NCBI GenBank assembly: GCA_903789615.1
Contig: CAIFEV010000009.1
Location: 3,296-67,295 of the forward strand
Direction of reading: 5' to 3'
Source: an uncultured Lachnospiraceae bacterium
Lineage (GTDB): Bacteria > Bacillota > Clostridia > Lachnospirales > Lachnospiraceae
Length of the DNA stretch: 64,000 nt
Shown here: positions 1-64,000 of the stretch, piece after piece
Numbering within the stretch: the first letter of the stretch is position 1
How the letters are laid out: each line of letters starts with the position of its first letter
Notes under the pieces: model-generated
The model's input: only the letters and a program-made list of their open reading frames with translations
Databases searched by the model: none
Told to the model about the DNA's origin: nothing
Program-made: the position numbers and the translations under genes

Positions 1-2
1 GG

Positions 3-245
3 GAATGGAAAGAGCCGCTTGAAATAACCTCGCTCACCGGGAATATCACGGTAAAAGACGGGAAGCCGTATCTGCACGTGCACGTGACGGCGGCGGACCG
101 GGAGCAGCGCGCGGCAGGCGGACATCTGAAACGCCTGGTGATCGGCGGAACGGCCGAGATCTTTGTGACCCGCCTTGACGGAACGATTGGCCGGCGCGTT
201 GACGATATCGGCAATACCGGACTGAATATTTTTGATTTCTCCTGA
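3..245 (+). CDS. PPC/DUF296-domain protein, C-terminal part (5' end lies outside the window)
   Basis: Frame is open from the window edge to TGA at 243-245. The translation ...GNITVKDGKPYLHVHVTAADREQRAAGGHLKRLVIGGTAEIFVTRLDG... resembles PPC/DUF296 proteins from memory. It is absent from the ORF track because it has no start codon in the window. Confidence 0.55.
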   Translation, partial: EWKEPLEITSLTGNITVKDGKPYLHVHVTAADREQRAAGGHLKRLVIGGTAEIFVTRLDGTIGRRVDDIGNTGLNIFDFS

Positions 246-270
246 CAGGAGGAACGCTCAACATGAAAAA

Positions 271-302
271 CACCGGGGACTGCAGGCAAGAAGTCCCCGG
301 TG
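271..302. terminator. Hairpin between convergent genes (likely bidirectional terminator)
   Basis: CACCGGGGACT (271-281) pairs with AGTCCCCGGTG (292-302). There is an A-run upstream and TTT downstream. It lies between the DUF296 gene (+) and the ABC gene (-). Confidence 0.6.
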
Positions 303-337
303 GCTTTAAATACCCGGCAGGTGTGAGGTTTTGGCGT

Positions 338-2101
338 TCAGATTGCCGTTCCGGCAAACTGTGAGTTGTACAGATTCGTGTAGAAACCGCCGGCAGCCAT
401 GAGCTGTTCGTGGGTGCCCTGCTCGATGATTTTTCCGTCTCGCATGACGAGGATCACGTCGGCGCTGCGGATAGTCGAGAGGCGGTGGGCGACGATGAAG
501 CTCGTGCGGCCTGCCATCAATTTGTCAAAGGCTTCCTGAACCAGGAGCTCGGTGCGGGTGTCAATGCTGGAGGTTGCCTCGTCGAGAATAAGCATCGGCG
601 GGCGGACAAGCATGACGCGGGTGATGCACAGCAGCTGCTTCTGGCCCTGGCTCAGGTCGTCATCATTTATCACGGTGTCAAGCTGCATAGGCAGGCGGCG
701 GATGAAATCCCAGCTGCGGGCTTCTTTTGCCGCGGCGATGATTTCCTCATCGGTGGCGTCCTGGCGCCCGAAGGCCAGATTTTCCCGGACAGATGCCTGT
801 GTGAGCCAGGTATCCTGCAGGACCATGCCAAACTGCCTGCGCAGGCTGCCGCGGGACACCGTGTAAATGTCCGTGCCGTCGATCAAAATGGAGCCGGACT
901 GAATGTCATAGAAACGCATAAGCAGGTTGATGAACGTCGTCTTGCCGCAGCCGGTCGGTCCGACGATGGCAATCCGCATGCCCGGGCGCGCCGTGAGGCT
1001 GAAGTGCTCAATGAGCGGGTGATCCGGCGTGTAGGAAAACGATACGTCCTGTATGGATACGGCGCCGGAAACGGGCTGCGCAAACTGCTTTTCCGGATCC
1101 GGTGACTGCGGCGTGGCTTCGATCAGGTCGAAGACGCGGCCCGCGCAGGCCATCGCACCGGTCAGCTCCGTGAATACGGAGCTGATGTCGTTGAACGGCT
1201 TCATATACTGGTTGGCGTAGGTGAGCAGCACCGTCAGCGTGCCGACGGTAAGCGATCCGCCCGGAATCATAAACGCCCCGGCGAGCGCGACGAGCGCGTA
1301 GATCACGGCATTGACGGCGCGGGTGCACGGATTGGTGAGAGAGCTGAAGAAGATCGCCTGCACCGAGTATTTCTGCAACTCTTTGTTGATCGCATCAAAG
1401 CGCTTCGACGCGCGCTCCCCGTAATTGAACGCGTGAACAATTTTTTCATTGCCCACCATCTCATTTATCAGGGCCGTCTGCTGCCCGCGCACCTCCGTCT
1501 GCTTCTTAAACATGGCAAATGAGTGCTTTGCGATGAAGCGGGCGATCAGGAAGCTGACCGGTGTGAGAACGATGACCATGACAGAAATCGGCACGCTGCG
1601 CTGCAGCATGAAGACGAGTGTCATGACGATCATCACGATCCCGGAGAAAAGCTGCGTGAAGCCCATGAGCAGGCCGTCCGAGAGCTGGTCCACGTCGGCG
1701 ATGACGCGCTGCACGATGTCGCCTTCGCTGCCGGCGTCAAGATAGGACAGCGGCACGTTCTGAATCTGACGGATCGCTTTCGCGCGGATGTCCTGAACCG
1801 TCCTGTAGGTCAGACGGTTGTTGGTCAGATTCATGAGCCAGGTGGAAAGAGCCGTCACGGCAAGCAGAATCAGAATCCGGCCCGACTGATGTGCAATCGT
1901 GCCAAAGTCGACCTCTCCCGGAGCCACAATACAGTCGATCGCGCGCCCGAAGAGAATCGGGATGTACAGCTGCAGGATAACACTTATGGCTGCAAGCAGC
2001 AGACTTAAGAAAAGCAGGATCCGGTAGCGGCCGATATATGTCAGGACCTTCCGGAAGGCTGCCGCGGTTTTCTTTCCCGTTTCGTTTTGCGCATTCATCA
2101 T
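338..2101 (-). CDS. ABC transporter ATP-binding/permease fusion (exporter half-transporter)
   Basis: 587 aa with an N-terminal 6-TM region. Walker A is GPTGCGKTT, signature is LSQGQKQ, Walker B is LILDEATS. Its start overlaps the stop of the upstream partner by 4 nt. Confidence 0.9.
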   Translation of the reverse strand: MMNAQNETGKKTAAAFRKVLTYIGRYRILLFLSLLLAAISVILQLYIPILFGRAIDCIVAPGEVDFGTIAHQSGRILILLAVTALSTWLMNLTNNRLTYRTVQDIRAKAIRQIQNVPLSYLDAGSEGDIVQRVIADVDQLSDGLLMGFTQLFSGIVMIVMTLVFMLQRSVPISVMVIVLTPVSFLIARFIAKHSFAMFKKQTEVRGQQTALINEMVGNEKIVHAFNYGERASKRFDAINKELQKYSVQAIFFSSLTNPCTRAVNAVIYALVALAGAFMIPGGSLTVGTLTVLLTYANQYMKPFNDISSVFTELTGAMACAGRVFDLIEATPQSPDPEKQFAQPVSGAVSIQDVSFSYTPDHPLIEHFSLTARPGMRIAIVGPTGCGKTTFINLLMRFYDIQSGSILIDGTDIYTVSRGSLRRQFGMVLQDTWLTQASVRENLAFGRQDATDEEIIAAAKEARSWDFIRRLPMQLDTVINDDDLSQGQKQLLCITRVMLVRPPMLILDEATSSIDTRTELLVQEAFDKLMAGRTSFIVAHRLSTIRSADVILVMRDGKIIEQGTHEQLMAAGGFYTNLYNSQFAGTAI

Positions 2102-3879
2102 GCCTGCTCCTTTCCGGCCGTCGTATCTTCCGGTTTCTCGTCCGGATACTGGGAATAATAAATTTCTCTGTATACGCGGCAGGACTTCATCAGCTCTTTG
2201 TGCGTGCCTTTTCCCGCCAGACGTCCGTCATCCAGCACCAGAATCCCATCAGCATCCCGGATGCTGGAGGCGCGCTGGGAGACGATGAAGATTGTCATGC
2301 TTCCTTCCAGGGCGCGGACTGCCCGGCGCAGAGCAAGGTCGGTCGCAAAGTCCAGGGCGCTCGCGGAGTCATCCATGATCAGAATCTCCGGCTTTTTCAC
2401 CAGCGCGCGGGCGATGGTGAGGCGCTGTTTCTGCCCTCCGGACAGATTTCGTCCGTTCTGCTCAATCAAAAAAGACAGTCCGCCCGGCTTTCCTTCTATG
2501 ACGTCTTTTGCCTGGGCGGCGTCAAGCGCTTCCCAGAGCGATTCGTCGTCCGCCGACTCATTTCCCCAGCGCAGGTTGTCCCGCACAGTTCCGCGGAAAA
2601 GAACGGCCTTTTGCGGCACGAAGCCGATCCGGCCGGTTAAGGCGCCCTCCGGATAGGAGCGGACGTCGCGCCCGTTTACGCTCACACAACCCCTTGTGGC
2701 GTCATAAAACCGGGCGATCAGGCTGACCAGCGTGGATTTTCCGCAGCCGGTTCCGCCGATGATGCCGATCGTGCTCCCTTTTGCCGCTGTGAAGCTCACA
2801 TCGGAGAGCGCCGCGTCCGAGGCGCCCGCATACGTGAAGGAGACGTTGTCAAAGCGCACGGCCGGCGCTGTGGCGGTTTCCCCGTCCGGTCGTCCGGCCG
2901 GTTCGAAATCCGCTTCTGCGGCCGGATAAGTCATGCCCGGCTGAATGTCAAAGACATCGGCGATGCGGTTGGCGCAGGCCAGCGACTTGTTGATGGTAAT
3001 GATGAGACTGGCCAGCTTGATGAGTTCGATGATGATCTGGGCCATGTAATTGTAGAGCGCAACGACATCGCCCTGGCGCAGTGCACCGAGGGAAACCTGC
3101 AGGGCACCGGTGTGAATCAGCACGATCGTCGCGATGTTGATGATGACGTAGGTCAGCGGATTCATGAGCGCGGAGAGACGGCCCACGCGTTCGTTGATAT
3201 GCGTGAGCGCCTCATTCCTGCGGTCAAATTCATCCACTTCCTGCTGCTCTTTGCAGAACGCGCGGATGACGCGCGCACCGGAAAGATTCTCGCGCGTGAG
3301 CCCGGTCAGGCGGTCGAGCGCTTTCTGGGATTTCGTGAAGAGAGGAATGCTCGCCAGCATGATCGCGAAAACAACGACGGTGAGCACCGGGATCGCAACG
3401 GCAAAGACGAGCGCCGACTTCACATCGATGGTAAATGCGAGAATCATCGAACCGAAGACGATGAAGGGACTGCGCAGCAGCAGACGGAGAGCCAGGTTGA
3501 GGCCGTTCTGCACCTGATTCGCGTCGCTGGTCATGCGCGTGATGAGTGTGTCGGGGCGCAGCGTGTCGATCTCAGTGAAGGACAGCTTCTGGATATGGTC
3601 AAAAAGCGCCTGCCGCATCTGGGCGGCGAAGCCGACGCTGGCATTGGCCGCGTACCACTGCGCGACAAAGGAGAACAGCATCCCCAGAACGGCCAGAACG
3701 AGCAGGACGATAAACATTCGGATGATGTAATTTCTGTCGGCATTCCCGATTCCGTTGTTGATGATGGCGCCGACAGCCAGCGGAACGAGGAGATTCATGA
3801 GAGCTTCCAGAAGCTTGAAGATCGGCGCCAAAACGGCCTGCCTCCGGTAGTTTTTAAAAAATTTTCGCAGACGGGACAT
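2098..3879 (-). CDS. ABC transporter ATP-binding/permease fusion (partner half-transporter)
   Basis: Walker A is GGTGCGKST, signature is LSGGQKQ, Walker B is LIMDDSAS. The start is moved to ATG at 3879 (MSRLRKFF...), which follows GGAAGGAG. The track start at 3918 has no RBS. Confidence 0.88.
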   Translation of the reverse strand: MSRLRKFFKNYRRQAVLAPIFKLLEALMNLLVPLAVGAIINNGIGNADRNYIIRMFIVLLVLAVLGMLFSFVAQWYAANASVGFAAQMRQALFDHIQKLSFTEIDTLRPDTLITRMTSDANQVQNGLNLALRLLLRSPFIVFGSMILAFTIDVKSALVFAVAIPVLTVVVFAIMLASIPLFTKSQKALDRLTGLTRENLSGARVIRAFCKEQQEVDEFDRRNEALTHINERVGRLSALMNPLTYVIINIATIVLIHTGALQVSLGALRQGDVVALYNYMAQIIIELIKLASLIITINKSLACANRIADVFDIQPGMTYPAAEADFEPAGRPDGETATAPAVRFDNVSFTYAGASDAALSDVSFTAAKGSTIGIIGGTGCGKSTLVSLIARFYDATRGCVSVNGRDVRSYPEGALTGRIGFVPQKAVLFRGTVRDNLRWGNESADDESLWEALDAAQAKDVIEGKPGGLSFLIEQNGRNLSGGQKQRLTIARALVKKPEILIMDDSASALDFATDLALRRAVRALEGSMTIFIVSQRASSIRDADGILVLDDGRLAGKGTHKELMKSCRVYREIYYSQYPDEKPEDTTAGKEQA

Positions 3880-4003
3880 ACGGTTCTCCTTCCGGCCGCA
3901 TTCAGCAGCCTGTTTCATGATACTACGCTTCCTGACATATCAAGCATATATATATTTAATGAAACTATATGATATGATAATGGGTAATGAGAGGAGGGAG
4001 ACC

Positions 4004-4894
4004 ATGAATCTGGTTCAGCTTCAGTATTTTGCGGCGGTCGTGGAGGAGGGCAGTATTTCCGCCGCGGCAAGGAGACTTCATCTCTCGCAGCCGCCGCTTT
4101 CCATTCAGATCCGCAACCTGGAGACAGAGTACGGCGTAAGGCTTCTGGACAGAGGCGCCCGCCGCGCACGGGTCACGCCGGCAGGTGAACTGCTGTATGA
4201 GTATGCGGTCCGCATACTCGAGATGACGCACGCGGCTGAGGACGATCTGGAAAGTCTGAAGGCGGGTCAGCAGGCAAGTCTGCGCCTCGGGATCATCTCG
4301 TCGGGCGAGTGCCCGGAGCTTCTGCAGGGACTGGCGGAGTTCAGGCGTCAGTACCCGGACATCGCGTTCCGGATCTTTGACCGGAACACCTATGAGCTGC
4401 AGCAGGATATTGAAAAGCAGCGCATCGATCTGGCGGTGATCCGCACGCCGTTTCAGACCGGGAGCCTGGAGAGTGTGGTGCTGCGCGAGGAGAGCTTCTT
4501 CGCCGCGGGCACAAAAGAGATGCTTGCGAAAGCTGTGTGCGATCCGGACGGACACTGCAGTCTGGCGGGGCTTTCCCGCACGCCTGTCATTCTCTACCGG
4601 AGATGGCAGGACGCGATCCGGGCAGAAGCGGGGAAAGAGGGCGTACGGCCGGATATCGTCTGTATGAGCGATGACGCGAGGACCTGCATCCAGTGGGCCG
4701 GAGCCGGTATCGGAGTGGCCCTGGTTCCTGAATCGGTCCTGCTTCTGGCGCCGGAACTTGCCAGACTGGAACTTTCCGAGGCAGCTCTTCACACGAAGGT
4801 CTGTCTCATCCGGCGGACGGACCGTTCCATTTCCGGATCCGCCGAAAAACTGTTTCACTTTTTTGTCAAACGGGCAGAGGCATATGCGCTCTGA
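4004..4894 (+). CDS. LysR-family transcriptional regulator
   Basis: MNLVQLQYFAAVVEEGSISAAARRLHLSQPPLS is a typical LysR HTH. ATG at 4004 follows GAGAGGAGGGAG. The gene is divergent from the ABC pair. Confidence 0.88.
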   Translation: MNLVQLQYFAAVVEEGSISAAARRLHLSQPPLSIQIRNLETEYGVRLLDRGARRARVTPAGELLYEYAVRILEMTHAAEDDLESLKAGQQASLRLGIISSGECPELLQGLAEFRRQYPDIAFRIFDRNTYELQQDIEKQRIDLAVIRTPFQTGSLESVVLREESFFAAGTKEMLAKAVCDPDGHCSLAGLSRTPVILYRRWQDAIRAEAGKEGVRPDIVCMSDDARTCIQWAGAGIGVALVPESVLLLAPELARLELSEAALHTKVCLIRRTDRSISGSAEKLFHFFVKRAEAYAL

Positions 4895-4977
4895 GATGCT
4901 ATACTATAGGCAGTATGCAAACGTCCGGGCAGAGAGCAGAAATGCCGCTGTTCCCGGAGACAGGAGAAAACAGAAAA

Positions 4978-6162
4978 ATGGATGAACTGAGACTTGCCGT
5001 GATCGGAATCGGCAATATGGGGTCTGCACATGCCAGCCACATCGCACAGGGCGCGGTGGAAAAGGCCAGGCTGAGTGCTGTGTGCGACATCAGCCCGGAC
5101 AGAAGAGCGTGGGCAGCGCAGGAACTGGGAGACGGCGTGAAGATCTATGAGGATTACCATCAGCTTCTGGATGAGCACGCCGCGGACGCCGTCATCATCG
5201 CAGTGCCCCATCCGCTGCACCCGGTCATCGGGATTGAGGCGCTTTCCAAAGGGTATCATGTCCTCACGGAAAAGCCGGAGGGTATCGACAAGGCTTCGGT
5301 GATGAAGCTCAACGAGTGCGCGGAAAAGTCGGGCCGTACTTTTGCCATTATGTTTAATCAGCGCACGAATCCGCTGTTTCAGAAGATGCGGGAGCTGGTG
5401 AAGAGCGGACAGCTCGGACATCTGCGGCACTTCATCTGGATCGTGAACAACTGGTACCGCACGCAGGCGTATTATGATTCCGGGAGCTGGCGCGCGACCT
5501 GGAACGGCGAGGGAGGCGGCGTGCTGATGAATCAGTGCCCGCACAACCTTGACATCTGGCAGTGGATCATGGGCGTCCCGGACCGGCTCGTGGCGGAGTG
5601 CGGCGTGTCGCGGTATCACCACATCAACGTGGAGGATGAGGCGACGATCACGGGTGTGTACAAAAACGGCGCGACGGCGGTATTTGTCACGTCCACGGGC
5701 GAGCAGCCGGGCACGAACCGGATGGAAATCTCCGGATCAAAGGGCAAGGCGGTCATCGAAAACGGAAAACTGATGTTCTGGGAAAATGCGACTGACACCG
5801 ACACGGTTACATACACAGCCGACCGGTCGAGTCCGAAGGCGGACACGACGTACCGGGAGTGGGTTCAGGAAGGCCGGGAGCCGGCGCACATCGGGATTCT
5901 GAATAATTTCACGCGGGCGGTTCTTTTCGGCGAACCGCTGCTCTCGCCGGGTATTGAGGGAATTCATGAGCTGGAGATCACCAATGCGGCGTATCTTTCC
6001 TCCTGGACAAACCGCTGGGTTGACCTGCCGCTTGATGAGAACGAGTACCTGGCACAGCTTGCGAAAAAGCAGGAGGAGGAGCGCGCGGCCGGTACAAGCC
6101 GCAGCGTAAGGAAGGAGGCGGCCGACGGGTCTTACTCCGAGAGATGGATGGTCCGCTGGTGA
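4978..6162 (+). CDS. Gfo/Idh/MocA-family oxidoreductase
   Basis: MDELRLAVIGIGNMGSAHA is a Rossmann N-terminus, and EKP is present. ATG at 4978 follows CAGGAGAAAA. Confidence 0.85.
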   Translation: MDELRLAVIGIGNMGSAHASHIAQGAVEKARLSAVCDISPDRRAWAAQELGDGVKIYEDYHQLLDEHAADAVIIAVPHPLHPVIGIEALSKGYHVLTEKPEGIDKASVMKLNECAEKSGRTFAIMFNQRTNPLFQKMRELVKSGQLGHLRHFIWIVNNWYRTQAYYDSGSWRATWNGEGGGVLMNQCPHNLDIWQWIMGVPDRLVAECGVSRYHHINVEDEATITGVYKNGATAVFVTSTGEQPGTNRMEISGSKGKAVIENGKLMFWENATDTDTVTYTADRSSPKADTTYREWVQEGREPAHIGILNNFTRAVLFGEPLLSPGIEGIHELEITNAAYLSSWTNRWVDLPLDENEYLAQLAKKQEEERAAGTSRSVRKEAADGSYSERWMVRW

Positions 6163-6224
6163 GGAGGCCTTTTGATTTTCCTTCGAACAGGAAACCAGAG
6201 TAAAGGGAGAGAGGATTTCGGGAC

Positions 6225-7133
6225 ATGACTACACCGGGAAACAAGATACGCAGACTCAGGGAGAGGATCAGGCTGGACAAGAAGACATTTGTCCTGTATT
6301 CGGTGCTTCGGGCGCTGGTCATTATTTCCGCCATCCGGTGCTTTCTGATGCAGAATTACGAGGGACTGGCGCTGTGCATTCTGTCGCTGCTTCTGTTCCT
6401 GCTCCCGGCGTTTTTTGAGACGAAGATGAAGGTGGACATTCCGCCGCTGTTTGAGGGGGCCATCTATCTGTTCATCTACGCGGCGGAGATCCTGGGGGAA
6501 GTCAATCACTACTACACCCTGATCCCCGGCTGGGACACGATGCTTCACACGATAAACGGCTTTCTCTGCGCGGCGATCGGATTCTCCATGGTGGAACTCC
6601 TGAACCGCAACAGCAAGCGGGTCAGCCTGTCGCCGCTGTATCTGTCCGTCGTGGCGTTCTGTTTCTCCATGACCATCGGCGTGTGCTGGGAGTTCATCGA
6701 ATTCACCGCCGACCAGTTCTTCTTCCTCGACATGCAGAAGGACACCATCGTGCAGACTATCGGCTCGGTGACGCTGGACCCGACGCACTCGCAGGTGCCG
6801 GTGCGCGTGTCAAACATCGTGAAGACGGTGATCTACACGGACGACGGAAGCACCGTCACCGTCGATGGCGGATATCTGGACATCGGCATTATTGACACGA
6901 TGAAGGATTTATTTGTAAACTTTATCGGGGCGATTGTCTTCAGCGTCATCGGCTACTTCTACGAGAGTAAGAGGGGAAAGCGGACGGCGAAGATCGCCGA
7001 GGGACTGATGCTGCGCAAGTACACCGACGCGGAGCTGGAGCAGCAGGAACAGGAAATCACACAGCGCATACAGGAGATCCGCGATGAGAAGGCTTTGCGG
7101 CATCACGCGGAAAATGGAGGAAAGATACTATGA
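6225..7133 (+). CDS. Integral membrane protein, function unknown
   Basis: 302 aa with several hydrophobic helices and a charged C-terminal tail. Its stop overlaps the ldh start (ATGA), so the two are co-transcribed. Confidence 0.7.
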   Translation: MTTPGNKIRRLRERIRLDKKTFVLYSVLRALVIISAIRCFLMQNYEGLALCILSLLLFLLPAFFETKMKVDIPPLFEGAIYLFIYAAEILGEVNHYYTLIPGWDTMLHTINGFLCAAIGFSMVELLNRNSKRVSLSPLYLSVVAFCFSMTIGVCWEFIEFTADQFFFLDMQKDTIVQTIGSVTLDPTHSQVPVRVSNIVKTVIYTDDGSTVTVDGGYLDIGIIDTMKDLFVNFIGAIVFSVIGYFYESKRGKRTAKIAEGLMLRKYTDAELEQQEQEITQRIQEIRDEKALRHHAENGGKIL

Positions 7134-8125
7134 GGGAAATCAATTCCAGAAAGGTGGCCATGATCGGCTGCGGGTTTGTGGGAAGCGCGTCGGCGTTTGC
7201 ACTCATGAACAGCGGCCTGTTCTCTGAGATGGTTCTGATCGACGCGGACAAAGACAAGGCGGAGGGCGAGGCGCTTGATATCGCGCACGGTCTTCCCTTT
7301 GCCAAGCCGATGCAGATCTACGCCGGCGGATATGACGACATCGCGGACGCGGCGGTCATCATCGTGACGGCGGGCGCCGGGCAGAAGCCGGGCGAGAGCC
7401 GTCTTGACCTGGTGAAGAAAAATGTCGGCATCTTCCGCTCGATCATGCCGGAGATCCGCAGGCGCGACTGCGGCGGAATTCTTCTCATCGTGGCCAACCC
7501 GGTCGACATTCTCACGTACACGGCGGCAAAGATGACGGGATTTCCGGAGAACCGGGTGTTCGGATCCGGAACGGTTCTGGACACGGCGCGGCTCAAGTAT
7601 CTTCTGGGGGAGCACCTTGAGGTCGATGCCCGGAGTATTCATGCATTTATCATCGGGGAGCACGGGGACAGCGAGATGGCCGTGTGGTCGAGCGCCAACG
7701 TCTCCGGCGTTCCGATCAGCCACGTCTGCGAGATGCGGGGATACAGCGATCACATGGAATCCATGCGGCGGATCGAGGAGGACGTGAAGAACAGCGCCTA
7801 CACGATCATCCAGAAGAAGAAGGCGACATACTACGGCATCGCGATGAGCGTGGTGCGGATCTGCGAGGCGATCGTGCGGGACGAGAAGAGCGTGCTGCCG
7901 GTCTCCACGATCCAGCACGGTGCATTCGGCATCCGCGACGTGTCGCTGTCCATGCCTGCCATCGTGGGTTCGCAGGGCGTCGAGGGGCTGATGCCGATCA
8001 GTCTTTCCATGGATGAGCAGAGACGGCTCCAGGAGTCGGCGGATGTGCTGAGGGATGTGCTTGGCGGACTGGATTTCGGGGATGCGGAAACGCAGGAAGA
8101 GAAGAGCGATACGAGCGGGACTTGA
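7130..8125 (+). CDS. ldh: L-lactate dehydrogenase
   Basis: KVAMIGCGFVGSASAF is the NAD-binding motif. VIIVTAGAGQKPGESRLDL and IVANPVDILTY are typical LDH blocks. Confidence 0.9.
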   Translation: MREINSRKVAMIGCGFVGSASAFALMNSGLFSEMVLIDADKDKAEGEALDIAHGLPFAKPMQIYAGGYDDIADAAVIIVTAGAGQKPGESRLDLVKKNVGIFRSIMPEIRRRDCGGILLIVANPVDILTYTAAKMTGFPENRVFGSGTVLDTARLKYLLGEHLEVDARSIHAFIIGEHGDSEMAVWSSANVSGVPISHVCEMRGYSDHMESMRRIEEDVKNSAYTIIQKKKATYYGIAMSVVRICEAIVRDEKSVLPVSTIQHGAFGIRDVSLSMPAIVGSQGVEGLMPISLSMDEQRRLQESADVLRDVLGGLDFGDAETQEEKSDTSGT

Positions 8126-8166
8126 CAAAGTACCACGGTGCAGTGGTATAGTTATCTGGCAAAGGT

Positions 8167-8204
8167 GCGCGGACAGCAGAGCAGCTGCCTGCGCGCTTTT
8201 TTTC
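8167..8204 (+). terminator. Putative intrinsic terminator after ldh
   Basis: Imperfect GC-rich hairpin GCGCGGACAGCAG...GCTGCCTGCGCGC followed by TTTTTTT. Confidence 0.4.
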
Positions 8205-8231
8205 TTAAAAATTCTGTTGGAGGAGGCGAAA

Positions 8232-9665
8232 ATGAAAGAAAGGAAAGGCGAGGCAGTTTCCGAAGTCGATGCGATCGGAGATCTGCTGTGCTCCATGAGC
8301 GACGCGCTGTGGGACCATCCGCAGGTGAAGTTCCGGGAGACATATGCGGCCGGACTGTTTGAGACGAAGCTGCAGGAGGAAGGCTTTGCCGTGAAGAAGG
8401 GACTCGGCGGCATTCCGACGGCTCTGTCCGGAACGTACGGGAGCGGGAAACCGGTCATCGGACTTTTGGGGGAGTTCGATGCGCTGCCGGGAATGAGCCA
8501 GGAGGCCGGCATCCTTACGAAGAAGCCGGTGCAGGAAGGCGCACCGGGACACGGATGCGGACACAATCTTCTGGGAGTCGGCGCGTTCGGTGCCGCCATT
8601 GCGGTGAAACGCTTCCTGGAGAAGAACCATCTTCCCGGCACCGTGATTTTTTTCGGCTGTCCGGCGGAGGAAGGCGGGTCCGGGAAGGGCTTCATGGCCA
8701 GGGACCATGTGTTTGATGATGTGGACGCGGCCTTTACCTGGCACCCCGGGGAGGTCAACAGTGTGTCCGTGAGCTCTACCATGGCCAATTATCAGGTACG
8801 GTACCGCTTCTACGGAAAAGCATCTCACGCTGCCATGGCGCCGGAGCGCGGACGCAGCGCCCTGGACGCGCTGGAGCTGATGAATGTCGGCGTGCAGTTC
8901 TTAAGAGAACATGTGCCTGCTGATACGCGCATTCACTATGCCATCACCGATACGGGTGGCTTTGCGCCGGGCATTGTGCAGGACTTTTCCGAGGCCGTGT
9001 ATCTGATGCGGGCAGGAAGTCTTGACGGCGTGCGGGAACTGTACCGCCGGGTGAATCTGGTGGCGCAGGGAGCTGCCACGATGACCGAGACGAAAGTGGA
9101 GGAGCAGTTCATCAAAGCCTGTTCAAACATTCTGCCAAGCAGCCGGCTGAACCGCGTCATGCAGAAAAATCTGGAAGCGGTTCCGGCACCGGCGTACAGC
9201 AGCGAAGAACTTGCGTACGCGCGGGCCGTTCAGAAGACGGCAGGTTCCGGCAAGACATACTTTGACCAGCTGTATAGTGCGTGTGACAGCGAAAAAGACC
9301 GGGAGCGTTTTGAGGTTCAGCGTGACCTGCCGCTTCATGCCGGAGCGCTGCCGCTGGCAAAGGAGAGCTTCGGCTTCGTGTCCTCTGATGTCGGAGACGT
9401 GAGCTGGAACTGTCCGACAGCGCAGATCAACGGCACAACCATGCCGGCAGGACTTGCGATGCACTCCTGGCAGGTGGTCTCTGTGGGGAAGAGTTCCATC
9501 GCGCACAAGGGAATGCTGTACGCCGCAAAGGTCATGGCCGGTTCGGCGATCGACGTGCTCACGGATCCGTCCGTTGCCGCGGAGGCAAAAGAAGAGATGG
9601 ATCGCCGTACGGGCGGGAAAAAGTATGTATGCCCGATCCCGGAAGACGTAAAACCGCAGATATAA
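8232..9665 (+). CDS. M20-family amidohydrolase (AbgB / aminobenzoyl-glutamate hydrolase subunit B-like)
   Basis: ATG at 8232 follows GGAGGAGG. GLLGEFDALPG...GHGCGHNLLG and FFGCPAEEGGSGK are typical of the M20D/AbgB-like group, recalled from memory. Confidence 0.8.
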   Translation: MKERKGEAVSEVDAIGDLLCSMSDALWDHPQVKFRETYAAGLFETKLQEEGFAVKKGLGGIPTALSGTYGSGKPVIGLLGEFDALPGMSQEAGILTKKPVQEGAPGHGCGHNLLGVGAFGAAIAVKRFLEKNHLPGTVIFFGCPAEEGGSGKGFMARDHVFDDVDAAFTWHPGEVNSVSVSSTMANYQVRYRFYGKASHAAMAPERGRSALDALELMNVGVQFLREHVPADTRIHYAITDTGGFAPGIVQDFSEAVYLMRAGSLDGVRELYRRVNLVAQGAATMTETKVEEQFIKACSNILPSSRLNRVMQKNLEAVPAPAYSSEELAYARAVQKTAGSGKTYFDQLYSACDSEKDRERFEVQRDLPLHAGALPLAKESFGFVSSDVGDVSWNCPTAQINGTTMPAGLAMHSWQVVSVGKSSIAHKGMLYAAKVMAGSAIDVLTDPSVAAEAKEEMDRRTGGKKYVCPIPEDVKPQI

Positions 9666-9683
9666 AGATAAGGAGAGGAACGT

Positions 9684-10967
9684 ATGAGCCAGACAACCAT
9701 CTGTCTGATGATTTTTGTATTCATGATCGTGATCTTCTTCGTGAAGAAGATTCCGATGTCCTTCAGCGCCATGCTGGTGGTCCTTCTGCTGGTATTCACC
9801 GGTTGCGTGGAGGCAAAGGACGCCCTGGCATCCTTCGCCAGCAACACAGTCATCACCATGGCGTCCATGTTCGTTGTCGCTGCAGGACTGACGCGCACAC
9901 AGATGATCAACAAGATCTCGTCACTGCTCTACAAGGTGACGGAAGGATCATTCACCAAGGTTCTCGCGACGTATGTCCTCATCACCTGCCTTCTCGGGCA
10001 GTTCGTCCCGAGCATCGTGGCGCTTTTCGCTCTGGTATATCCGCTGGTTCAGAACATGTGCGACCGCATGAAGATCAGCCCGTCCAAGATGATGTTCCCG
10101 GTCGCCATTGCATCGGTCTCGACGGCATTTATCATTGAGCCGATCGGACCGTATGCGGCGTGGTATGTGACACAGAACGGCTACCTGGAGTCCTACGGCT
10201 GGACGGCCACAAAGCTAGGCATGTGGAGTGAGACTTCGGTTCTGCTGCCGGTCGGCATTGTCACGATTCTGCTGGCGATTTTTGTCGTGCCCAGACTCCT
10301 TCCGGATCAGCCGGATGTGCCGGTCGCTGCGGCATCCAACGCCCGGAAGCTTCAGGAGAAGGAGCCACTGTCGCCGGTGCGCGAGTTCCTCGGCTATGCG
10401 GTCTTTATCGCCGTCATCATCGGCCTCATGGCCGGGCTCACAAGCTGGGAAGTGACGCTGGCCGGCGCCGTCGTTCTGGTCGTGAGCGGCGTGCTCACCG
10501 AGCGGGAGGCGGTTGAGAATCTGAATATGCCGACAATTCTTCTTTACGTCGGTGTTACAGTGCTCGGAACCGGTCTTGCGAACACCGGCGCCGCGGACAC
10601 GCTGGGCGGATGGCTCGGCAGTGCGCTGGGAAGCGTACACAGCGGATATGTTATCAACCTTGCGTTCTATGCCGTCGCATTTATCATGACATCGCTTCTT
10701 TACAACCGTGCGGTCAGCACCGTTCTGGTTCCGCTGGCTGTAATCGCCTGCGGCTCCATGGGCTGTGACCCGAGAGGTCCGGTGATCATGTGCGCACTGG
10801 CTTCCATGTCTTCGCTCATCACGCCACTCTCGACAGCCGTTGTGCCGATGGCGATGAACGCCGGCGGCTACAGCATGAAGACGATCTTCAAGGCCGGCAT
10901 TGTACCCGGCATCATCCGCGGTCTCATCGGAGCCGCTCTGGCGACGTTGTTCTTCCCGACGTTCTGA
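9684..10967 (+). CDS. SLC13/ArsB-NhaD-superfamily permease (anion/carboxylate transporter-like)
   Basis: 427 aa and polytopic. The sequence pattern is like CitMHS/SLC13 permeases. Substrate is unknown. Confidence 0.7.
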   Translation: MSQTTICLMIFVFMIVIFFVKKIPMSFSAMLVVLLLVFTGCVEAKDALASFASNTVITMASMFVVAAGLTRTQMINKISSLLYKVTEGSFTKVLATYVLITCLLGQFVPSIVALFALVYPLVQNMCDRMKISPSKMMFPVAIASVSTAFIIEPIGPYAAWYVTQNGYLESYGWTATKLGMWSETSVLLPVGIVTILLAIFVVPRLLPDQPDVPVAAASNARKLQEKEPLSPVREFLGYAVFIAVIIGLMAGLTSWEVTLAGAVVLVVSGVLTEREAVENLNMPTILLYVGVTVLGTGLANTGAADTLGGWLGSALGSVHSGYVINLAFYAVAFIMTSLLYNRAVSTVLVPLAVIACGSMGCDPRGPVIMCALASMSSLITPLSTAVVPMAMNAGGYSMKTIFKAGIVPGIIRGLIGAALATLFFPTF

Positions 10968-11064
10968 CCATATCGCAGCAGCATATTTTAACGCCGCCCC
11001 CGCAGGACAAAGTGGTTCTGCCCGGGGCGGCGCTTTTCGTCCTAAATCGATCAGGAGGATACAT

Positions 11065-12570
11065 ATGAACCGTATGATTGTCTGCCCAAAATATTTTTGG
11101 GACGGAATTTCCGACACGGCGCGCAGGAACTGCGCGCTGGTCATAGAAGACGGGATCGTAAAGAAAATTGTCCGCGCGGATGAAGCTGCGCGGATGGCGG
11201 GCGGAAATACCGCCGTGCTGCGGAATGAAAGCTGGCTTCTGCTCCCCGCATTTGTCGACGCACATGATCACGGGAGGGGCGTGACCCCGAGTTCCATGAG
11301 TGTGCCGGATCAGGCGCTGGAGGTGTGGCTGCAGGATCTGAACAAACTGGCACCGATTCCGCACGAGACGGCCTGCTTTTTTGACGGCGTGCGGATGGCG
11401 GCATCCGGCGTGGGGACCGTTCTGCACAGTCACAACCCGAACAGCTTTGCCGACATGGCAGAGGAACTGGCGGCGGCTGAGAAAGGATACAGGGCGGCAG
11501 GGCTGCGCAGCATTCTCTGCCCGCTTTACATTGATCAGAACAAGAGGATCTATTACGGGCGTGACGCCTTTGTATCCGGTCTCCCGGAACCTCTCAGGAG
11601 CCGGTTCACAGCAGGGATTCATGACCGGATTATGACACTTGACGAATATTTTGCGCTGATTGAAGAAGTGTCGGAGCGGCTTGAGGACGACATCCGGGCG
11701 GGATGGACACAGATCCAGCTGCATCCCAATGGCGGGCAATGGTGCAGTGACGAGGCACTGCTGGCGATGAAGGAATATGCGCTTGCCCGCGGAATGCATG
11801 TACATCTTCACCTGCTCGAGACGAAATATCAGGCGGAGTACGCCAGGAGAACCTGGGGGAAGAGCTTCATAGCCCACTACCGGGATATCGGATTCCTGGG
11901 TCCGTGGGTATCGTTTGCACATGCGGTATGGCTTACGGATGAGGATCTTCAGATGATACGGGAGAGCGGCGCCGTTCTGGTGAACAATGCATCGTCCAAT
12001 CTCCGGCTGCGCAGCGGGACGTTTCGTCTGCGGGAGGTACAGGATATGGACCTGACAGCGGGAATCGGAATGGACGGCTGTACGATCGATGATGACCAGG
12101 ACTTTCTGCGCGAGATGCGGATGGCGTGGCTGAATAACCGACAGACGGGAGTGGACGCCGGGATCGATCCGCACTTCATTCTGCGCATGGCAACTTCAAA
12201 AGGAGCGAGAATTGCCACACAGCCGCTCTCCGAAGGAATCCTGGCACCGGGACATCACGCAGACTTCGTGTGCCTGAATCTGGACAGGCTGTACGCACCG
12301 TATACGGATCCGGAAAGCGACCCGCTGGCGATGACGGTGCAGAGAGCCACACGCTCTTGTGTTGACTATACATTTGTAAACGGTGAGCAGAGCTTCGGAA
12401 CGGGAGAGCCGTGGCAGACCCGGGAGACGGAGGCCGCACGCAGGATCCGGGACTGCCTGATCCGCCTCAGGAAGGATGGAACATGGAAACGGGACAACTC
12501 GGAAATCCTGCGCTATGTGCGTGACTATTACAGAAAAAACTGCGGGGAGGAAGGGCAGAGGGAAGCTTAA
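11065..12570 (+). CDS. Metal-dependent amidohydrolase (cytosine/guanine deaminase-like superfamily)
   Basis: ATG at 11065 follows CAGGAGGA. LLPAFVDAHDHGRG is the HxH-type metal motif. Later HLHLLE and DGCTIDDD motifs are present. Confidence 0.8.
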   Translation: MNRMIVCPKYFWDGISDTARRNCALVIEDGIVKKIVRADEAARMAGGNTAVLRNESWLLLPAFVDAHDHGRGVTPSSMSVPDQALEVWLQDLNKLAPIPHETACFFDGVRMAASGVGTVLHSHNPNSFADMAEELAAAEKGYRAAGLRSILCPLYIDQNKRIYYGRDAFVSGLPEPLRSRFTAGIHDRIMTLDEYFALIEEVSERLEDDIRAGWTQIQLHPNGGQWCSDEALLAMKEYALARGMHVHLHLLETKYQAEYARRTWGKSFIAHYRDIGFLGPWVSFAHAVWLTDEDLQMIRESGAVLVNNASSNLRLRSGTFRLREVQDMDLTAGIGMDGCTIDDDQDFLREMRMAWLNNRQTGVDAGIDPHFILRMATSKGARIATQPLSEGILAPGHHADFVCLNLDRLYAPYTDPESDPLAMTVQRATRSCVDYTFVNGEQSFGTGEPWQTRETEAARRIRDCLIRLRKDGTWKRDNSEILRYVRDYYRKNCGEEGQREA

Positions 12571-12612
12571 TGAATCCTGAATGAATTCTGGATTACCCTG
12601 GTTCACGGCGCA

Positions 12613-12959
12613 CATCGGAAACCCCGGTTATGAGGGGAACCCGATGACATCCTGCTTTCTTTCCGGAAAGGGCAGCATCGGGGAAACGACTTGGTATGCA
12701 TTTCCGGGGACAAATTCATACCCCTGCGGGGTGAGGTGCAACGAAATAACAATCCTCTTGATTTCCGTTGCACTTTTAATCCGTTTTCAGGAAGACAGGC
12801 AACGAAAACAAATTTTCTTATGATTTCCGTTGCACTTTTCTCTTGATTTTTGAAAAAAGTGCAACGGAATCAGCATTTTCCATTGATTTCGTTGCACTCC
12901 TGTCAAAATCAGGGCAAAAAGTGCAACGGAATTCGAACATTTTCCGAATCCCGTTGCAC
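12613..12959. repeat. Hairpin-repeat array A: 2 CATCGG-type units plus 4 GTGCAACGGAAT/ATTCCGTTGCAC units, about 61-62 bp period
   Basis: Hairpins lie at 12613-12646, about 12675-12710, 12736-12773, 12798-12835, 12858-12898 and 12920-12959. No credible ORF is present. The array lies between convergent genes. Confidence 0.85.
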
Positions 12960-13071
12960 CCGTGACCCTTGGCAGGGGAAAGGCATAAACCACAGTTCCC
13001 GATGCCGCTCTAAAATTCCCTATGCGCTGCAAAATCCGATTCGCCACCGCGCATAAGGAGGGCTTCCATCC

Positions 13072-14697
13072 TCACACGTTCCCGTATACCAGCTTCCCGT
13101 TCATGAAGGTGGCCTCAACGGGGATGTCTTTCAGGTGTTCGGCGGGGACGTCAAACGGGTTTTCGCCGAGGATGACGAAGTCGGCCATGAAGCCGGGGGC
13201 GATGCGTCCCTTCACGTTTTCCTCAAAGCTTGCTTCGGCACTTTTGATCGTGTAGCTGTCCAGAATCTCCTGAACCGTGAAGGCTTCCTCCGGGCGGTAC
13301 GGGCCCAGCTGTCCGTCAAGCGTGCGGCGGGTCACGCCGCACTGCATGCAGGCGAGCGCGTCCGGGAGCTCGACCGGGCAGTCGGTGCCGTTGGAGACAG
13401 AGACGCCTGCATCTGAGAGCGTCTTCCAGGCGTAGCTGGTGGAGGCAAGCTCGTCTCCGACGCGTTCATGGATCATGTGAATGTCATAGTTCAGGAAGAT
13501 GCTCTGCATATAGACGTGCAGATTCATGTCTGTGATACGCCGGAGCTGTTCGGGACGCGTCACCTGACAGTGGACGATGCCGCAGCGGTGGTCAGCGCGC
13601 GGGTGCGCGGCAAATGCCTTCTCGTAGGCGTCAAGCACCATGTCAAGGCATGCGTCGCCGATTGCGTGAACCGCCACCTGCATGCCGTGCTCATTGGCAA
13701 AGCCGATCATCGCGTCAAATGTCTCCTGGTCAAAGAGCGGGTAGCCGCTCGTGGACGGATCGTCGGCATAGGGGCGCGAGAGGTAAGCCGTGCGGGCGCC
13801 AAGCGCTCCGTCGCCCAGCATCTTGAGCGGACCGATCTTGAAATTGTCCGTGCCCGCGCCGGTCGTGCAGCCTGATCCGTAAAACTCCTTCAGATCGGCA
13901 AGCGTCGTGAAGTTGCTCTGCTCGTAGATGCGGACCGTCAGCTCGCCTTCTTCTTCCAGCTCCCGGTAGGCCTCATTAACCGTCTGCCACGGGACAGCCC
14001 GGAACATGCAGTAGTCGTCCGTCTGGCTGCTGGTGACGCCGTAGCGGTTGAGCTGCCGGCAGGCAGCTTTGATCATCTCTTTTATTTCCGCCTTGTCCGG
14101 GACCGGGATCTTCGGGTACACATACTCGTCCATCGCGTTGTCCGAGAAGATACCGTTCAGGTGACCGTTCTCGTCGCGTCCGATGGCGCCGCCCTCCGGG
14201 TCCGGTGTGCTGTCTGTAACGCCCAGAAGCTCCAGCGCCTTTGAGTTCACGCAGAGAATGTGCCCGCAGGCGCGCGTCATGCACATCGGGACCTCCGTGC
14301 TCACCTGATCCAGGTCGTGACAGGTGGGCATCCGGTGCACGTCATCAAAGTAGTCCTGATTCCAGCCGCGCCCGGACAGCCAGCTTCCGTTTTTTCTCGG
14401 GTGCTCCTGCAGGAAGTCTCTCAGATAGGCGAGCATTCCCGAGAGACTCTCGGTGTGCTCGTCAAGCCGGGCAGCTCTCAGCGCGTTTCCGTACGCCAGC
14501 AGGTGCATGTGGCTGTCGTTAAACGCCGCCATGACAAATCTGCCCTTAAGGTCCACCTTTTCGCCGTCCGGCGCCGCCGCCAGCACTTCACTGTCACTTC
14601 CCGCGGCGAGGATTTTGCCGCCCTCCGTCACAAATCCCGTGACGAGGGGCAGCGTTCCTGTATATACATTCCCGTTATAATAAACTATCCTGCTCAT
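13072..14697 (-). CDS. Amidohydrolase-3 family protein (YtcJ-like)
   Basis: 541 aa. FNDSHMHLL is the metal motif and AVHAIGD is present. The start overlaps the symporter stop by 4 nt, so the two form an operon. Confidence 0.85.
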   Translation of the reverse strand: MSRIVYYNGNVYTGTLPLVTGFVTEGGKILAAGSDSEVLAAAPDGEKVDLKGRFVMAAFNDSHMHLLAYGNALRAARLDEHTESLSGMLAYLRDFLQEHPRKNGSWLSGRGWNQDYFDDVHRMPTCHDLDQVSTEVPMCMTRACGHILCVNSKALELLGVTDSTPDPEGGAIGRDENGHLNGIFSDNAMDEYVYPKIPVPDKAEIKEMIKAACRQLNRYGVTSSQTDDYCMFRAVPWQTVNEAYRELEEEGELTVRIYEQSNFTTLADLKEFYGSGCTTGAGTDNFKIGPLKMLGDGALGARTAYLSRPYADDPSTSGYPLFDQETFDAMIGFANEHGMQVAVHAIGDACLDMVLDAYEKAFAAHPRADHRCGIVHCQVTRPEQLRRITDMNLHVYMQSIFLNYDIHMIHERVGDELASTSYAWKTLSDAGVSVSNGTDCPVELPDALACMQCGVTRRTLDGQLGPYRPEEAFTVQEILDSYTIKSAEASFEENVKGRIAPGFMADFVILGENPFDVPAEHLKDIPVEATFMNGKLVYGNV

Positions 14698-16187
14698 CTG
14701 CTTTCCTTTACCACCTTATCCTCATAGAACAGCGGCATATCCGGATCAACCTTGCCGATACCGAACTTTCTGGCCTTGAAGTCCTTAAGAAGACGGAAAT
14801 ACGTTCCCGAGAGAACGACGATCGTGAACACGTTGACAAATGTCGGAACCGCCGACGTGATGTCGACGATGGTCCAGATGAAGCCCTGGTTGTTGGTCTT
14901 GACCAGATAAATGGTCCACAGCAGACCCGGAAGCGCGCGGCACGCGTAGAAGATCTTGTGCAGGATCCGGTTGAACTTCGTGTCTTTGCGGCCCATGTGG
15001 CTTAAGATCGCCAGATAATAGGTGAACCAGCCGCCGGATGTGGTGCAGGTGAAGATGATCATGATCACGGAGAGCAGGATGCTGCCGATGAGACCAAAAC
15101 TGGATTGGAATGCGGAGATGGCGAGCGTTCCGCCGTTGGTGCCGTTGGTCCACTGACCTGACAGGAGAATGGAGATACCGGTGATGGAGCAGACGATGAA
15201 GGTGTCGAAGAATACCTCAAAGGAGCCCCAGATTCCCTGCTCGACCGGGTGCGGCGTTCTGGCCGACGAGTGGATCATCGGAGAAGTACCCCAGCCGGCT
15301 TCGTTGGAGTAAACCGAACGGGTCACGCCGGTGCGGATCATGGAAGAAACCGTGGCGCCAGCAAAACCGCCCACGGCTGCGCGGCCGGTGAAGGCGTCGT
15401 GGAAGATGGATCCGAAGACGGTGGGAACATTTTCCACATTGGCGAAGATCATGGCAATTCCCATGAGAAGATAGAGAATGCTCATGAACGGAACGAGTTT
15501 GGAGAATATGGAGGCGATCTTTTCGACACCGCCGTCGGTGATGATGTAGTCGATGATTGTGATGACAACACCCACAAGGATAATGCCTTCGATACTCAGG
15601 CTTCCGATATGAACCGAGCCGAGGTTAAAGGCGCCGGCCACAACCTGTGATGCGGTGAGGGTGGAGGAGGTCACGAAGTAGGTGCTGAAGATGCCGATGC
15701 CGAAGATGACAGCCGGGATCTTCCAGGCCTTCCCCCAGTGCTTTTCCTGACCGAGGCCGTACTCCATGTAGTAGGTCGGACCGCCGGTAGTGGTGCCGTC
15801 AGCTCTCTTGTGACGGTAGTACAGGCCGAGCGTAACTTCGACCTGCTTGATGATCATGCCGAGCAGCGCGCTCATCCACATCCAGAAGATGGCACCCGCG
15901 CCGCCCGCAGCGACAGCGGTTGCGACACCGGCGATGTTGCCGAAGCCTACGGTCCCGCCGATGGCAGTTGAGATCGCCTGGAACGGCGTGATGGTTCCGG
16001 CTTTTGTCTCATCGGCGTTGGCCTTGCCGGTGAAGATCTTTCCGATGGTGTTCTTCATGATGAAGCCGAAATGGCGGATCTGGAAGAACCGGGAGCGCAC
16101 GGTGAAGTAGATGCCGGCGCCGATGATGAGGACGAGCAGCGGGGTACCCCATAAAACGCCGTCCAGCCAGCCAAGGAATTGAATCAT
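14694..16187 (-). CDS. Alanine/glycine:cation symporter (AGCS) family transporter
   Basis: The segment TPFQAISTAIGGTVGFGNIAGVATAVAAGGAGAIFWMW is typical of AGCS family members. RBS AAAGGAGGAAAA lies upstream. Confidence 0.88.
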   Translation of the reverse strand: MIQFLGWLDGVLWGTPLLVLIIGAGIYFTVRSRFFQIRHFGFIMKNTIGKIFTGKANADETKAGTITPFQAISTAIGGTVGFGNIAGVATAVAAGGAGAIFWMWMSALLGMIIKQVEVTLGLYYRHKRADGTTTGGPTYYMEYGLGQEKHWGKAWKIPAVIFGIGIFSTYFVTSSTLTASQVVAGAFNLGSVHIGSLSIEGIILVGVVITIIDYIITDGGVEKIASIFSKLVPFMSILYLLMGIAMIFANVENVPTVFGSIFHDAFTGRAAVGGFAGATVSSMIRTGVTRSVYSNEAGWGTSPMIHSSARTPHPVEQGIWGSFEVFFDTFIVCSITGISILLSGQWTNGTNGGTLAISAFQSSFGLIGSILLSVIMIIFTCTTSGGWFTYYLAILSHMGRKDTKFNRILHKIFYACRALPGLLWTIYLVKTNNQGFIWTIVDITSAVPTFVNVFTIVVLSGTYFRLLKDFKARKFGIGKVDPDMPLFYEDKVVKESR

Positions 16188-16292
16188 ACAGTTTTCCTCC
16201 TTTGAATAAATGTTCCTGTATGGTTTGCCGCGGCTGCCCTTCTGCCGCCGCGGTATCTGTGTGAGAGAAAGAAGGAAGGAGAAACTGTAAAT

Positions 16293-16327
16293 AAAAAAGG
16301 ACCTGCATGCCGCTAAAGCATACAGAT
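16293..16327 (-). terminator. Leader terminator (expression platform of the candidate riboswitch)
   Basis: On the minus strand, AUCUGUAUGC-UUUAGCG-GCAUGCAGGU forms a 10-bp stem including G-U pairs, followed by CCUUUUUUAUUU. It lies about 105 nt upstream of the symporter start. Confidence 0.6.
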
Positions 16328-16343
16328 CTTCTTCATCTATGCC

Positions 16344-16504
16344 AATAGCGCCTCTTCATATGGAAATGAAGGAGTGACAGGGATGTTGTCCTCTGCCCCC
16401 ACGAAAGCCTCCTGCCGGGGATTTCCGTTCGGCGGTGATTACCTTTCAGCAGCTTCAAAGCCTGCCGGCTCAACTGTTTACTCTTCTGCACCGCAGCCTC
16501 TATT
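16344..16504 (-). promoter_or_regulatory. Candidate lysine (L-box) riboswitch aptamer
   Basis: The minus-strand RNA carries the L-box hallmark strings in the expected order. These are AAUAGAGGCUGCGG, GAAGAGUAAACAG, CUGCUGAAAGG, CACCGCCGAAC, CCCUGUCAC and GAAGAGGCGCUAUU. P1 would be AAUAG/CUAUU and P2 closure GCGGUG/CACCGC. P3 looks unusually short, so the call is uncertain. Confidence 0.45.
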
Positions 16505-16643
16505 CTCTCAGACAGACTAATTATAAAAAGAAAGTGAAGTTTGTCAAGAAAAATATGGAAAATGTTTCCGCGCTTTGACAGGGGACGCGTGGCATTGTAA
16601 GATGGAAGTACTTACAAACAGGACAGAAAAGAGGTATGGACAC

Positions 16644-17750
16644 GTGAAAACAAGACCGATCGGGTATGCCGTCGAGGCCTGTGAGATGATGATGGACCGC
16701 TTCGCGCCGCAGGATCTGCCGCCGAAGGGGCATTTTCACTATCATCAGGGCGTTTTTCTCTCCGGCATGGAGAAGACATACAGGCTCTGTAACGATGAGC
16801 GGTATATGACGTACATCCGGGACTGGGTGGAGAGCTGCCTGGAGAGCGACCGGATGCCGGCAGATGCCAATCCCACGGAACTTGATGACATTCAGCCGGC
16901 CATTCTGCTGTTTCGGATCATGGATTGGAACGGCGACAGGTCGTACGAAAAGCTTTTGGAGTATTTTTCCGTGATTCTGCGCAACTTCCCGACAACATCC
17001 GAGGGCGGCCTCTGGCACAAAGGGCGCGACCCGCAGCAGATGTGGCTTGACGGCATGTACATGTCCGGTCCGTTCTTTGCAGAGTACGGAAAAAGGTACG
17101 GCCGGCCGGATTATCTGGAGGCAGTCGCCCGCGAGGCCATTCTCATGCGCAAACACTGCGAGGACCCGGAGACGGGGCTGTATTATCACGCCTGGGACGA
17201 GTCAAAGAAGGCTCCGTGGGCGGATCCGGAAACCGGGCGCTCGCCGGAGTTCTGGTGCCGTGCCATCGGCTGGGTTCCGGTTGCACTTCTGGACGATCTG
17301 GAGTTCATGGACGAAAACGCGCCTTATGTTCCGGAGCTGCGCAAGATGACGACGGATCTGCTTGATGCGCTTCTTACCTTTCAGACGGAGAGCGGTTTCT
17401 GGTACCAGATTGTCGACAAGGCAGACGATCCGGAAAACTGGCCGGAGACAAGCTCGACCTGCCTCTACGCGGCCGCGATGAGCAAGGCCATCCGGCTGGG
17501 ACTTGCGGAAGGGGAGCGGGAGAAGGCGTACAGACGGTCCATCCGCCGCGCTTTTGACGCCGTGACCGGAAATCTCACATACGATGCGGACGGCCACGTG
17601 CAGATCTCCGGCGTGTGCATCGGCACCGGCGTCATGGATTACGCTTCCTATCTGAAGCGCCCGACCTCGACCAACGACCTTCACGGCGTCGGCGCATATC
17701 TGCTCATGTGTGAGGAAGCGGAGCAGATCTGGGACGGAATGACAGAGTGA
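16644..17750 (+). CDS. Glycosyl hydrolase family 88/105 (unsaturated glucuronyl/rhamnogalacturonyl hydrolase, YteR-like)
   Basis: The blocks HYHQGVFLSGM, LDDIQPAILLF, WLDGMYM and YYHAWDES are YteR-like. The preferred start is GTG at 16644, 9 nt after AAAGAGG. The track start at 16575 has no RBS. Confidence 0.8.
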   Translation: MKTRPIGYAVEACEMMMDRFAPQDLPPKGHFHYHQGVFLSGMEKTYRLCNDERYMTYIRDWVESCLESDRMPADANPTELDDIQPAILLFRIMDWNGDRSYEKLLEYFSVILRNFPTTSEGGLWHKGRDPQQMWLDGMYMSGPFFAEYGKRYGRPDYLEAVAREAILMRKHCEDPETGLYYHAWDESKKAPWADPETGRSPEFWCRAIGWVPVALLDDLEFMDENAPYVPELRKMTTDLLDALLTFQTESGFWYQIVDKADDPENWPETSSTCLYAAAMSKAIRLGLAEGEREKAYRRSIRRAFDAVTGNLTYDADGHVQISGVCIGTGVMDYASYLKRPTSTNDLHGVGAYLLMCEEAEQIWDGMTE

Positions 17751-17787
17751 GCGCATAATACGGCTGACAGAAAAACAAGAAAAAACA

Positions 17788-17818
17788 ACGCCCGGGGCCT
17801 TTGTCAGGCTCCGGGCGT
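17788..17818. terminator. Bidirectional terminator hairpin
   Basis: ACGCCCGGGGCC pairs with GGCTCCGGGCGT. An A-run precedes it and ATTTTA follows. It lies between convergent genes. Confidence 0.6.
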
Positions 17819-17821
17819 ATT

Positions 17822-19000
17822 TTAACTGTGATCCTCCAGGAATCTTACCGCGCACCGGGCGTACACGGCCGCGCCGATGGGAAGAGCGTTCTCATCGAAG
17901 AGGATCTTCGGGTTGTGATGCGTGATGTCCGGGCCGGCAAGGTTTCCGGTGCCGATGTTCAGGTAGATGCTCGGGACTTTCTCGGCGACGGCGGTGAAGT
18001 CCTCGGTCCCGCCGAATTCGTGGAGTTCCTTCACGGCAGTATCTCCCAGCATCTCCTTTATGTAGCCGGGGATGCAGCGGCACATCTCCGGATCGTTGTA
18101 AAGCGGCGGCATGCCGTACACAAAATCCACGTCAGCCGTGGCACGGAAGGTCGCCGCTATCCCTTCTGCAATCTCCTTCACCCGCTGCTTGAGGAAGCTG
18201 CGGCGTTCGGCAGACGCGGCCCGCACGGACACATCCAGCTGACAGGTCCCGGCCTCGGTGTTGCAGGAATCGCCGCCCTCGATGCGCCCCACGAGAACGA
18301 TCGAGCGCTCGGTGTTGGATACTTCCCGGGCGACGAGCTCCTCCAGCCCGGTCACGATGTGCGCCGCCACATTGATGGCGTCCACGCCCCTCTCCGGCGT
18401 GCTGCCGTGGGCATTCAGGCCGTGAACCGTAATTTTTATGTAATCCCCGGAAAACGTGGAATACTCTGCCTTATAGGTGATCAGGCCCACCTTCGAGTTC
18501 TCGCCGTGGCCGGTGCAGGTGTGCATACCCAGCGCCGCGTCTACGTGCGGATTTTCCAGCAGCCCGTTTTCGATCATCTCCGCCGCGCCGCCAAGGACCT
18601 CCTCGCCCGGCTGGAACATGAACTTCACCCGGCCCGCAAGCTCTTTTTCGTGCTTTTTCAGCAGCTTTGCCGCCGCGAGCAGCATCGCCGTGTGCAGGTC
18701 GTGCCCGCAGCTGTGGCACGAGGCACCCGTCGCCGCAAATGGCAGCCCGGACTCCTCCTTCATCGGCAGCGCGTCCATGTCGCCGCGCAGCAGGATCACC
18801 TTTCCGCCCTGCCCGGCCACGGCCGTCACGCCCGACTTCCCGCAGCGCTTCGGCTCATACCCGTATTCTTTAAGCTTCTCCATGACAAATGCAGACGTTT
18901 GAGGCAGGTCAAGTCCCAGCTCGGCGAACCGGTGAACGGTGCGCCGGTTCTCTACGATCTCCGCTTTCATTTCTTCTGCTTCTTTCAGGTAATCTGTCAT
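17822..19000 (-). CDS. M20-family amidohydrolase (N-acyl-amino-acid amidohydrolase / hippurate hydrolase-like)
   Basis: The start is ATG at 19000 (MTDYLKEAEE...), which follows GGAGGTG. LLRGDMDALP, SCGHDLH and FQPGEE are typical M20D blocks. Confidence 0.85.
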   Translation of the reverse strand: MTDYLKEAEEMKAEIVENRRTVHRFAELGLDLPQTSAFVMEKLKEYGYEPKRCGKSGVTAVAGQGGKVILLRGDMDALPMKEESGLPFAATGASCHSCGHDLHTAMLLAAAKLLKKHEKELAGRVKFMFQPGEEVLGGAAEMIENGLLENPHVDAALGMHTCTGHGENSKVGLITYKAEYSTFSGDYIKITVHGLNAHGSTPERGVDAINVAAHIVTGLEELVAREVSNTERSIVLVGRIEGGDSCNTEAGTCQLDVSVRAASAERRSFLKQRVKEIAEGIAATFRATADVDFVYGMPPLYNDPEMCRCIPGYIKEMLGDTAVKELHEFGGTEDFTAVAEKVPSIYLNIGTGNLAGPDITHHNPKILFDENALPIGAAVYARCAVRFLEDHS

Positions 19001-19228
19001 ACAGCACCTCCCGGAAATGGCGATTTCCACCGCCTCATACCAGATGAGGCGAAACTTCAAAGCCAACTGTAGCATCCGGCCGCAGGTGTGTCAAGGAACG
19101 CACCGCCGCGGTGAAGCGTAACGCGTTAATGCTTGAAAAATTCTAAAAACTGTGTTAACTTTATAGAAAATTTTCTGACGGCCGATGTGCGTTCCGGCCT
19201 GCGGAAAATACAAGCTGGAGGAATGTAC

Positions 19229-20398
19229 ATGAATGCTTTACTTGCAATGACGATCATCTTCCTGGTCTTTGCATTCGGGGATCTGGTTGCCACGAAGACC
19301 AAGGCGATTGTATCGAGCATGCTCGCGTGCGCCATTGTCTTCATGATCTGGTTCTGGGCCGGCGCACCGGCAACGATTTTCACCGATTCCGGGCTGATGT
19401 CCTTTGCGACCGTCACGATCGGCATGTTCCTTGTGCATATCGGAAGCACAATCAAGCTGAAGGATCTCATCACGGAGTGGAAGACCGTTGTGATTTCGCT
19501 CATCTCGACACTCCTGATCGCGTTCGGCGTGTACTTCATCGGACAGTTCATCATCGACCGGTATTACGCACTGGTTGGCGGTCCGACGATTGCCGGCGGC
19601 ATGGTGGCGTATCTCGTAATCAAGGGAGTCGGCGATATTGTCGGCCGCGATGATGTTGCGGTCTTCGCGCTGATGGTCATCTCCCTTCAGGCACTGGCCG
19701 GGATTCCGATCGCCTCGCAGCTGTGCAAGAAGGAAGGCACGCGGATCCTGCAGGACTGGAAGGACGGAAAGTACATTCCTCCGGCAGAACCGGCGGATAA
19801 ACCGGGGCTGTTCGGGAATTTCAAGATCTTCCCGTCGGTACCGGAAAAGTACAACAGTGCGAATTTCATCCTCTTCAAGACAGCGCTCCTGGCGCTTGCC
19901 GGACTGTACCTGGGCAAAATCACGCCGGTCAACCAGCTGATTTACTGCCTGATCTTCGGTATTCTCTTCCATGAACTGGGCTTCCTGGATGAGGCGTGCC
20001 TGACCAAGTCGAACGGTTTTACATTTGTCATGGCGGGCGCGATGTGCACGGTATTTGCGGGACTTGCCAACACGACACCGCAGGTAGTTCTCTCGATGCT
20101 TCCGAGTCTGCTGGTCGTCATCGCTCTGGGCCTTGCGATCGGTTTTGTTGTATCGGTTGCGGTCGGGCGGATCGTGCACCTTGGCTGGAGGATGTCCTTC
20201 GCGATCGCCGTGACGGCGCTGATCGGATTCCCGGGCACATTCATCCTGTCCCGCGAGGTTTCCGATGCAGTCGGAAAGGATGAGGAAGAGGTGCATGTCG
20301 TGATGGACTATATCATGCCGAAGATGATCATCGGCGGCATCGTGTCCGTGTCGGTCGTATCCGGTATCGCAGCAGGCATTATGCTCAACTGGATTTGA
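19229..20398 (+). CDS. Polytopic membrane protein, putative transporter of unknown specificity
   Basis: About 390 aa and highly hydrophobic throughout. ATG at 19229 lies 6 nt after GGAGGA. I do not recognise the family. Confidence 0.65.
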   Translation: MNALLAMTIIFLVFAFGDLVATKTKAIVSSMLACAIVFMIWFWAGAPATIFTDSGLMSFATVTIGMFLVHIGSTIKLKDLITEWKTVVISLISTLLIAFGVYFIGQFIIDRYYALVGGPTIAGGMVAYLVIKGVGDIVGRDDVAVFALMVISLQALAGIPIASQLCKKEGTRILQDWKDGKYIPPAEPADKPGLFGNFKIFPSVPEKYNSANFILFKTALLALAGLYLGKITPVNQLIYCLIFGILFHELGFLDEACLTKSNGFTFVMAGAMCTVFAGLANTTPQVVLSMLPSLLVVIALGLAIGFVVSVAVGRIVHLGWRMSFAIAVTALIGFPGTFILSREVSDAVGKDEEEVHVVMDYIMPKMIIGGIVSVSVVSGIAAGIMLNWI

Positions 20399-20444
20399 AT
20401 AATTCGTGCTTTTTTGAATCGGATGTGCTACAATACCGGCATAT

Positions 20445-20517
20445 CGGGATGTAGCGCAGGTGGTAGCGCGCTTGACTGGGGGTCAAGAGGCCGCAGGTTC
20501 AAGTCCTGTCATTCCGA
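20445..20517 (+). tRNA. tRNA-Pro (anticodon GGG)
   Basis: The cloverleaf was drawn by hand. The acceptor stem is CGGGAUG/CAUUCCG with one G-U pair. The anticodon arm is CUUGA-CUGGGGG-UCAAG and the T-loop is GGUUCAAGUCC. No CCA is encoded. Confidence 0.85.
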
Positions 20518-20618
20518 TTCAAGGCATTTGAGGCAGCGGTGCCGTGCAGGTGGCCGCCGCCTTTTTTATTCGGATTTTGCCGTGAGCTGCTGGGGCAGAA
20601 TCCGTGAGGACACGGGCT

Positions 20619-21944
20619 ATGCTGGCAAGATATTTCGGGAAACTCACATCGTCACAGATTATCATGGGCAGCTTTGCCGCCATGATTCTTGTGGGAAGTC
20701 TGCTGCTTATGCTTCCGGTATCCAGTGCGGCGAGGACCGTTACGCCGTGGCTGGACTGTCTGTTCACTTCAACGTCAGCAGCCTGCGTGACGGGACTTGT
20801 TGTGTACGATACAGCCACGCATTGGAGCCTTTTCGGACAATTTGTCATCATGATTCTGATCCAGATCGGCGGTCTGGGCGTCTTCACGATTGCATTTCTC
20901 TTAAGCGTGTTAATGGGAAGCCGCATTTCCCTTCGGCAGCGCGGTATTCTGCGGGACTCGATATCCGCGCAGACGGTCGGCGGCATCATCCGCCTGTCGA
21001 TTTTCCTGATCCGCTGGGTATTTATCTTTGAGGCGGCCGGTGCGCTTGCCCTTATGCCGGTGATGATCCGGGATTTCGGTTGGGCGCGCGGAATCTGGTA
21101 TGGCATCTTTCACTCGGTCTCGGCATTCTGCAACGCCGGATTTGACCTGATGGGTGTGCGCGAGCCGTTTTCGTCTCTGACTGCCTATCAGGCGGACCCG
21201 GTTGTCAACATCACCATCATGGCACTGATCGTCATCGGCGGCCTCGGTTTCTATGTCTGGAAGGATATATCAGATACCCGTTTCCGGTTCAGCCGTTTTT
21301 CCCTGCAGACGAAGATCGTGCTGATCACCACCTGTATTCTGATCGTACTGCCCGGAATCTGGCTCACGCTGACAGAGTACGCAGATCTGCCGCTTCCGGA
21401 GGCAGTTCTCTCCGGCTTCTTTCAGTCTGTGACGACCCGGACGGCCGGCTTTAACACAGCAGACCTCACGCAGCTTCAGGAGGACAACAAACTGCTGATG
21501 ATCGTCCTGATGCTCATCGGAGGCTCACCGGGGTCTACAGCCGGCGGTATGAAGACGACTACCGTGGCGGTGATGATTCTGACAATGTTTACCGTATTCG
21601 GCCGGAAGCAGAATGTTTCGGTTTTTCACCGGCGGATATCCCGGGACACTGTGCGCACGGCTTCGGCGATCATGACCATGTATCTGACGCTGTTCCTGCT
21701 CTCATCCGGCATCATCAGCCGGATTGAGCACGTTCCGCTTCTGTCGGCGGCGTTTGAGACGGCGTCTGCCCTCGGCACGGTCGGACTGACGCTGGGGCTG
21801 ACGCCGACACTCGGCACAGTATCACATCTGATTCTGATTTTTCTGATGTACACAGGACGCGTCGGCGGACTGACAATTCTGTATGCGGCAATACGGGAGG
21901 GAACAAGTCTGCGTTATCCGGAGGAGCCGGTTAGTGTAGGCTGA
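20619..21944 (+). CDS. TrkH/KtrB-family potassium uptake membrane subunit
   Basis: It has repeated pore-loop-like segments (GGLG, TAGFN, GGSPGSTAGGMKTTT). ATG at 20619 lies 8 nt after GAGGA. Confidence 0.88.
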   Translation: MLARYFGKLTSSQIIMGSFAAMILVGSLLLMLPVSSAARTVTPWLDCLFTSTSAACVTGLVVYDTATHWSLFGQFVIMILIQIGGLGVFTIAFLLSVLMGSRISLRQRGILRDSISAQTVGGIIRLSIFLIRWVFIFEAAGALALMPVMIRDFGWARGIWYGIFHSVSAFCNAGFDLMGVREPFSSLTAYQADPVVNITIMALIVIGGLGFYVWKDISDTRFRFSRFSLQTKIVLITTCILIVLPGIWLTLTEYADLPLPEAVLSGFFQSVTTRTAGFNTADLTQLQEDNKLLMIVLMLIGGSPGSTAGGMKTTTVAVMILTMFTVFGRKQNVSVFHRRISRDTVRTASAIMTMYLTLFLLSSGIISRIEHVPLLSAAFETASALGTVGLTLGLTPTLGTVSHLILIFLMYTGRVGGLTILYAAIREGTSLRYPEEPVSVG

Positions 21945-21962
21945 TTCATATTGGGAGGAAAT

Positions 21963-22610
21963 ATGAAGAAAAACATTCTGTTAATCGGCGCGGGCGGGTT
22001 CGGCACCCGGATTGCGAAAAAGCTTTCCGAGATGGACCAGCAGGTCATGGTCGTGGATGAAGACGAGGAGCGGATAAGCGAGTGCATGCACTTCGCGACC
22101 AATGCTGTGATCGGCGACGCCTCAAAGCCGGAGTTTCTGAAGGCCATCGGTGTCGGGGACTTTGATCTGTGCATCGTGGCAATCGGGGACGATTTCCAGA
22201 GTTCGATGGAGGTCACGGCGAAGCTCAAGGACTGCGGGGCAAAATTCGTCGTGTCGCGTGCGGTCACGGACGTGCAGGAGGAACTGCTGCTTCGGATCGG
22301 AGCGGACCGGGTTGTGTTCCCCGAGAAGTTCGTGGCGGAATGGACGGCGTTCCGTTACGGCACGGAGCACGTCTTTGATTACTTCGCCATCGACCGCAAA
22401 ACGGCGCTCATCGAGATCGAGATGCCGCCGAAGTGGGTTGGAAAGACGCTTCGGGAACTGGATGTGCGCAGGCGTTTCAACATCAACGTGGTTGGAATCC
22501 GCGAGAACGGCGCCATCCGGCTGCAGCTTGACCCGGACACACCGCTGACCGGCGGCCGCACGATCCTGGTAATCGGAAATACGGCCGATGTCGACCGCTG
22601 CTACCACTGA
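21963..22610 (+). CDS. TrkA/KtrA-family potassium uptake regulatory subunit (RCK domain)
   Basis: MKKNILLIGAGGFGTRIA is a Rossmann motif and the size is about 215 aa. ATG at 21963 follows GGGAGGAAAT. Confidence 0.88.
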   Translation: MKKNILLIGAGGFGTRIAKKLSEMDQQVMVVDEDEERISECMHFATNAVIGDASKPEFLKAIGVGDFDLCIVAIGDDFQSSMEVTAKLKDCGAKFVVSRAVTDVQEELLLRIGADRVVFPEKFVAEWTAFRYGTEHVFDYFAIDRKTALIEIEMPPKWVGKTLRELDVRRRFNINVVGIRENGAIRLQLDPDTPLTGGRTILVIGNTADVDRCYH

Positions 22611-22624
22611 CGGGAGATTCTGAT

Positions 22625-23848
22625 ATGAAAATCACAAGAGACGAACTGGAAAAGAAGGATCTGTTCCGGAGATTTTTCCGGTATGTGGAAACGGACACGC
22701 AGTCCAGCGAGACAAGCGGCCTTCATCCGTCCACGGAAAAGCAGAAAAATCTCGCGAAGATACTCGTGGACGAGCTTCAGAAGATGGGGATCGGCGCTGT
22801 GACGTACGATGAGGAGCACGGCTATGTGTACGCGAAACTGCCGGGCAGCGGGAGCGGAAAAGGCAGGAAGGCACTGGGCTTTATCGCCCATATGGACACC
22901 TCGCCGGCCGTGACGGACACAAACGTGAAGATCCGGGTCATTCCGTCCTACAGCGATACGGATCCGTACCTGAAGATTCAGGATTTTCCGGAACTTGCCG
23001 GACACATCGGCGAGGCGCTCATCGCGACGGACACGACGACGCTTCTGGGGGCCGACGACAAGGCCGGTGTCGCGGAAATCATGAGCATGCTGGGCTGGTT
23101 CTGTGAACATCCGGAAGTTCCGCACCGCCCGGTGTGCGTGGCGTTTACACCGGACGAAGAGATCGGCGGCGGTCCGGAATTCTTTGACCTTAAGGCATTT
23201 GCCGCGCCGGAGGCCTATACGGTTGACGGCGGGAAATACGGCATCGTGGAATATGAAAATTTCAACGCGGCCGGTGCCGAAGTGAAGATTCACGGCCGGA
23301 GTGTCCACCCGGGCGACGCAAAGGGCAGAATGGTCAATGCTTCCCTGCTCGCGCTTGAATTTGCCGGACAGATGCCGGAGGATGAGCGCCCGGAGACCAC
23401 GGAAGGGTATCAGGGCTTCTACATGCTGGAGGATATGCGCGGAGAGGTCGAAGAGGCGCTTCTTCACATCATCGTTCGGGATCATGACAGAGAGCGTTTT
23501 GAAAAGCGCAAGGAAAGACTTCAGGCCATCGCGGCGGACATGAACGAGAAATACGGCGCCGGGACAGTGGAACTCACGGTGAAAGACCAGTACTACAACA
23601 TGGCGTCGGTGATGAAGGACCACATGGACCTCATCGACAACGCGTTTGAGGCGATCCGCGCACAGGGCGGAAAACCGCAGGCACTTCCGATCCGGGGCGG
23701 CACGGACGGCGCGACGCTTTCATTCCGCGGTCTTCCATGCCCGAACCTGTGCACCGGCGGCTACAATTATCACAGCCGCTACGAGTACGCCAGCGTTCCG
23801 GAGATGGAGAAGTGCCGGGATCTGCTGATCCGGCTGGCAGAGATGTGA
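22625..23848 (+). CDS. pepT: Peptidase T (tripeptide aminopeptidase)
   Basis: FFRYVETDTQS...STEKQ and FIAHMDTSP are typical PepT blocks. Length is 407 aa. Confidence 0.88.
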   Translation: MKITRDELEKKDLFRRFFRYVETDTQSSETSGLHPSTEKQKNLAKILVDELQKMGIGAVTYDEEHGYVYAKLPGSGSGKGRKALGFIAHMDTSPAVTDTNVKIRVIPSYSDTDPYLKIQDFPELAGHIGEALIATDTTTLLGADDKAGVAEIMSMLGWFCEHPEVPHRPVCVAFTPDEEIGGGPEFFDLKAFAAPEAYTVDGGKYGIVEYENFNAAGAEVKIHGRSVHPGDAKGRMVNASLLALEFAGQMPEDERPETTEGYQGFYMLEDMRGEVEEALLHIIVRDHDRERFEKRKERLQAIAADMNEKYGAGTVELTVKDQYYNMASVMKDHMDLIDNAFEAIRAQGGKPQALPIRGGTDGATLSFRGLPCPNLCTGGYNYHSRYEYASVPEMEKCRDLLIRLAEM

Positions 23849-23859
23849 GTAAAAAAATA

Positions 23860-23940
23860 TGCGGGCAACAGGACTTGAACCTGCACCCTCGCCGGACCAG
23901 AACCTAAATCTGGCGCGTCTGCCAATTCCGCCATGCCCGC
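23860..23940 (-). tRNA. tRNA-Leu (anticodon UAG)
   Basis: The reverse complement is GCGGGCAUGGCGGAAUUGGCAGACGCGCCAGAUUUAGGUUCUGG...GGUUCAAGUCCUGUUGCCCGCA. It has a long variable arm and anticodon loop UUUAGGU. Confidence 0.85.
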
Positions 23941-24025
23941 ATGCTAAGATTCTACCACAAAACCGACCTGACGGTAAACCATCAGCGGCGCAAATACAGT
24001 ATAATGGGGAGCACGGAGGCACCCC

Positions 24026-24910
24026 ATGGGAAAAAAGAAAACACAAAACCCGCTCCTTGTCGGAATTGCGCTGGTCATCGCCGATTCCTTTTTCTTTTCG
24101 CTGATGACGGTCATGGTGCGCCTTTCGGGCGACCTTCCGACAATGGAGAAGGCTTTTTTTCGAAATGCCATAGCGTCTGTCGTGGCGGTCGCCGCGCTGG
24201 CAAGATCACAGGAAAAATTTTCGATTCGGAAAGGGTCGCTTCCGGATCTCTTTAAGAGGGCGGTCTTCGGCACGATCGGACTGTGCTTCAATTTCTGGGC
24301 TGTTGATCACATCGGCCTTGCGGACGCGAACATATTGAACAAGATGTCGCCGTTCTTCGCGATGGTCTTTTCCGTCTGGATTCTGAGAGAAGTGCCGGAC
24401 GCGTTTGAGGTGCTGACGCTTATCGCCGCATTTGCCGGGGCGGCTTTTGTTGTGAAGCCGACGTTCGGGGCAGGCATGCTGCCGGCTCTGGTCGGGCTGA
24501 TGAGTGGGTGCGGCGCCGGCATCGCCTATACGTACGTGCGCAGACTCGGGCAGAAAGGCGAGAGAGGACCGGTCATCGTCGCTTATTTTTCGGTTTTCTC
24601 GTGCCTGGTCACGCTTCCCTTTCTCATCCGTGATTTCAAGCCGATGAGCGCCGGTCAGCTGATCTGTCTTCTGCTCGCAGGTGTATTCGCGGCGGGCGGC
24701 CAGTTCACCGTCACGGCGGCCTACCGGTTCGCGCCGGCAAAAACAATATCCGTATTTGATTACTCGCAGGTCCTCTTTGCCTCGCTGTGGGGCTTTCTGC
24801 TGTTTGACGAGCTGCCGGACCACTGGTCTGTCGCCGGGTATGTCATCATCATCAGTATGGCTGTCCTCAAGTGGCTTTACACGCTGAAGCAGGGCCGCAG
24901 GGCGGACTGA
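24026..24910 (+). CDS. DMT-superfamily (EamA-like) transporter
   Basis: 294 aa with about 10 TM segments in two EamA-like halves. Confidence 0.8.
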   Translation: MGKKKTQNPLLVGIALVIADSFFFSLMTVMVRLSGDLPTMEKAFFRNAIASVVAVAALARSQEKFSIRKGSLPDLFKRAVFGTIGLCFNFWAVDHIGLADANILNKMSPFFAMVFSVWILREVPDAFEVLTLIAAFAGAAFVVKPTFGAGMLPALVGLMSGCGAGIAYTYVRRLGQKGERGPVIVAYFSVFSCLVTLPFLIRDFKPMSAGQLICLLLAGVFAAGGQFTVTAAYRFAPAKTISVFDYSQVLFASLWGFLLFDELPDHWSVAGYVIIISMAVLKWLYTLKQGRRAD

Positions 24911-25002
24911 AGAGGACGAGTCCGCCCGTGTGTCTTGTGTTTTGCGGGTGAGTAGCATAAAATGCTTTTTGATATACGTCAAAAGAATACGGCAGGTGGA
25001 CG

Positions 25003-25896
25003 ATGCGCTATACAATACAAAATGAAAAACTGACGGCTGTCATCGACAGTCACGGCTTTGAACTGGTGTCACTTGTTAGAAATTCAGACGGTTCGGAACT
25101 GATCTGGCAGGCGGACCCGTCCGTTTGGAAACGGCACGCGCCGGTACTTTTTCCGGCCGTGGGAAGGCTCGCGGGTGACCAGTACCGTTTCCGCGGACAG
25201 GTATACGAAATGCACCAGCACGGATTTGCCAGGGACAAGGAGTTCAGCCTGGTAAAGCAGGAGGCGGACCGGGTTACCGGACAGCTCCTGGCAGGTGAAG
25301 AAACAAGGAAGGTCTATCCCTTTGACTTTGCGCTGCAGTGCGGCTTTGCGCTTGAAGGAGACACCCTGTGTGTGAGCTGGAGCGTGACCAATGAAGGCAA
25401 AAGCGATATGTATTTCAGCATCGGCGCGCATCCGGCATTTGTCCCGGAAGAGGGGGGTACATGCGCCGGCGGCAGCTTTTTCCTGGAGACGGAAAACGGG
25501 CCGATGCAGGAACTGCATTATCAGCTGCTTGACGGCGGGCGTGTGGCTGACAAGGTGTATACAAAGAAGCTCACCGACGGGAGGCTGCCGATTGATGAGG
25601 CGCTGTTTGAAAACGACGCGCTGATCATTGAGACGGACCAGCCGGAAGGAAGACTTCAGAGTATCACTCTGCTGACGGCGGAGGGAGCGCGGGTGGCGCT
25701 TGAGACGCAGGCACCGGTGCTCGGACTATGGGGTGTTTCAAAGGCGCATCTGCCGTTTGTGTGCATTGAGCCGTGGTATGGCCGGGCTGACGGTGTCGGT
25801 TTTGAAGGAGACCTGACGGAGAGAACGTTCGGAAACAGGCTCGCGGCGGGAGAAAACTTTAAGAAAGAATACACGATCAGCGTGCCGAACGCCTGA
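25003..25896 (+). CDS. Aldose 1-epimerase (galactose mutarotase-like) family protein
   Basis: The blocks WKRHAPVLFPAVGRL, HGFARD, IGAHPAF and EPWYG are typical of this fold. Confidence 0.8.
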   Translation: MRYTIQNEKLTAVIDSHGFELVSLVRNSDGSELIWQADPSVWKRHAPVLFPAVGRLAGDQYRFRGQVYEMHQHGFARDKEFSLVKQEADRVTGQLLAGEETRKVYPFDFALQCGFALEGDTLCVSWSVTNEGKSDMYFSIGAHPAFVPEEGGTCAGGSFFLETENGPMQELHYQLLDGGRVADKVYTKKLTDGRLPIDEALFENDALIIETDQPEGRLQSITLLTAEGARVALETQAPVLGLWGVSKAHLPFVCIEPWYGRADGVGFEGDLTERTFGNRLAAGENFKKEYTISVPNA

Positions 25897-25938
25897 AGGC
25901 GGGCGGAGCTGTTTCAAAGGAAAGGATTTTTGACATTT

Positions 25939-27618
25939 ATGCTGACAGAAGAGGAGAACAGAAAACTGGCGGATATTCTTTTTCCGGATGTAGATAAGAC
26001 ACCGGAATACTGGGAGAAAAAATATCCGTACAGAAAGCTGGCGAAGAAAGCGGAAGTGACGAGAATGGCGCCGAGCCCGACAGGATTTATCCATCTGGGC
26101 AATCTGTACAGCGCACTCGCGGATGAGCGGATCGCACACCGCCACGGCGGCGTGTTCTATCTGCGGATCGAAGACACGGATGCAAAGCGCAAAGTCGAGG
26201 GCGCGGTGGAGCTGGTCATCAACGCCATGCGCTACTTTGACATCGAGTTTGACGAGGGAGCGGGACTTCCAGACGATGATCCGCGCAACGCCTACGGCCC
26301 GTATTTCCAGAGGCAGAGGGTGGAGATCTATCATACATTTGCCAGGTCGCTTGTGGAGCGGGGACTGGCGTATCCGTGCTTCTCGACGGAAGAGGAGCTG
26401 GACGCGGTCCGCAGGAAACAGGAGGCGAAGGAAGAGCCGATCGGCTGTTACGGCAAATATGCGCTCTGGAGAGACCGGAGTCTTGCCGAGTACGAAGAAG
26501 CGCTGAAGTCCGGGAAGGAGCACGTGCTGCGTCTGAGAAGTCAGGGAACGCCGGGGAAGGAATTCGTCTTCCACGACGAGATCAAGGGCGATCTGACACT
26601 GCCGGAGAATTTCCACGACATCGTACTGCTCAAGAGCGACGGAATCCCGACATATCACTTCGCGCACGCCATCGACGACCATCTGATGCGCACGACGCTG
26701 GTGATCCGTGGCGGTGAGTGGCTGGATTCGGCGCCGACGCACGTGGAGCTGTTTCAGGTCCTCGGGTTTAAGCTGCCGAAGTACGCACACACGGCGCATC
26801 TGATGAAGTTCGACGAGGTGACGGGCGGCAAGCGCAAGCTCTCCAAGAGAAAGGACCCGGAGCTGTCGCTGGATTATTACCGCAAAGACGGGTATCACCC
26901 GTATTGCATGAAGGTGTATCTCCTGACGCTGCTCAACTCGAACTTCGAGGAGTGGCACAACCAGAACCCGGACAAGGACATAAACGAATTCCCGTTTGAT
27001 GTGAAGAACATGAGCAAGTCCGGCGCGCTCTTTGACAAGGACAAGCTGCACAACATCTGCAAAAATGAGCTTTCCCGTCTCTCAGAGGACGAGGTGTACG
27101 ATTTTCTGGAAGGCTGGGCGAGGGAGTTTGAGCCGGAAAAGGCAAAGTACTGGTTTGCGGACCCGGAGAAGCTCAAGGCCATTCTGCGGCTGTACATGGG
27201 CGTCGGCATGAAGCGGCGCCGCAAGGACCTGGTCAATGCCAGCCAGATTTTTTCCCTCATCGGGTATTTCTTCCCGCAGACCGGGGATACGGGCGGGAAG
27301 GATCCGTTTAGCGCGGACGCGGACACGGTGAAGCAGGTGCTTTCCGCGTACCTGGAAGGGTACTGCCATGATGACGACAACAGTGTGTGGTTTGAGAAGC
27401 TGAAGGCTCTTGCGGAGCGCTTCGGCTACTGCCCGGACGTGAAGACCTACCGGAAAAATCCGGAAAGCTACAAGGGCAGCGTTTCCGACATCGCTGAGAT
27501 GGTACGCATCGCGGTGACCGGGCGCGCCAACACGCCGGACCTGTGGTCCATCATTCACATCATGGGCGAGAAGAGCATGCGGGAGAGAATCCAGACGGCG
27601 CTTGACGGTCTTGCCTGA
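25939..27618 (+). CDS. gltX: Glutamate--tRNA ligase (class I, long GluRS-type)
   Basis: APSPTGFIHLGN is the HIGH region, RIEDTD is present, and KLSKRK is KMSKS-like. ATG at 25939 was chosen over TTG at 25930. Confidence 0.8.
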   Translation: MLTEEENRKLADILFPDVDKTPEYWEKKYPYRKLAKKAEVTRMAPSPTGFIHLGNLYSALADERIAHRHGGVFYLRIEDTDAKRKVEGAVELVINAMRYFDIEFDEGAGLPDDDPRNAYGPYFQRQRVEIYHTFARSLVERGLAYPCFSTEEELDAVRRKQEAKEEPIGCYGKYALWRDRSLAEYEEALKSGKEHVLRLRSQGTPGKEFVFHDEIKGDLTLPENFHDIVLLKSDGIPTYHFAHAIDDHLMRTTLVIRGGEWLDSAPTHVELFQVLGFKLPKYAHTAHLMKFDEVTGGKRKLSKRKDPELSLDYYRKDGYHPYCMKVYLLTLLNSNFEEWHNQNPDKDINEFPFDVKNMSKSGALFDKDKLHNICKNELSRLSEDEVYDFLEGWAREFEPEKAKYWFADPEKLKAILRLYMGVGMKRRRKDLVNASQIFSLIGYFFPQTGDTGGKDPFSADADTVKQVLSAYLEGYCHDDDNSVWFEKLKALAERFGYCPDVKTYRKNPESYKGSVSDIAEMVRIAVTGRANTPDLWSIIHIMGEKSMRERIQTALDGLA

Positions 27619-27678
27619 TCTGTTTACAGCTTTTTAAGCATGGCAGATGGCACAACGATCCCCTAGAAAGGAGAGGCT

Positions 27679-29004
27679 ATGTATTCGGAAGAAGATATTC
27701 TCAGGATGATCGAGGAGGAGGACGTCGAATTTATCCGCCTGCAGTTCACGGATATGTTCGGAGTTCTCAAGAATGTGGCTGTGACGGCCAGCCAGATGGC
27801 CCATGTCCTGAAGCACGGCTGCATGTTCGACGGCTCGTCCATCGACGGGTACGCCAGGGAAGAAGAGTCGGACATGTATCTGAAGCCGGATCTGGATACA
27901 TTTGTCATCTTTCCGTGGAGGCCGCAGGCCGGCAAGGTGGCGCGGCTCATCTGCAATGTGTACAAGCCGGACGGGACGCTGTTTGCGGGCGATCCGCGGC
28001 AGATTCTGCGGGCGCAGACGCAGCGGGCTGAGGCGCTCGGGTACACGTTTGACGTGGGGCCGGAGTGCGAGTTTTTCCTGTTCCACACGGACGAGGACGG
28101 ACAGCCGACAACAGACCCGGGGGACGATGGCGGATACTTTGACCTAGGACCGACGGATCTCGGGGAGAATGTGCGCCGGGATATCGTCATGAACCTCGAG
28201 AACATGGGCTATCAGGTGGAGGGATCGCACCACGAGACAGCACCGGGACAGCACGAGGTGGATTTCCGATACGGCGAGGCGCTTTCGATGGCCGACAAGA
28301 TCATGACGTTCAAGCTGGCGGTGAAGACGCTCGCGAGGCGGCACGGCCTGTGGGCAACGTTCATGCCGAAGCCGCGCAACGACTGCGCCGGCAGCGGCAT
28401 GCACATCAACATGTCGCTGATGAAGGGCGACCAGAACATCTTCGGTGACGCTGCGGATCCGGACGGGCTGTCTGAGACGGCAAGGCACTTCATGGCGGGC
28501 ATCATGGCGCACGCGCGCGGCATGGCGGCCATCACCAATCCGCTGGTCAACTCGTACAAGCGTTTTCAGCCGGGCTTTGAGGCGCCGATCTACATCGCCT
28601 GGGCCAGACAGAACCGCAGTCCGCTGGTGCGCATTCCGGCGGCCAGTGTGAGCAACACCCGCGTGGAGCTGCGCAGCGCCGATTCGGCGGCCAACCCCTA
28701 TCTGGCGCTGGCGGTGTGCCTGGCGGCGGGCCTTGACGGCATTGAGAAAAAGATGACGCCTCCGGATCCTATCACGGGCAATCCAAACAATATGACCGGC
28801 GAACAGAGAGCTGCAGCCGGCATCCGGCCGCTCCCGCTTTCCCTTGAGGAGGCGCTGGAGGAGATGGAGAAAGACAGCGTGGTGAAGGCCGCGCTGGGAG
28901 ACTACATCGCCGGCCGCTACATCCGCGCGAAGAAGCGGGAATGGAAGGAATACGCGCAGTACGTCTCCGACTGGGAGATAAACCGCTACCTCGGCAAATA
29001 CTGA
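27679..29004 (+). CDS. glnA: Glutamine synthetase, type I
   Basis: FIRLQFTDMFG, HHETAPGQHE and NPYLA blocks are present. RBS AAAGGAGAGG lies upstream. Confidence 0.92.
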   Translation: MYSEEDILRMIEEEDVEFIRLQFTDMFGVLKNVAVTASQMAHVLKHGCMFDGSSIDGYAREEESDMYLKPDLDTFVIFPWRPQAGKVARLICNVYKPDGTLFAGDPRQILRAQTQRAEALGYTFDVGPECEFFLFHTDEDGQPTTDPGDDGGYFDLGPTDLGENVRRDIVMNLENMGYQVEGSHHETAPGQHEVDFRYGEALSMADKIMTFKLAVKTLARRHGLWATFMPKPRNDCAGSGMHINMSLMKGDQNIFGDAADPDGLSETARHFMAGIMAHARGMAAITNPLVNSYKRFQPGFEAPIYIAWARQNRSPLVRIPAASVSNTRVELRSADSAANPYLALAVCLAAGLDGIEKKMTPPDPITGNPNNMTGEQRAAAGIRPLPLSLEEALEEMEKDSVVKAALGDYIAGRYIRAKKREWKEYAQYVSDWEINRYLGKY

Positions 29005-29026
29005 GCTTCCCGGAAAGGCGGAAAGG

Positions 29027-29572
29027 ATGGCTGTACTGATTGTGGCCTTTCCGAAGCTGGAGGAAGCGAAGGCGCTCAAGAATCTGCTGGTGAAAAGCGG
29101 ATATCAGGCGGAGGCCTGCACGAGCGGCGCACGCGCCGTGACGAGGGCCGACGCGCTTTCCGACGGGCTCATCATCTGCGGCTACCGGATGGGAGACGGT
29201 ATGCTCTTTTCGGAGCTCAACGACTACAAGCCGAAAAGCTTCGGACTTCTTGTGATCACGAGCGGCGTGCATGTTGAGGAGTGCGCCGCAGAAGGGGTTA
29301 TGAGCCTGAAGATGCCGCTCTCGGTCAGTGAGCTGACTGATACGGTGGATATGATGCTCTCCCAGCAGATCCGGATTCGGAAAAAGGCAAGGAATACCCC
29401 CAGGCAGCGCACGCCTGAGGAGCAGAAGATCATTGACGAGGCAAAGGCGCTTCTGATGGAGCACAACCACATGACCGAGCCGGAGGCATTCCGGTACATT
29501 CAGAAGTGCAGTATGGACAGCGGAAACACGCTGGTGGAATCCGCCAGGATGGTGATGTCTTTCCTCGGGTAA
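29027..29572 (+). CDS. ANTAR-domain RNA-binding regulator with pseudo-receiver N-domain
   Basis: The C-terminal KIIDEAKALLMEHNHMTEPEAFRYIQKCSMDSGNTLVESARMV is a typical ANTAR domain. The gene lies immediately downstream of glnA. Confidence 0.85.
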   Translation: MAVLIVAFPKLEEAKALKNLLVKSGYQAEACTSGARAVTRADALSDGLIICGYRMGDGMLFSELNDYKPKSFGLLVITSGVHVEECAAEGVMSLKMPLSVSELTDTVDMMLSQQIRIRKKARNTPRQRTPEEQKIIDEAKALLMEHNHMTEPEAFRYIQKCSMDSGNTLVESARMVMSFLG

Positions 29573-29639
29573 GACGCACAGCAAGGACCGGGGCGCCAGG
29601 CGGCAGGAACGTCCGGAAAAGCGGCAGGAGAAATGTAAG

Positions 29640-30362
29640 ATGGCTGAGGAGAAAACGCCGGAGTACGGGGATCAGAGACCGGACGGACATGTGAGAGATG
29701 ACCGGGATGAAATGCGGCAGGAAGTGCAGAATTCCATGACGCTTCTGTCAGTCCGTGACTTCATGGCGAAGCTTTCCGGCAGGGACCCCGTCCCGGGAGG
29801 CGGCGGCGCGTCGGCTGTGGCGGCTGCGCTGGGTGCGGCCCTCGGCAGCATGACAGCAGCGCTTGCCGTCGGGAAAAAGCGGTATGCGGACAGCCAGGAG
29901 GCGCTTGAAAAACTGACGGAGCAGTTTCATGAACTGATACAGGAACTTCTGGCCTGCGTTGACCGGGATGCGGAGAACTTCCTTCCCCTTCTGTCGGCGT
30001 ACGGACTTCCCCACAGCACACCGGAGGAGACGAAAGCACGGGAGGAGGCCGTCGGCGCGGCTCTTGCAAAAGCAAGTGAAGTGCCGCTTTGCATTATGCG
30101 GCTCTGCCTGCAGGCGCTGCGCCTTCTTGACGAGGCGGAAGAAAAGGGAAGCCGGATGGCGGTGAGTGACGCGGGCGCCGGGGTGAAGCTAACACGGGCG
30201 GCGCTGGAAGCGGCCTCGCTCAACGTATACATCAACGCCAAAGCCATGAAAGACCGGGAGACGGCTTCACGGCAGCGGGAAGAGGCGGATAAAATGGTGC
30301 GGGAGGGAAAGAAACTCTCGGACGAGATTTACGGAAGAGTCCTGAAAGAAATCAGGGGGTGA
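29640..30362 (+). CDS. Cyclodeaminase/cyclohydrolase family protein (FtcD C-domain / FchA-like)
   Basis: PVPGGGGASAVAAALGAALGSM and NVYINA are typical blocks. RBS AGGAGA lies 8 nt upstream of ATG at 29640. Confidence 0.8.
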   Translation: MAEEKTPEYGDQRPDGHVRDDRDEMRQEVQNSMTLLSVRDFMAKLSGRDPVPGGGGASAVAAALGAALGSMTAALAVGKKRYADSQEALEKLTEQFHELIQELLACVDRDAENFLPLLSAYGLPHSTPEETKAREEAVGAALAKASEVPLCIMRLCLQALRLLDEAEEKGSRMAVSDAGAGVKLTRAALEAASLNVYINAKAMKDRETASRQREEADKMVREGKKLSDEIYGRVLKEIRG

Positions 30363-30368
30363 CACGGC

Positions 30369-31217
30369 ATGGAAGAGTGGCTCGGAAAACCGGTGGCAGA
30401 TGCCCTGACAGAAAAAATCCGTAGCCGGGCGGTCCTGGCAGGGGTCATGCCCAGACTTACGATCCTGCGCGTCGGTGCGCGTCCGGACGATCTTTCGTAT
30501 CAAAGGGGAGCTCTCCGGCGCATGGAAGCGTGCGGATTTGAGGCGGAAGTGCAGACATTCCCGGAGAACGTGAGTCAGGAGGAATTTGAGCGGGCACTCA
30601 AAAAAGCCGGCTCGGATCCGGACACGGACGGAATTCTGCTGTTTCAGCCTCTTCCGGCTGGGCTTGACGCCGGGCGGATACGGGAATGTATATGCCCGGA
30701 AAAGGATCTGGACGGCATCAGCCCGGTCAACCAGGCGAAACTCTACGCGGGGGACAGAAGCGGCTTTGCTCCCTGCACCGCCGAGGCTCTTATGCGGATT
30801 CTGGCCTTTTACGGGGTGAATCCGCGGGGGAAGAAGGCGGTCATCGTCGGCCGCAGCACGGTGATCGGAAGACCGGCCGCGATGCTGCTTCTGGCTTCAG
30901 ACGCGACGGTGACGATAACGCACACCAAAACAGTTAATCTGGCAGCGGAATGCCGGCAGGCCGACATCCTGGTGGCGGCCGCCGGACACGCGGGGACGGT
31001 TACGGCTGACTGCATAAAGCCGGGTGCCGTGGTCCTTGACGTGGGCATCAATGTGGACGAAAACGGAAAGCTGTGCGGCGACGTGGATGCCGAAGCGGTG
31101 ATAAGAGACGGAAAAGCGGCGGCGCTGACCCCGGTTCCGCGGGGCGTCGGAAGCGTGACGACAAGCGTTCTGGCAGAACATCTTCTGACAGCGGCGATAA
31201 GGCGGCGGGGCTTTTAA
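30369..31217 (+). CDS. folD: Bifunctional methylene-THF dehydrogenase / methenyl-THF cyclohydrolase
   Basis: The blocks GILLFQPLP, DLDGISP, APCTAEA, VIVGRSTVIGRP and PVPRGVGSVT are present. Confidence 0.9.
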   Translation: MEEWLGKPVADALTEKIRSRAVLAGVMPRLTILRVGARPDDLSYQRGALRRMEACGFEAEVQTFPENVSQEEFERALKKAGSDPDTDGILLFQPLPAGLDAGRIRECICPEKDLDGISPVNQAKLYAGDRSGFAPCTAEALMRILAFYGVNPRGKKAVIVGRSTVIGRPAAMLLLASDATVTITHTKTVNLAAECRQADILVAAAGHAGTVTADCIKPGAVVLDVGINVDENGKLCGDVDAEAVIRDGKAAALTPVPRGVGSVTTSVLAEHLLTAAIRRRGF

Positions 31218-31246
31218 CCGGACTGCCGGGAGCGTGTCTGCGCACT

Positions 31247-31275
31247 TGATAATTTTTAATCCGTATGATATAAGT
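31247..31275 (+). promoter_or_regulatory. Putative sigma-A promoter of the T-box leader
   Basis: TTGATA, a 17-nt spacer ending TGA, then TATAAG (extended -10 like). It lies about 20 nt upstream of Stem I. Confidence 0.4.
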
Positions 31276-31296
31276 ATTCTGTCTGTTGTCAGAAAG

Positions 31297-31630
31297 GCTG
31301 TGATGGAGACGACGGTCAGCAATTCGGATCTGGGCAGAGAGGGATGTCACCGGCTGAAAGCATCCTGAGATCCGGCAGATCTGTCCAACACTCCGGAGCC
31401 GGAGGGCCGATAGTCCGGTAGAAACTGCCGCGCGGATACACACCGCGGCGTAAGGAGCGGAAAGGTAGGCTTATCCCGCAGTGCCGCGCGTAAGACGGTT
31501 AAAGTGGGAGCTTTTGCGGCAGCTGCAGAGGCTTCAATCGCGGGTGGTACCGCGGGTCATGAACGATGCATGGTCCGTCCCGGAAAGTGTTCAGAAACAT
31601 GAGCATTTTCCGGGGCGGACTTTCTTTTTA
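31297..31630 (+). promoter_or_regulatory. T-box riboswitch leader, apparent specifier AAC (Asn)
   Basis: The GA/K-turn is GGCUG-UGAUG-GAG...CUCC-GGA-GCC. The AG bulge is GGGCAGAGAGG and the distal hairpin is GGAUG-UCACCGGCUGAAAG-CAUCC. The specifier-side strand is ...CUGUC-C-AAC-A-CUCC. The T-box core is AAUCGCGGGUGGUACCGCGGGUC at about 31536-31558, and a terminator follows. Confidence 0.85.
31573..31629 (+). terminator. T-box leader terminator
   Basis: GTCCGTCCCGGAAA (31573-31586) pairs with TTTCCGGGGCGGAC (31606-31620), followed by TTTCTTTTT. Confidence 0.8.
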
Positions 31631-31683
31631 GCGCATAAGCCAGCACCAGAGCATGGAAAGGACGCTGCCGGAAACCGGACTTG

Positions 31684-32019
31684 TCATCGGATTTTTGAAA
31701 ACGGACTGCTCCCGATGATTTTTTCGGACCTGCTGCCGGATGGCGATCATCGGAATTGTCATTATATTTGTTTCCGATGACTTTAAGAGGGCTTTTGAGC
31801 CATTCGAATCATCGGGAAAGCTAAAGTCAGGGCTATCCGATGATAACTTGCCTTTTCAGGCCCTGAATTGTCATCGGAATAGGATTGGTTTTCTAATTTT
31901 GATGAGGGCGGGGAATTTTAGGACGCCAATACTCATCGGAAAGGCAGACATGTGGTAATTCCGGTGATTTTGAAACGGCAATACTCATCGGAAAGGCAGG
32001 CTGACGGTGATTTTGATGA
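31684..32019. repeat. Hairpin-repeat array B: 6 TCATCGGAA/TTCCGATGA units, about 62 bp period
   Basis: Hairpins lie at 31684-31718, 31747-31780, 31809-31843, 31871-31905, 31933-31967 and 31985-32019. The array is non-coding and lies between the T-box terminator and the aspS start. Confidence 0.85.
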
Positions 32020-32130
32020 GCAGCCGCGGCCGGCAGCCGGCACCAGGCATGACAGCGAAGCGCCGCCTGGATATGTGCGGGCGTATGCGCTGAAAAGCAT
32101 CAGAAAATCAGGGATTTTCAGGAGGTATCT

Positions 32131-33465
32131 ATGGAATTTGTCGATGGAAGTGTCACAAGGCCGTATCTGACCGGCGATGAGATCATCAGCCAGGGCAGGG
32201 TGGGGCAGGAAGTAACCGTGCGGGGTGCCATACACAATATCCGCGACATGGCGGATATCGCATTTGTCATTCTGAGACAGGCGTACTGCGTCGTACAGTG
32301 CACGCTGGAGGAGGGAAAGGCGAACCTCTCCGTAAAAGACATCACCGAGGGCATGACCGTGGAGATCCGCGGCATGGCGGTGAAGGAAGACCGGGCGCCG
32401 AACGGTTTTGAGATCCACACGGAAGAGATCAAAATCCTCTCCACGCCGGCTGTCGCGCAGATGCCGGTTCCGATCAAGAACTGGAAACTGAAGACGTCGC
32501 TTGAGACGATTCTGAACCTGCGCTCGGTGACGCTGCGCAACCTGCGCGAGAGAAGCAAGTTCCGGATTCAGGAGGGTATCGTGCGCGGTTTCCGCGACTA
32601 CCTGCACGCGCAGGGATTCACGGAAATTCACACGCCCAAGATCAACGCGCGCTCGGTTGAGTCCGGCGCGACGCTCTTTAAGCTCGAGTATTTCGGCAAG
32701 CACGCCGTGCTGGCGCAGAGCCCGCAGACCTACAAGCAGATGTGCGTGGGCGCGTTTGACCGCGTGTTTGAGGTGGGCCCGGTGTTCCGCGCCGAGAAGC
32801 ACAACACGCCGCGGCACCTGAACGAGTACACCTCGCTTGACTTCGAGATGGGATACATCGACAGCTTTGAGGATCTGATGGAGATGGAGACCGGCTTCAT
32901 CAAATACACGATGGACCTGCTGAAGCGCGAGTATCCTAAGGAGATCGCACAGCTGAAGGCCGACGTCCCGGATGTTGACAAAATCCCGCAGTGCCGGTTC
33001 GACGAGGCAAAGCGCCTGGTGTCCGAAAAGTACAACCGCCCGATCCGCAACCCGTTTGACCTGGAGCCGGAGGAGGAGAAGCTGATCGGCCGCTATTTCA
33101 AGGAAGAGTATGGTTCGGATTTCGTATTTGTCACGTATTATCCGAGCAAGAAGCGCCCGTTCTACGCGATGGACGATCCGAAGGATGACAAATTCACCCT
33201 CTCCTTTGACCTGCTGTTCCGCGGCGTGGAGATCACGACCGGAGGACAGAGAATCCATGAGCTGGATCAGCTGCTGGCGAAAATGGAGAAGAAGAGAATG
33301 ACGCCGGAGGGGATGGAGCACTATCTGATGGCCTTCAAGTACGGCATGCCGCCGCACGGGGGACTGGGCATCGGTCTGGAGCGTTTCACGATGCAGCTTC
33401 TGGGCGAGGAGAATGTCCGCGAGACCTGCCTGTTCCCGAGAGACCTCTCCCGCCTGGAGCCATGA
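32131..33465 (+). CDS. aspS: Aspartate--tRNA ligase, short (archaeal/type-2) form, probably non-discriminating
   Basis: 444 aa class II enzyme with FRAE, an SFDL...GGQR block and GLGIGLER. RBS CAGGAGG lies upstream. It is followed directly by gatCAB. Confidence 0.88.
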   Translation: MEFVDGSVTRPYLTGDEIISQGRVGQEVTVRGAIHNIRDMADIAFVILRQAYCVVQCTLEEGKANLSVKDITEGMTVEIRGMAVKEDRAPNGFEIHTEEIKILSTPAVAQMPVPIKNWKLKTSLETILNLRSVTLRNLRERSKFRIQEGIVRGFRDYLHAQGFTEIHTPKINARSVESGATLFKLEYFGKHAVLAQSPQTYKQMCVGAFDRVFEVGPVFRAEKHNTPRHLNEYTSLDFEMGYIDSFEDLMEMETGFIKYTMDLLKREYPKEIAQLKADVPDVDKIPQCRFDEAKRLVSEKYNRPIRNPFDLEPEEEKLIGRYFKEEYGSDFVFVTYYPSKKRPFYAMDDPKDDKFTLSFDLLFRGVEITTGGQRIHELDQLLAKMEKKRMTPEGMEHYLMAFKYGMPPHGGLGIGLERFTMQLLGEENVRETCLFPRDLSRLEP

Positions 33466-33484
33466 GCAAAGGAGAACAAAGCAT

Positions 33485-33778
33485 ATGGCACATGTGATTG
33501 ACGACGAAACGATCGACTATGTCGGGATTCTGGCCAAGCTGGAGCTTGACGGAGAAGAGAAAGAAAAAGCCAAGAAGGACATGGCACAGATGCTGGACTA
33601 CGTCGACATGTTAAATGAGCTTGACACAGACAGCGTGGAGCCGATGACGCATGTCTTTCCGGTGAACAACGTCTTCCGCGAAGACGTCGTGACCAACGGC
33701 GACGGCTCGGAGGAGGCGCTCGCCAACGCGCCGGAGAAGAAAGAAAACCAGTACGTTGTTCCAAAGACATTTGTGTGA
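33485..33778 (+). CDS. gatC: Asp/Glu-tRNA amidotransferase subunit C
   Basis: About 97 aa. The blocks LAKLELDGEEKEK...MLDYVDMLNELDT...VEP are typical GatC. ATG at 33485 follows AAAGGAGAA. Confidence 0.88.
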   Translation: MAHVIDDETIDYVGILAKLELDGEEKEKAKKDMAQMLDYVDMLNELDTDSVEPMTHVFPVNNVFREDVVTNGDGSEEALANAPEKKENQYVVPKTFV

Positions 33779-33801
33779 GGATACCGGCAGGAGAGAAAAT
33801 A

Positions 33802-35280
33802 ATGAGTCTGATGAATTTGACGGCCGTTGAGCTGGGCAGAAAGATCCGGGCGAAGGAGGTTTCCGTGCAGGAAGCCGCCCAGGCAAGCCTGGAGAGCATC
33901 GACGCGAAGGAAGACAGGCTTCACAGCTTCATCACCCGCATCGATCGTAAAAAGGTGCTTGCGCGCGCGGACGAGGTACAGAAGAAAATTGATGCCGGGG
34001 AGCTCACCGGCCCGCTGGCCGGCGTTCCGGTGGCGATAAAGGACAACATGAACACGAAAGGCGTGCTGACGAGTGCGGCCTCTCATATTCTGGACAATTT
34101 TGTTCCGCGCTTCAGCGCGACGGCGGTGGAGCGGCTGGAGCAGGCCGGAGCCGTTGTCGTCGGAAAGACCAACATGGATGAGTTCGCCATGGGCAGCACC
34201 ACGGAGACTTCCTACTTCGGTCCGACGGCCAATCCGTTTGACACAGCCCGCGTTCCGGGCGGCTCGTCCGGCGGTTCTGCCGCGGCGGTCTCCGGAGCGG
34301 AAGTTCCGTACGCGCTCGGGTCGGATACCGGCGGATCCATCCGCCAGCCCTGCGCTTACTGCGGAGCAACGGGCATCAAGCCGACTTACGGGACGGTTTC
34401 CCGTTACGGGCTGATCGCGTATGGATCTTCGCTTGATCAGATCGGGCCGATCGCGAAAGATGTGAGCGACTGTGCCGCGATTCTGGAGACGATTGCGGCT
34501 CCGGACGAGAAAGATTCGACCTCGGTTGCGCGGGATTCCTACGCGTTCACGAAATCCCTGACGCAGGGCGTGAAGGGGCTGAAGATCGGCATCCCGAGAG
34601 ACTATTTTGGAGACGGCCTTGATCCGGAAGTAAGACAGAAGGTGCTTGCCGCTGCAGACGTGCTGAAGAGTGAGGGGGCCATCGTCGAGGAATTTGATCT
34701 CAGCCTTGTGCAGTACGCCATTCCCGCGTACTACCTGATCGCCTGCGCGGAGGCAAGCTCGAACCTCGAGCGGTTTGACGGCGTGAAGTACGGCTACCGC
34801 ACAAAGGACTACGAAGAGCTTCACCAGATGTACAAGAAGACCCGCTCGGAAGGATTCGGGCCGGAGGTAAGGCGCCGCATCATGCTGGGCTCCTTTGTGC
34901 TCAGCTCCGGCTACTATGATGCCTACTATCTGAAGGCGCTGCGCACGAAGGCGCTCATCAAGGCGGCGTTTGACAAGGCATTTGCCAGGTATGACGTGAT
35001 CCTGGGGCCGGTGGCTCCGACCACGGCGCCGAAGATGAACAGCTCGCTTTCAGACCCGCTGAAGATGTATTTGAGCGACGTCTATACCGTCAGCGTGAAC
35101 CTCTGCTGCCTGCCGGGGCTGTCGCTTCCGTGCGGCCTGGCGTCCGACGGCATGCCCGTCGGCCTGCAGCTCATCGGCGACTGCTTCCGGGAGGACAATC
35201 TGTTCCGCGCCGCATATGCGTATGAGCAGGCGAGAGGCCCCATTATGAGCCCGTTTGCCAGAGAGGAGGCAGAAAAGTGA
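33802..35280 (+). CDS. gatA: Asp/Glu-tRNA amidotransferase subunit A
   Basis: The amidase signature is GGSSGGSAAAV...GSDTGGSIRQP. ATG at 33802 follows CAGGAGAG. Confidence 0.92.
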   Translation: MSLMNLTAVELGRKIRAKEVSVQEAAQASLESIDAKEDRLHSFITRIDRKKVLARADEVQKKIDAGELTGPLAGVPVAIKDNMNTKGVLTSAASHILDNFVPRFSATAVERLEQAGAVVVGKTNMDEFAMGSTTETSYFGPTANPFDTARVPGGSSGGSAAAVSGAEVPYALGSDTGGSIRQPCAYCGATGIKPTYGTVSRYGLIAYGSSLDQIGPIAKDVSDCAAILETIAAPDEKDSTSVARDSYAFTKSLTQGVKGLKIGIPRDYFGDGLDPEVRQKVLAAADVLKSEGAIVEEFDLSLVQYAIPAYYLIACAEASSNLERFDGVKYGYRTKDYEELHQMYKKTRSEGFGPEVRRRIMLGSFVLSSGYYDAYYLKALRTKALIKAAFDKAFARYDVILGPVAPTTAPKMNSSLSDPLKMYLSDVYTVSVNLCCLPGLSLPCGLASDGMPVGLQLIGDCFREDNLFRAAYAYEQARGPIMSPFAREEAEK

Positions 35281-36719
35281 GCGGAATGAAACAGTATGAA
35301 ACCGTCATCGGACTGGAGGTCCATGTCGAGCTCGCCACGAAGACCAAGATCTTCTGCGGATGTTCCACAGCCTTCGGCGGAGCGCCCAACACCCACACCT
35401 GCCCGGTCTGCACCGGTATGCCGGGGTCGCTTCCGGTTCTGAACAAACAGGTGGTCAATTACGCGATCGCCGTCGGACTCGCGACCAACTGTGATATCAC
35501 GCGCAAGTGCAAGTTTGACCGGAAGAACTACTTCTATCCGGACAACCCGCAGAACTATCAGATCTCCCAGCTGTACTACCCGATCTGCCGCAACGGCCAT
35601 GTGGACATCACGGTAAATGGCAGCCAGAAGTCCGTGGGCATTCATGAGATTCACATGGAAGAGGATGCCGGCAAGCTGATTCACGACAACTGGCTGGACG
35701 CATCGCTTGTCGACTACAACCGTTCCGGCGTGCCGCTTATCGAGATCGTGTCGGAGCCGGACATGCGCTCCTCCGAGGAGGTCATCGCGTATCTCGAGAA
35801 GCTGCGCACGACCATCCAGTATCTGGGGGCGTCTGACTGCAAGCTGCAGGAAGGCTCGATGAGAGCCGATGTGAACCTGTCCGTTCGCGAGGTGGGCGCA
35901 AAGCAGTTCGGCACCCGTACCGAGATGAAAAATATCAACTCCTTCAAGGCCATCGCCCACGCCATCGCCGGCGAGACGCAGCGTCAGATCGAGCTGCTCG
36001 AGGACGGTAAAAAGGTGATTCAGGAGACACGCCGCTGGGACGACAACAAGGGTGCTTCCTTCCCGATGCGCTCCAAGGAAGACGCCAAGGACTACCGGTA
36101 CTTCCCGGAGCCGGATCTCCCGCCGATTGTGATCTCGCAGGAGTGGATCGACCGCATCAAGAGCCGGGAGCCGGAGTTCAAGGAAGAAAAACAGGCCCGC
36201 TACCAGAAGGAGTTCGGCCTGACGGAATACGACGCCGATATCCTGACCGATTCCCGCAAGATCGCCGAGACCTTCGAGAAAGCGGCAGCTATCTGCGGCA
36301 ATCCGAAAAAAACAGCCAACTGGCTGATGGACGACACCATGCGTCTGTTAAAGGATCACTCGATGGATCCGGAGGACATCCGTTTCTCACCGGAACACCT
36401 GGCGGCGCTCGTGAAGCTGACCGACAGCAATACCATCAACAGTTCCGTCGCCGCGGAGGTCTTTGAGAAGATTTTCACGGATGACATTGATCCGGACAAG
36501 TATGTCGAGGAACATGGCCTGAAGCAGGTCAACGACGCGGGCGCGCTTGAGGAGACCATCCGCGGAATCGTTGCGGCCAATCCGCAGTCGGTGGCGGACT
36601 ACAAGGCCGGAAAGAAGAAGGCCATAGGCTTCCTCGTCGGTCAGACCATGAAGGCCATGAAGGGCAAGGCCAATCCCGGAATGGTGAACCAGATCCTGAC
36701 CAGACTTCTGGAAGAGTAA
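35277..36719 (+). CDS. gatB: Asp/Glu-tRNA amidotransferase subunit B
   Basis: YETVIGLEVHVEL, CPVCTGMPG and a GatB/YqeY tail are present. The start is either GTG at 35277 (overlapping the gatA stop) or ATG at 35286. Confidence 0.9.
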   Translation: MSGMKQYETVIGLEVHVELATKTKIFCGCSTAFGGAPNTHTCPVCTGMPGSLPVLNKQVVNYAIAVGLATNCDITRKCKFDRKNYFYPDNPQNYQISQLYYPICRNGHVDITVNGSQKSVGIHEIHMEEDAGKLIHDNWLDASLVDYNRSGVPLIEIVSEPDMRSSEEVIAYLEKLRTTIQYLGASDCKLQEGSMRADVNLSVREVGAKQFGTRTEMKNINSFKAIAHAIAGETQRQIELLEDGKKVIQETRRWDDNKGASFPMRSKEDAKDYRYFPEPDLPPIVISQEWIDRIKSREPEFKEEKQARYQKEFGLTEYDADILTDSRKIAETFEKAAAICGNPKKTANWLMDDTMRLLKDHSMDPEDIRFSPEHLAALVKLTDSNTINSSVAAEVFEKIFTDDIDPDKYVEEHGLKQVNDAGALEETIRGIVAANPQSVADYKAGKKKAIGFLVGQTMKAMKGKANPGMVNQILTRLLEE

Positions 36720-36727
36720 ACGTATAG

Positions 36728-36754
36728 CAGGCGGGGCCTAAACTGCCCCGCCTG
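36728..36754 (+). terminator. Hairpin after gatB (weak U-tract)
   Basis: CAGGCGGGG pairs with CCCCGCCTG. Only a TGTTAT tail follows. Confidence 0.35.
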
Positions 36755-36788
36755 TGTTATCTGCCAAGACGCAGGGAGGAGACTTTCC

Positions 36789-38222
36789 ATGAAACGCGAC
36801 ATTTATGAGACACCGCTGGCGACCCGCTATGCCAGCAAGGAAATGCAGTACATCTTTTCTCCGGACAAGAAGTTCAAGACCTGGAGAAAACTCTGGATCG
36901 CGCTGGCCGAGACGGAAAAAGAACTCGGCCTTGCCATCACGGACGAGCAGATTGCGGAGATGAAGGCCCATGCGGAAGACATCAATTACGCGGATGCCGA
37001 GGCAAGAGAGCGGGTTGTCCGCCACGATGTCATGTCCCACGTGTACGCCTACGGCCTGCAGTGTCCGAAGGCAAAGGGCATTATCCACCTGGGCGCGACG
37101 AGCTGCTATGTGGGCGACAATACGGACATCATCATCATGACCGAGGCCCTGAAGCTCGTGCGCAAAGAGCTGGTCAACGTCATCAATGAACTGGCAAAAT
37201 TCGCGGATAAGTACAAGGCGCTTCCGACACTTGCCTTTACGCACTATCAGCCGGCACAGCCGACGACGGTCGGAAAGCGGGCGACGCTTTGGATTAACGA
37301 TCTGATGATGGACCTGGAGGACCTGAATTATCTGATCTCGACCATGAAGCTTCTGGGATGCAAGGGCACAACCGGCACACAGGCCTCCTTCATGGAGCTG
37401 TTTAACGGAGACCAGGACAAGATCCGTCAGATTGACAAGAAGATCGCCGAAAAGATGGGATTTGAGTCCTGTGTTCCGGTGTCCGGTCAGACCTATTCGC
37501 GCAAGGTGGATTCCCGCGTGGTTAATGTGCTCGCCGGCATCGCCGAGTCCGCGCACAAGTTCAGCAACGACATCCGTCTGCTCCAGCACATGAAGGAGAT
37601 CGAGGAGCCGTTCGAGAAGACCCAGATCGGATCTTCCGCGATGGCCTACAAGAGAAATCCGATGCGCAGCGAGCGCATGGCGTCTCTGGCGGACTTCGTG
37701 ATGAGCGACATGATGAACCCGGCATTTGTCGCGTCGACCCAGTGGTTTGAGAGAACCCTCGATGATTCGGCCAACAAGCGGATGTCCATCCCGGAGGCGT
37801 TCCTTGCGGTGGACGGCATCCTGGACCTGTACATGAACATCGTGGACGGTCTGGTTGTATACGAGAAGGTCATTCACAAGCACCTGATGGCAGAGCTTCC
37901 GTTCATGGCCACCGAGAACATCATGATGGACGCGGTGAAGATGGGCGGCGACCGTCAGGAGCTGCACGAGCGCATCCGCGAGCTGTCCATGCAGGCCGGC
38001 GCGCGCGTAAAGCAGGAAGGGAAGGACAACAACCTGCTCGAGCTCATCGCCGCCGATCCGATGTTCCATGTGACCTTAGAGCAGCTTGAAAAGAATCTTG
38101 ATCCGGCCAAGTACACCGGCCGCGCTGCGCAGCAGGTGGAGGAATACCTCGCAGCGGACGTGAAGCCGATGCTTGCGGCGCACAAGGATGAGCTTGGTAT
38201 GAAGGCGGATATTGAAGTCTGA
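36789..38222 (+). CDS. purB: Adenylosuccinate lyase
   Basis: 477 aa. The N-terminus PLATRYASKEM and the fumarate-lyase signature GSSAMAYKRNP are present. Confidence 0.92.
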   Translation: MKRDIYETPLATRYASKEMQYIFSPDKKFKTWRKLWIALAETEKELGLAITDEQIAEMKAHAEDINYADAEARERVVRHDVMSHVYAYGLQCPKAKGIIHLGATSCYVGDNTDIIIMTEALKLVRKELVNVINELAKFADKYKALPTLAFTHYQPAQPTTVGKRATLWINDLMMDLEDLNYLISTMKLLGCKGTTGTQASFMELFNGDQDKIRQIDKKIAEKMGFESCVPVSGQTYSRKVDSRVVNVLAGIAESAHKFSNDIRLLQHMKEIEEPFEKTQIGSSAMAYKRNPMRSERMASLADFVMSDMMNPAFVASTQWFERTLDDSANKRMSIPEAFLAVDGILDLYMNIVDGLVVYEKVIHKHLMAELPFMATENIMMDAVKMGGDRQELHERIRELSMQAGARVKQEGKDNNLLELIAADPMFHVTLEQLEKNLDPAKYTGRAAQQVEEYLAADVKPMLAAHKDELGMKADIEV

Positions 38223-38308
38223 GCTCAACGATTTCCCAGACCGAATACCGGAAGTATATATGCCCCGGCGGGGCTTTTAAGCGCCAGAAAGAGAGAGTAA
38301 AACCCCGG

Positions 38309-39742
38309 ATGAGCAGAAACACACAGACAAAAGGGACATATGAACTGTTTGCCAGTGCACCGGTGAGCAAAGCCGTGTGGACCATGGCACTTCCGACCAT
38401 CATCACGCAGCTGATCAACATCATCTACAATTATGCGGACACCTGGTACGTCGGGCGGACCGCCAACGCGGCCATGGTGGCGGCTTTAGGGGTCTGTTTC
38501 CCTGTATTTGTCATCATGGCGGCGGTGGCGAATCTGTTCGGCGTGGGCGGCGCGAGTGTTATCTCCCGTGCGATGGGGCAGAAAAATCTCCGCAAGGCGC
38601 GCCGTACGTTCGCGGCGGCCTTCTGGGGCGGCATGGCGGCGGCTGTTCTGTTCATGCTGGTGATCCTGTTTTTCCGCGCGCCGCTCATCCGTCTGGTCGG
38701 CGGCGATGACGCGGATTTTCAGTACGTGTCTGATTACATGTTCTGGACGATGATCATCGGAGCCGTTCCGACGATCGGAAATGTCCTGTGCGGCCACCTG
38801 GTGCGCGCGATCGGCGCGTCAAAGGAAGCGGGCTTCGGCATGTCCATGGGCGGCGTTCTCAACATCGCCCTGGACCCGCTGTTCATGTTCGTGATCCTGC
38901 CGTCCGGCATGGAGGTGACGGGGGCCGCGATCGCGACGCTGCTCTCCAACACGTCGGCCCTGGTGTATTTTCTGATCTACATTCTGAAGCGCCAGAAGAA
39001 GGAGAAGGACGGCATCATCAACATCCGGCCGGTGAAGGCTTCCTGGAAAGACGGGAAAGCTGCGGAAAGCAGTAAGGATCGGATTATGCCGGAGATCCTG
39101 CTGACGGGCTTTCCGGCCGCGCTGCAGACGACATTTGCCATGGTTTCCAACATTTTCGCGAACGTGTACATCCGGCTGTACGGCAGCGGCGCGGTCGCGG
39201 GCATGGGAATCGCGAAGAAGGTCAACATGATCGCGTTCAACACGTGCATGGGCATGACGATGGGCGTGCTGCCGCTGATCGGCTTTAGCTACGGCGCGCG
39301 CAGCTACAAACGCATGCGCAGCATCATCCGCTACACGGGGACGGTCGTGCTGCTCTTCGGAATCGCCTGCGCCGCCATTTTCATCACGCAGGCACCGCAT
39401 CTCGTGCGTTTCTTTATTGACGAGGACACGTCCGTGATGTACGGCACGCAGTTCCTGCGCATCATCGGCTACGCGGCTCCGCTGGCGGCGGTATCCTATC
39501 TGTGCGTCACCGTCTTCCAGGCGTGCGGCCGCAAGTGGTCCGCCTTCGCGCTCTCCATCCTGCGCAAGGGCGTGTTCGACATTCCGGCAATGTATGTCTT
39601 CCGCACGGTGCTGGGACTCGGCGCGGCTGGCGTCTGCCTTGCCACGCCGTTTGCGGAGGTGCTCGGCGCCATCGTCGCCCTGAACCTCTACGTGCGCTTC
39701 CGCCGGGAGATGGCGGCAGACGAACGGACCGGCAAAGAATGA
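38309..39742 (+). CDS. MATE-family efflux transporter
   Basis: 477 aa with 12 TM segments. The N-terminus is of the typical ...PVSKAVWTMALPTIITQLINIIYNYADTWYVG type. Confidence 0.85.
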   Translation: MSRNTQTKGTYELFASAPVSKAVWTMALPTIITQLINIIYNYADTWYVGRTANAAMVAALGVCFPVFVIMAAVANLFGVGGASVISRAMGQKNLRKARRTFAAAFWGGMAAAVLFMLVILFFRAPLIRLVGGDDADFQYVSDYMFWTMIIGAVPTIGNVLCGHLVRAIGASKEAGFGMSMGGVLNIALDPLFMFVILPSGMEVTGAAIATLLSNTSALVYFLIYILKRQKKEKDGIINIRPVKASWKDGKAAESSKDRIMPEILLTGFPAALQTTFAMVSNIFANVYIRLYGSGAVAGMGIAKKVNMIAFNTCMGMTMGVLPLIGFSYGARSYKRMRSIIRYTGTVVLLFGIACAAIFITQAPHLVRFFIDEDTSVMYGTQFLRIIGYAAPLAAVSYLCVTVFQACGRKWSAFALSILRKGVFDIPAMYVFRTVLGLGAAGVCLATPFAEVLGAIVALNLYVRFRREMAADERTGKE

Positions 39743-39778
39743 TGAACGACATATAACAAATGACAAATGCAGAAAGAG

Positions 39779-39831
39779 GCTGCAGAGGCAGAGAACCGAC
39801 TGATGGTAACTCTGACCCGGCAGCTCTTTTT
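39779..39831 (+). terminator. Possible terminator after the MATE gene
   Basis: A two-segment stem, GCTGC..CAGAG / CTCTG..GCAGC, is followed by TCTTTTT. Confidence 0.35.
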
Positions 39832-39904
39832 GGCTTTGACGGTGGCTCCATACGGGCTTTGCTGTACGGGGATGTTTCTGCCGTGAAGGAGAGGGAAAAA
39901 CGAA

Positions 39905-40774
39905 ATGAACGACAGATGGTATGTTTCAGGAGAAACACTTTTAAATCAGATCCGGGAGACGAAACTGCCGGATAATGCGCTTGCTTTCTGGTATCTCGGG
40001 CAGATGGGAATTCTCGTGAAATACCGGGATGAGCTTGCTGCGTTTGACGTGCTGCTCAGTGATCTGTGCCGGGCGGACGGAAGCGTCGGTGCCACAAACT
40101 ACAGGCCGCCGTTTGACGCCGGGGCTTTGAGCGGCCTGACGGTCTTTTTCGGGTCGCACGATCACGCCGACCATATCAACACGCAGACGCTGATTCCGCT
40201 TCAAAAGAGCAATCCGGACATGAAAATCATCATCCCGGAAGGTGTGAAGAGCCAGGTTCTTTCCCGCGGGCTTTCGGATGCGGGCGTCATCGGGGCTGAC
40301 GCGGGGCAGGAGATCACGGTGAGTCCGGACATTCACGCTCTGCCACTTGCATCGGCCCATGAGACGTACGACACGGATGGCAGCGGGCACAATATCTTCC
40401 TCGGGTATGCCGTGAAGATCGGACCGTTTTTCCTGTATCACGCGGGCGACACGGTTCTCACCGAACGCCTGATTTCGGATGTGCGCGCGGCTTGTTTTCA
40501 TGCGCACGTCCCGGGGCCTGACGCGGAGTTTCTGCCAATCAACGGCGCCGACCTGCCGCGCCATCGCCGTAATATCGTCGGCAACATGGACGAGCGGAGC
40601 GCCGCCTTCCTCGCGCAGGTAACCAATGCTGACCTTGTCGTGCCGCTCCACTACGACCTCGTGCCCGGAAATACCGTGAACCCTCTTGTGTTCGCGTCCG
40701 TCATGGACGAGGAATACCCCGGGAGAAAGTACGGGATTTACCGGCTCGGAGAGAGAGTAATTTTGTGGAAGTGA
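39905..40774 (+). CDS. MBL-fold metallo-hydrolase
   Basis: GSHDHADH is the HxHxDH motif and a later YHAGDT block is present. RBS GGAGAGGGAAAAA lies upstream. Confidence 0.82.
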   Translation: MNDRWYVSGETLLNQIRETKLPDNALAFWYLGQMGILVKYRDELAAFDVLLSDLCRADGSVGATNYRPPFDAGALSGLTVFFGSHDHADHINTQTLIPLQKSNPDMKIIIPEGVKSQVLSRGLSDAGVIGADAGQEITVSPDIHALPLASAHETYDTDGSGHNIFLGYAVKIGPFFLYHAGDTVLTERLISDVRAACFHAHVPGPDAEFLPINGADLPRHRRNIVGNMDERSAAFLAQVTNADLVVPLHYDLVPGNTVNPLVFASVMDEEYPGRKYGIYRLGERVILWK

Positions 40775-40782
40775 GTGGGTTT

Positions 40783-40809
40783 GGCGGATTTGGCGGATTT
40801 GGCGGATTT
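40783..40809. repeat. Perfect tandem 9-mer (GGCGGATTT) x3
   Basis: Read directly from the sequence, immediately after the MBL gene stop. Confidence 0.95.
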
Positions 40810-40866
40810 TTAGGCGGGCGGCCGGCGGCTCTGGCGGCGGGATGGAGGCATCCTGTGGTGAGCTGG

Positions 40867-41512
40867 GCGCATCGGGAAGACTTCCTGTGATTGAGCTGGG
40901 CGCATCGGGAACCTGCCATGAACTTGCTTTCCGATGCGCTCCCGGCTCCACGGAAAGTGGGGCATCAGTTCCATGGCCTCAAGCTGTTCGAACAGTATAC
41001 CTCCCGGATCCATGGAAGATGGGGCATCAGCGGAAAGGCCCCAATAATTTGGATTCCGATGCGGGGCGGCCGGCGGCTGACTTTGAGAAGCATCGGAAAT
41101 GAGCAGCAGGTGACAGATTTGATGATTTTTTGCGTGCCTTGAAAATAGCCTGTCATCAAAATTGAACGGGATTGGGCAGTTTCCGATGATTATTAAAGGT
41201 CAAATCGGTGGTTCAGGCATCTATTTAATCTGAGAAATATAAATCCGATGACGAGAAAGCCAGAAATGGGCTAAAAAATCATCGGGAATTAAATTAGGAA
41301 CCTGCGTTCCGATGAATGGCAGTTTTCCGGGGGGCACAAAAATCATCGGAATTCACGCAAAAACTTGTTTTTCGATGCATGGGTCCCTTCGGAGGGCACA
41401 AAAATCATCGAGAGTACACCAATAACTTGCGTTCCGATGCGTGGAGGCTTTTGTTGACCCCGTTGAAGGAGCGTGAGCATCGGAAACTTGCCAAGAATTT
41501 GGATTCCGATGC
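40867..41512. repeat. Hairpin-repeat array C1: about 10 GCATCGGAA/TTCCGATGC-type units
   Basis: Clear hairpins lie at 40902-40937, 41024-41062, 41090-41125, 41153-41189, 41279-41315, 41343-41378, 41405-41440 and 41477-41512. Degenerate units lie between them. ORFs in the track here are repeat read-through. Confidence 0.85.
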
Positions 41513-41711
41513 GTTGCATTCTGATGCGCTGCAGGCGCTTCAATTGCCGTCCCGGGAGGAACCTCGGGGAAACTTGGAAGAACCCCAGGAGGAGCCTCGG
41601 GAGAAAAAGAGGTCCGTCAGAAATCCCAGCCAGCTTTGTTCCTGCAAGTTTATCGTATACCTTCCGGCTTGCCCCGCCCTGTGGTATGATATTTACAGCT
41701 GGTTCAGGCGC

Positions 41712-41742
41712 CAGATTTTTCAGATTTTTTCAGCAGATTTTT
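41712..41742. repeat. Tandem CAGATTTTT(T) x3 microrepeat
   Basis: Read directly: CAGATTTTT CAGATTTTTT CAG CAGATTTTT. Confidence 0.9.
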
Positions 41743-41912
41743 CAATAGTCAGTTCCTGTGCATTTCAGAGCATGTCATACATGCCTTATTTTCGGCGGCC
41801 TTTTCAGGCATTTTTCATTACCCGCGGCATTTCTGCCGGCAGGGAAACAAATAAGAATAATCGGAAGAAGTCACGTAAACATAATAATTCTGCAAATTTG
41901 TGGAGGGAATGG

Positions 41913-42731
41913 ATGAAAAGCAAACTGATGAAGGCGGCAGAAGTATATCCGGAAGCAGGAAAGCGGCTGTCAGAGTTGAAGCGGACAGAAAGAATGCTGG
42001 AAGGCCGTCTGCTAAACTGTCCGCAGGGGAAGATTCATCTTGTGACGCGAGGTGAGCAGGTGATGTACTATCTGCGGAGACGCTCTTCGGAACGGTCCGG
42101 CGTGTACATCTCCGTTCGGGATGAGCAGAAAATCAGGACATATCTGCAGAAGGCATACGACGAGAAGCTGCTTCGTCTTGTAAAACAGGAAATAGGGGAA
42201 CTGGAAACGTTTTTGCAGACAAATGCAGAATTCCCGGAGCGGATCAGGAATCTGTACACTAAATTTCCGGATAGGGCAAGAAAATTCATCGATGCGGCCG
42301 ATCTGCCGGATGACGAGCTGGCGAGAAGATGGCTTGAAGCGGCATTTGATGCAAAGGAAATACAGGATATTCCGGTGAAGCTTGTGACAGAGAACGGCGA
42401 ATATGTCCGCTCGAAGTCGGAGCTGAACATCGCCAATGCGCTGAACAGACGGAAAGTGCCATATAAATACGAGTGTCCGCTCAAACTGCGCAGCGGTACG
42501 ATTTATCCGGACTTCACGATTCTGAATGTCAGGAAAAGAAAAGTTCTGTACTGGGAGCACCGCGGGATGATGGATGATCGCGATTATGCAAGACATGCGG
42601 TCCACAGACTCAGGGAATATCAGCAGAATCAGATTTATCCGGGCGACGGTCTGATTATAACAGAAGAAACGTCAGCCAGTCCTCTGGGGACAGATGAGAT
42701 CTATGCGGTTATCCGTAAGTTCTGTCTGTGA
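41913..42731 (+). CDS. Hypothetical protein with C-terminal PD-(D/E)xK-like (restriction-endonuclease-fold) motif pattern
   Basis: ATG at 41913 lies 4-5 nt after GGAGGG. The N-terminal half is coiled-coil-like. The C-terminal half has VRSKSELNIANAL...YPDFTILNV...LYWEHRGMMDD, an E...D...E-x-x-G spacing like TnsA/Vsr-type nucleases. This is recalled as a common Clostridia hypothetical-protein family. Confidence 0.7.
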   Translation: MKSKLMKAAEVYPEAGKRLSELKRTERMLEGRLLNCPQGKIHLVTRGEQVMYYLRRRSSERSGVYISVRDEQKIRTYLQKAYDEKLLRLVKQEIGELETFLQTNAEFPERIRNLYTKFPDRARKFIDAADLPDDELARRWLEAAFDAKEIQDIPVKLVTENGEYVRSKSELNIANALNRRKVPYKYECPLKLRSGTIYPDFTILNVRKRKVLYWEHRGMMDDRDYARHAVHRLREYQQNQIYPGDGLIITEETSASPLGTDEIYAVIRKFCL

Positions 42732-42766
42732 GATGAATGGCGGCGGCCAAAAGCTGATTATGAGAG

Positions 42767-43176
42767 GCATCGGAATTAGCAGCAGGCGGCGAATTGATGA
42801 TTTTTGCGTGCCCTGAATGCGGCACGTCATCAAAACTGAACCGGATAGAAAGATTCCGATGTTTTTTACGAGCATTGGAAACCTGCCTGTCATCGAAAAT
42901 GAATCAGATAGGAAATTTCCGATGATTTTTAAGGGGCAAATCGTTGATTCAGGCATCTATTTAACCTGAGAAAATTAATTCCGATGACGAGAAAGCTAGA
43001 AAGGGGCTAAAAAATCATCGGGAATCAAATACAAACCTGCGCTCCGATGAATGGCAGATTCCAAGCGGCCACAAAAGTCAGCGAAATATACGCAAAAACT
43101 TGTTTTTCGATGCATGGGTACCTTCGGTGACGGAGCGGAGGCATCGGAAGCTTGTTTTAAACTTGCTTTCCGATGC
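42767..43176. repeat. Hairpin-repeat array C2, homologous to part of C1
   Basis: Hairpins lie at 42767-42800, 42827-42861, 42890-42925, 43015-43050, about 43076-43114 and 43141-43176. The first three are followed by T-runs. Long blocks are collinear with 41064-41391. Confidence 0.85.
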
Positions 43177-43192
43177 GTGGCGCCTTCCCATT

Positions 43193-43254
43193 CAGCCTTC
43201 CCCCTCAGCCTTCCCCCTCAGCCTTCCCCCTCATCTTCCCCCTCAGCCTTCCCT
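43193..43254. repeat. Tandem 13-mer CAGCCTTCCCCCT (3 perfect copies plus 2 degenerate)
   Basis: Read directly from the sequence, between array C2 and the truncated binding-protein gene. Confidence 0.95.
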
Positions 43255-43309
43255 TTTTCCTTCTATTTCCTTTTCCGCCAGTTCACAGGACTGGCGCACG
43301 GCGTCCTGA

Positions 43310-43842
43310 AAGTCGGAGGCGATGGCGGAGAGCAGGTCGCCAGCATCATTCAGCAGAATCTGCAGGAGGCCGGCGTGACGATTCAGATTCAGGTCCAGGA
43401 GGCGGCGACGATGTTCGCGGGTCTGTTCTCCGGAAGCGTCGGGATCTCACTCGTCAACGCCAGCTACAGCTCCAACCCGATGTGGCTGAGGAGTTTCCTG
43501 ACCAATGACGCGACGACCTATATCAACGTTCAGGACGACACCTGGGACGAAATGTATGACAGATTTGTCGCGGCCGATACGGAGGAAGGCGAGATTGCGG
43601 CTGCCAAAGAGTTCCAGCAGCTGTGGCTTGAGAAGGAACCGTGCATCTTCTATGCGGCCAGTTACGAGGACTACCCGCACTCGGCAAGACTCGGGAACGC
43701 TGTCGGACTTCTTAATGACGCAAGCGGTAACCTTACTGTCTGGAACTGGTGCAGGTATATTTTGCTCAGCAGGATAAACAGGCATACCGGACACAACTGC
43801 GGGATTGTCAAACGGGATTTCAGGGATTATACTGAGTCCTGA
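43310..43842 (+). pseudogene. 5'-truncated remnant of an ABC transporter family-5 (Opp/Dpp-like) substrate-binding protein
   Basis: Only the C-terminal ~150 aa look SBP_5-like (...VASIIQQNLQEAGVTIQIQVQEAATMF...NVQDDTWDEMYDRF...AAAKEFQQLWLEKEPCIFY...). There is no signal peptide or N-lobe. The upstream part of the ORF reads through repeats. Confidence 0.6.
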
Positions 43843-43989
43843 ACCCATAGAGCCGGACCCCATTCGCCTGGTGCGAAAGGATCCGGCTTCTTATGGTGAA
43901 AACGCCGGAGCACCTCTAAGGCTTTTTCGACAGGAGTGCCGGCGTCTTCATTCATTTGCCAGATACGGTGTTGACGGAGGAGGAGTTGT

Positions 43990-45303
43990 ATGAAGTACGT
44001 ATTTACGAATGCCAGTCTCCTTGACGGCAGGTTAAACGAAAAGCAGAAGATGCCGGTGCAGGAGCACATGTCCATCACGGTCGACGGTGAGAAGATCACC
44101 GGAATTTACAGGGACGGCGAGGCTCCGGAGGAAGGATACACGAAAGTAGACCTGAAGGGCAGATATCTGATGCCGGGTCTCATCAACATGCACGTTCACA
44201 CCATCGGCCGCGGTGAGGCGCCGAAGCCGGTCACGGGCAAGGTTGACTACAAGGCGATTTTCAGCGCGCTGACGGCCACGGAAGAAAAGAAGCAGCAGAC
44301 GCTGCAGATGATCCTCGGCATCCTGAAGATGCATCTGTACAGCGGTGTCACCACGCTGCGCACCGTCGGCGGCCTGAAGGACCTGGACGGCGTCGCAAGA
44401 GATATGATCGCGGAGGGAAAGGCCGAAGGACCGCGGGTCCTTTCCTGCAACACGGCGATCTCTGTTCCGGGAGGCCACATGGCGGGATCCGTTGCGACCG
44501 AGTCGGCAAGTGTCGCTGACGCGCTGAAGGATCTGGACGCGATTATCGCCTCAAAGGTTGACTGGATCAAGCTTATGATCACCGGCGGCGTCATGGACGC
44601 CTCCGCGGAAGGCGAGCCCGGCGTGCTGCGCATGCCGCCGGAGATGGTGAAGGCCGTCTGCGACAAGGCACACGCTCTCGGCTACCGGGTATGTGCGCAT
44701 GTTGAGAGCCCGGAGGGCGTGCGTGTTGCCCTTGAGAACGGCGTCGACACCATCGAGCACGGCGCGAAACTGGATCAGCACATGATCGATCTGTTCAGGG
44801 AGCGCAAGGCAGCCCACATCTGCACGATCTCCCCGGCTGCTCCGTACGCGCTGATGCCGGACTCCATGACGCACAGCGGTGAAATCGGACAGAAGAACGG
44901 CGGCATCGTCATGCACGGCATCATTGACTGCGCGAGAGCCTGCCTTGACAACGGCATCCCGGTCGGCCTTGGAACAGATGCAGCCTGCAACTTCATCACA
45001 CCGTACGATATGTGGCGCGAGCTGGATTATTTCGTGAAGTACGACAAGGTTTCCCATGATTTCGCGCTTCACACCGCGACGCAGGTCAACGCGCAGATCC
45101 TGCACATGGACGACACGATCGGGACCGTCGAGCCCGGCAAATGCGCCGACTTCCTGGTGACCGACTATAATCCGCTCGATGACTTCGCCGCCATGAGACA
45201 GCCGGCTATGGTTGTCACGAAGGGCCGCATCATCGACAAGCCGGTGATCGACCGACTTCCGGATGTCGATAAGGCCCTGGACGAGCTGAGAGCGGGCATC
45301 TGA
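43990..45303 (+). CDS. Metal-dependent amidohydrolase family protein
   Basis: LMPGLINMHVHT is the HxH motif. VCAHVE, IEHG and GTDA blocks are present. RBS GGAGGAGGAG lies upstream. Confidence 0.82.
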   Translation: MKYVFTNASLLDGRLNEKQKMPVQEHMSITVDGEKITGIYRDGEAPEEGYTKVDLKGRYLMPGLINMHVHTIGRGEAPKPVTGKVDYKAIFSALTATEEKKQQTLQMILGILKMHLYSGVTTLRTVGGLKDLDGVARDMIAEGKAEGPRVLSCNTAISVPGGHMAGSVATESASVADALKDLDAIIASKVDWIKLMITGGVMDASAEGEPGVLRMPPEMVKAVCDKAHALGYRVCAHVESPEGVRVALENGVDTIEHGAKLDQHMIDLFRERKAAHICTISPAAPYALMPDSMTHSGEIGQKNGGIVMHGIIDCARACLDNGIPVGLGTDAACNFITPYDMWRELDYFVKYDKVSHDFALHTATQVNAQILHMDDTIGTVEPGKCADFLVTDYNPLDDFAAMRQPAMVVTKGRIIDKPVIDRLPDVDKALDELRAGI

Positions 45304-45332
45304 AGAGATACGGGAAGAATCAATCGGTGAAG

Positions 45333-45378
45333 AGCCAGCGAAACCGCAGGAAAACAAGCGGTTTCGCTGGCTTATTTT
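45333..45378 (+). terminator. Intrinsic terminator
   Basis: AGCCAGCGAAACCGC pairs with GCGGTTTCGCTGGCT (15-bp perfect stem), followed by TATTTTGCGTTT. Confidence 0.8.
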
Positions 45379-45463
45379 GCGTTTCTGCTTTCTGATTTTC
45401 GCGCGCTGATTTCGTAAATTTGCAAAGTGTTTGTGAATATATTGCTATAAGCCATCCGAAATC

Positions 45464-46486
45464 GTGGATTATTCAGGAATATTTACCAAACAGGAGGACA
45501 AGATACGTGAAAGAAATAAAGTGTATGGGGCAGCCGCTCTGACAGCGGCTCTTGCCGCGGGGGGTCTGGCCGGATGCGGCAGTTCATCGGGGACAACAAC
45601 GGGGGCGCCTGGGAGCAGTTCTTCCGCAGCCACTACATCGGCAGCATCCGGAAGTTCTTCCGGCGGCAGTTCGTCCGGCAGTGCGGACATGACATTCGCC
45701 TGGTGGGGCAATCAGGTGCGCAACGAAGAGACCCAGAAGGCCATCGAAGCGTATCAGAAGGCCAACCCCGGGATTACCATCGACGGGCAGTTCTCCCAGT
45801 TTTGCGACTACTGGCAGAAACTCGCGACGGCCTCGGCCGGAAACGAGCTCCCGGACGTCATCCAGATAGACTACTCCTATTTGAACCAGTACGTCTCCAG
45901 CGGCCTGCTCTACGATCTGTCCGGTTTTGTCTCGGACGGCACCATGGACACTACGAACTGGAACCAGTCCATGATTAACGCCGGCACGGTCGACGGCAAG
46001 CCATCCAACATGTATGTCGGATACCTGAATGTGGCGCAGGAAGGCCAGGAGCTGCTCATGACGACGCAGCCCAGCAAGGACCCGAAGAAGTCCAATTACC
46101 TGAAGCCGAGTATGTTCTACTCTGTGAGCCGCGACGCAAAGGACCCGAAGGCAGCGGCAGCGTTCATCGCATGGCTCACCAACAGCACGGAAGCCAATGA
46201 CTGCCTGAAGGGCGAGAGAGGCATCCCGCTCAACTCCACGATCGCGGATTCCGTAAAGGCACAGCTTCCGGAGAGTGAACAGGCCATCTATACATACGTC
46301 GAGGATGTCGTTGTGGACAACAGCTCCGACATCAATCCGCCGGATCCGTCCGGCAACTCCGAGGCCGTGAATGTCTTCAATCAGGTTCTCGAGCAGCTAT
46401 GCTACGGTCAGATGACACCGGAAGACGCCGCGTCGCAGATGATCTCTCAGGGAACGGCAGTTCTGAAGGCGAAGGCTTCATCCTAA
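45464..46486 (+). CDS. ABC transporter family-1 (sugar-type) substrate-binding lipoprotein, orphan and possibly 5'-frameshifted
   Basis: It has a lipobox ...AALAAGGLAGC, an S/G-rich linker and an SBP_1-like body. The only good RBS (CAGGAGGA) serves GTG at 45507, which is one base out of frame. No permease or ATPase genes are adjacent. Confidence 0.6.
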   Translation: MDYSGIFTKQEDKIRERNKVYGAAALTAALAAGGLAGCGSSSGTTTGAPGSSSSAATTSAASGSSSGGSSSGSADMTFAWWGNQVRNEETQKAIEAYQKANPGITIDGQFSQFCDYWQKLATASAGNELPDVIQIDYSYLNQYVSSGLLYDLSGFVSDGTMDTTNWNQSMINAGTVDGKPSNMYVGYLNVAQEGQELLMTTQPSKDPKKSNYLKPSMFYSVSRDAKDPKAAAAFIAWLTNSTEANDCLKGERGIPLNSTIADSVKAQLPESEQAIYTYVEDVVVDNSSDINPPDPSGNSEAVNVFNQVLEQLCYGQMTPEDAASQMISQGTAVLKAKASS

Positions 46487-46494
46487 GAAAGAAT

Positions 46495-46534
46495 GCAGCG
46501 GAACTCCCAAATTGGTGTGCTTCCGCTGCTTTTT
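46495..46534 (+). terminator. Intrinsic terminator
   Basis: GCAGCGGAA pairs with TTCCGCTGC, followed by TTTTT. Confidence 0.7.
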
Positions 46535-46678
46535 CGGATACCCTTCTTCCACGCTTTTTACCGCGCCCGGAAAGCGGTTTTACATAAAATTTGAATTCCG
46601 GCAGAGGTTATACAACCGGATTTTCTGTATAATATAGGGAATGACGGCAGTACAGAAGTCATCAGCAGGAGACGTGGT

Positions 46679-48067
46679 ATGAGTGAGGAAGAAGAAAGAA
46701 GAGAATCAGCAGGTGAGCCGGCAAGAGAGCAGAGCGCGGAGGCGCTTACGCTTCAGTCCCTTATTGAAAAGCAGGACACGGACGGGCTGCACCGGTACTT
46801 TGACGCGAAAGAGCCGATCGATATCGCGCAGGAGGCGGAAGAGCTCTCGGATGAAGACCTGGCGAAGCTCCCGGAGATGCTCACGGATGATGAGATGGCT
46901 TCTCTCATGGAGGAGTCGGAAGACGATGAGCGGATCCGGATCGCGCACATGCTGGACAACCGCAGACTCTTGCTGGATTTCCACTACATGCAGAAGGATG
47001 ATATCGTAGATATCCTCGGGGATTTTCCGACCGGACGGCAGAAGGAAGTCATCAACCTCATGAAGACGGATGACCGGAGGATCATCACAGATCTTCTGAA
47101 ATATCCGGAGGACTCGGCCGGCGGTATCATGACGACCGGTTACCTCGTCCTGAAAGAGGAGCGGACAGTCGAGCAGGGGCTGGAGCGGATCCGGGAAGTG
47201 GGGCCGAAGACCGAGTATATCGACACGATCTATATCATTGACGCGCACCGGAAACTGGTCGGACAGATCGGACTGCGGGATCTGCTCTCTTCGCCCAGAA
47301 GCACGTTCATCCGCGAGATCATGGACCGGCATGTGATCTCCGTCACACCGGAGACCGACCAGGAGGAGGCTGCCAGACTGGTTTCCCGCTACGACCTGAA
47401 GGCACTTCCGGTCGTGAGCCGCGGTCAGATGCTTGGCATCATCACCCTCGATGATATCATCGACGTCATCGTAGATGAGGCGGACGAGGATATCCTTCAG
47501 ATGGGCGGTGTTAACAAGGAGGAATCCCTGGACACCCCGATGTGGGAGTCAGTGAAACTGCGGCTTCCGTGGCTTCTTGTCAACCTGCTGACGGCGTTCC
47601 TTGCGTCCGCGGTTGTCAAGGGATTTGAGGACACCATCTCCAGGGTTGTCGCACTCTCGGCTATCATGACCATCATCAGCGGCATGGGCGGAAACGCCGG
47701 CACGCAGACGATGTCCATCGTCGTGCGGCACCTCTCCAAGGAAGATATTGACTGGAAGACCTTCTGGCATGATCTCGGAAAGGAGATGATGGTCGGCCTG
47801 ATCGACGGAGCCGTCAACGGCGCGATCACCGGTCTGGTTGTTCTGGTCATGTACCACAACGTCTATCTCTTCCCGATCGTGCTGATGTCCATGATCGGCA
47901 ACCTGCTCATCGCGGGACTTTTCGGGCTGCTTGTGCCGGTTCTGATTCAGAAATGCCACGCAGACCCGGCGATCGCCAGCTCGATTTTCCTGACGACCGC
48001 CACGGACTGCCTCGGCTTCTTTATCTTCCTGGGGCTTGCCCAGATGTTTATGCCTCTTCTGGTGTGA
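46679..48067 (+). CDS. mgtE: Magnesium transporter MgtE
   Basis: It has an acidic N-domain, tandem CBS region and C-terminal TM domain with GMGGNAGTQ. RBS AGGAG lies 7 nt upstream. Confidence 0.9.
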   Translation: MSEEEERRESAGEPAREQSAEALTLQSLIEKQDTDGLHRYFDAKEPIDIAQEAEELSDEDLAKLPEMLTDDEMASLMEESEDDERIRIAHMLDNRRLLLDFHYMQKDDIVDILGDFPTGRQKEVINLMKTDDRRIITDLLKYPEDSAGGIMTTGYLVLKEERTVEQGLERIREVGPKTEYIDTIYIIDAHRKLVGQIGLRDLLSSPRSTFIREIMDRHVISVTPETDQEEAARLVSRYDLKALPVVSRGQMLGIITLDDIIDVIVDEADEDILQMGGVNKEESLDTPMWESVKLRLPWLLVNLLTAFLASAVVKGFEDTISRVVALSAIMTIISGMGGNAGTQTMSIVVRHLSKEDIDWKTFWHDLGKEMMVGLIDGAVNGAITGLVVLVMYHNVYLFPIVLMSMIGNLLIAGLFGLLVPVLIQKCHADPAIASSIFLTTATDCLGFFIFLGLAQMFMPLLV

Positions 48068-49154
48068 GCCAGAAATCCACGCACTCGTCCAGCCAGCCGC
48101 CGACCTCAAGTCCGATTCCAAGGCCAAACGAGTGGCCGCCCGAGCGCCCGATGCGCGTGATGTGCGGAACCTTCAGTCCGGTGAGCTTCTTGTCCAGTGC
48201 CTTCGTATTGGCAACCGGAACGACGGGGTCATCTTCATTGACCACGAGGTATGTCTTCGGATAGGTGCCGTCGATAAAGTCGAGGAGCTCGTAGGGAGCC
48301 AGAGAGGCCTCACTTACGAGCGGGCCGCCCACGCGGCGCAGGAATGCGGCGGCGCCGGCTTTGGCGGCGGACCCTTCCGGCGCGGCTTCATACGCGGCAA
48401 AGGACGCCTTGTTGCTGACGACCGTGTAGCCGAGCGCGATGAGCTCAGGTCTCTTTACATCCGCGCCGGGCCAGCGCTGCGCCCCGCCGGCCCCGTTCGG
48501 GAAGTCATCCGGTGCGCTGTTCCAGCCGAAATTCAGACTCCCGGCTTCGGACGCGATCACGGCGCCCGCCGAGAAGCCCGCCAGCATGTAACGGCCCGGA
48601 AGGACATCAAACTGCGCGGCGTTCTCGTCAATATAGCGGATCGCGCGGTACATGTCCTCCAGCGGCTTTGGCATAAGCGGCTCCTGCTTCACCCGGTAAT
48701 ACAGGACAAATGCCGGAATCCCCTTCTCATTTAACGCTGCGGCGATGGCCTCGCCCTCGATGAATCCCCACTGGCGGTTGAATCCGCCGCCCGGGATCAC
48801 CAGCGCATACGGCTTTGGTCCGGGTCCGCCGGCGCTTTTGCAGGTATTGCTGTCTTCCTTTGCCGGAAAGTACAGCAGCTTCACGCGGGCCAGATCCCAG
48901 TTTGCGAGCCGCTCTTCTTCACTGTAAATATCCCTGACCAGAGTCGCGCCGCCTTTCCCGTCGGATGCGGCCAGTTCTTCCATGCGGTGAAGGCCCGGTA
49001 CAAAGCCGACCGTGTCGAACCCGAACTCCGAAAGCTTTGCATAACAGCGGTCCGGCGTCATGTCGGTGAAAATATAGTCCGCCAGCGCGCCGTACGCGCC
49101 GGAGCGGATCAGATCTGCGATTGTCATATCTGGTTTGATTTCGGTATACTGCAT
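48048..49154 (-). CDS. Alpha/beta-hydrolase (esterase/lipase-type)
   Basis: VIPGGGF and the nucleophile elbow GFSAG are present. The start is moved to ATG at 49154 (MQYTEIK...), which follows GGGAG. The 3' end overlaps the mgtE 3' end by 20 nt in convergent orientation. Confidence 0.8.
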   Translation of the reverse strand: MQYTEIKPDMTIADLIRSGAYGALADYIFTDMTPDRCYAKLSEFGFDTVGFVPGLHRMEELAASDGKGGATLVRDIYSEEERLANWDLARVKLLYFPAKEDSNTCKSAGGPGPKPYALVIPGGGFNRQWGFIEGEAIAAALNEKGIPAFVLYYRVKQEPLMPKPLEDMYRAIRYIDENAAQFDVLPGRYMLAGFSAGAVIASEAGSLNFGWNSAPDDFPNGAGGAQRWPGADVKRPELIALGYTVVSNKASFAAYEAAPEGSAAKAGAAAFLRRVGGPLVSEASLAPYELLDFIDGTYPKTYLVVNEDDPVVPVANTKALDKKLTGLKVPHITRIGRSGGHSFGLGIGLEVGGWLDECVDFWLTPEEA

Positions 49155-49276
49155 TGTGATTCTCCCTGAAAGAACGGTTTCTTCCGCTCTCATAATACGA
49201 TGGAAACGCCTGTATTACCACATAATTTCTGCATTATCGGTTTTTATCATGGAATAAACGCAGCAGATGCAGTAAG

Positions 49277-50416
49277 ATGAAAAAAGTGAAAACGATAAAA
49301 AAACATACACAGGCCGTGAAGCGGTCTGAAAAGATTTACAGAAGAGGAGCGGCCGCAGTGTTGGCGGCAGTCTCCTGTGCCGCGCTGCTTTCCGGATGCG
49401 CAAGCGGAACCAGGACAGGCGGCAAAACGGCGGCTTCCTCACCGGAAGCCGGCGCGAAGCCCGGAAGTTCTGATACACAGACGGCACAGGCGGGACAGAA
49501 CGCAGCCGCCGCGCCGAAGGTGGTCATGCCGGCATTTACCGCGGATTTTGAACCGCCCGCTCACGGCGACCCGTCGCAGATCGCACAGACAATCGTGTAC
49601 GGCAGCGGCGGAGCGTATGATGACACGGACTTCAGCGTTCCGGACGGATATGCCTCGGAGAGGGATGACGTGACATACGGCGGGTATATCACCAGTCTGA
49701 CGTACTACTCGCAGACCGCTGGCATGGAGAAGACGTTCAATATTGTCCTTCCGGCCGGATACGACGAGAGTCAGAGCTACCCGGTTCTCTATCTGCTGCA
49801 CGGGTACGCCGGCGACCCGAACGAGTGGAACGCGGCGCGGGTGGTCTGCGGGAATCTGCAGGCGGCCGGCCAGATGCCGCCCTGCATCATCGTCCAGCCG
49901 GACCTGTGGACGAATCAGGAATCAAAGGACGGTGCCGGCTTTGTTGACTGGATCAACGCTTTTGCCGCCTTTCCGCAGGACCTGACAGAGGATCTCATGC
50001 CGTATATCGAAGCTCATTACAGCGCAGCCACAGGTAAGGAAAATACCGCGGTTCTCGGCCTTTCTATGGGAGGTGAGCAGGCGCTTGTCACAGCCTTTGA
50101 GAATCCCGGCATGTTCGGCTATGTCGGGGCTCTTGCGCCGATGATTGGCGCCCTGGATACGGGCGGTGCCGCTTCGTTTATGACATCCGCTCTGAAGGAG
50201 CTGAATATGGAAGACACGGACGACATCCCGTACTACATCATGCAGAATTACGGCACCGAGGAGCCGTGGGACAAGGAAGCGACGGACGAATACCGCAAGA
50301 GTATGACGGAAAACGGCATTCCGAACGCATTTTACATCATTGAAGGCACCGGCCATGACGGCAACACGTGGGTGCCAGGTCTTTATAATTTTGCCGGAAG
50401 AATCTTCCGGAACTGA
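49277..50416 (+). CDS. Secreted/lipoprotein esterase (putative esterase, esterase-D-like fold)
   Basis: The signal peptide has LLSGC. YLLHG and GLSMGG (GxSxG) are present. Confidence 0.8.
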   Translation: MKKVKTIKKHTQAVKRSEKIYRRGAAAVLAAVSCAALLSGCASGTRTGGKTAASSPEAGAKPGSSDTQTAQAGQNAAAAPKVVMPAFTADFEPPAHGDPSQIAQTIVYGSGGAYDDTDFSVPDGYASERDDVTYGGYITSLTYYSQTAGMEKTFNIVLPAGYDESQSYPVLYLLHGYAGDPNEWNAARVVCGNLQAAGQMPPCIIVQPDLWTNQESKDGAGFVDWINAFAAFPQDLTEDLMPYIEAHYSAATGKENTAVLGLSMGGEQALVTAFENPGMFGYVGALAPMIGALDTGGAASFMTSALKELNMEDTDDIPYYIMQNYGTEEPWDKEATDEYRKSMTENGIPNAFYIIEGTGHDGNTWVPGLYNFAGRIFRN

Positions 50417-50430
50417 AAAGGACATGACAA

Positions 50431-52149
50431 ATGGTTCAGAAAAGCACAAAAGAACGGAAATGGTGGGCACAGTTTGACTGCCTGGAGCTCGGCAGCGGAT
50501 GGGACGAGAAGGACATCCGCAAGCCGCAGATTCTGATCGAGGATGTGTATGGTGACTCGCATCCCGGCAGTACGCATCTGAACAAGCTCTCTGAGCAGGC
50601 AAAATACGGCGTCTTCGAGTCGGGCGGCTATCCGGCGCAGTATCACATCACCGACGTCTGTGACGGCTGCGCGCAGGGGCACGACGGCATGAACGTGGTT
50701 CTGGCTTCGCGCGAGGCCATCGCCAACATGGTCGAGGTTCACGCCTCGGCGGTCCCGTGGGACGGCATGATCCTGTCCTCAAGCTGTGACAAATCCATTC
50801 CGGCGCACCTCAAGGCGATCGCGCGCATGAATATCCCGGCGATCTTTATGCCGGGCGGCAGCATGCGGCCGGGGCCGGACATGACGACAAGCCTTGTGGC
50901 CGGCGATATTTCCCTGCGGGAAAAGCGCAAAGACGCGATCACACCGGACGAAATCCGGGATTACAAGCTGACGGGCTGTCCGTCCTGCGGCGCGTGTCAG
51001 TTCCTCGGCACGGCCAGCACGATGCAGTGTATCGCGGAGGCACTCGGTCTGGCACTGCCGGGAAGCGCCCTGGCGCCGGCGACAATGCAGGACATTCTCT
51101 GGTACGCCAGAAAGGCGGGCCGGCAGATCATGAAGCTGGCCGAGGCGGGCATCACGCCGGACAAGATCCTCACGCCGGCTGCATTCCGCAATGCCATTAT
51201 CGTGCACAGCGCGATCGGCGGCTCGACGAACGCCATGATTCATCTGCCCAGTATTGCCCGTGAGATCGGGTACGATCTGCCGATGGAGCTGTTCGACGAG
51301 ATCAATCACAAGGTTCCGCACATCGGCAACATGTATCCGAGCGGTCAGTATCCGACAGAGTGTTTCTGGTTCGCCGGCGGCATTCCGATGGTGGAAGAGT
51401 ACCTGAAGGATATGCTGGACCTGGACGTGATGACGGTCACGGGCAGGACGCTCGGCGAGAACCTCGAGGACATAAAGGCCGATCATTTCTACGAGAGAAA
51501 CCTCGGATTTCTGCACAACTACGGCCTGACGCGCGATCAGGTGATCGTGCCGCCGGACAAGGTGACGGAGATCGGCAGTGTTGCGGTGCTGAAAGGCAAC
51601 ATTGCGCCGGAAGGTGCGGTGATCAAGTACTCCGCCTGCCGGAAAGAGCAGCGCAGGGCCACAGGCGCTGCGCGCGTCTTTAACCGCGAGGAAGATGCCT
51701 ACGAGGCGGTTGTGAATCACAAAATCCATCCGGGCGACATCATCATCATCCGGTTCGAAGGCCCCAGAGGCAGCGGCATGCCGGAAATGCTCATGACGAC
51801 GGAGGCGATTGTGTGCGACGAGGAGCTCAACGGCACGGTGGCTCTGATCACCGACGGCCGCTTCTCCGGCGCAACGCGCGGCGCCGCCATCGGCCACGTC
51901 TCCCCGGAGGCGGCAGGCGGCGGGCCGATCGCATTTGTCGAAGAGGGCGACCTGATCACCTATGATGTGGAGGGCCGGTCTGTCAACCTGACGGGAATTC
52001 ACGGAAAGCCGGTAAGCCCGGCGGAAGCTGACGCTGAGCTCGCAAGACGCGCAAAGGCAGGCATTCCGCCGCGCCCGAAGCGCCGCGGCTTCTACAAACT
52101 GTACACGGATCATGCGCTGTCAGCCATGAAGGGCGGCGGGCTCGCGTAA
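50431..52149 (+). CDS. IlvD/Edd-family dehydratase (sugar-acid dehydratase-like)
   Basis: The blocks [27 protein letters not shown] and [12 protein letters not shown] are present. Confidence 0.88.
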
Positions 52150-52159
52150 GGAGGGAAAC

Positions 52160-53056
52160 ATGAACGCAAACTATATCACGCCGTCTGTCACGCTTTTCAG
52201 CGATGACATGAGTCTTGACCTGGAGAGTCAGGGGCGGCTTTTCGATCATCTGATCTCGGGCGGTGTCGACGGCATTCTGGTAAATGGCAGCATCGGCGAA
52301 TTTTTCGCGATGCCGCTGGAGCAGAGAAAGCAGCTGGCAGAATTTGCCATCAAAAAGGTCGATCACCGCGTGCGGCTTTTTGTCGGGACGATGGACATGG
52401 TGTATGACAATATTGTTCCATTTTCCAATGAGGTTCTGGCGGCGGGCGCCGATGCGGTGATGATCATTTCGCCGTATTATTTCTGGTTCAAAGACGATCA
52501 GCTTTTTGACTACTACGACGGCCTGATCGGCAAAATCAACGGCCCGGTCTATCTGTACAACTTCCCGGACAGAACCGGCTACAGCCTGAGCCCGGCGCTG
52601 GTGCGGCGCCTCGCTGACAAATATCCGAATCTGCGCGGCATCAAGGACACGATCAGCGGTGTGGACCACACGCGCGATCTGGTGAAGACGGTGAAGTCCG
52701 CGCATCCGTATTTTGAGGTGTATTCCGGGTTTGACGACAACGCCGCGCACAATGTCCTGAACGGGGGCGACGGGATCATCGGCGGCCTCAGCAACATCAT
52801 CCCGGAGCTCTGCAGCAAGTGGATCGCCGCGATGCGCGCTGACGATGCGAAGGGAATCGCGGACGGTCAGAAGATGATCAACCGGATGTTTGACATTTAT
52901 TCGGTCGCGCCGGTCTTCATTCCGACGATCAAGGAGGCCGTACGCCTGCGCGGCGTCGTGAGCAGCAGCATCTGCACGAAACCGATGCCTGTCATTTCGC
53001 AGCAGCAGGACGAACAGATCCGCACGATTCTGCGCCGGGAAGGAATCGATGTCTGA
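52160..53056 (+). CDS. Dihydrodipicolinate synthase family aldolase (DapA/KDG-aldolase-like)
   Basis: 298 aa. GVDGILVNGSIGEF and YLYNFPDRTG are present, and GIKDT carries the Schiff-base Lys context. Confidence 0.85.
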   Translation: MNANYITPSVTLFSDDMSLDLESQGRLFDHLISGGVDGILVNGSIGEFFAMPLEQRKQLAEFAIKKVDHRVRLFVGTMDMVYDNIVPFSNEVLAAGADAVMIISPYYFWFKDDQLFDYYDGLIGKINGPVYLYNFPDRTGYSLSPALVRRLADKYPNLRGIKDTISGVDHTRDLVKTVKSAHPYFEVYSGFDDNAAHNVLNGGDGIIGGLSNIIPELCSKWIAAMRADDAKGIADGQKMINRMFDIYSVAPVFIPTIKEAVRLRGVVSSSICTKPMPVISQQQDEQIRTILRREGIDV

Positions 53057-53330
53057 ACCGTACTATGTGTATCTTCTGCGCTGCCACGACGGGACGCTGT
53101 ACTGCGGCAGTACGAATAATCTTGAGCACCGCGTGAAGGCGCACAACAGCGGGAAAGGCGCGAAGTACACGAAGGCGCGCCGTCCGGTGTGCCTTGTCTA
53201 TTCGGAAGAGCTGTCCTCGAAATCCGAGGCGCTGCGGCGGGAGGCGGCGGTCAAAAAGCTGACCAGACAGCAGAAACTGGCACTGATTAAAAGCGCCGGG
53301 AACCCTCGCGGAAAGGAGGAGACGGCATGA
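53049..53330 (+). CDS. GIY-YIG nuclease-family protein (UPF0213-like)
   Basis: YYVYLLRC...GTLYCGSTNNLEHRVKAHNSG is the GIY-YIG core. It overlaps its neighbours by 8 and 4 nt. Confidence 0.85.
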   Translation: MSEPYYVYLLRCHDGTLYCGSTNNLEHRVKAHNSGKGAKYTKARRPVCLVYSEELSSKSEALRREAAVKKLTRQQKLALIKSAGNPRGKEETA

Positions 53331-54046
53331 GTCTGTATGCAATCGGCGATCTGCATCTGCATTACGGGACGGACAGATTTCCGGACCTGCAGAAGACGGA
53401 TCCGGACTGGGTCGGCCACGAGGAAAAGGTGAAGAGAAACTGCGCGCGGCTCATCCGGCCGGAGGACACGCTTGTCCTTGTCGGAGACCACACGTGGGGA
53501 AGATCGGTGACGGAGCGCCGTCCGGATTTTGAATTTATTGAGGCGCTGCCCGGCAGGAAGATTCTGACGCGCGGCAACCACGACATGTTCTGGGAGGCAA
53601 AGCACACGGACGCACTGCGGCAGCGCTATAAAGAGCTGTATGACGGAGACCTGGAGTTCCTTCAGGGCTCTTTTGCGGTCTGGAAAGACTTCGCGCTGGT
53701 CGCCACCAAAGGTTACACCTATGAGGGGCTTGATACGCCGGAGCATGCGGAAAAGCTTGTGCGCCGCGAACTTGCGCGGCTTAAGGCCGGGCTTGACGAG
53801 GCGCAGGCGGCCGGGTACAAAAAAATCATCATCTTCCTGCACTATCCGCCTACCAACATCCTGGAGCGCGAGAGCGGCTTCACCCGGATGGCGGAGGCGT
53901 ACGGCGTCAGTCAGGTTGTCTACGCACACTGCCACGGCCGAGCCCGGTTTCACGACAGCATCCGCGGGATGTTTCACGGCGTGCGCTATACTCTCGTGTC
54001 CGGCGACAGCCTGAACTGGTGCCCGGAGAAAATTGTGGATGGGTGA
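53327..54046 (+). CDS. Metallophosphoesterase
   Basis: The motifs GDLHL, GDH, GNHD and HYPP are present. Confidence 0.82.
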   Translation: MSLYAIGDLHLHYGTDRFPDLQKTDPDWVGHEEKVKRNCARLIRPEDTLVLVGDHTWGRSVTERRPDFEFIEALPGRKILTRGNHDMFWEAKHTDALRQRYKELYDGDLEFLQGSFAVWKDFALVATKGYTYEGLDTPEHAEKLVRRELARLKAGLDEAQAAGYKKIIIFLHYPPTNILERESGFTRMAEAYGVSQVVYAHCHGRARFHDSIRGMFHGVRYTLVSGDSLNWCPEKIVDG

Positions 54047-54108
54047 GTTTGGTCGGGGCCGGTGTTTACTGGAAGTTACGGGTCTGCCGGGAGCGAGCTG
54101 GCCTGCCG

Positions 54109-54144
54109 TCATCGGAAAGCAAGCCAGGCGGCGATCCCGGTGCA
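54109..54144. repeat. Isolated degenerate hairpin unit of the CATCGGAA family
   Basis: TCATCGGAAA...ATCCCGGTGCA. A further half-site TCACCGGAAA lies at 54170-54179. Confidence 0.5.
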
Positions 54145-54273
54145 TAGCGGGGGTTATGGGGCAAAAATGTCACCGGAAATCATGAAACAGGCTGTTTTTG
54201 CTGCCCAGCCCAAAGTGCCCGGACCAAGTGTCCGGCCCAAGAAAGACAAGCAAAACAAGCAAGCAAAACAGGT

Positions 54274-54300
54274 AAAACCAGCAAAACCAGCAAAACCAGG
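54274..54300. repeat. Tandem 9-mer (AAAACCAGC) x3 within an A/C-rich low-complexity tract
   Basis: Read directly. On the minus strand it forms the GGTTTTGCT-repeat tail after the hairpin. Confidence 0.9.
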
Positions 54301-54340
54301 CCGCTGCTCCTCTCGGAAGTTCCAGAGAGAAGCAGCGGCC
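54299..54340. terminator. Long terminator-type hairpin (probable argG terminator; intron target structure)
   Basis: GGCCGCTGCTCCTCTC pairs with GAGAGAAGCAGCGGCC (16 bp with 1 mismatch, plus GGAA/TTCC at the apex). It is T-rich after it on the minus strand. The intron 5' end lies 10 nt downstream on the plus strand. Confidence 0.7.
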
Positions 54341-54349
54341 TGCTTTACT

Positions 54350-56258
54350 GTGCGCCCGGCGGCGCACGTTTCTAACCGGTGAAAGTCCGGAATCCGCCCG
54401 GTAGTGGGAAGGATACAGCCGAAGGCAAGGGTGTCCATCGCGAGGTGGAATCTGAAGGAAGCCGGATTCGGGGAACATACTAACCCGAGGGCAAACCTCC
54501 GGCCTGACGAACAGAAACCTCATATAAGGTTTTCGCTGAGGGTAAGACTGCAAGACAAGCCGAAGCCCGGTAACTACACGGAATCAGCGGGAATAAATGA
54601 GGCAGGCAGATGGAGGGAAAGAAACGTGTGGTACCCGGGGAGACCTGCGCGGTACGCTCTGAGAAGAGTAACCATCGCCAATAGCGGTGCTGAACACGCA
54701 GGAGTCAGCAGAGGCCATAGTAGCGGGGAACCGTGAAGGGCTGAATCAACAGGAGTTCCAAGTACGACCCGGAAAGGAGGAAGGAGCAATGGGTACAGAA
54801 AACGCCAGCAACGACGGCTGCTCACAGAGGGATAGCGCGGAACGCAAAGGGCATGTGAGAGCGCACCGCTCTTTCAACCGGATATGGAAGGAAAGGGACA
54901 GTGCAGAGCCGGACATTCTCGGAAAGGTCCTGGATAAGGATAACCTTAACCGTGCTTATAAGAGAGTGAAGGCAAATAAGGGAGCGCCCGGAATCGATGG
55001 GATGACCATAGAAGATGCGCTTCCATGGCTGAGGGAGCATCAGAATGAGCTGATCGCAAAGATACGGAGCGGACATTACACTCCGTCACCTGTGAGACGC
55101 AAAGAGATCCCAAAGCCAGACGGCGGAGTACGTAAGCCTGGTATTCCGACGGTGTTCGACCGTATCATCCAGCAGGCAATAGCACAGCAGCTGATGCCCA
55201 TCTATGAACCGTTGTTCTCAGACGGAAGCTACGGCTACCGTCCGGGAAGAAGTGCGAAGGATGCCATTCGGAAGATAAAGGAGTATGCGGAACAGGGATA
55301 CACAAGGGCAGTTGTTCTTGACCTCTCCAAATATTTTGACACGATCAACCATGTGAAACTGCTCAATCTTCTGAGACAGAACGTCAAAGACGAGAGAGTA
55401 ATCCAGCTGATCAAGCGTTATCTGAAGAGTGGAGTAATGGAAGACGGTGTTGTAGTTCCGACAGAAGAAGGTTCCCCGCAGGGCGGAAATCTTTCGCCAT
55501 TGCTCGCGAACGTCTATCTGAACGAATTTGACCAGGAATTCAGAAGACGAGGGGTGCCATGCGTCCGCTACGCAGACGACATCGTGGTGCTGGCAAGGAG
55601 TGAACGGGCATCGCAGAGACTTTTGGAATCCAGCGTGAAGTATCTTGAAGGAACCTTGAAACTGAAGGTGAATCGGGAGAAAAGCAGAACGGTCAGCGTG
55701 TTTGCAATCCGAAATTTTAAGTACCTTGGCTTCTGTTTCGGGAAAGGTAAGAACGGAGTGTATGTCCGTGTCCATGCGAAGTCATGGAAGAAGTTCAAGG
55801 ATAAACTGCGAATGCTCACTTCCCGGAGTAAATGCGGAAGCATAGTAGCGGCTATGAAGCGAATAGAGGTTTCTGCGCGCGGATGGCTGAATTACTACGG
55901 TATAGCAGACATGAAGAGCAACATCGCCGACCTGGACGGCTGGCTGTACAGACGCGTACGGATGTGTATCTGGAAACAGTGGAAACTGCCACGGACGCGC
56001 AAACGCAGGCTGATGGGGCTGGGGCTGCCCGAATGGGCAGCCTGTGAAGGCGCCTACAGCCGGAAAGCATACTGGCGAATGGCGAACACAGGTGTGGTTT
56101 AAGACAGCCTTAACAAAAGAAAGACTGATACGCTGGGGCTTTTATGATCTAGCCGCAGCATATCAGTCTGCGCACGTCAACTGTTGAAACCGCCGTGTAC
56201 CGAACGGTACGCACGGTGGTGTGAGAGGACGGCGGCTAATCACCGCCTCCTACTCGAT
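54350..56258 (+). mobile_element. Group II intron (bacterial, class C-like); 3' boundary uncertain by a few nt
   Basis: The 5' end is GTGCGCCCGG. Domain V is ACCGCCGTGTACC-GAAC-GGTACGCACGGTGGT. Domain VI is GAGGAC-GGCGG-CTAATCA-CCGCC-TCCT[A]C with a bulged A at 56252. It encloses the RT/maturase ORF. Confidence 0.85.
54789..56102 (+). CDS. Group II intron reverse transcriptase/maturase (no endonuclease domain)
   Basis: RT blocks are present (PKPDGGVRKPGIPTVFDRIIQQA, GSPQGGNLSPLLANVYL, RYADDIVVLA). The X/maturase region has RGWLNYYG. No HNH motif is present. ATG at 54789 follows GGAAAGGAGGAAGGAG. Confidence 0.9.
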   Translation: MGTENASNDGCSQRDSAERKGHVRAHRSFNRIWKERDSAEPDILGKVLDKDNLNRAYKRVKANKGAPGIDGMTIEDALPWLREHQNELIAKIRSGHYTPSPVRRKEIPKPDGGVRKPGIPTVFDRIIQQAIAQQLMPIYEPLFSDGSYGYRPGRSAKDAIRKIKEYAEQGYTRAVVLDLSKYFDTINHVKLLNLLRQNVKDERVIQLIKRYLKSGVMEDGVVVPTEEGSPQGGNLSPLLANVYLNEFDQEFRRRGVPCVRYADDIVVLARSERASQRLLESSVKYLEGTLKLKVNREKSRTVSVFAIRNFKYLGFCFGKGKNGVYVRVHAKSWKKFKDKLRMLTSRSKCGSIVAAMKRIEVSARGWLNYYGIADMKSNIADLDGWLYRRVRMCIWKQWKLPRTRKRRLMGLGLPEWAACEGAYSRKAYWRMANTGVV

Positions 56259-56277
56259 TATTTATGCAGCCGGGAGA

Positions 56278-57513
56278 TTATTTCCCCATTTCTTTCTTTT
56301 CTTCCTCGAGTTTCTGGTGCTTCATGCCGCGGACTTTGCTGGAAAGGCCGAAGAGGTTGATGAAGCCGGTCGCGTCCTTGTGATCGTAGAGATCGCCGGT
56401 CGTGAAGGAGGCGAGGGACTGGCTGTACAGAGAATACGGAGAGTCAGATCCGGCACGGATGATGTTGCCCTTGTAGAGCTTGAAGGTGACTTCGCCGGTC
56501 ACGTATTCCTGAGTGACATTCATGAAAGCAGTGATGGCTTCGCGGCTCGGGGAGAACCACTTGCCCTCGTAGATCAGCTCGGCCAGACGCTTCGCGAGGT
56601 CTTCCTTGAGCTCTGTTGTCTCGCGGTCGAGGATGAGCTCCTCAAGCTGCTGATGAGCTTCGTAGAGGATGGTTCCGCCCGGTGTCTCGTAGACGCCGCG
56701 GGACTTCATGCCGACCACGCGGTTCTCGACGATGTCGACGATGCCGATGCCGTTGCGGGCGCCCATCTCATTTAAGGTGCGGATGATGTCAGCGACCTTC
56801 ATGGCCTTGCCGTTGACGGTCTTCGGAACGCCCTTCTCAAAAGTCATGGTCACTGTCTCGGTCTTGTCCGGCGCTTCCTGCGGCGTCACGCCCAGAACGA
56901 GCAGGTGCTTGTAGTTCGGCTCGTTGGACGGATCCTCGAGCTCGAGGCCTTCGTGGGAGAGATGCCAGAGGTTGCGGTCGCGGCTGTAGCTGCTTGCCGC
57001 GTCGAAAGGCAGGTCGATGCCGTGCTTGTGGCAGTAGTCGATCTCGTCGTCGCGGGACTGCATCGTCCACTTCGGATCGCGCCACGGAGCGATGATTTTA
57101 ATATCCGGAGCCAGCGCCTTGATGGCAAGCTCGAAACGGATCTGGTCGTTGCCTTTGCCGGTCGCGCCGTGGCAGATGGCTACGGCGTGCTCCTTGCGGG
57201 CGATCTCAACGAGCCGCTTCGCGATGCACGGGCGGGCCATGGAAGTGCCCAGAAGATACTTGTTTTCATATACCGCGTTGGCCTGCACGCACGGAACAAT
57301 GTAATTCTCAGCGAAGTCATCCGTCAGGTCTTCGATGTAGAGTTTGGAAGCGCCGCTGGCGGCTGCTCTCTTGTCCAGCCCGTCCAGCTCCTTGCCCTGA
57401 CCGACGTCGGCGCAGACGCAGATGACATCATAATTGTAGTTTTCTTTCAGCCACGGGATGATCGCGGTCGTGTCCAGACCGCCCGAGTACGCAAGAACAA
57501 CCTTATCCTTCAT
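56278..57513 (-). CDS. argG: Argininosuccinate synthase
   Basis: VVLAYSGGLDTT, the ...GATGKGNDQIRFE block and a length of 411 aa. Confidence 0.93.
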   Translation of the reverse strand: MKDKVVLAYSGGLDTTAIIPWLKENYNYDVICVCADVGQGKELDGLDKRAAASGASKLYIEDLTDDFAENYIVPCVQANAVYENKYLLGTSMARPCIAKRLVEIARKEHAVAICHGATGKGNDQIRFELAIKALAPDIKIIAPWRDPKWTMQSRDDEIDYCHKHGIDLPFDAASSYSRDRNLWHLSHEGLELEDPSNEPNYKHLLVLGVTPQEAPDKTETVTMTFEKGVPKTVNGKAMKVADIIRTLNEMGARNGIGIVDIVENRVVGMKSRGVYETPGGTILYEAHQQLEELILDRETTELKEDLAKRLAELIYEGKWFSPSREAITAFMNVTQEYVTGEVTFKLYKGNIIRAGSDSPYSLYSQSLASFTTGDLYDHKDATGFINLFGLSSKVRGMKHQKLEEEKKEMGK

Positions 57514-57634
57514 ACAAATCCTCCAAAAAGCAAACTGGCGCCGCAGGTGCCTGCCGTGCGGATATACCGGAAACAGATGCCTGGCGCGTTTTCTTAACTA
57601 TATCCTCTGGACGATCTAAAATCAAGCACATGAT

Positions 57635-57668
57635 AGCATAAATATGCATAAATAATGTATAATTATAA
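57635..57668. promoter_or_regulatory. Candidate ArgR/AhrC operator(s) in the argG / argJ divergent region
   Basis: AT-rich palindromic tract AGCATAAATATGCATAAATAATGTATAATTAT, containing TGCATA-AA-TATGCA. It resembles ARG-box dyads from memory. Confidence 0.3.
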
Positions 57669-57760
57669 AAACACGGTGCAAAATCCCTTTACTTACTTCC
57701 CCGAACTGCTATACTATTCTGAATGACCCAAACAGTTTTCCGGGAAGGCGGTATCAGAAT

Positions 57761-58984
57761 ATGAAGAGAGTCGAAGGCGGAGTCACAGCGGCCAAAGGAT
57801 TCCTCGCGGGATCCGCGATGGCAGGGATCAGGCAGAACAAGCGCGACGACATGGCATTTGTCGTGAGTGAAAAGCCCTGCGTGGCAGCGGGCACATTTAC
57901 CACGAACCGCGTATTTGCAGCGCCGGTCAAATGGGACAGGAAAGTTATCGCCGATGCGCCGATGGCCCAGTGTATGGTGATAAATTCCGGCATCGCCAAC
58001 GCCTGCACCGGAGCGGAGGGCGACACGGCCTGCGAGGCCGAGGCAAAGGCGATTGAGTCGGTATTGAATATTCCGTATAAATCTGTCCTGATCGGATCGA
58101 CCGGCGTCATCGGCATGCAGCTGCCGGTTGAACAGATGGTGAGTGCGATCCGGGAAAATGCGGGAAAGCTGAGAGAAACCGCCGAGGCCGGAACGAAGGC
58201 GGCGCGCGCGATCATGACCACCGACACACATGACAAGCAGGTGGCGGTGCAGATCACGATCGGCGGGAAGACCGTCACAGTCGGAGGCATGTGCAAGGGC
58301 GCCGGCATGATCCATCCGCACATGTGCACGATGATCGCCTGCGTGACGACGGACGCGATGATCACGAAGGAGCTGCTGCAGAAGGCGCAGAGCGCAACCG
58401 TGGACGATTCCTACAATATGATTTCTGTTGACGGGGACATGAGCACGAACGACACGGCGGTTGTTCTGGCCAACGGCATGGCAGGCAACCCGCTGATTAA
58501 AGAGGAAGACGAGGCGTATCAGAAATTCTTCGAAGCGCTGAAGTACGTCAACACCGAACTTGCGAAGAGCATCGCCGGCGACGGGGAAGGATGCACCTGC
58601 CTGTTTGAGGCAAAGGTCATCGGGGCTTCAGACCGGACGCAGGCGCGCACACTCGCAAAGTCCATCATCCAGAGCAATCTGACCAAGGCGGCCATTTTCG
58701 GGCATGACGCCAACTGGGGACGTATACTGTGCGCGATGGGCTATTCGGGCGCTGAATTTGACCCGGAGAAAGTCGACATCTGGTTTGAGAGTGAAGCCGG
58801 CAGGCTCAAGATCGTTGAAAACGGCGTGGCGACGGATTACAGCGAGACGAAAGCGACGGAAATCATGAGCAAAAATCCCGTCACAGCCATCGCCGACATC
58901 AAAGAAGGCAGTCAGAGCGCGACGGCGTGGGGCTGCGATCTGACATTTGACTACATCAAAATCAACGCCGACTACCGCTCGTAA
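57761..58984 (+). CDS. argJ: Bifunctional ornithine acetyltransferase / N-acetylglutamate synthase
   Basis: GVTAAKGF is at the N-terminus. The autoprocessing region is GMIHPHMCTMIACVTTDA, and ...FDYIKINADYRS is the typical C-terminus. Confidence 0.9.
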   Translation: MKRVEGGVTAAKGFLAGSAMAGIRQNKRDDMAFVVSEKPCVAAGTFTTNRVFAAPVKWDRKVIADAPMAQCMVINSGIANACTGAEGDTACEAEAKAIESVLNIPYKSVLIGSTGVIGMQLPVEQMVSAIRENAGKLRETAEAGTKAARAIMTTDTHDKQVAVQITIGGKTVTVGGMCKGAGMIHPHMCTMIACVTTDAMITKELLQKAQSATVDDSYNMISVDGDMSTNDTAVVLANGMAGNPLIKEEDEAYQKFFEALKYVNTELAKSIAGDGEGCTCLFEAKVIGASDRTQARTLAKSIIQSNLTKAAIFGHDANWGRILCAMGYSGAEFDPEKVDIWFESEAGRLKIVENGVATDYSETKATEIMSKNPVTAIADIKEGSQSATAWGCDLTFDYIKINADYRS

Positions 58985-59024
58985 GCGAGGCAAGGCGTGA
59001 CCTGCAAAAATGGAGAATAACAAA

Positions 59025-60005
59025 ATGGTAATGGGAAATGAAGAAACCATCCGGCCCGTACACGCATCGCAGGAGGACCTGCGCAAGGCCGAGATTCTGA
59101 TCGAGGCGCTCCCCTATATACAGCGCTTCAACCGCAAGGTCATCGTCGTGAAGTACGGCGGGGCGGCGATGCGGGATCCGGAGCTCGAGAAGAAAGTGCT
59201 GCAGGACGTCGTCCTGCTTAAGCTCGTAGGCTTCAAGCCGATTCTCGTGCACGGCGGCGGCAAGGAGATCAGCACCTGGGTGAAGAAAAACGGCGGTGAG
59301 CCGAAGTTCATCGGGGGCCTGCGCGTGACCGATGAGGACACCATGCAGATCGCACAGATGGTGCTCAACCGGGTCAACAAGCAGCTCGTGACGATGGTGA
59401 GCAGCCTCGGCATCAAGGCGTGCGGTGTGTCCGGGCAGGACGGCGGCATGCTGAAGGTGACAAGAAAGACATTTGCCGGGCAGGACCTTGGGTATGTCGG
59501 CGAGGTGTCGGAGGTGAACACGACGATCCTGGAGGATCTGCTGCGGGACGACTTCCTTCCGATTGTGTGCCCGATCGGGTTTGGGGACGACTATCACGCA
59601 TACAACATCAACGCGGACGACGCGGCGTGCGCCATCGCCAAGGGCATGCGCGCCGAGAAGCTGGCGTTTCTGACCGATGTCGAGGGCATCTATCTGGACT
59701 ACAATGACAAGAGCACGCTGATCTCGGAGCTCTCGATCGACGAGGCCGAGGATCTCATTGGAAACGGCCAGGTGAGCGGAGGAATGCTTCCGAAGCTGAC
59801 CAACTGCGTGGATGCCGTGAAGAACGGCGTGTCCCGCGTCCACATCCTGGACGGCCGGATCCCGCACAGCCTGCTTCTTGAGATCTTCACCCACCGCGGC
59901 GTCGGGACGGCTATACTCAGCCGTGAGGCGCACAAGTTTTATCACAGGGAAGAGATTGAAGACGCGGGCGCTGCAGCCGGAAGCGGCGTCGGGGACTCGT
60001 ATTAA
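59025..60005 (+). CDS. argB: Acetylglutamate kinase
   Basis: ALPYIQRF...VVKYGGAAM and HGGG blocks are present. ATG at 59025 (8 nt after GGAGA) is preferred to 59010. Confidence 0.88.
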
Positions 60006-60030
60006 GGCGCATACATTACAGGAGAATATC

Positions 60031-61239
60031 ATGAATACGGACGAAATCATCAGCACGGCAGAGGAAAAACTGATTCACACATACAACCGCTATCCGGTCG
60101 TCCTGGATCACGGCGAAGGCGTGCGCCTGTATGACACGGACGGGAAGGAATATCTGGACTTCGGCGCAGGTATAGCGGTCTTTGCGCTCGGCTACAGCAA
60201 CGGGCCGTACAAGCAGGCTCTGAAGGATCAGATCGACAAGCTGATCCACACGTCCAACTATTTCTACAACGAGCCGGCCATGAAGGCGGCGGTCAAGGTG
60301 ACGGAGGCCACCGGCATGGACCGCGTGTTCTTCACCAACAGCGGCACCGAGGCCATCGAGGGTGCCATCAAGCTCGCGAAGAAGTGGGCGTATCTGAAAT
60401 CCGGAAACGGCAGCACGGACCACGAGATCATCGCCATGAAGAATTCCTTCCACGGCCGCAGCATGGGCGCGCTGGCCGTGACCGGCAACAAGCACTACCA
60501 GGAAGCGTTCGGACCGATGATCCCCGGTATCCGCTTTGCACAGTACAATGACCTTGACAGCGTAAAATCCCTGGTAAATGACAAAACCTGCGCAATTATC
60601 CTCGAGACCGTCCAAGGTGAGGGAGGCGTTCACCCGGCGACTAAGGAATTCCTGACCGGCATCCGGGAGCTCTGCGACAAGAAAGACATTCTTATGATCC
60701 TCGACGAGGTGCAGTGCGGCATGGGCCGGACCGGATCGATGTTCGCCTACCAGCAGTACGGTGTCACGCCGGACATCGTGTCCATGGCCAAGGCCCTCGG
60801 ATGCGGCGTTCCGCTCGGCGCCTTTGCCGCAAAGGAAGAAGTCGCGAAGGCACTCGTTCCGGGCGATCACGGTTCGACCTACGGCGGAAACCCGCTGGCA
60901 TGTGCTGCCTGCGTGAGCGTGTTCGAACAGTTTGAGGCGCTGCACGTCGTGGATAATGTCCGGAAAGTCGGCGCGTACATGACGAAGCGTTTCGACAGTC
61001 TGGCGGCGGAGAACCCGTACATAAAAGAGCGCCGCGGAATGGGCCTGCTGCAGGGACTGGAACTGACAGGGCTGGATGCCGGGAAGGCGGCAGCGCGCTG
61101 CCTTTCGGAGGGACTGATCCTGTTTACGGCTGCCGGCAATACGCTGCGCTTTGTTCCGCCGCTCATCATCACGGAGGCGGATGTGGACGAGTGCGTGACG
61201 AAACTGGAGAGGGCGCTTGCAGCCGTGGCAGAAGGGTGA
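60031..61239 (+). CDS. argD: Acetylornithine aminotransferase
   Basis: Class III PLP aminotransferase blocks are present (FTNSGTEA, ILDEVQCGMGRTG, SMAKALG). ATG at 60031 follows CAGGAGAA. Confidence 0.88.
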   Translation: MNTDEIISTAEEKLIHTYNRYPVVLDHGEGVRLYDTDGKEYLDFGAGIAVFALGYSNGPYKQALKDQIDKLIHTSNYFYNEPAMKAAVKVTEATGMDRVFFTNSGTEAIEGAIKLAKKWAYLKSGNGSTDHEIIAMKNSFHGRSMGALAVTGNKHYQEAFGPMIPGIRFAQYNDLDSVKSLVNDKTCAIILETVQGEGGVHPATKEFLTGIRELCDKKDILMILDEVQCGMGRTGSMFAYQQYGVTPDIVSMAKALGCGVPLGAFAAKEEVAKALVPGDHGSTYGGNPLACAACVSVFEQFEALHVVDNVRKVGAYMTKRFDSLAAENPYIKERRGMGLLQGLELTGLDAGKAAARCLSEGLILFTAAGNTLRFVPPLIITEADVDECVTKLERALAAVAEG

Positions 61240-61244
61240 GGCGC

Positions 61245-62471
61245 ATGGCGGACATGTTTGAAATCACCGGAACGGTGACACTCAAAGAGCACGAGGGAAG
61301 ATTCTTAAAGTCCGGCGGGGACTGGATTTACGACAACGAGATCGCTTCCGCCAGTTCCGGAGTCACGGACGGGGCGCTTGTGCAGGTTCATGATTTTGAC
61401 GGGTATCTCATGGGCACCGGTTACATCAACCGGCGCTCAAAGATCACCGTACGGATGCTGACCCGGGGAGACGAAAAGGCTGAGGCAGAGCTTTTTGCCG
61501 CCCGGGTCCGTTCCTGTATTGAGGGGCGGAAGGCGTACTCCGACCTCTCCTGCTGCCGCCTGATCTTCGGCGAGGCCGACGGCTTCCCGGGACTGGTGGC
61601 GGATCTGTACAGCGGATATCTGGTCTGCCAGATCACGGCGCTTGGCATGGAACGCCTCTTTCCGGCCATTCTGCCCGTCATCCGGGAGGAACTGGCCGCG
61701 GCGAAAGTCCCTGTGAAAGGCGTGCTGCTTCGCAATGACGAGAAGGTGCGCGAAAAGGAAGGGCTTCCGCTTGAGAAAAAATTTGCCGGGGAGGCGTTTG
61801 ATACCCGTGTACCAATCGTGGAAAATGGCGTAAAATATATTGTTGACGTGATGGATGGCCAGAAAACCGGTTTCTTTCTGGATCAGAAGGAAAACCGGGC
61901 GGCGGTGCAGCGTCTTGTGGCCGGTATGGCGGGGACAAAAGAAAAAGTCCGGGTGCTGGACTGCTTTACGCACACGGGTTCCTTTGCCCTGAATGCGGCA
62001 AGAGGCGGTGCCGCGCAGGTGCTGGCTGTGGACGCTTCGGACCTGGCTGTCGCGCAGGCGCAGGAGAACGCCCGGATAAACGGTGTCTCTGACCGGGTGC
62101 AGTTCCTCACGGCGGATGTCTTTGATTTTCTGCCGCAGCAGGTCCGGGAGGGAAAGCAGTATGACCTTGTGGTCCTTGACCCGCCGGCGTTCACCAAGTC
62201 CAGAAACTCGGTGAAGGCGGCTGCCCGCGGCTACCGGCAGATCAACAGCGACGGGATGCGGCTCGTGGTGCCGGGCGGATACCTGGCAACCTGCACGTGC
62301 TCCCACTTCATGGATCCGGAACTGTTTCAGAAGACGATTGCGGAGGCCGCGCATATCGCGCACCGGCGCCTTTCCCAGGTGTACGCCGGCACACAGGCAC
62401 CGGACCACACATACCGGTGGGGAATGTCGGAGAGCCTGTATCTGAAATTCTATATTTTCCGTCTGGACTAA
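61245..62471 (+). CDS. Class I SAM-dependent rRNA methyltransferase (RlmI-like, PUA plus MTase)
   Basis: TGFFLDQKENR, VLDCFTHTGSFAL and LDPPAF blocks are present. The ATG is at 61245. Confidence 0.8.
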   Translation: MADMFEITGTVTLKEHEGRFLKSGGDWIYDNEIASASSGVTDGALVQVHDFDGYLMGTGYINRRSKITVRMLTRGDEKAEAELFAARVRSCIEGRKAYSDLSCCRLIFGEADGFPGLVADLYSGYLVCQITALGMERLFPAILPVIREELAAAKVPVKGVLLRNDEKVREKEGLPLEKKFAGEAFDTRVPIVENGVKYIVDVMDGQKTGFFLDQKENRAAVQRLVAGMAGTKEKVRVLDCFTHTGSFALNAARGGAAQVLAVDASDLAVAQAQENARINGVSDRVQFLTADVFDFLPQQVREGKQYDLVVLDPPAFTKSRNSVKAAARGYRQINSDGMRLVVPGGYLATCTCSHFMDPELFQKTIAEAAHIAHRRLSQVYAGTQAPDHTYRWGMSESLYLKFYIFRLD

Positions 62472-62484
62472 AAAGAGAGGTCAT

Positions 62485-63663
62485 ATGGCGCAGGACGACA
62501 ACAACGGGAAGCTTGATCTGGCACAGATCAGAGGCGAGATTGACGAGGTGGACGCGCAGCTGACGCAGCTTTTCGAGAAGCGGCTTAAGCTGACCCGCGC
62601 GGTCGCGCGCTACAAGCTGGCGACGGGCAGGAAGGTGCTGGACCGCGGACGCGAGAATGAGAAGATCGTAACGCTTAAGCAGGGAGTCGGCAGTGCGGAG
62701 AACACCGCGGATATCATCCGCATGTTCCGGCAGATCATGGCGGACAGCCGGAAGTATCAGTACCGGCTGCTGGAGGAGAGCGGCAACACAGCCAGAGAAC
62801 CGTTCACTCAGACGGAGCGCATCCCGCGGGAAGGCGTCACCGTCGTCTACCAGGGACTCCCGGGCGCGTACTCGGACATTGCGACGGGGCAGGTCTTTGG
62901 CCCCGGCGTGAAGAGCTTTCATGTTCGCACCTGGCGGATGGCCATGGAGGCCGTGCGCGACGGCCGCGCGGATTTTGCCGTTCTTCCGGTTGAAAATTCG
63001 ACGACCGGATTTATCACGGACGTCTTTGATCTGCTCGAGGAATTCGACAATTACATCATCGGCGAGACATATGTGAAGGTCGGGCATGTGCTGTGCGCCC
63101 TTCCGGGCACGCAGCTTTCGGACATCCGGAAGGTATACTCGCATCCGCAGGGCATCATGCAGTGCTCGAAATTCCTGGACTCTCATCCGGACTGGAAGGT
63201 GTCGCAGGAGCTGAACACGGCGGCCAGCGCAAAAAAAGTGGCAGATGAGAAAGACCGGACGCAGGCGGCGATTGCCAGCGCACAGGCAGCGGAGAGCTAC
63301 GGATTGGAAATCCTGAAAGAAGGCATCAGCGATTTTGCCGGCAATGAGACGCGGTTTCTGATTGTGGAGAACCGGCGCTGCTTTGTTAAAACAGCTGACA
63401 AAATGTGCATTCTGTTCGAAACGCCCAACGAGCCCGGATCTCTGTATGCCATTCTGAGCCATATCGTTTATAATGGACTAAACATGAGCTGGATCGAGTC
63501 CCGGCCCATTCTGGGCAGCACGCGGGAATTCCGGTTTTTTGTAGAATTCGACGGCAATATCAATGACCCGGCGGTGATTGACGCCATGCGCGGCATTCAG
63601 GAAGAATCCCGCTCTGTCCGGCTACTGGGCAATTACCGTTCAGGAAAAAGTAAGGAGCAGTAA
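62485..63663 (+). CDS. pheA: Bifunctional chorismate mutase / prephenate dehydratase
   Basis: The N-terminal CM helix is IRGEIDEVDAQLTQLFEKRL. PDT blocks are YQGLPGAYS and ENSTTG. ETRF and an ACT tail are present. Confidence 0.88.
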   Translation: MAQDDNNGKLDLAQIRGEIDEVDAQLTQLFEKRLKLTRAVARYKLATGRKVLDRGRENEKIVTLKQGVGSAENTADIIRMFRQIMADSRKYQYRLLEESGNTAREPFTQTERIPREGVTVVYQGLPGAYSDIATGQVFGPGVKSFHVRTWRMAMEAVRDGRADFAVLPVENSTTGFITDVFDLLEEFDNYIIGETYVKVGHVLCALPGTQLSDIRKVYSHPQGIMQCSKFLDSHPDWKVSQELNTAASAKKVADEKDRTQAAIASAQAAESYGLEILKEGISDFAGNETRFLIVENRRCFVKTADKMCILFETPNEPGSLYAILSHIVYNGLNMSWIESRPILGSTREFRFFVEFDGNINDPAVIDAMRGIQEESRSVRLLGNYRSGKSKEQ

Positions 63664-63668
63664 CCTAA

Positions 63669-64000
63669 ATGAAACTTGTACCCCTTAAGGACGAGCTTTC
63701 GTCCACCACCTATCCCGGCCGCGGCATCATCGTGGGCCGGTCCGAAGACGGGACAAAAGCTGTAGCCGCCTACTTCATCATGGGCCGCTCGGCCAACAGC
63801 CGCAACCGCATCTTTGTGGCAGACGGCGACGGACTGCGCACGCAGGCCTTTGACGAGAGCAAGGTGGAAGATCCGCGTCTCATCATCTACGCGCCGGTCC
63901 GCGTGCTGAAGGCCGCGACGATCGTGACCAACGGCGATCAGACGGACACCATTTACGAGCACATGAAGAAGGGCGACACCTTCGAGCAGGCGCTGCGCAC
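63669..64000 (+). CDS. IMP cyclohydrolase (PurO-like), N-terminal part, runs off the window
   Basis: ATG at 63669 is followed by an open frame to the window end. YPGRGIIVGRSEDGTKAVAAYFIMGRSANSRNRIF resembles bacterial PurO-type IMP cyclohydrolases from memory. Confidence 0.65.
   Translation, partial: MKLVPLKDELSSTTYPGRGIIVGRSEDGTKAVAAYFIMGRSANSRNRIFVADGDGLRTQAFDESKVEDPRLIIYAPVRVLKAATIVTNGDQTDTIYEHMKKGDTFEQALR

Follow-up and report, generated by a model that had tools for sequence, protein, structure and literature searches.

Phased palindromic repeat arrays of Lachnospiraceae and a linked gene for a predicted PD-(D/E)xK nuclease-like protein

Described repeat systems and the repeats of the window

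REP sequences are imperfect palindromes of 20–40 bp, which are extragenic, present in multiple copies and marked by a GTAG or CGTC tetranucleotide at one end (PMC3116915, PMC3733652). REP/BIME elements and REPINs, together with the RAYT (TnpA-REP) transposases, are found in the Proteobacteria (PMC3116915, PMC3733652). The repeats described in our study resemble them in being short extragenic palindromes, dispersed and often clustered, and in the presence of a chromosomal enzyme gene that is flanked by repeats and apparently vertically inherited. In both cases each enzyme clade has its own repeat sequence, and several repeat/enzyme pairs per genome are possible. However, RAYT is an IS200/IS605-like HUH/Y1 transposase whereas the enzyme fold here is predicted to be PD-(D/E)xK, and the GTAG/CGTC tag was absent from the arms. 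The REP mobile unit is an inverted doublet, whereas here the units run head-to-tail with a period of 62–64 bp and long loops; what is dispersed is an entire array of ~0.65 kb, and the host belongs to the Lachnospiraceae (Bacillota).

In plasmid centromeres, such as sopC/SopB of F and parC/ParR of R1, phased inverted-repeat units adjoin the gene of the binding protein, and binding is cooperative and accompanied by autoregulation. Phased tandem inverted-repeat units beside the gene of a putative binding protein were found here as well. The plasmid systems contain one array per replicon, ParB or RHH proteins and a role in segregation, whereas here many chromosomal arrays go with a predicted nuclease fold; no ParA/ParM partner was found among the neighbours at related loci. 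CRISPR arrays consist of identical direct repeats with unique spacers between them, along with a leader and cas genes. They share the regular, partly palindromic repeats and a similar period of ~60–65 bp, but the conserved part here consists of two arms of 8–12 nt instead of a repeat of 23–47 nt, and the spacers are not unique. CRISPR was rejected, as the "spacers" recur between arrays at 83% (arrays 3 and 4) or 75–90% (Lacrimispora copies), and the array-adjacent ORFs of the window that were scanned contained no Cas-type Pfam domain.

The stretch of DNA that was analysed (the window) comes from a gut or landfill Lachnospiraceae bacterium and is 64 kb long. It contained four intergenic arrays in which the arms CATCGG(A/G)A and T(T/C)CCGATG alternate, along with two single or remnant units, and every site was intergenic. 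The arm consensus was (T)(A/G)CATCGG(A/G)A or GCATC(G/A)(G/A)AAA. In the four arrays, 25–28 nt separated the start of the left arm from that of the right arm, followed by 36–37 nt from the right arm to the next left arm. The period was 62–63 bp in all four, with direct-repeat spacings also of 62/63. The units spanned ~33–36 bp from arm to arm, with stems of ~8–12 bp and loops of about 15–25 nt. The pattern CATCGGRA-N12-26-TYCCGATG had five exact matches in the window against 0.04 expected, and a unit search that allowed two mismatches returned 13 units against 0.3 expected. The heptamer TCCGATG was found 41 times against 15.2 expected; 26 of these matches lay inside the listed sites and the remaining 15 were at chance level. 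The dispersed arrayed hairpin repeats with a period of ~61–63 bp, as given in a preliminary description of the window, were thus confirmed at 62–63 bp with counts far above chance, and its view that they are true repeats, not independent terminators, was supported.

The compensated variant GCAACGG...CCGTTGC (12736–12959), for which that description claimed that pairing is kept, is real, with four exact matches against 0.07 expected. Amplification of one palindromic founder had been offered as a possible explanation of the compensation. This is fair within one array, but the window holds three compensated arm variants, with T, A or G at the variable position, beside one copy of the gene, and other genomes add many more. 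The variable position was counted directly across arm types, and the arm registers differ between arrays. Mismatches of the G-U type (404) and of the A-C type (328) were about equal in a wobble comparison. Folding of long stretches was uninformative, because any arm is able to pair with any other.

Rho-independent terminators contain a GC-rich stem, a loop of 3–8 nt and a T-run. The repeats resemble them in their position at gene 3' ends and in the short loop or T-run of the unit at 46494–46535 and of the guaA-proximal hairpins of L164 and L137, whereas the array units have long loops and mostly no T-run. The earlier suggestion that many units carry T-runs and look like terminators in either orientation did not hold. 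A T-run follows only a minority of the array units, none of them passed the terminator scan, and the scan counts equalled those of shuffled sequence. Among the roles considered earlier, REP-like repeats and a protein-recognised array fit, whereas a multi-terminator insulator fails on the long loops and on the same scan. No match to Rfam was found, at gathering and E-value thresholds, for the window arrays or for five Lachnospiraceae loci, and no description of the arrays or of the protein family was found in the literature searched, in agreement with the earlier statement that no named repeat family applies.

Individual arrays and the linked gene

Array 1a (12613–12715) contained two CATCGG-type units, of which the second is degenerate, and was flanked by convergent amidohydrolase genes. 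Array 1b (12736–12960) contained four units with a 62-bp period and the compensated arms GTGCAACGGAA / TTCCGTTGCAC. Related strains have additional 62/63-nt units in array 1b, and its read depth was 8–10x in related metagenomes, which shows that this variant is multi-copy in the genome. Array 2 (31685–32019) contained six units and lies between asnS and a strong, separate folD terminator (31573–31620) just upstream of it. The block 31653–32035, which includes array 2, was found to be replaced by 35 nt in the near-identical strains X4 and X9. Array 3 (40870–41513) contained ~10 units, one of which (40939–41000, 62 nt) was absent from strains X5 and X6. It is followed on the forward strand by a spacer/leader (41514–41912), which reaches to the start of the linked gene and varies between strains; from 41381, strains X9 and X4 carry 2.9 kb of other sequence. 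Array 4 (42768–43176) follows the gene directly with seven units and abuts the remnant of a truncated SBP_bac_5 gene, at a synteny break. Arrays 3 and 4 flank the gene; they are collinear direct-repeat paralogs with 83% identity over ~400 bp, and the part of array 3 paralogous to array 4 is 41072–41450.

A solo unit (46494–46535, forward strand) was missed in the preliminary description. Its arms GCAGCGGAA / TTCCGCTGC form the third compensated pair, its 17-nt loop is like the family loop consensus and is followed by TTTTT, and it lies 8 nt past the stop codon of an SBP_bac_1 gene; it is plausibly a terminator. The site at 54109–54144, previously described as a degenerate unit, is real but is the stump of a larger array. 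The sequence 54109–54195 consists of the first and the last units of an array of ~10 units, which is intact in the sister assembly GCA_022483765.1, and the window is shorter by 558 bp (9 x 62).

The gene between arrays 3 and 4 (P0001, 41913–42731, forward strand) encodes a protein of 272 aa. It was also missed in the preliminary description, the interpretation of which was partly supported overall. The AlphaFold model of P0001 has a pLDDT of 92. It predicts an N-terminal domain of helix, beta and long helix (coiled-coil), followed by a PD-(D/E)xK nuclease-like C-terminal domain. The fold matches were all PD-(D/E)xK nucleases, namely Bax1, R2 endonuclease, DrdV, Holliday resolvases, homing endonucleases, TnsA-N and Vsr, and cap-snatching endonucleases were also among them. 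By the model, the C-terminal fold is PD-(D/E)xK of the Vsr/TnsA/Hjc type. The C-terminal part had a PADLOC match (E = 8e-28), and by sequence P0001 matched nothing in Pfam, NCBIfam or PDB. For the linked gene a RAYT/HUH enzyme was rejected, as a gene with no Pfam match has no Y1_Tnp domain.

The PD-(D/E)xK core is alpha-beta-beta-beta-alpha-beta, with the acids on helix 1, strand 2 (PD) and strand 3 ((D/E)xK). The invariant residues of the family include E170, D200 and E215-H216-R217, and in the model E170, D200 and E215 are placed at the expected elements. The canonical lysine of (D/E)xK is replaced by Arg217 in E215-H216-R217, and catalysis is therefore not assured. Mean identity within the family was 62% in the nuclease domain as against 35–39% in the N-terminal and middle parts.

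The family comprises 2,861 clusters (50% identity, E<=1e-30), and nearly all of the named members are from Lachnospiraceae. No family gene was found in the plasmid and phage collections. The gene is chromosomal and has no conserved operon partner; it often lies after guaA, in a stable position (24 loci), and with this conserved synteny it looks more like a resident gene of the host than like an active mobile element. Neighbours that recurred at related loci included guaA, an ABC ATPase and an AraC-type regulator, along with further unrelated genes.

Association of the arrays with the gene family

Loci were collected through the protein only, with 80 taken from metagenomes; 77 were scored upstream and 83 downstream of the gene, along with 294 control segments. 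An array was counted where at least 50% self-match occurred at lag 62–63 (or 72–73) within 700 bp of the gene. A periodic array was found upstream in 46 of the 77 loci (42 at lag 62–63 and four at lag 72–73), as compared with 4/83 downstream and 1/294 control segments. Loci that were below the threshold or had no exact arm were inspected by eye, and arrays were present in eight of eight. Starting from the repeat pattern alone, we found six Lachnospiraceae loci where homologs with 44–47% identity adjoin arrays. Most of the loci examined thus contain an array beside the family gene. The array, of 4–11 units of 62 nt, lies immediately 5' of the gene; in some places it reaches the ribosome-binding site, its last arm being beside a TATAAAT box.

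The arms were found to differ by locus (GCATCGG, GCATCAA, GGGCAAC, CAGCGG, CGGCGGA, GGCAATG and others), and a second array in a locus has the same arms as the first. In GCA_022483765.1, the arms TGATGAAT/ATTCATCA with a spacing of 32+32 are common to the paralog P0010 and to a distant array, which lies on a different contig; the CATCGG-type array of the same assembly has a spacing of 25+38. Arms and spacing therefore match between the gene-adjacent and distant arrays of one genome and differ between paralogs. Across genera the arm sequence is kept and the 62–64 bp phasing is strict, while loops and linkers diverge.

The linkage may be incidental, with ordinary tandem or satellite repeats arising at terminators and the gene sitting in a repeat-prone spot; arrays often do begin at terminators, and tandem repeats expand and contract unaided. 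This explanation was already disfavoured and is very improbable. The association spans proteins of ~45% identity in varied neighbourhoods, against a single positive control segment; the match of arms and geometry follows the paralog; and the arms are conserved across genera while the remaining unit is divergent.

In type III toxin-antitoxin systems (ToxIN, CptIN, TenpIN), a tandem array lies immediately upstream of a nuclease gene, as in the 46 loci found here, and CptIN occurs in Lachnospiraceae. The arrays could act likewise as RNA, either as a repeat RNA that is processed by the nuclease and neutralises it, or as 3'-UTR hairpins that terminate or stabilise transcripts. RNases exist among PD-(D/E)xK enzymes, and the cap-snatching endonucleases belong to the fold matches of P0001. 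The gene-adjacent arrays show strand polarity, their coding-strand loops being C-rich and G-poor; the first hairpin past guaA is a genuine terminator with the same arm motif, and the solo unit at 46494 is terminator-like. Metatranscriptome contigs of Lacrimispora span array and gene, although their origin is uncertain and they possibly contain DNA. On the other side, the dispersed arrays point either way with respect to the genes that flank them, and the array units have short stems (~8–12 bp) with long loops (17–25 nt) and yield nothing in the terminator scan. Type III systems have direct repeats of 34–45 nt in 2–5.5 copies, with neither palindromic arms nor orphan arrays far from the gene, whereas here 62-nt units form many dispersed arrays; their toxin is an endoribonuclease of the ToxN/AbiQ type that processes the repeat RNA, and the predicted PD-(D/E)xK fold differs from it. 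An RNA role is thus judged improbable, though less so than incidental linkage.

Array turnover and a possible partnership with the protein

The arrays change by whole units, and they appear or vanish between near-identical strains. The dispersed unit is the whole array, with collinear copies of ~0.4–0.7 kb at many loci. In Lacrimispora, block copies at 75–90% identity were found at at least nine loci in both orientations, and strain An861 contains at least 10 arrays at at least nine loci. The gene contexts of the arrays were convergent in 13 cases, tandem in 15 and divergent in four, which is a bias to gene 3' ends. No terminal signatures and no target-site duplications were found at the array ends. 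An apparent 2.3-kb "excision" of the gene in X5 was rejected, as an 18-nt repeat had misled the mapping; the true differences were a 33-nt duplication and one 62-nt unit. Slippage or unequal recombination can yield gain and loss of units and the collapse of arrays with no dedicated enzyme.

In the reading that we prefer, with a probability of just under one half (0.48), the linked 272-aa protein has the arrays as its cognate DNA elements, in a partnership like that of REP and RAYT with a different enzyme and architecture. P0001 would dimerise through its coiled-coil N-terminal part and would recognise both arms of a unit, in the form of duplex half-sites separated by ~27 bp or of the stem of an extruded hairpin or cruciform. 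With the period fixed at about six helical turns, protein molecules could bind cooperatively along a single face of the DNA, and the array ahead of the gene itself would serve as an operator. Whole arrays may be copied, expanded, contracted and occasionally transposed when the arms are nicked or cleaved and then repaired by recombination, and new arrays would be placed preferentially just downstream of genes and terminators. Several observations speak against this reading: the three arm variants of the window beside its single gene copy, the arginine in place of the canonical lysine, the synteny with guaA, the absence of terminal signatures and target-site duplications at the array ends, and the ability of slippage or unequal recombination to produce the same turnover.

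The protein could instead be a resident sequence-specific DNA-binding factor, with the arrays as binding platforms for autoregulation upstream of the gene and as insulators, roadblocks or nucleoid organisers elsewhere; ordinary recombination would then spread the arrays, and the nuclease fold would serve binding or occasional cutting. The placement of arrays directly 5' of the gene, with the last arm by the TATAAAT box, is consistent with such a factor, as are the phasing held despite loop and linker divergence, the stable position after guaA and the bias to gene 3' ends; the gene-adjacent array might be an autoregulatory operator only. Invariance of catalytic-type residues across the family argues against it, and so does array 4 at a gene truncation and synteny break. 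Block copies in both orientations and turnover between strains are likewise unexpected of purely regulatory sites. We consider this alternative unlikely, although less so than a role of the arrays as RNA.

The cognate-element partnership extends to a more tentative proposal, that of a new class of repeat–enzyme symbiosis in the Bacillota, which is the less probable of the two but ranks above a purely resident factor. A stand-alone, HUH-independent PD-(D/E)xK protein, with Vsr, TnsA and the Holliday-junction resolvases as relatives, would read hairpin or cruciform units on a 62–64 bp ruler and would copy or reshape whole arrays, with arms and spacing specific to each paralog.

Few gut bacteria are as abundant as the Lachnospiraceae, yet the thousands of "hypothetical" proteins of the P0001 family and their conspicuous arrays seem not to have been described. 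Because the arrays break assemblies, mark strain polymorphisms and sit at points of rearrangement, they are relevant to the assembly of metagenomes, to strain typing and to the stability of genomes. Should the protein indeed recognise its arrays and act on them, REP/RAYT-like partnerships are not bound to HUH transposases. Arm, spacing and protein, which vary together, would in that case be a natural series on how a nuclease fold reads DNA hairpins or phased half-sites. The proposed class of symbiosis, if real, would be a second route, reached by convergence, to genome "gardening" of the REP kind, and may be a source of programmable structure- or sequence-specific nucleases.

Arrays in the window and in Lachnospiraceae

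Four hairpin-repeat arrays were found in the window, at 12613–12959, 31685–32019, 40870–41512, and 42768–43176 (arrays 1–4, respectively), in which the arms CATCGG(A/G)A and T(T/C)CCGATG alternate. The arm starts were separated by 25–28 nt from left to right arm and by 36–37 nt from right to next left arm, which gives the period of 62–63 bp; the direct-repeat spacings were 62/63. In the window search, the two-arm pattern was observed 5 times (0.04 expected), and 13 units, each of left arm, loop, and right arm, were found with 2 mismatches allowed (0.3 expected). TCCGATG occurred 41 times in the window against 15.2 expected; 26 copies were inside the repeat sites and the other 15 were at chance level. 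Hence the dispersed arrays of ~61–63 bp period claimed in the preliminary description were borne out, and so was its compensated stem variant GCAACGG...CCGTTGC, with four units at 12736–12959. This variant had 8–10x depth in related metagenomes and is therefore also multi-copy. A solo unit at 46494–46535 contained a third compensated arm pair, GCAGCGGAA/TTCCGCTGC. The site at 54109–54144 had been taken for a degenerate unit; a unit is present there, but it is the stump of a 10-unit array of the sister strain, and the window is short by 558 bp (9 x 62). Every site was intergenic, located between convergent amidohydrolase genes, between folD and asnS, or around one hypothetical gene.

When relatives were searched with the pattern, as the preliminary description had proposed, the same architecture was found to be widespread in Lachnospiraceae. 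Scanning for the two-unit pattern, with each species represented by one genome, gave at least 117 loci, and about 70 of the 117 matches listed were from Lachnospiraceae; carriers among the matches listed included Lacrimispora saccharolytica, Agathobacter, Lachnospira, Acetatifactor, and many MAGs. The (arm-arm)n arrays reached 11 units among the Lachnospiraceae matches listed. In 326 units among the matches listed, the left-to-right spacing peaked at 26–27 nt and the right-to-left spacing at 36–37 nt, and conservation was confined to about 10–12 nt per arm, with none outside. Among the matches listed, arrays with at least 6 arms were located much more often between convergent (13) or tandem (15) gene pairs than between divergent ones (4). 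The window organism also belongs to Lachnospiraceae: its ArgG shares 99% identity with the ArgG of a MAG from this family. The organism was found in landfill, sheep-gut, pig-gut, and bioreactor metagenomes.

Rfam gave no match on the arrays of the window and related loci, at gathering or permissive thresholds, which agrees with the preliminary description, where no named repeat family was recognized. The earlier suggestion of intrinsic terminators acting in either orientation did not hold: the loops were long (15–25 nt), no unit was picked up by a terminator scan, and canonical terminators were rejected. A strong folD terminator at 31573–31620 is separate from array 2 and lies directly before it. 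CRISPR was also rejected, as the inter-arm sequences recur from array to array. No description of such a system was found in the literature.

The window also contained a lysine riboswitch at 16338–16510 (-; 68 bits), tRNA genes at 20445–20517 (+) and 23860–23940 (-), and a group II intron within 54300–56200 with Rfam D1–D4 matches at 54434–54741. The intron starts with GTGCG at 54350, 9 nt past a strong hairpin (54300–54341), and encodes a 471-aa RT/maturase (54687–56102) in which Pfam finds no endonuclease domain. The insert of roughly 2 kb was absent from sister strains. Bacterial class C introns habitually insert right after a terminator-like hairpin.

The nuclease-like gene and its arrays

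When the window was compared by BLAST with the loci from the pattern scan, a sole coding region was matched, 42387–42700, which is contained in the nuclease-like gene (41913–42731, +, 272 aa) between arrays 3 and 4. These two arrays are collinear direct repeats flanking the gene, with 83% identity over ~400 bp. Homologs 44–47% identical adjoined arrays in six Lachnospiraceae loci collected via the repeat alone. Another set of 80 metagenome loci was collected via the protein alone, and a periodic array was called at ≥50% self-match at a given lag within 700 bp upstream of the gene. Arrays of lag 62–63 were found upstream in 42 of the 77 loci with enough upstream sequence, and of lag 72–73 in 4 more; the same test gave 4 of 83 for downstream sequence and 1 of 294 for control segments. 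Of the loci below threshold or lacking exact arms, the 8 inspected by eye all had degenerate arrays as well. Beside these counts, the linkage can hardly be incidental. The upstream neighbor was guaA in 24 loci, and no conserved operon partner was found among the neighborhoods examined.

The arms of gene-adjacent arrays were mostly (A/G)GCATC(G/A)(G/A)AAA, and in other arrays GGGCAACAAAA, (A)CAGCGGAAA, CGGCGGAAA, GGCAATG, or GCACCAAAA, each type with a complementary second arm. Where one locus contained two arrays, the second had the same arms as the first. The clearest case of arms going with the gene was the assembly GCA_022483765.1, from a strain that is sister to the window organism. Its paralog P0010, 54% identical to the window protein, adjoins an array with TGATGAAT/ATTCATCA arms and 32+32 spacing (left-to-right plus right-to-next-left arm starts), and exactly these arms and spacing recurred on a different contig. 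The same genome also holds a 10-unit CATCGG/CACCGG-type array with 25+38 spacing. A single genome with two paralogs, two dialects of the repeat, and two geometries is what a cognate protein-DNA relationship would predict. A PVC group bacterium MAG contained compact palindromes TTTCCGATGATCGGAAA every ~30 nt (L045, 3450–3560). Their half-site is that of the window arms, but head-to-head, so that no hairpin loop can form; either kinship or coincidence may explain them.

The nuclease-like protein had no sequence match in Pfam, NCBIfam, or PDB. In PADLOC, residues 158–269 matched the C-terminal end of PDC-S68, a candidate defence protein (E = 8e-28), as well as PDC-S69 and a HEAT/CxxC PD-DExK model; the plasmid-borne version of this domain forms the end of large AAA/RecD-like helicases. 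The AlphaFold2 model, which is of high confidence (pLDDT 92.3), contained a helix at 11–34, a three-stranded sheet, a long helix at 71–104, short helices, and an alpha-beta-beta-beta-alpha-beta core. Its fold matches were PD-(D/E)xK nucleases in every case: Bax1, R2 endonuclease, DrdV, MunI, and BamHI in PDB, and endonucleases, Holliday-junction resolvases, homing endonucleases, TnsA-N, and Vsr among viral models. The N-terminal part was similar to prefoldin-like coiled coils. In 51 sequences, R166, K168, E170, D200, E215, and H216 were invariant and R217, in place of the usual Lys of (D/E)xK, was nearly so (≥90%). Mean pairwise identity was 62% in the nuclease domain, 39% in the N-terminal part, and 35% in the middle part. 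The family comprised 2,861 clusters at 50% identity (E≤1e-30) or 7,899 (E≤1e-3). Named members were annotated 'hypothetical protein' throughout and were nearly all from Lachnospiraceae; the plasmid and phage collections contained no full-length members.

Turnover and dispersal of the arrays

Contigs of related strains were compared along the window. Array 2 (31653–32035) was replaced by 35 nt in strains otherwise 99% identical nearby, one 62-nt unit of array 3 was missing in another strain, and array 1 had additional 62- and 63-nt units in three runs. Array 4 adjoins a C-terminal SBP_bac_5 gene remnant at a synteny break. Lacrimispora saccharolytica An861 contained arrays at ≥9 loci; they are collinear copies of one ~0.65 kb element, so the whole array rather than the single hairpin is the dispersing entity. 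These copies were 75–90% identical and in either orientation. Many strains had contigs ending exactly at arrays, and arrays thus break assemblies; one array was interrupted by a run of N, an assembly gap (L123, 9740–9826).

Several further differences were observed. The SBP_bac_5 (oligopeptide-binding) remnant ORF after array 4 (43114–43842) was 81% identical to the intact gene of a sister strain, which has a complete opp operon ahead of the amidohydrolase; the junction (43182–43253) contained 5.6 copies of a 13-bp tandem repeat, GCCTTCCCCCTCA. Strains X9 and X4 carried about 2.9 kb of other sequence that replaces or interrupts the leader and the 5'-terminal half of the nuclease-like gene (41381–42167), with loose ends coding for a diverged GKIHIV... 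N-terminus, which suggests allelic replacement or insertion. A second dispersed element, a long hairpin with arms AGCGCATAAGCC...GGCTTATGCGC(G), was present at 31624–31646/32075–32097, with array 2 inside, and downstream of the amidohydrolase in a sister strain (L218, 11300–11490). The SBP_bac_1 gene (45464–46486) was a 340-aa ORF, called as 265 aa in the same strain. In other strains it was longer (401–439 aa) and was followed by an IS256-family (Transposase_mut) gene, and GCA_022483765.1-type strains lacked the gene, with a TGATGAAT-type array in its place. A second simple tandem repeat (AAGAAGAAAAG/AAGCAAG-type) lay between array and gene in L189 (3700–3960).

Proposed role of the arrays

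The gene–array linkage, the sharing of arms and geometry, the turnover, and the conservation of residues resembling an active site are established. We put at about 0.5 the probability of a REP/RAYT-like relationship, in which the arrays are cognate elements of the nuclease-like protein. Arm complementarity was maintained in ≥3 variants in the window and in many elsewhere, which suggests that pairing (hairpin/cruciform) or strict two-fold symmetry matters; the arm sequence itself was conserved across genera, which speaks for recognition by a protein over a role of structure by itself. The protein, probably a coiled-coil dimer, would bind both arms of a unit, and cooperative assembly may be allowed by the phasing, which is conserved at about six helical turns. 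The array ahead of the gene would be its operator; in L164, a TATAAAT box located about 30 nt upstream of the start codon adjoins the last arm. A rival reading, in which a resident architectural or regulatory protein binds the arrays, is less likely. As cognate elements of the nuclease-like protein, arrays would be copied and resized by nicking or cutting at the arms, followed by recombination.

An RNA-level role, as type III toxin-antitoxin-like or 3'-UTR hairpins, is improbable. It is supported by the strand polarity of the gene-adjacent arrays and by terminators built from the arm motif after guaA, but the indifference of dispersed arrays to orientation speaks against it. G-U-type arm mismatches (404) did not dominate over A-C-type (328), and the sequences indicated no clear RNA-level selection; folding of long stretches was uninformative because any arm can pair with any other. 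An array upstream of a nuclease gene is a layout common to type III toxin-antitoxin systems, whereas their toxin fold and lack of orphan arrays are not matched. Phased palindromic units beside the gene of the binding protein are shared with plasmid centromeres, whereas copy number and partners differ. The array system is proposed to work like REP/REPIN-RAYT, but it lacks three features by which that family is defined: its tag, an HUH enzyme, and the doublet as unit. The chance that the arrays and the nuclease-like protein represent a separate class of repeat-enzyme partnership is substantial.

What the first reader, a model, noticed from the sequence alone, without database searches (positions are those of the whole stretch)
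40867..43176. A lone nuclease-fold gene bracketed by two homologous ~350-400 bp hairpin-repeat arrays, next to a truncated gene
The segment at about 41064-41391 and the segment at about 42740-43127 are collinear direct repeats roughly 1.68 kb apart. They share long near-identical blocks. Examples are TTCAGGCATCTATTTAA[T/C]CTGAGAAA, TCCGATGACGAGAAAGC[C/T]AGAAA[T/G]GGGCTAAAAAATCATCGGGAAT and ACGCAAAAACTTGTTTTTCGATGCATGGGT[C/A]CCTTCGG. By eye most positions are identical, but this was not computed. Each copy is itself a chain of 35-40 nt hairpins (GCATCGGAA-N15-20-TTCCGATGC). The right copy has two units (42827-42861 and 42890-42925) where the left has one (41153-41189). That is copy-number variation by one unit, as seen in modular BOX-type repeats. 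The only gene between the copies is 41913-42731, a PD-(D/E)xK-like protein. Immediately to the right lie a 13-mer tandem repeat and a 5'-truncated binding-protein gene, which suggests this 2.5 kb block arrived or rearranged here. A structured-repeat family physically wrapped around a nuclease-fold gene recalls REP/RAYT-type partnerships, but with a different enzyme fold.
Basis: partly seen in the sequence, partly recalled or inferred. Interest (0 to 1): 0.7.

Follow-up and report, generated by a model that had tools for sequence, protein, structure and literature searches.

The report
Nuclease gene wrapped in hairpin-repeat arrays
A large, unnamed family of nuclease-fold genes in Lachnospiraceae gut and rumen bacteria almost always sits next to tandem arrays of 62-base hairpin repeats whose stem sequence differs between species, a gene-plus-repeat partnership I found described nowhere.

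Summary
Window 41076-41392 and 42753-43127 are collinear direct repeats (283 bp, 83%, E=9e-71), differing by whole 62-63 bp units. Both flank a 272-aa gene with a confident PD-(D/E)xK C-terminal domain and no Pfam or NCBIfam family.

This is one case of a general pattern. In 71 of 80 species-level loci, homologues (44-79% identity) lie beside arrays of the same design. Each unit has a 6-10 bp stem with a CGNTG core and a roughly 20-nt A-rich linker; the usual period is 62. Stem sequences differ between species and between paralogues in one genome, but stay complementary.

Arrays usually lie upstream on the gene strand. They run to the ribosome-binding site with no terminator. Seventeen loci share guaA upstream, which indicates vertical inheritance. 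The window holds two more arrays without a gene (31.7 kb, 12.8 kb).

My best reading (0.35) is a REP/RAYT-like ("REPtron") partnership that uses a different enzyme fold. The main rival (0.25) is a type III toxin-antitoxin-like RNA array. The claim that the block recently arrived here is not supported. No Rfam family matched, and four literature searches found no description of it.

The parts
40780..40809 (.). 9-bp tandem repeat (TTTGGCGGA x3.3) just after the stop of the MBL-fold hydrolase gene; it marks the outer left edge of the repeat region
   Evidence: TRF; sequence
40859..41530 (+). Upstream hairpin-repeat array of about 10 units. The period is 62-63 and the arms are TTCCGATG(A/C) / (T/G)CATCGGAA. 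It contains the block 41076-41392 that is duplicated downstream of the gene.
   Evidence: covariance-model hits 41046-41493 on the + strand; BLASTN against the right flank
41531..41912 (+). A 380-bp non-repeat spacer ending in the ribosome-binding site GGAGGG. It holds two weak terminator-like hairpins (41699-41714, 41770-41784), and no consensus promoter was found. The spacer is unusually long for the family, where the typical gap is 40-130 bp.
41913..42731 (+). Gene for a 272-aa protein. Residues 1-150 form an N-terminal coiled-coil plus beta-hairpin domain with no structural neighbour. Residues about 158-272 form a C-terminal PD-(D/E)xK nuclease domain. K168, E170, D200, E215 and H216 are invariant.
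42733..43181 (+). Downstream hairpin-repeat array of about 7 units that starts at the stop codon. It is collinear with the upstream array at 78-83% identity and has one extra 63-bp unit.
   Evidence: covariance-model hits 42846-43157
43182..43253 (.). 13-bp tandem repeat (GCCTTCCCCCTCA x5.6) at the junction between the right array and the gene remnant
43255..43842 (+). Probable 5'-truncated remnant of a family-5 solute-binding protein gene. Only profile positions 299-354 of 368 match, at E=0.004, below Pfam's cut-off.
   Evidence: no Pfam hit on record for this ORF
31680..32010 (+). Array of the same family without a nuclease gene. It has 5-6 units at period 62 with the same arms, CCGATGA / TCATCGG. 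It lies about 100 nt upstream of a class II aminoacyl-tRNA synthetase gene (32131-33465).
   Evidence: no nuclease remnant nearby by tblastn
12600..13040 (.). Second gene-less array, lying between convergent genes. It has one CATCGG-type unit and then 3-4 units with variant arms TTCCGTTGCAC / GTGCAACGGAA at period 62. The strand call is ambiguous.

Best explanation
The gene and the arrays form one conserved two-part module. The parts are a Lachnospiraceae nuclease of the PD-(D/E)xK fold and its cognate hairpin repeat. I propose that it works like a REPtron (a RAYT gene plus its REP repeats), with a different enzyme.

Proposed mechanism:
- The protein probably oligomerises through its N-terminal coiled coil.
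- It recognises the CGNTG-core inverted repeat as a DNA hairpin or cruciform.
- Nicking or cutting there provokes repair and template switching. This adds or removes whole 62-bp units, keeps the stems of all units in a genome alike (concerted evolution), and occasionally seeds arrays at other intergenic sites.
- The gene itself sits between two consecutive arms of an array. It appears to be expressed only by read-through across the hairpins.

Shown:
- the fold
- the gene-array association
- the stem covariation
- the paralogue-specific stems
- arrays without a gene
- gain or loss of whole units between strains
- the synteny

Inferred:
- that the protein binds or cuts the hairpin
- that the substrate is DNA
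- that the protein drives array dynamics
For: Association:
- 71 of 80 loci of homologues from distinct species carry an array (covariance model 56, TRF 50, k-mer test 45). Hits lie almost entirely within about 700 bp of the gene.
- Enrichment against distant windows of the same loci is 51/143 vs 7/246, Fisher p=2.6e-18.

Specificity:
- Stems differ between species but remain complementary. Eight of 10 stem pairs show changes on both sides, and 0 of 500 shuffles reach the observed covariation. RNAalifold finds the same stem independently.
- Paralogues in one genome have different stems: RUI374 TACCCCGAG vs GGCATCG; S22M_St_7 GCATCGG vs CAGGGAACC; UBA4285 CATCGGAA vs GCTGAAT.
- Stem type tracks the protein tree.

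Sequence-level recognition and a DNA-like pattern:
- C15, G16, T18 and G19 of the arm are nearly invariant across 29 arrays.
- The six core stem pairs contain only Watson-Crick pairs and no G-U.
- Within arrays there is no excess of sense-strand G-T mismatches (59 G-T vs 109 A-C).

DNA-type relatives of the nuclease domain: C-termini of AAA ATPase and RecD-like helicases, PADLOC PDC-S68, the R2 endonuclease domain and DrdV.

REPtron-like genetics:
- There are one to a few gene copies per genome.
- guaA lies directly upstream in 17 of 81 loci despite different stems.
- No full-length homologue occurs in the plasmid collection, and the phage collection holds only a 30%-identity partial one.
- Arrays without the gene exist in the same genome with the same arms (window 31.7 kb and 12.8 kb). 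They also occur 1-2 kb away in L016, L017 and L071.

Dynamics and constraint:
- Two strains with the identical protein differ by a 125-bp indel, exactly two units.
- The window's two flanks differ by whole units.
- Array units are more conserved than four-fold degenerate sites of the adjacent gene, for example 0.68 vs 0.32 against a shuffled baseline of 0.48.

Expression: read-through expression damped by flanking hairpins has been proposed for RAYT genes, and repeat-specific REPtrons are described in PMC3733652.
Against: - No biochemistry exists, and neither binding nor cleavage of the hairpin was tested.
- The genome-wide copy number of the arrays is unknown. I saw only 2 gene-less arrays in 64 kb of window and about 3 in roughly 300 kb of distant flanks. 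Classical REPs number in the hundreds.
- PD-(D/E)xK enzymes do not form the covalent intermediates that HUH transposases use, so the propagation mechanism cannot be the same as for RAYT.
- The strict tandem arrangement, the mostly conserved polarity relative to the gene, and the way arrays run to the ribosome-binding site fit an RNA-level role at least as well.
- Polarity and adjacency could partly reflect shared ancestry of the loci rather than repeated selection.
- A distant homologue (30% identity, L209) has no array.
Confidence: 0.35

Rival explanations
1. Type III toxin-antitoxin-like, or autoregulatory, RNA module. The array is transcribed as the leader (and sometimes the trailer) of the nuclease mRNA. 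The protein binds, and perhaps cleaves, the 62-nt hairpin units, which restrain its activity or its synthesis. This would be a new type III-like family with a PD-(D/E)xK toxin.
For: - The layout is tandem near-identical repeats directly upstream of a small nuclease gene on the same strand.
- Arrays run to within 10-60 nt of the ribosome-binding site with no room for a promoter, so they are very probably co-transcribed.
- The A-rich linker lies on the sense strand in most loci.
- A 62-nt repeat and a 272-aa protein fall inside the ranges tabulated for toxIN loci (31-62 nt, 70-288 aa). Cognate, fast-diverging repeat-toxin pairs are typical of type III systems (PMC3401426).
- Some PD-(D/E)xK enzymes cut RNA. 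Cap-snatching endonucleases and Card1 appear among the weak fold matches.
Against: - None of 45 loci has a terminator-like hairpin plus T-run between the array and the gene, which is a listed criterion for type III loci (PMC3401426).
- There is no similarity to ToxN, CptN or TenpN.
- The core stem has no G-U pairs, and there is no sense-strand wobble bias.
- Arrays also occur downstream of the gene, in inverted orientation in a few loci (L066, L017, L012), and far from any nuclease gene.
- In some arrays (L071, window) only the arms are conserved between units.
- Conserved guaA synteny is unusual for toxin-antitoxin loci.
Confidence: 0.25
2. Passive cis element. The hairpin arrays are expanded copies of the upstream gene's terminator hairpin. 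They act only as a structured leader or insulator that throttles read-through into a potentially harmful nuclease gene. The nuclease does not recognise them.
For: - In guaA-linked loci the first hairpin is the guaA terminator itself: CGATGCCCC...GGGGCATCG followed by a T-run. The array follows it directly with related arms.
- No promoter or terminator lies between array and gene.
- Tandem repeats can change unit number by slippage alone.
Against: - It does not explain why both arms change together in every unit of an array, or why they differ between paralogues in one genome.
- It does not explain why a CGNTG core is held constant.
- It does not explain arrays downstream of the gene, or arrays at unrelated loci with the same arms.
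- Array hairpins are followed by A-rich rather than T-rich sequence, so they are not intrinsic terminators on the sense strand.
Confidence: 0.15
3. The nuclease gene is, or was, a selfish element that inserts into pre-existing hairpin arrays, as some insertion sequences target REP sequences. On this view the arrays exist for other reasons and the gene is a lodger.
For: - The ORF sits exactly between two consecutive arms: inside a hairpin loop in L081 and L083, and inside a linker in L023 and L058.
- Arrays exist without the gene.
- Many homologues lie at contig ends.
Against: - The window's two flanks are duplicates rather than two halves of one array.
- There are no terminal repeats or target duplications of constant form, and the junction position within the unit varies.
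- Copy number is one to a few per genome, and guaA synteny holds across 17 species.
- The family is absent from the plasmid collection and almost absent from the phage collection.
- Contig ends are expected next to any tandem repeat.
Confidence: 0.1

Closest known systems
REPtrons: RAYT (REP-associated tyrosine transposase) genes flanked by their cognate REP/REPIN repeats (PMC3116915, PMC5581495, PMC3733652)
   Same: - A low-copy, vertically inherited gene for a nucleic-acid-cutting enzyme is flanked by short palindromic repeats.
- The same repeats also occur at other intergenic sites.
- Different gene copies in one genome carry different repeat types.
- Expression probably depends on read-through across the hairpins.
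- Repeat clusters vary in unit number.
   Different: - The enzyme has a PD-(D/E)xK fold, not an HUH/Y1 fold.
- The repeats form strictly phased direct tandem arrays (62 bp) rather than inverted REP pairs.
- There is no GTAG or CGTC tag.
- The flanking arrays are in direct orientation.
- High genome-wide copy number is not shown.
- The host is Lachnospiraceae (Firmicutes). The REP survey I checked (PMC3733652) mentions neither Firmicutes nor Clostridia.
Type III toxin-antitoxin systems (ToxIN, CptIN, TenpIN; PMC3401426)
   Same: - A tandem array of short direct repeats lies immediately upstream of a small nuclease gene on the same strand.
- Repeat and protein diverge together.
- Repeat length and protein length fall within the reported ranges.
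- These systems are common in Lachnospiraceae chromosomes.
   Different: - There is no terminator between repeats and gene (0 of 45).
- The protein fold is unrelated to ToxN.
- There are up to 11 units, and arrays also occur downstream and at gene-less sites.
- Stems are Watson-Crick only.
- Synteny with guaA is conserved.
BIME-2 clusters of E. coli (alternating REP units in tandem); from my own knowledge
   Same: Regularly spaced arrays of palindromic units in intergenic regions, with variable unit number.
   Different: BIME units alternate in orientation and motif. They belong to the RAYT/REP system and are found in Proteobacteria.
C-terminal nuclease domain of PADLOC candidate PDC-S68 and of plasmid-borne AAA ATPase / RecD-like helicases
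   Same: Sequence homology to residues about 158-270 (8e-28 to PDC-S68; 33-54% identity in tblastn).
   Different: Those proteins are about 1200 aa helicase-nuclease fusions. They lack the N-terminal coiled-coil domain, and I did not examine them for arrays.
   Same: Copy-number variation by whole repeat modules.
   Different: BOX elements have a boxA-boxB(n)-boxC layout and no dedicated adjacent gene. No sequence or architectural similarity was seen here.

Membership tests
PD-(D/E)xK nuclease superfamily | Alpha-beta-beta-beta-alpha-beta core carrying conserved acidic (and Lys) catalytic residues | tested here: met
   - The AlphaFold2 model has pLDDT 91.8 with the expected element order at 168-251.
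- Foldseek's best matches are the R2 restriction-like endonuclease domain (probability 0.98, E=0.02), DrdV, AF1548 and Card1.
- PADLOC PDC-S68 C-terminus scores 8e-28 and HEAT_CxxC_PD-DEXK 5e-4.
- K168, E170, D200, E215 and H216 are invariant in 42 sequences.
- The Foldseek E-values themselves are weak, so membership rests on the combined evidence.
REPtron (RAYT + REP) | The associated gene encodes an HUH/Y1 (IS200-like) transposase | tested here: not met
   There is no Pfam or NCBIfam hit of any kind, and the fold is PD-(D/E)xK.
REPtron (RAYT + REP) | The gene is flanked by its cognate palindromic repeats, with a separate repeat type for each gene copy | tested here: met
   Arrays are present in 71 of 80 loci. 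Paralogues in five genomes carry different arms.
REPtron (RAYT + REP) | The repeats are dispersed in high copy number through the genome's intergenic regions | tested here: inconclusive
   There are two gene-less arrays in the 64-kb window and a few in the flanks of other loci. No whole genome could be scanned, and the metagenome pattern scan returned only chance matches.
REPtron (RAYT + REP) | A GTAG (or CGTC) tag at one end of the palindrome | tested here: not met
   The flanks are ...AAATC before the stem and (G)AAA after it, and the core is CGNTG.
Type III toxin-antitoxin | [quoted passage not shown] | tested here: met
   Upstream arrays of 2-11 units lie 40-450 bp from the start codon in most loci, and the best covariance-model strand is mostly the gene strand.
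Type III toxin-antitoxin | A short palindromic terminator between the repeats and the toxin gene | tested here: not met
   None of 45 loci has a terminator-like site (stem plus T-run) between array end and start codon. The window has two weak candidates, no more than chance would give.
Type III toxin-antitoxin | The toxin is a ToxN/CptN/TenpN-type endoribonuclease | tested here: not met
   No such hit appears in PADLOC, Pfam or the PDB fold search.
Type III toxin-antitoxin | The repeat RNA is processed to units that bind and inhibit the toxin | not testable with these tools
   This needs expression data and biochemistry.
CRISPR array | Identical repeats separated by unrelated spacers, with cas genes nearby | tested here: not met
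   Whole units, including loops and linkers, are 75-95% alike within arrays. Where they have diverged they are still homologous. No cas genes lie nearby.
Any Rfam RNA family | A match to a curated covariance model | tested here: not met
   No hit was found in or near the arrays at the gathering threshold or at E<=1.

The most novel reading that the evidence does not exclude
The 62-nt hairpin units are the dedicated nucleic-acid partner of a previously unrecognised, very large nuclease family (2,858 clusters at 50% identity with E<=1e-30). Two forms of this reading remain open. In the first, this is a REP-type genome-structuring system run by a restriction-endonuclease-fold enzyme, so hairpin-repeat 'domesticated mobile DNA' arose independently of HUH transposases. 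In the second, it is a new type III-like protein-RNA system in which a PD-(D/E)xK nuclease is held in check by, or guided by, processed repeat RNAs.
Probability: 0.5. Interest if true: 0.85.

Novelty: new variant of a known kind. Interest (0 to 1): 0.66.

Why it matters
Lachnospiraceae are among the most abundant bacteria of the human gut and the rumen. This protein family has thousands of sequence clusters yet carries no name, no Pfam domain and no solved relative for its N-terminal half.

A near-obligate link between such a gene and a structured repeat that co-varies with it marks a specific protein-nucleic-acid system. Links of this kind led to CRISPR, to the REP/RAYT system and to type III toxin-antitoxins. 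If the enzyme acts on DNA hairpins, REP-like repeat systems have evolved at least twice with unrelated enzymes. If it acts on RNA, this is a new toxin-antitoxin or regulatory class.

There are practical consequences too. The arrays break metagenome assemblies, since many homologues sit at contig ends. Their species-specific stems and variable unit number could serve as strain markers. The cognate pairs, one protein with one 6-10 bp stem, offer a natural series for studying how recognition specificity evolves.

Tried and rejected
1. **CRISPR-like array.** Rejected. The 'spacers' are homologous between units and there are no cas genes.
2. **Known RNA family.** No Rfam hit at either threshold.
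3. **Sense-strand wobble test for an RNA hairpin.** There is no G-T excess (59 G-T vs 109 A-C; 15 vs 17 loci). At the stem base both T.G and C.A occur. No strand could be called.
4. **Helical-phasing idea** (periods 62/73/84/105 as whole DNA turns, hence a DNA-binding lattice). The extra length always falls on the hairpin-loop side, while the linker side stays at 28-32 nt. Loop growth explains this equally well, and a period-98 array does not fit. I did not use it as evidence.
5. **Inner stem in the hairpin loop.** It is present in only about 13 of 29 units (mean z -0.63, p about 0.03-0.06), so it is not a defining feature.
6. **Metagenome scan** for CCGATGA-N-TCATCGG-N-CCGATG. It returned 120 stretches from soil, sea and sediment. 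All were chance matches in coding DNA, and none held the gene.
7. **N-terminal domain.** The domain-only model is confident (pLDDT 91.6) but has no significant PDB neighbour, only prefoldin-like coiled coils at E>0.04. A profile search against PDB sequences found nothing useful.
8. **Phage or plasmid carriage.** There is only a 30%-identity partial homologue, without an array, in a virome fragment. Plasmids hold only the C-terminal domain, inside large helicases.
9. **Fixed insertion point of the gene within the unit.** There is none. The nearest upstream arm is X' in 16 loci and X in 11.
10. **Hidden nuclease pseudogenes beside the gene-less arrays in the window.** None found.
11. **Promoter scan of the window locus.** No consensus site found.
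Full report
**1. The observation**

The region reads as the finder described. BLASTN of the DNA upstream of the gene against the DNA downstream gives two alignments:
- 41112-41392 against 42848-43127: 283 columns, 83% identity, E=9e-71.
- 41076-41195 against 42753-42868: 120 columns, 78% identity, shifted by about 60 bp.

The shift shows that the right copy has one extra unit (also D6). The left copy has an extra unit at 41390-41444, and the terminal units match too (D1 and D2).

TRF reports a period of 62. The motifs CATCGG and CCGATG alternate at about 28 and 35 nt. The hairpin pattern is far above chance, with 5 matches against 0.01 expected.

The arrays are longer than reported, about 40859-41530 and 42733-43181. 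The right array begins at the stop codon of the gene.

**2. The gene**

41913-42731 encodes 272 aa. It has no Pfam, NCBIfam or PDB sequence match.

Evidence on the fold:
- Residues 158-269 match the C-terminus of PADLOC candidate PDC-S68 (8e-28) and a PD-DExK model.
- The alignment-based AlphaFold2 model is confident (pLDDT 91.8). Its C-terminal half has the restriction-endonuclease-like core.
- The best Foldseek matches are the R2 endonuclease domain, DrdV, AF1548 and Card1. All are weak in E-value but consistent with one another.
- K168, E170, D200, E215 and H216 are invariant in 42 homologues.
- The same C-terminal domain ends large AAA ATPase and RecD-like helicases on plasmids.
- The N-terminal 150 residues (two long helices, a beta-hairpin and short helices) have no significant structural neighbour.

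The family is large. There are 1,291 clusters at 90% identity in the word-indexed search, nearly all unnamed or labelled 'hypothetical', and the named ones come from Lachnospiraceae. In the exhaustive search, 2,858 clusters at 50% identity score E<=1e-30.

**3. The pattern recurs across the family**

I fetched 80 loci of homologues (44-79% identity) from distinct GTDB species, all Lachnospiraceae or unclassified Clostridia.
- TRF finds period 62-63 arrays of 2-11 units beside the gene in most loci. A few have period 73, 84 or 124-125. Most arrays lie upstream and end 40-130 bp before the start codon. Some lie downstream or on both sides.
- A covariance model built from 29 units finds 285 units in 56 loci, almost all within about 700 bp of the gene and mostly on the gene strand.
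- Combining the covariance model, TRF and an inverted k-mer test, 71 of 80 loci have an array. L010 has one by eye, and two of the remaining loci have under 100 bp of upstream flank.
- Gene-adjacent 1.5-kb windows carry such repeats in 51 of 143 cases, against 7 of 246 for windows 1.5-4 kb away (p=2.6e-18). The few distant hits I inspected were chance matches inside genes.
- Same-family direct arrays on both sides, as in the window, also occur in L081 (536 bp, 88%), L023, L083 and L084.

**4. Anatomy of the unit**

Each unit consists of:
- a 5' arm
- a loop, usually 21-28 nt and often G+C-rich (7 to about 47 nt in variants)
- a complementary 3' arm
- an A-rich linker of about 20 nt that tends to start with (G)AAA and end with AAATC

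Two registers are possible, because arms alternate. Three observations favour arm-loop-arm with the A-rich stretch as linker:
- Where neighbouring units have different arms, each unit is self-complementary in this register. Examples are L072 3270-3400 and L063/L085, whose arm extensions of 8-11 bp are unit-specific.
- Arrays with longer periods add their extra length on the loop side.
- About half of the loops contain a small inner stem.

Across 29 arrays the stem shows strong covariation. Eight of 10 pairs change on both sides, and 0 of 500 shuffles reach the observed score. RNAalifold predicts the same stem.

The core reads CGNTGN / NCANCG. Four positions are nearly invariant and two covary. 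This combination of a fixed core with a few compensating positions looks like sequence-specific recognition of a paired element, not just a need for any hairpin.

**5. Evidence that gene and array belong together**

- Paralogues in one genome have different arms in five genomes, and arm type follows the protein tree.
- In 17 of 81 loci the upstream neighbour is guaA on the same strand, while other neighbours vary. Array and gene have therefore been inherited vertically at that site while the arms changed from species to species.
- The guaA terminator hairpin itself carries CGATGCCCC / GGGGCATCG arms, and the array follows it directly.
- Consensus units are more conserved between species than four-fold degenerate sites of the adjacent gene. 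Examples are 0.68 vs 0.32, 0.65 vs 0.49 and 0.62 vs 0.50, against a shuffled baseline of 0.48 +/- 0.03.
- Two strains with the identical protein differ by a 125-bp indel, exactly two units.
- The ORF sits between two consecutive arms: in a loop in L081 and L083, and in a linker in L023 and L058.

**6. Arrays without the gene**

With filters off, the covariance model hits only four places in the 64-kb window:
- the two flanks of the gene
- 31702-31949, with the same arms, about 100 nt upstream of a class II aminoacyl-tRNA synthetase gene
- 12755-12939, with variant arms GTGCAACGGAA, between convergent genes

tblastn finds no nuclease remnant beside either gene-less array. A few other loci have arrays 1-2 kb from the gene (L016, L017, L071).

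The family is therefore dispersed, at roughly one array per 30-100 kb in the sequence I could see. I could not scan a whole genome. The one metagenome scan returned only chance matches.

**7. DNA or RNA?**

Points favouring RNA:
- Arrays mostly share the gene's strand.
- They reach the ribosome-binding site with no room for a promoter.
- They have no terminator before the gene in any of 45 loci.

They are therefore very probably transcribed as the mRNA leader, by read-through or from an upstream promoter.

Points favouring DNA:
- The six core stem pairs contain no G-U pair in 29 arrays.
- Mismatches inside arrays show no sense-strand wobble excess.
- The nuclease domain's relatives are DNA enzymes.
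- Arrays also occur downstream, inverted in a few loci, and at unrelated sites.

Neither side is decisive.

**8. Explanations**

I rank first (0.35) a REPtron-like partnership, in which the nuclease recognises its cognate hairpin in DNA and its action drives unit gain and loss, homogenisation and occasional spread. It accounts for the following:
- adjacency of gene and array
- cognate stems
- gene-less arrays
- low copy number and vertical inheritance
- read-through expression
- Watson-Crick-only covariation

These features are described for RAYT/REP systems (PMC3733652; PMC5581495 and PMC3116915).

Second (0.25) is a type III toxin-antitoxin-like or autoregulatory RNA array. The layout, repeat length and protein length fit (PMC3401426). 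The terminator criterion, the toxin fold, and the gene-less and downstream arrays do not.

Third (0.15) is a passive structured leader derived from the guaA terminator. Fourth (0.10) is a gene that lodges in pre-existing arrays.

Taken more broadly, I put at about 0.6-0.7 the claim that the hairpin is the nuclease's specific ligand, whatever its chemistry.

**9. The window locus in context**

Lachnospira sp. UBA4285 has the same MatE - MBL hydrolase - array - gene order. There the gene is fused to the array at about codon 50, there is no downstream array, and a different gene follows. The module is therefore old at this site, and only the right side has been rearranged.

This fits the 13-mer tandem repeat and the weak C-terminal solute-binding-protein remnant at 43255-43842. 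The downstream array is best read as a diverged duplicate (78-83% identity) of the upstream one, not as a sign of recent insertion.

The window locus is atypical in one respect: a 380-bp spacer separates the array from the gene.

**10. Novelty**

The arrays match no Rfam family, and the protein matches no Pfam or NCBIfam family. Four literature searches (type III toxin-antitoxin, Lachnospiraceae repeats, REP/RAYT, PD-DExK) found no description of this pairing.

I file it as a new variant of a known kind. It is a repeat-plus-dedicated-nuclease module that resembles REPtrons and type III toxin-antitoxin loci but fails defining tests of both.

Noticed in passing
window 31680-32010: A 5-6 unit array of the same hairpin family, with identical arms and period 62 but no nuclease gene. 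It ends about 100 nt upstream of a class II (Asp/Lys/Asn-type) aminoacyl-tRNA synthetase gene at 32131-33465, a position where a regulatory leader might be expected.
   Followed up: partly
window 12600-13040: A gene-less array between convergent genes. Its arms switch from CATCGG-type to GTGCAACGGAA / TTCCGTTGCAC, a second stem type in the same genome. This could point to a second, unseen paralogue of the nuclease.
   Followed up: partly
L019, L022, L033, L063, L067, L070, L072, L076 (first 100-200 bp after the guaA stop codon): The intrinsic terminator of guaA (GMP synthase) has conserved CGATGCCCC...GGGGCATCG arms across many species. It is the first hairpin of the array, so the repeat family may have grown out of this terminator.
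   Followed up: partly
L071 3560-3680 and 6039-6290 (Lacrimispora saccharolytica An861): A second, unrelated 63-nt repeat family (GTGAGGTTGATTCGCGCGGGAG...) lies in opposite orientations on the two sides of the nuclease gene and a neighbouring 342-aa ORF (4937-5965; cysteine-rich N-terminus, not scanned against any family library). It is interleaved with ATACATCGG-type units.
   Followed up: no
L010 3700-4020 (Lachnospira sp. UBA4285, orthologous locus): The orthologue is 5'-truncated. The array is joined directly to about codon 50 of the gene, through either a deletion of about 800 bp or an assembly collapse across the repeats.
   Followed up: partly
L003 4801-5330 vs L008 1192-1840: Two strains encoding the identical protein differ by a clean 125-bp insertion or deletion, exactly two repeat units, in the downstream array.
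   Followed up: yes
window 54434-54741 and ORF 54687-56102: Group II intron domains (Rfam D1-D4-3 at 144.6 bits and D1-D4-1 at 53.9 bits) overlap the start of a 471-aa ORF, presumably the intron-encoded protein. Short tandem repeats lie just upstream (54202-54299), along with a weak hit of the hairpin model (54127-54186, E=0.017).
   Followed up: no
window 16338-16510 (- strand): Lysine riboswitch aptamer (68.3 bits).
   Followed up: no
window 40780-40809 and 43182-43253: Two unrelated short tandem repeats (a 9-mer x3.3 and a 13-mer x5.6) sit at the two outer edges of the array-gene-array block.
   Followed up: no
table (L015, L018, L024, L026, L028, L031, L045, L047, L050, L057 and others): Many homologues begin within 30-250 bp of a contig end, and many database contigs carrying them are only about 1 kb long. 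The arrays evidently break short-read assemblies, so the family's genomic context is under-sampled in metagenomes.
   Followed up: partly
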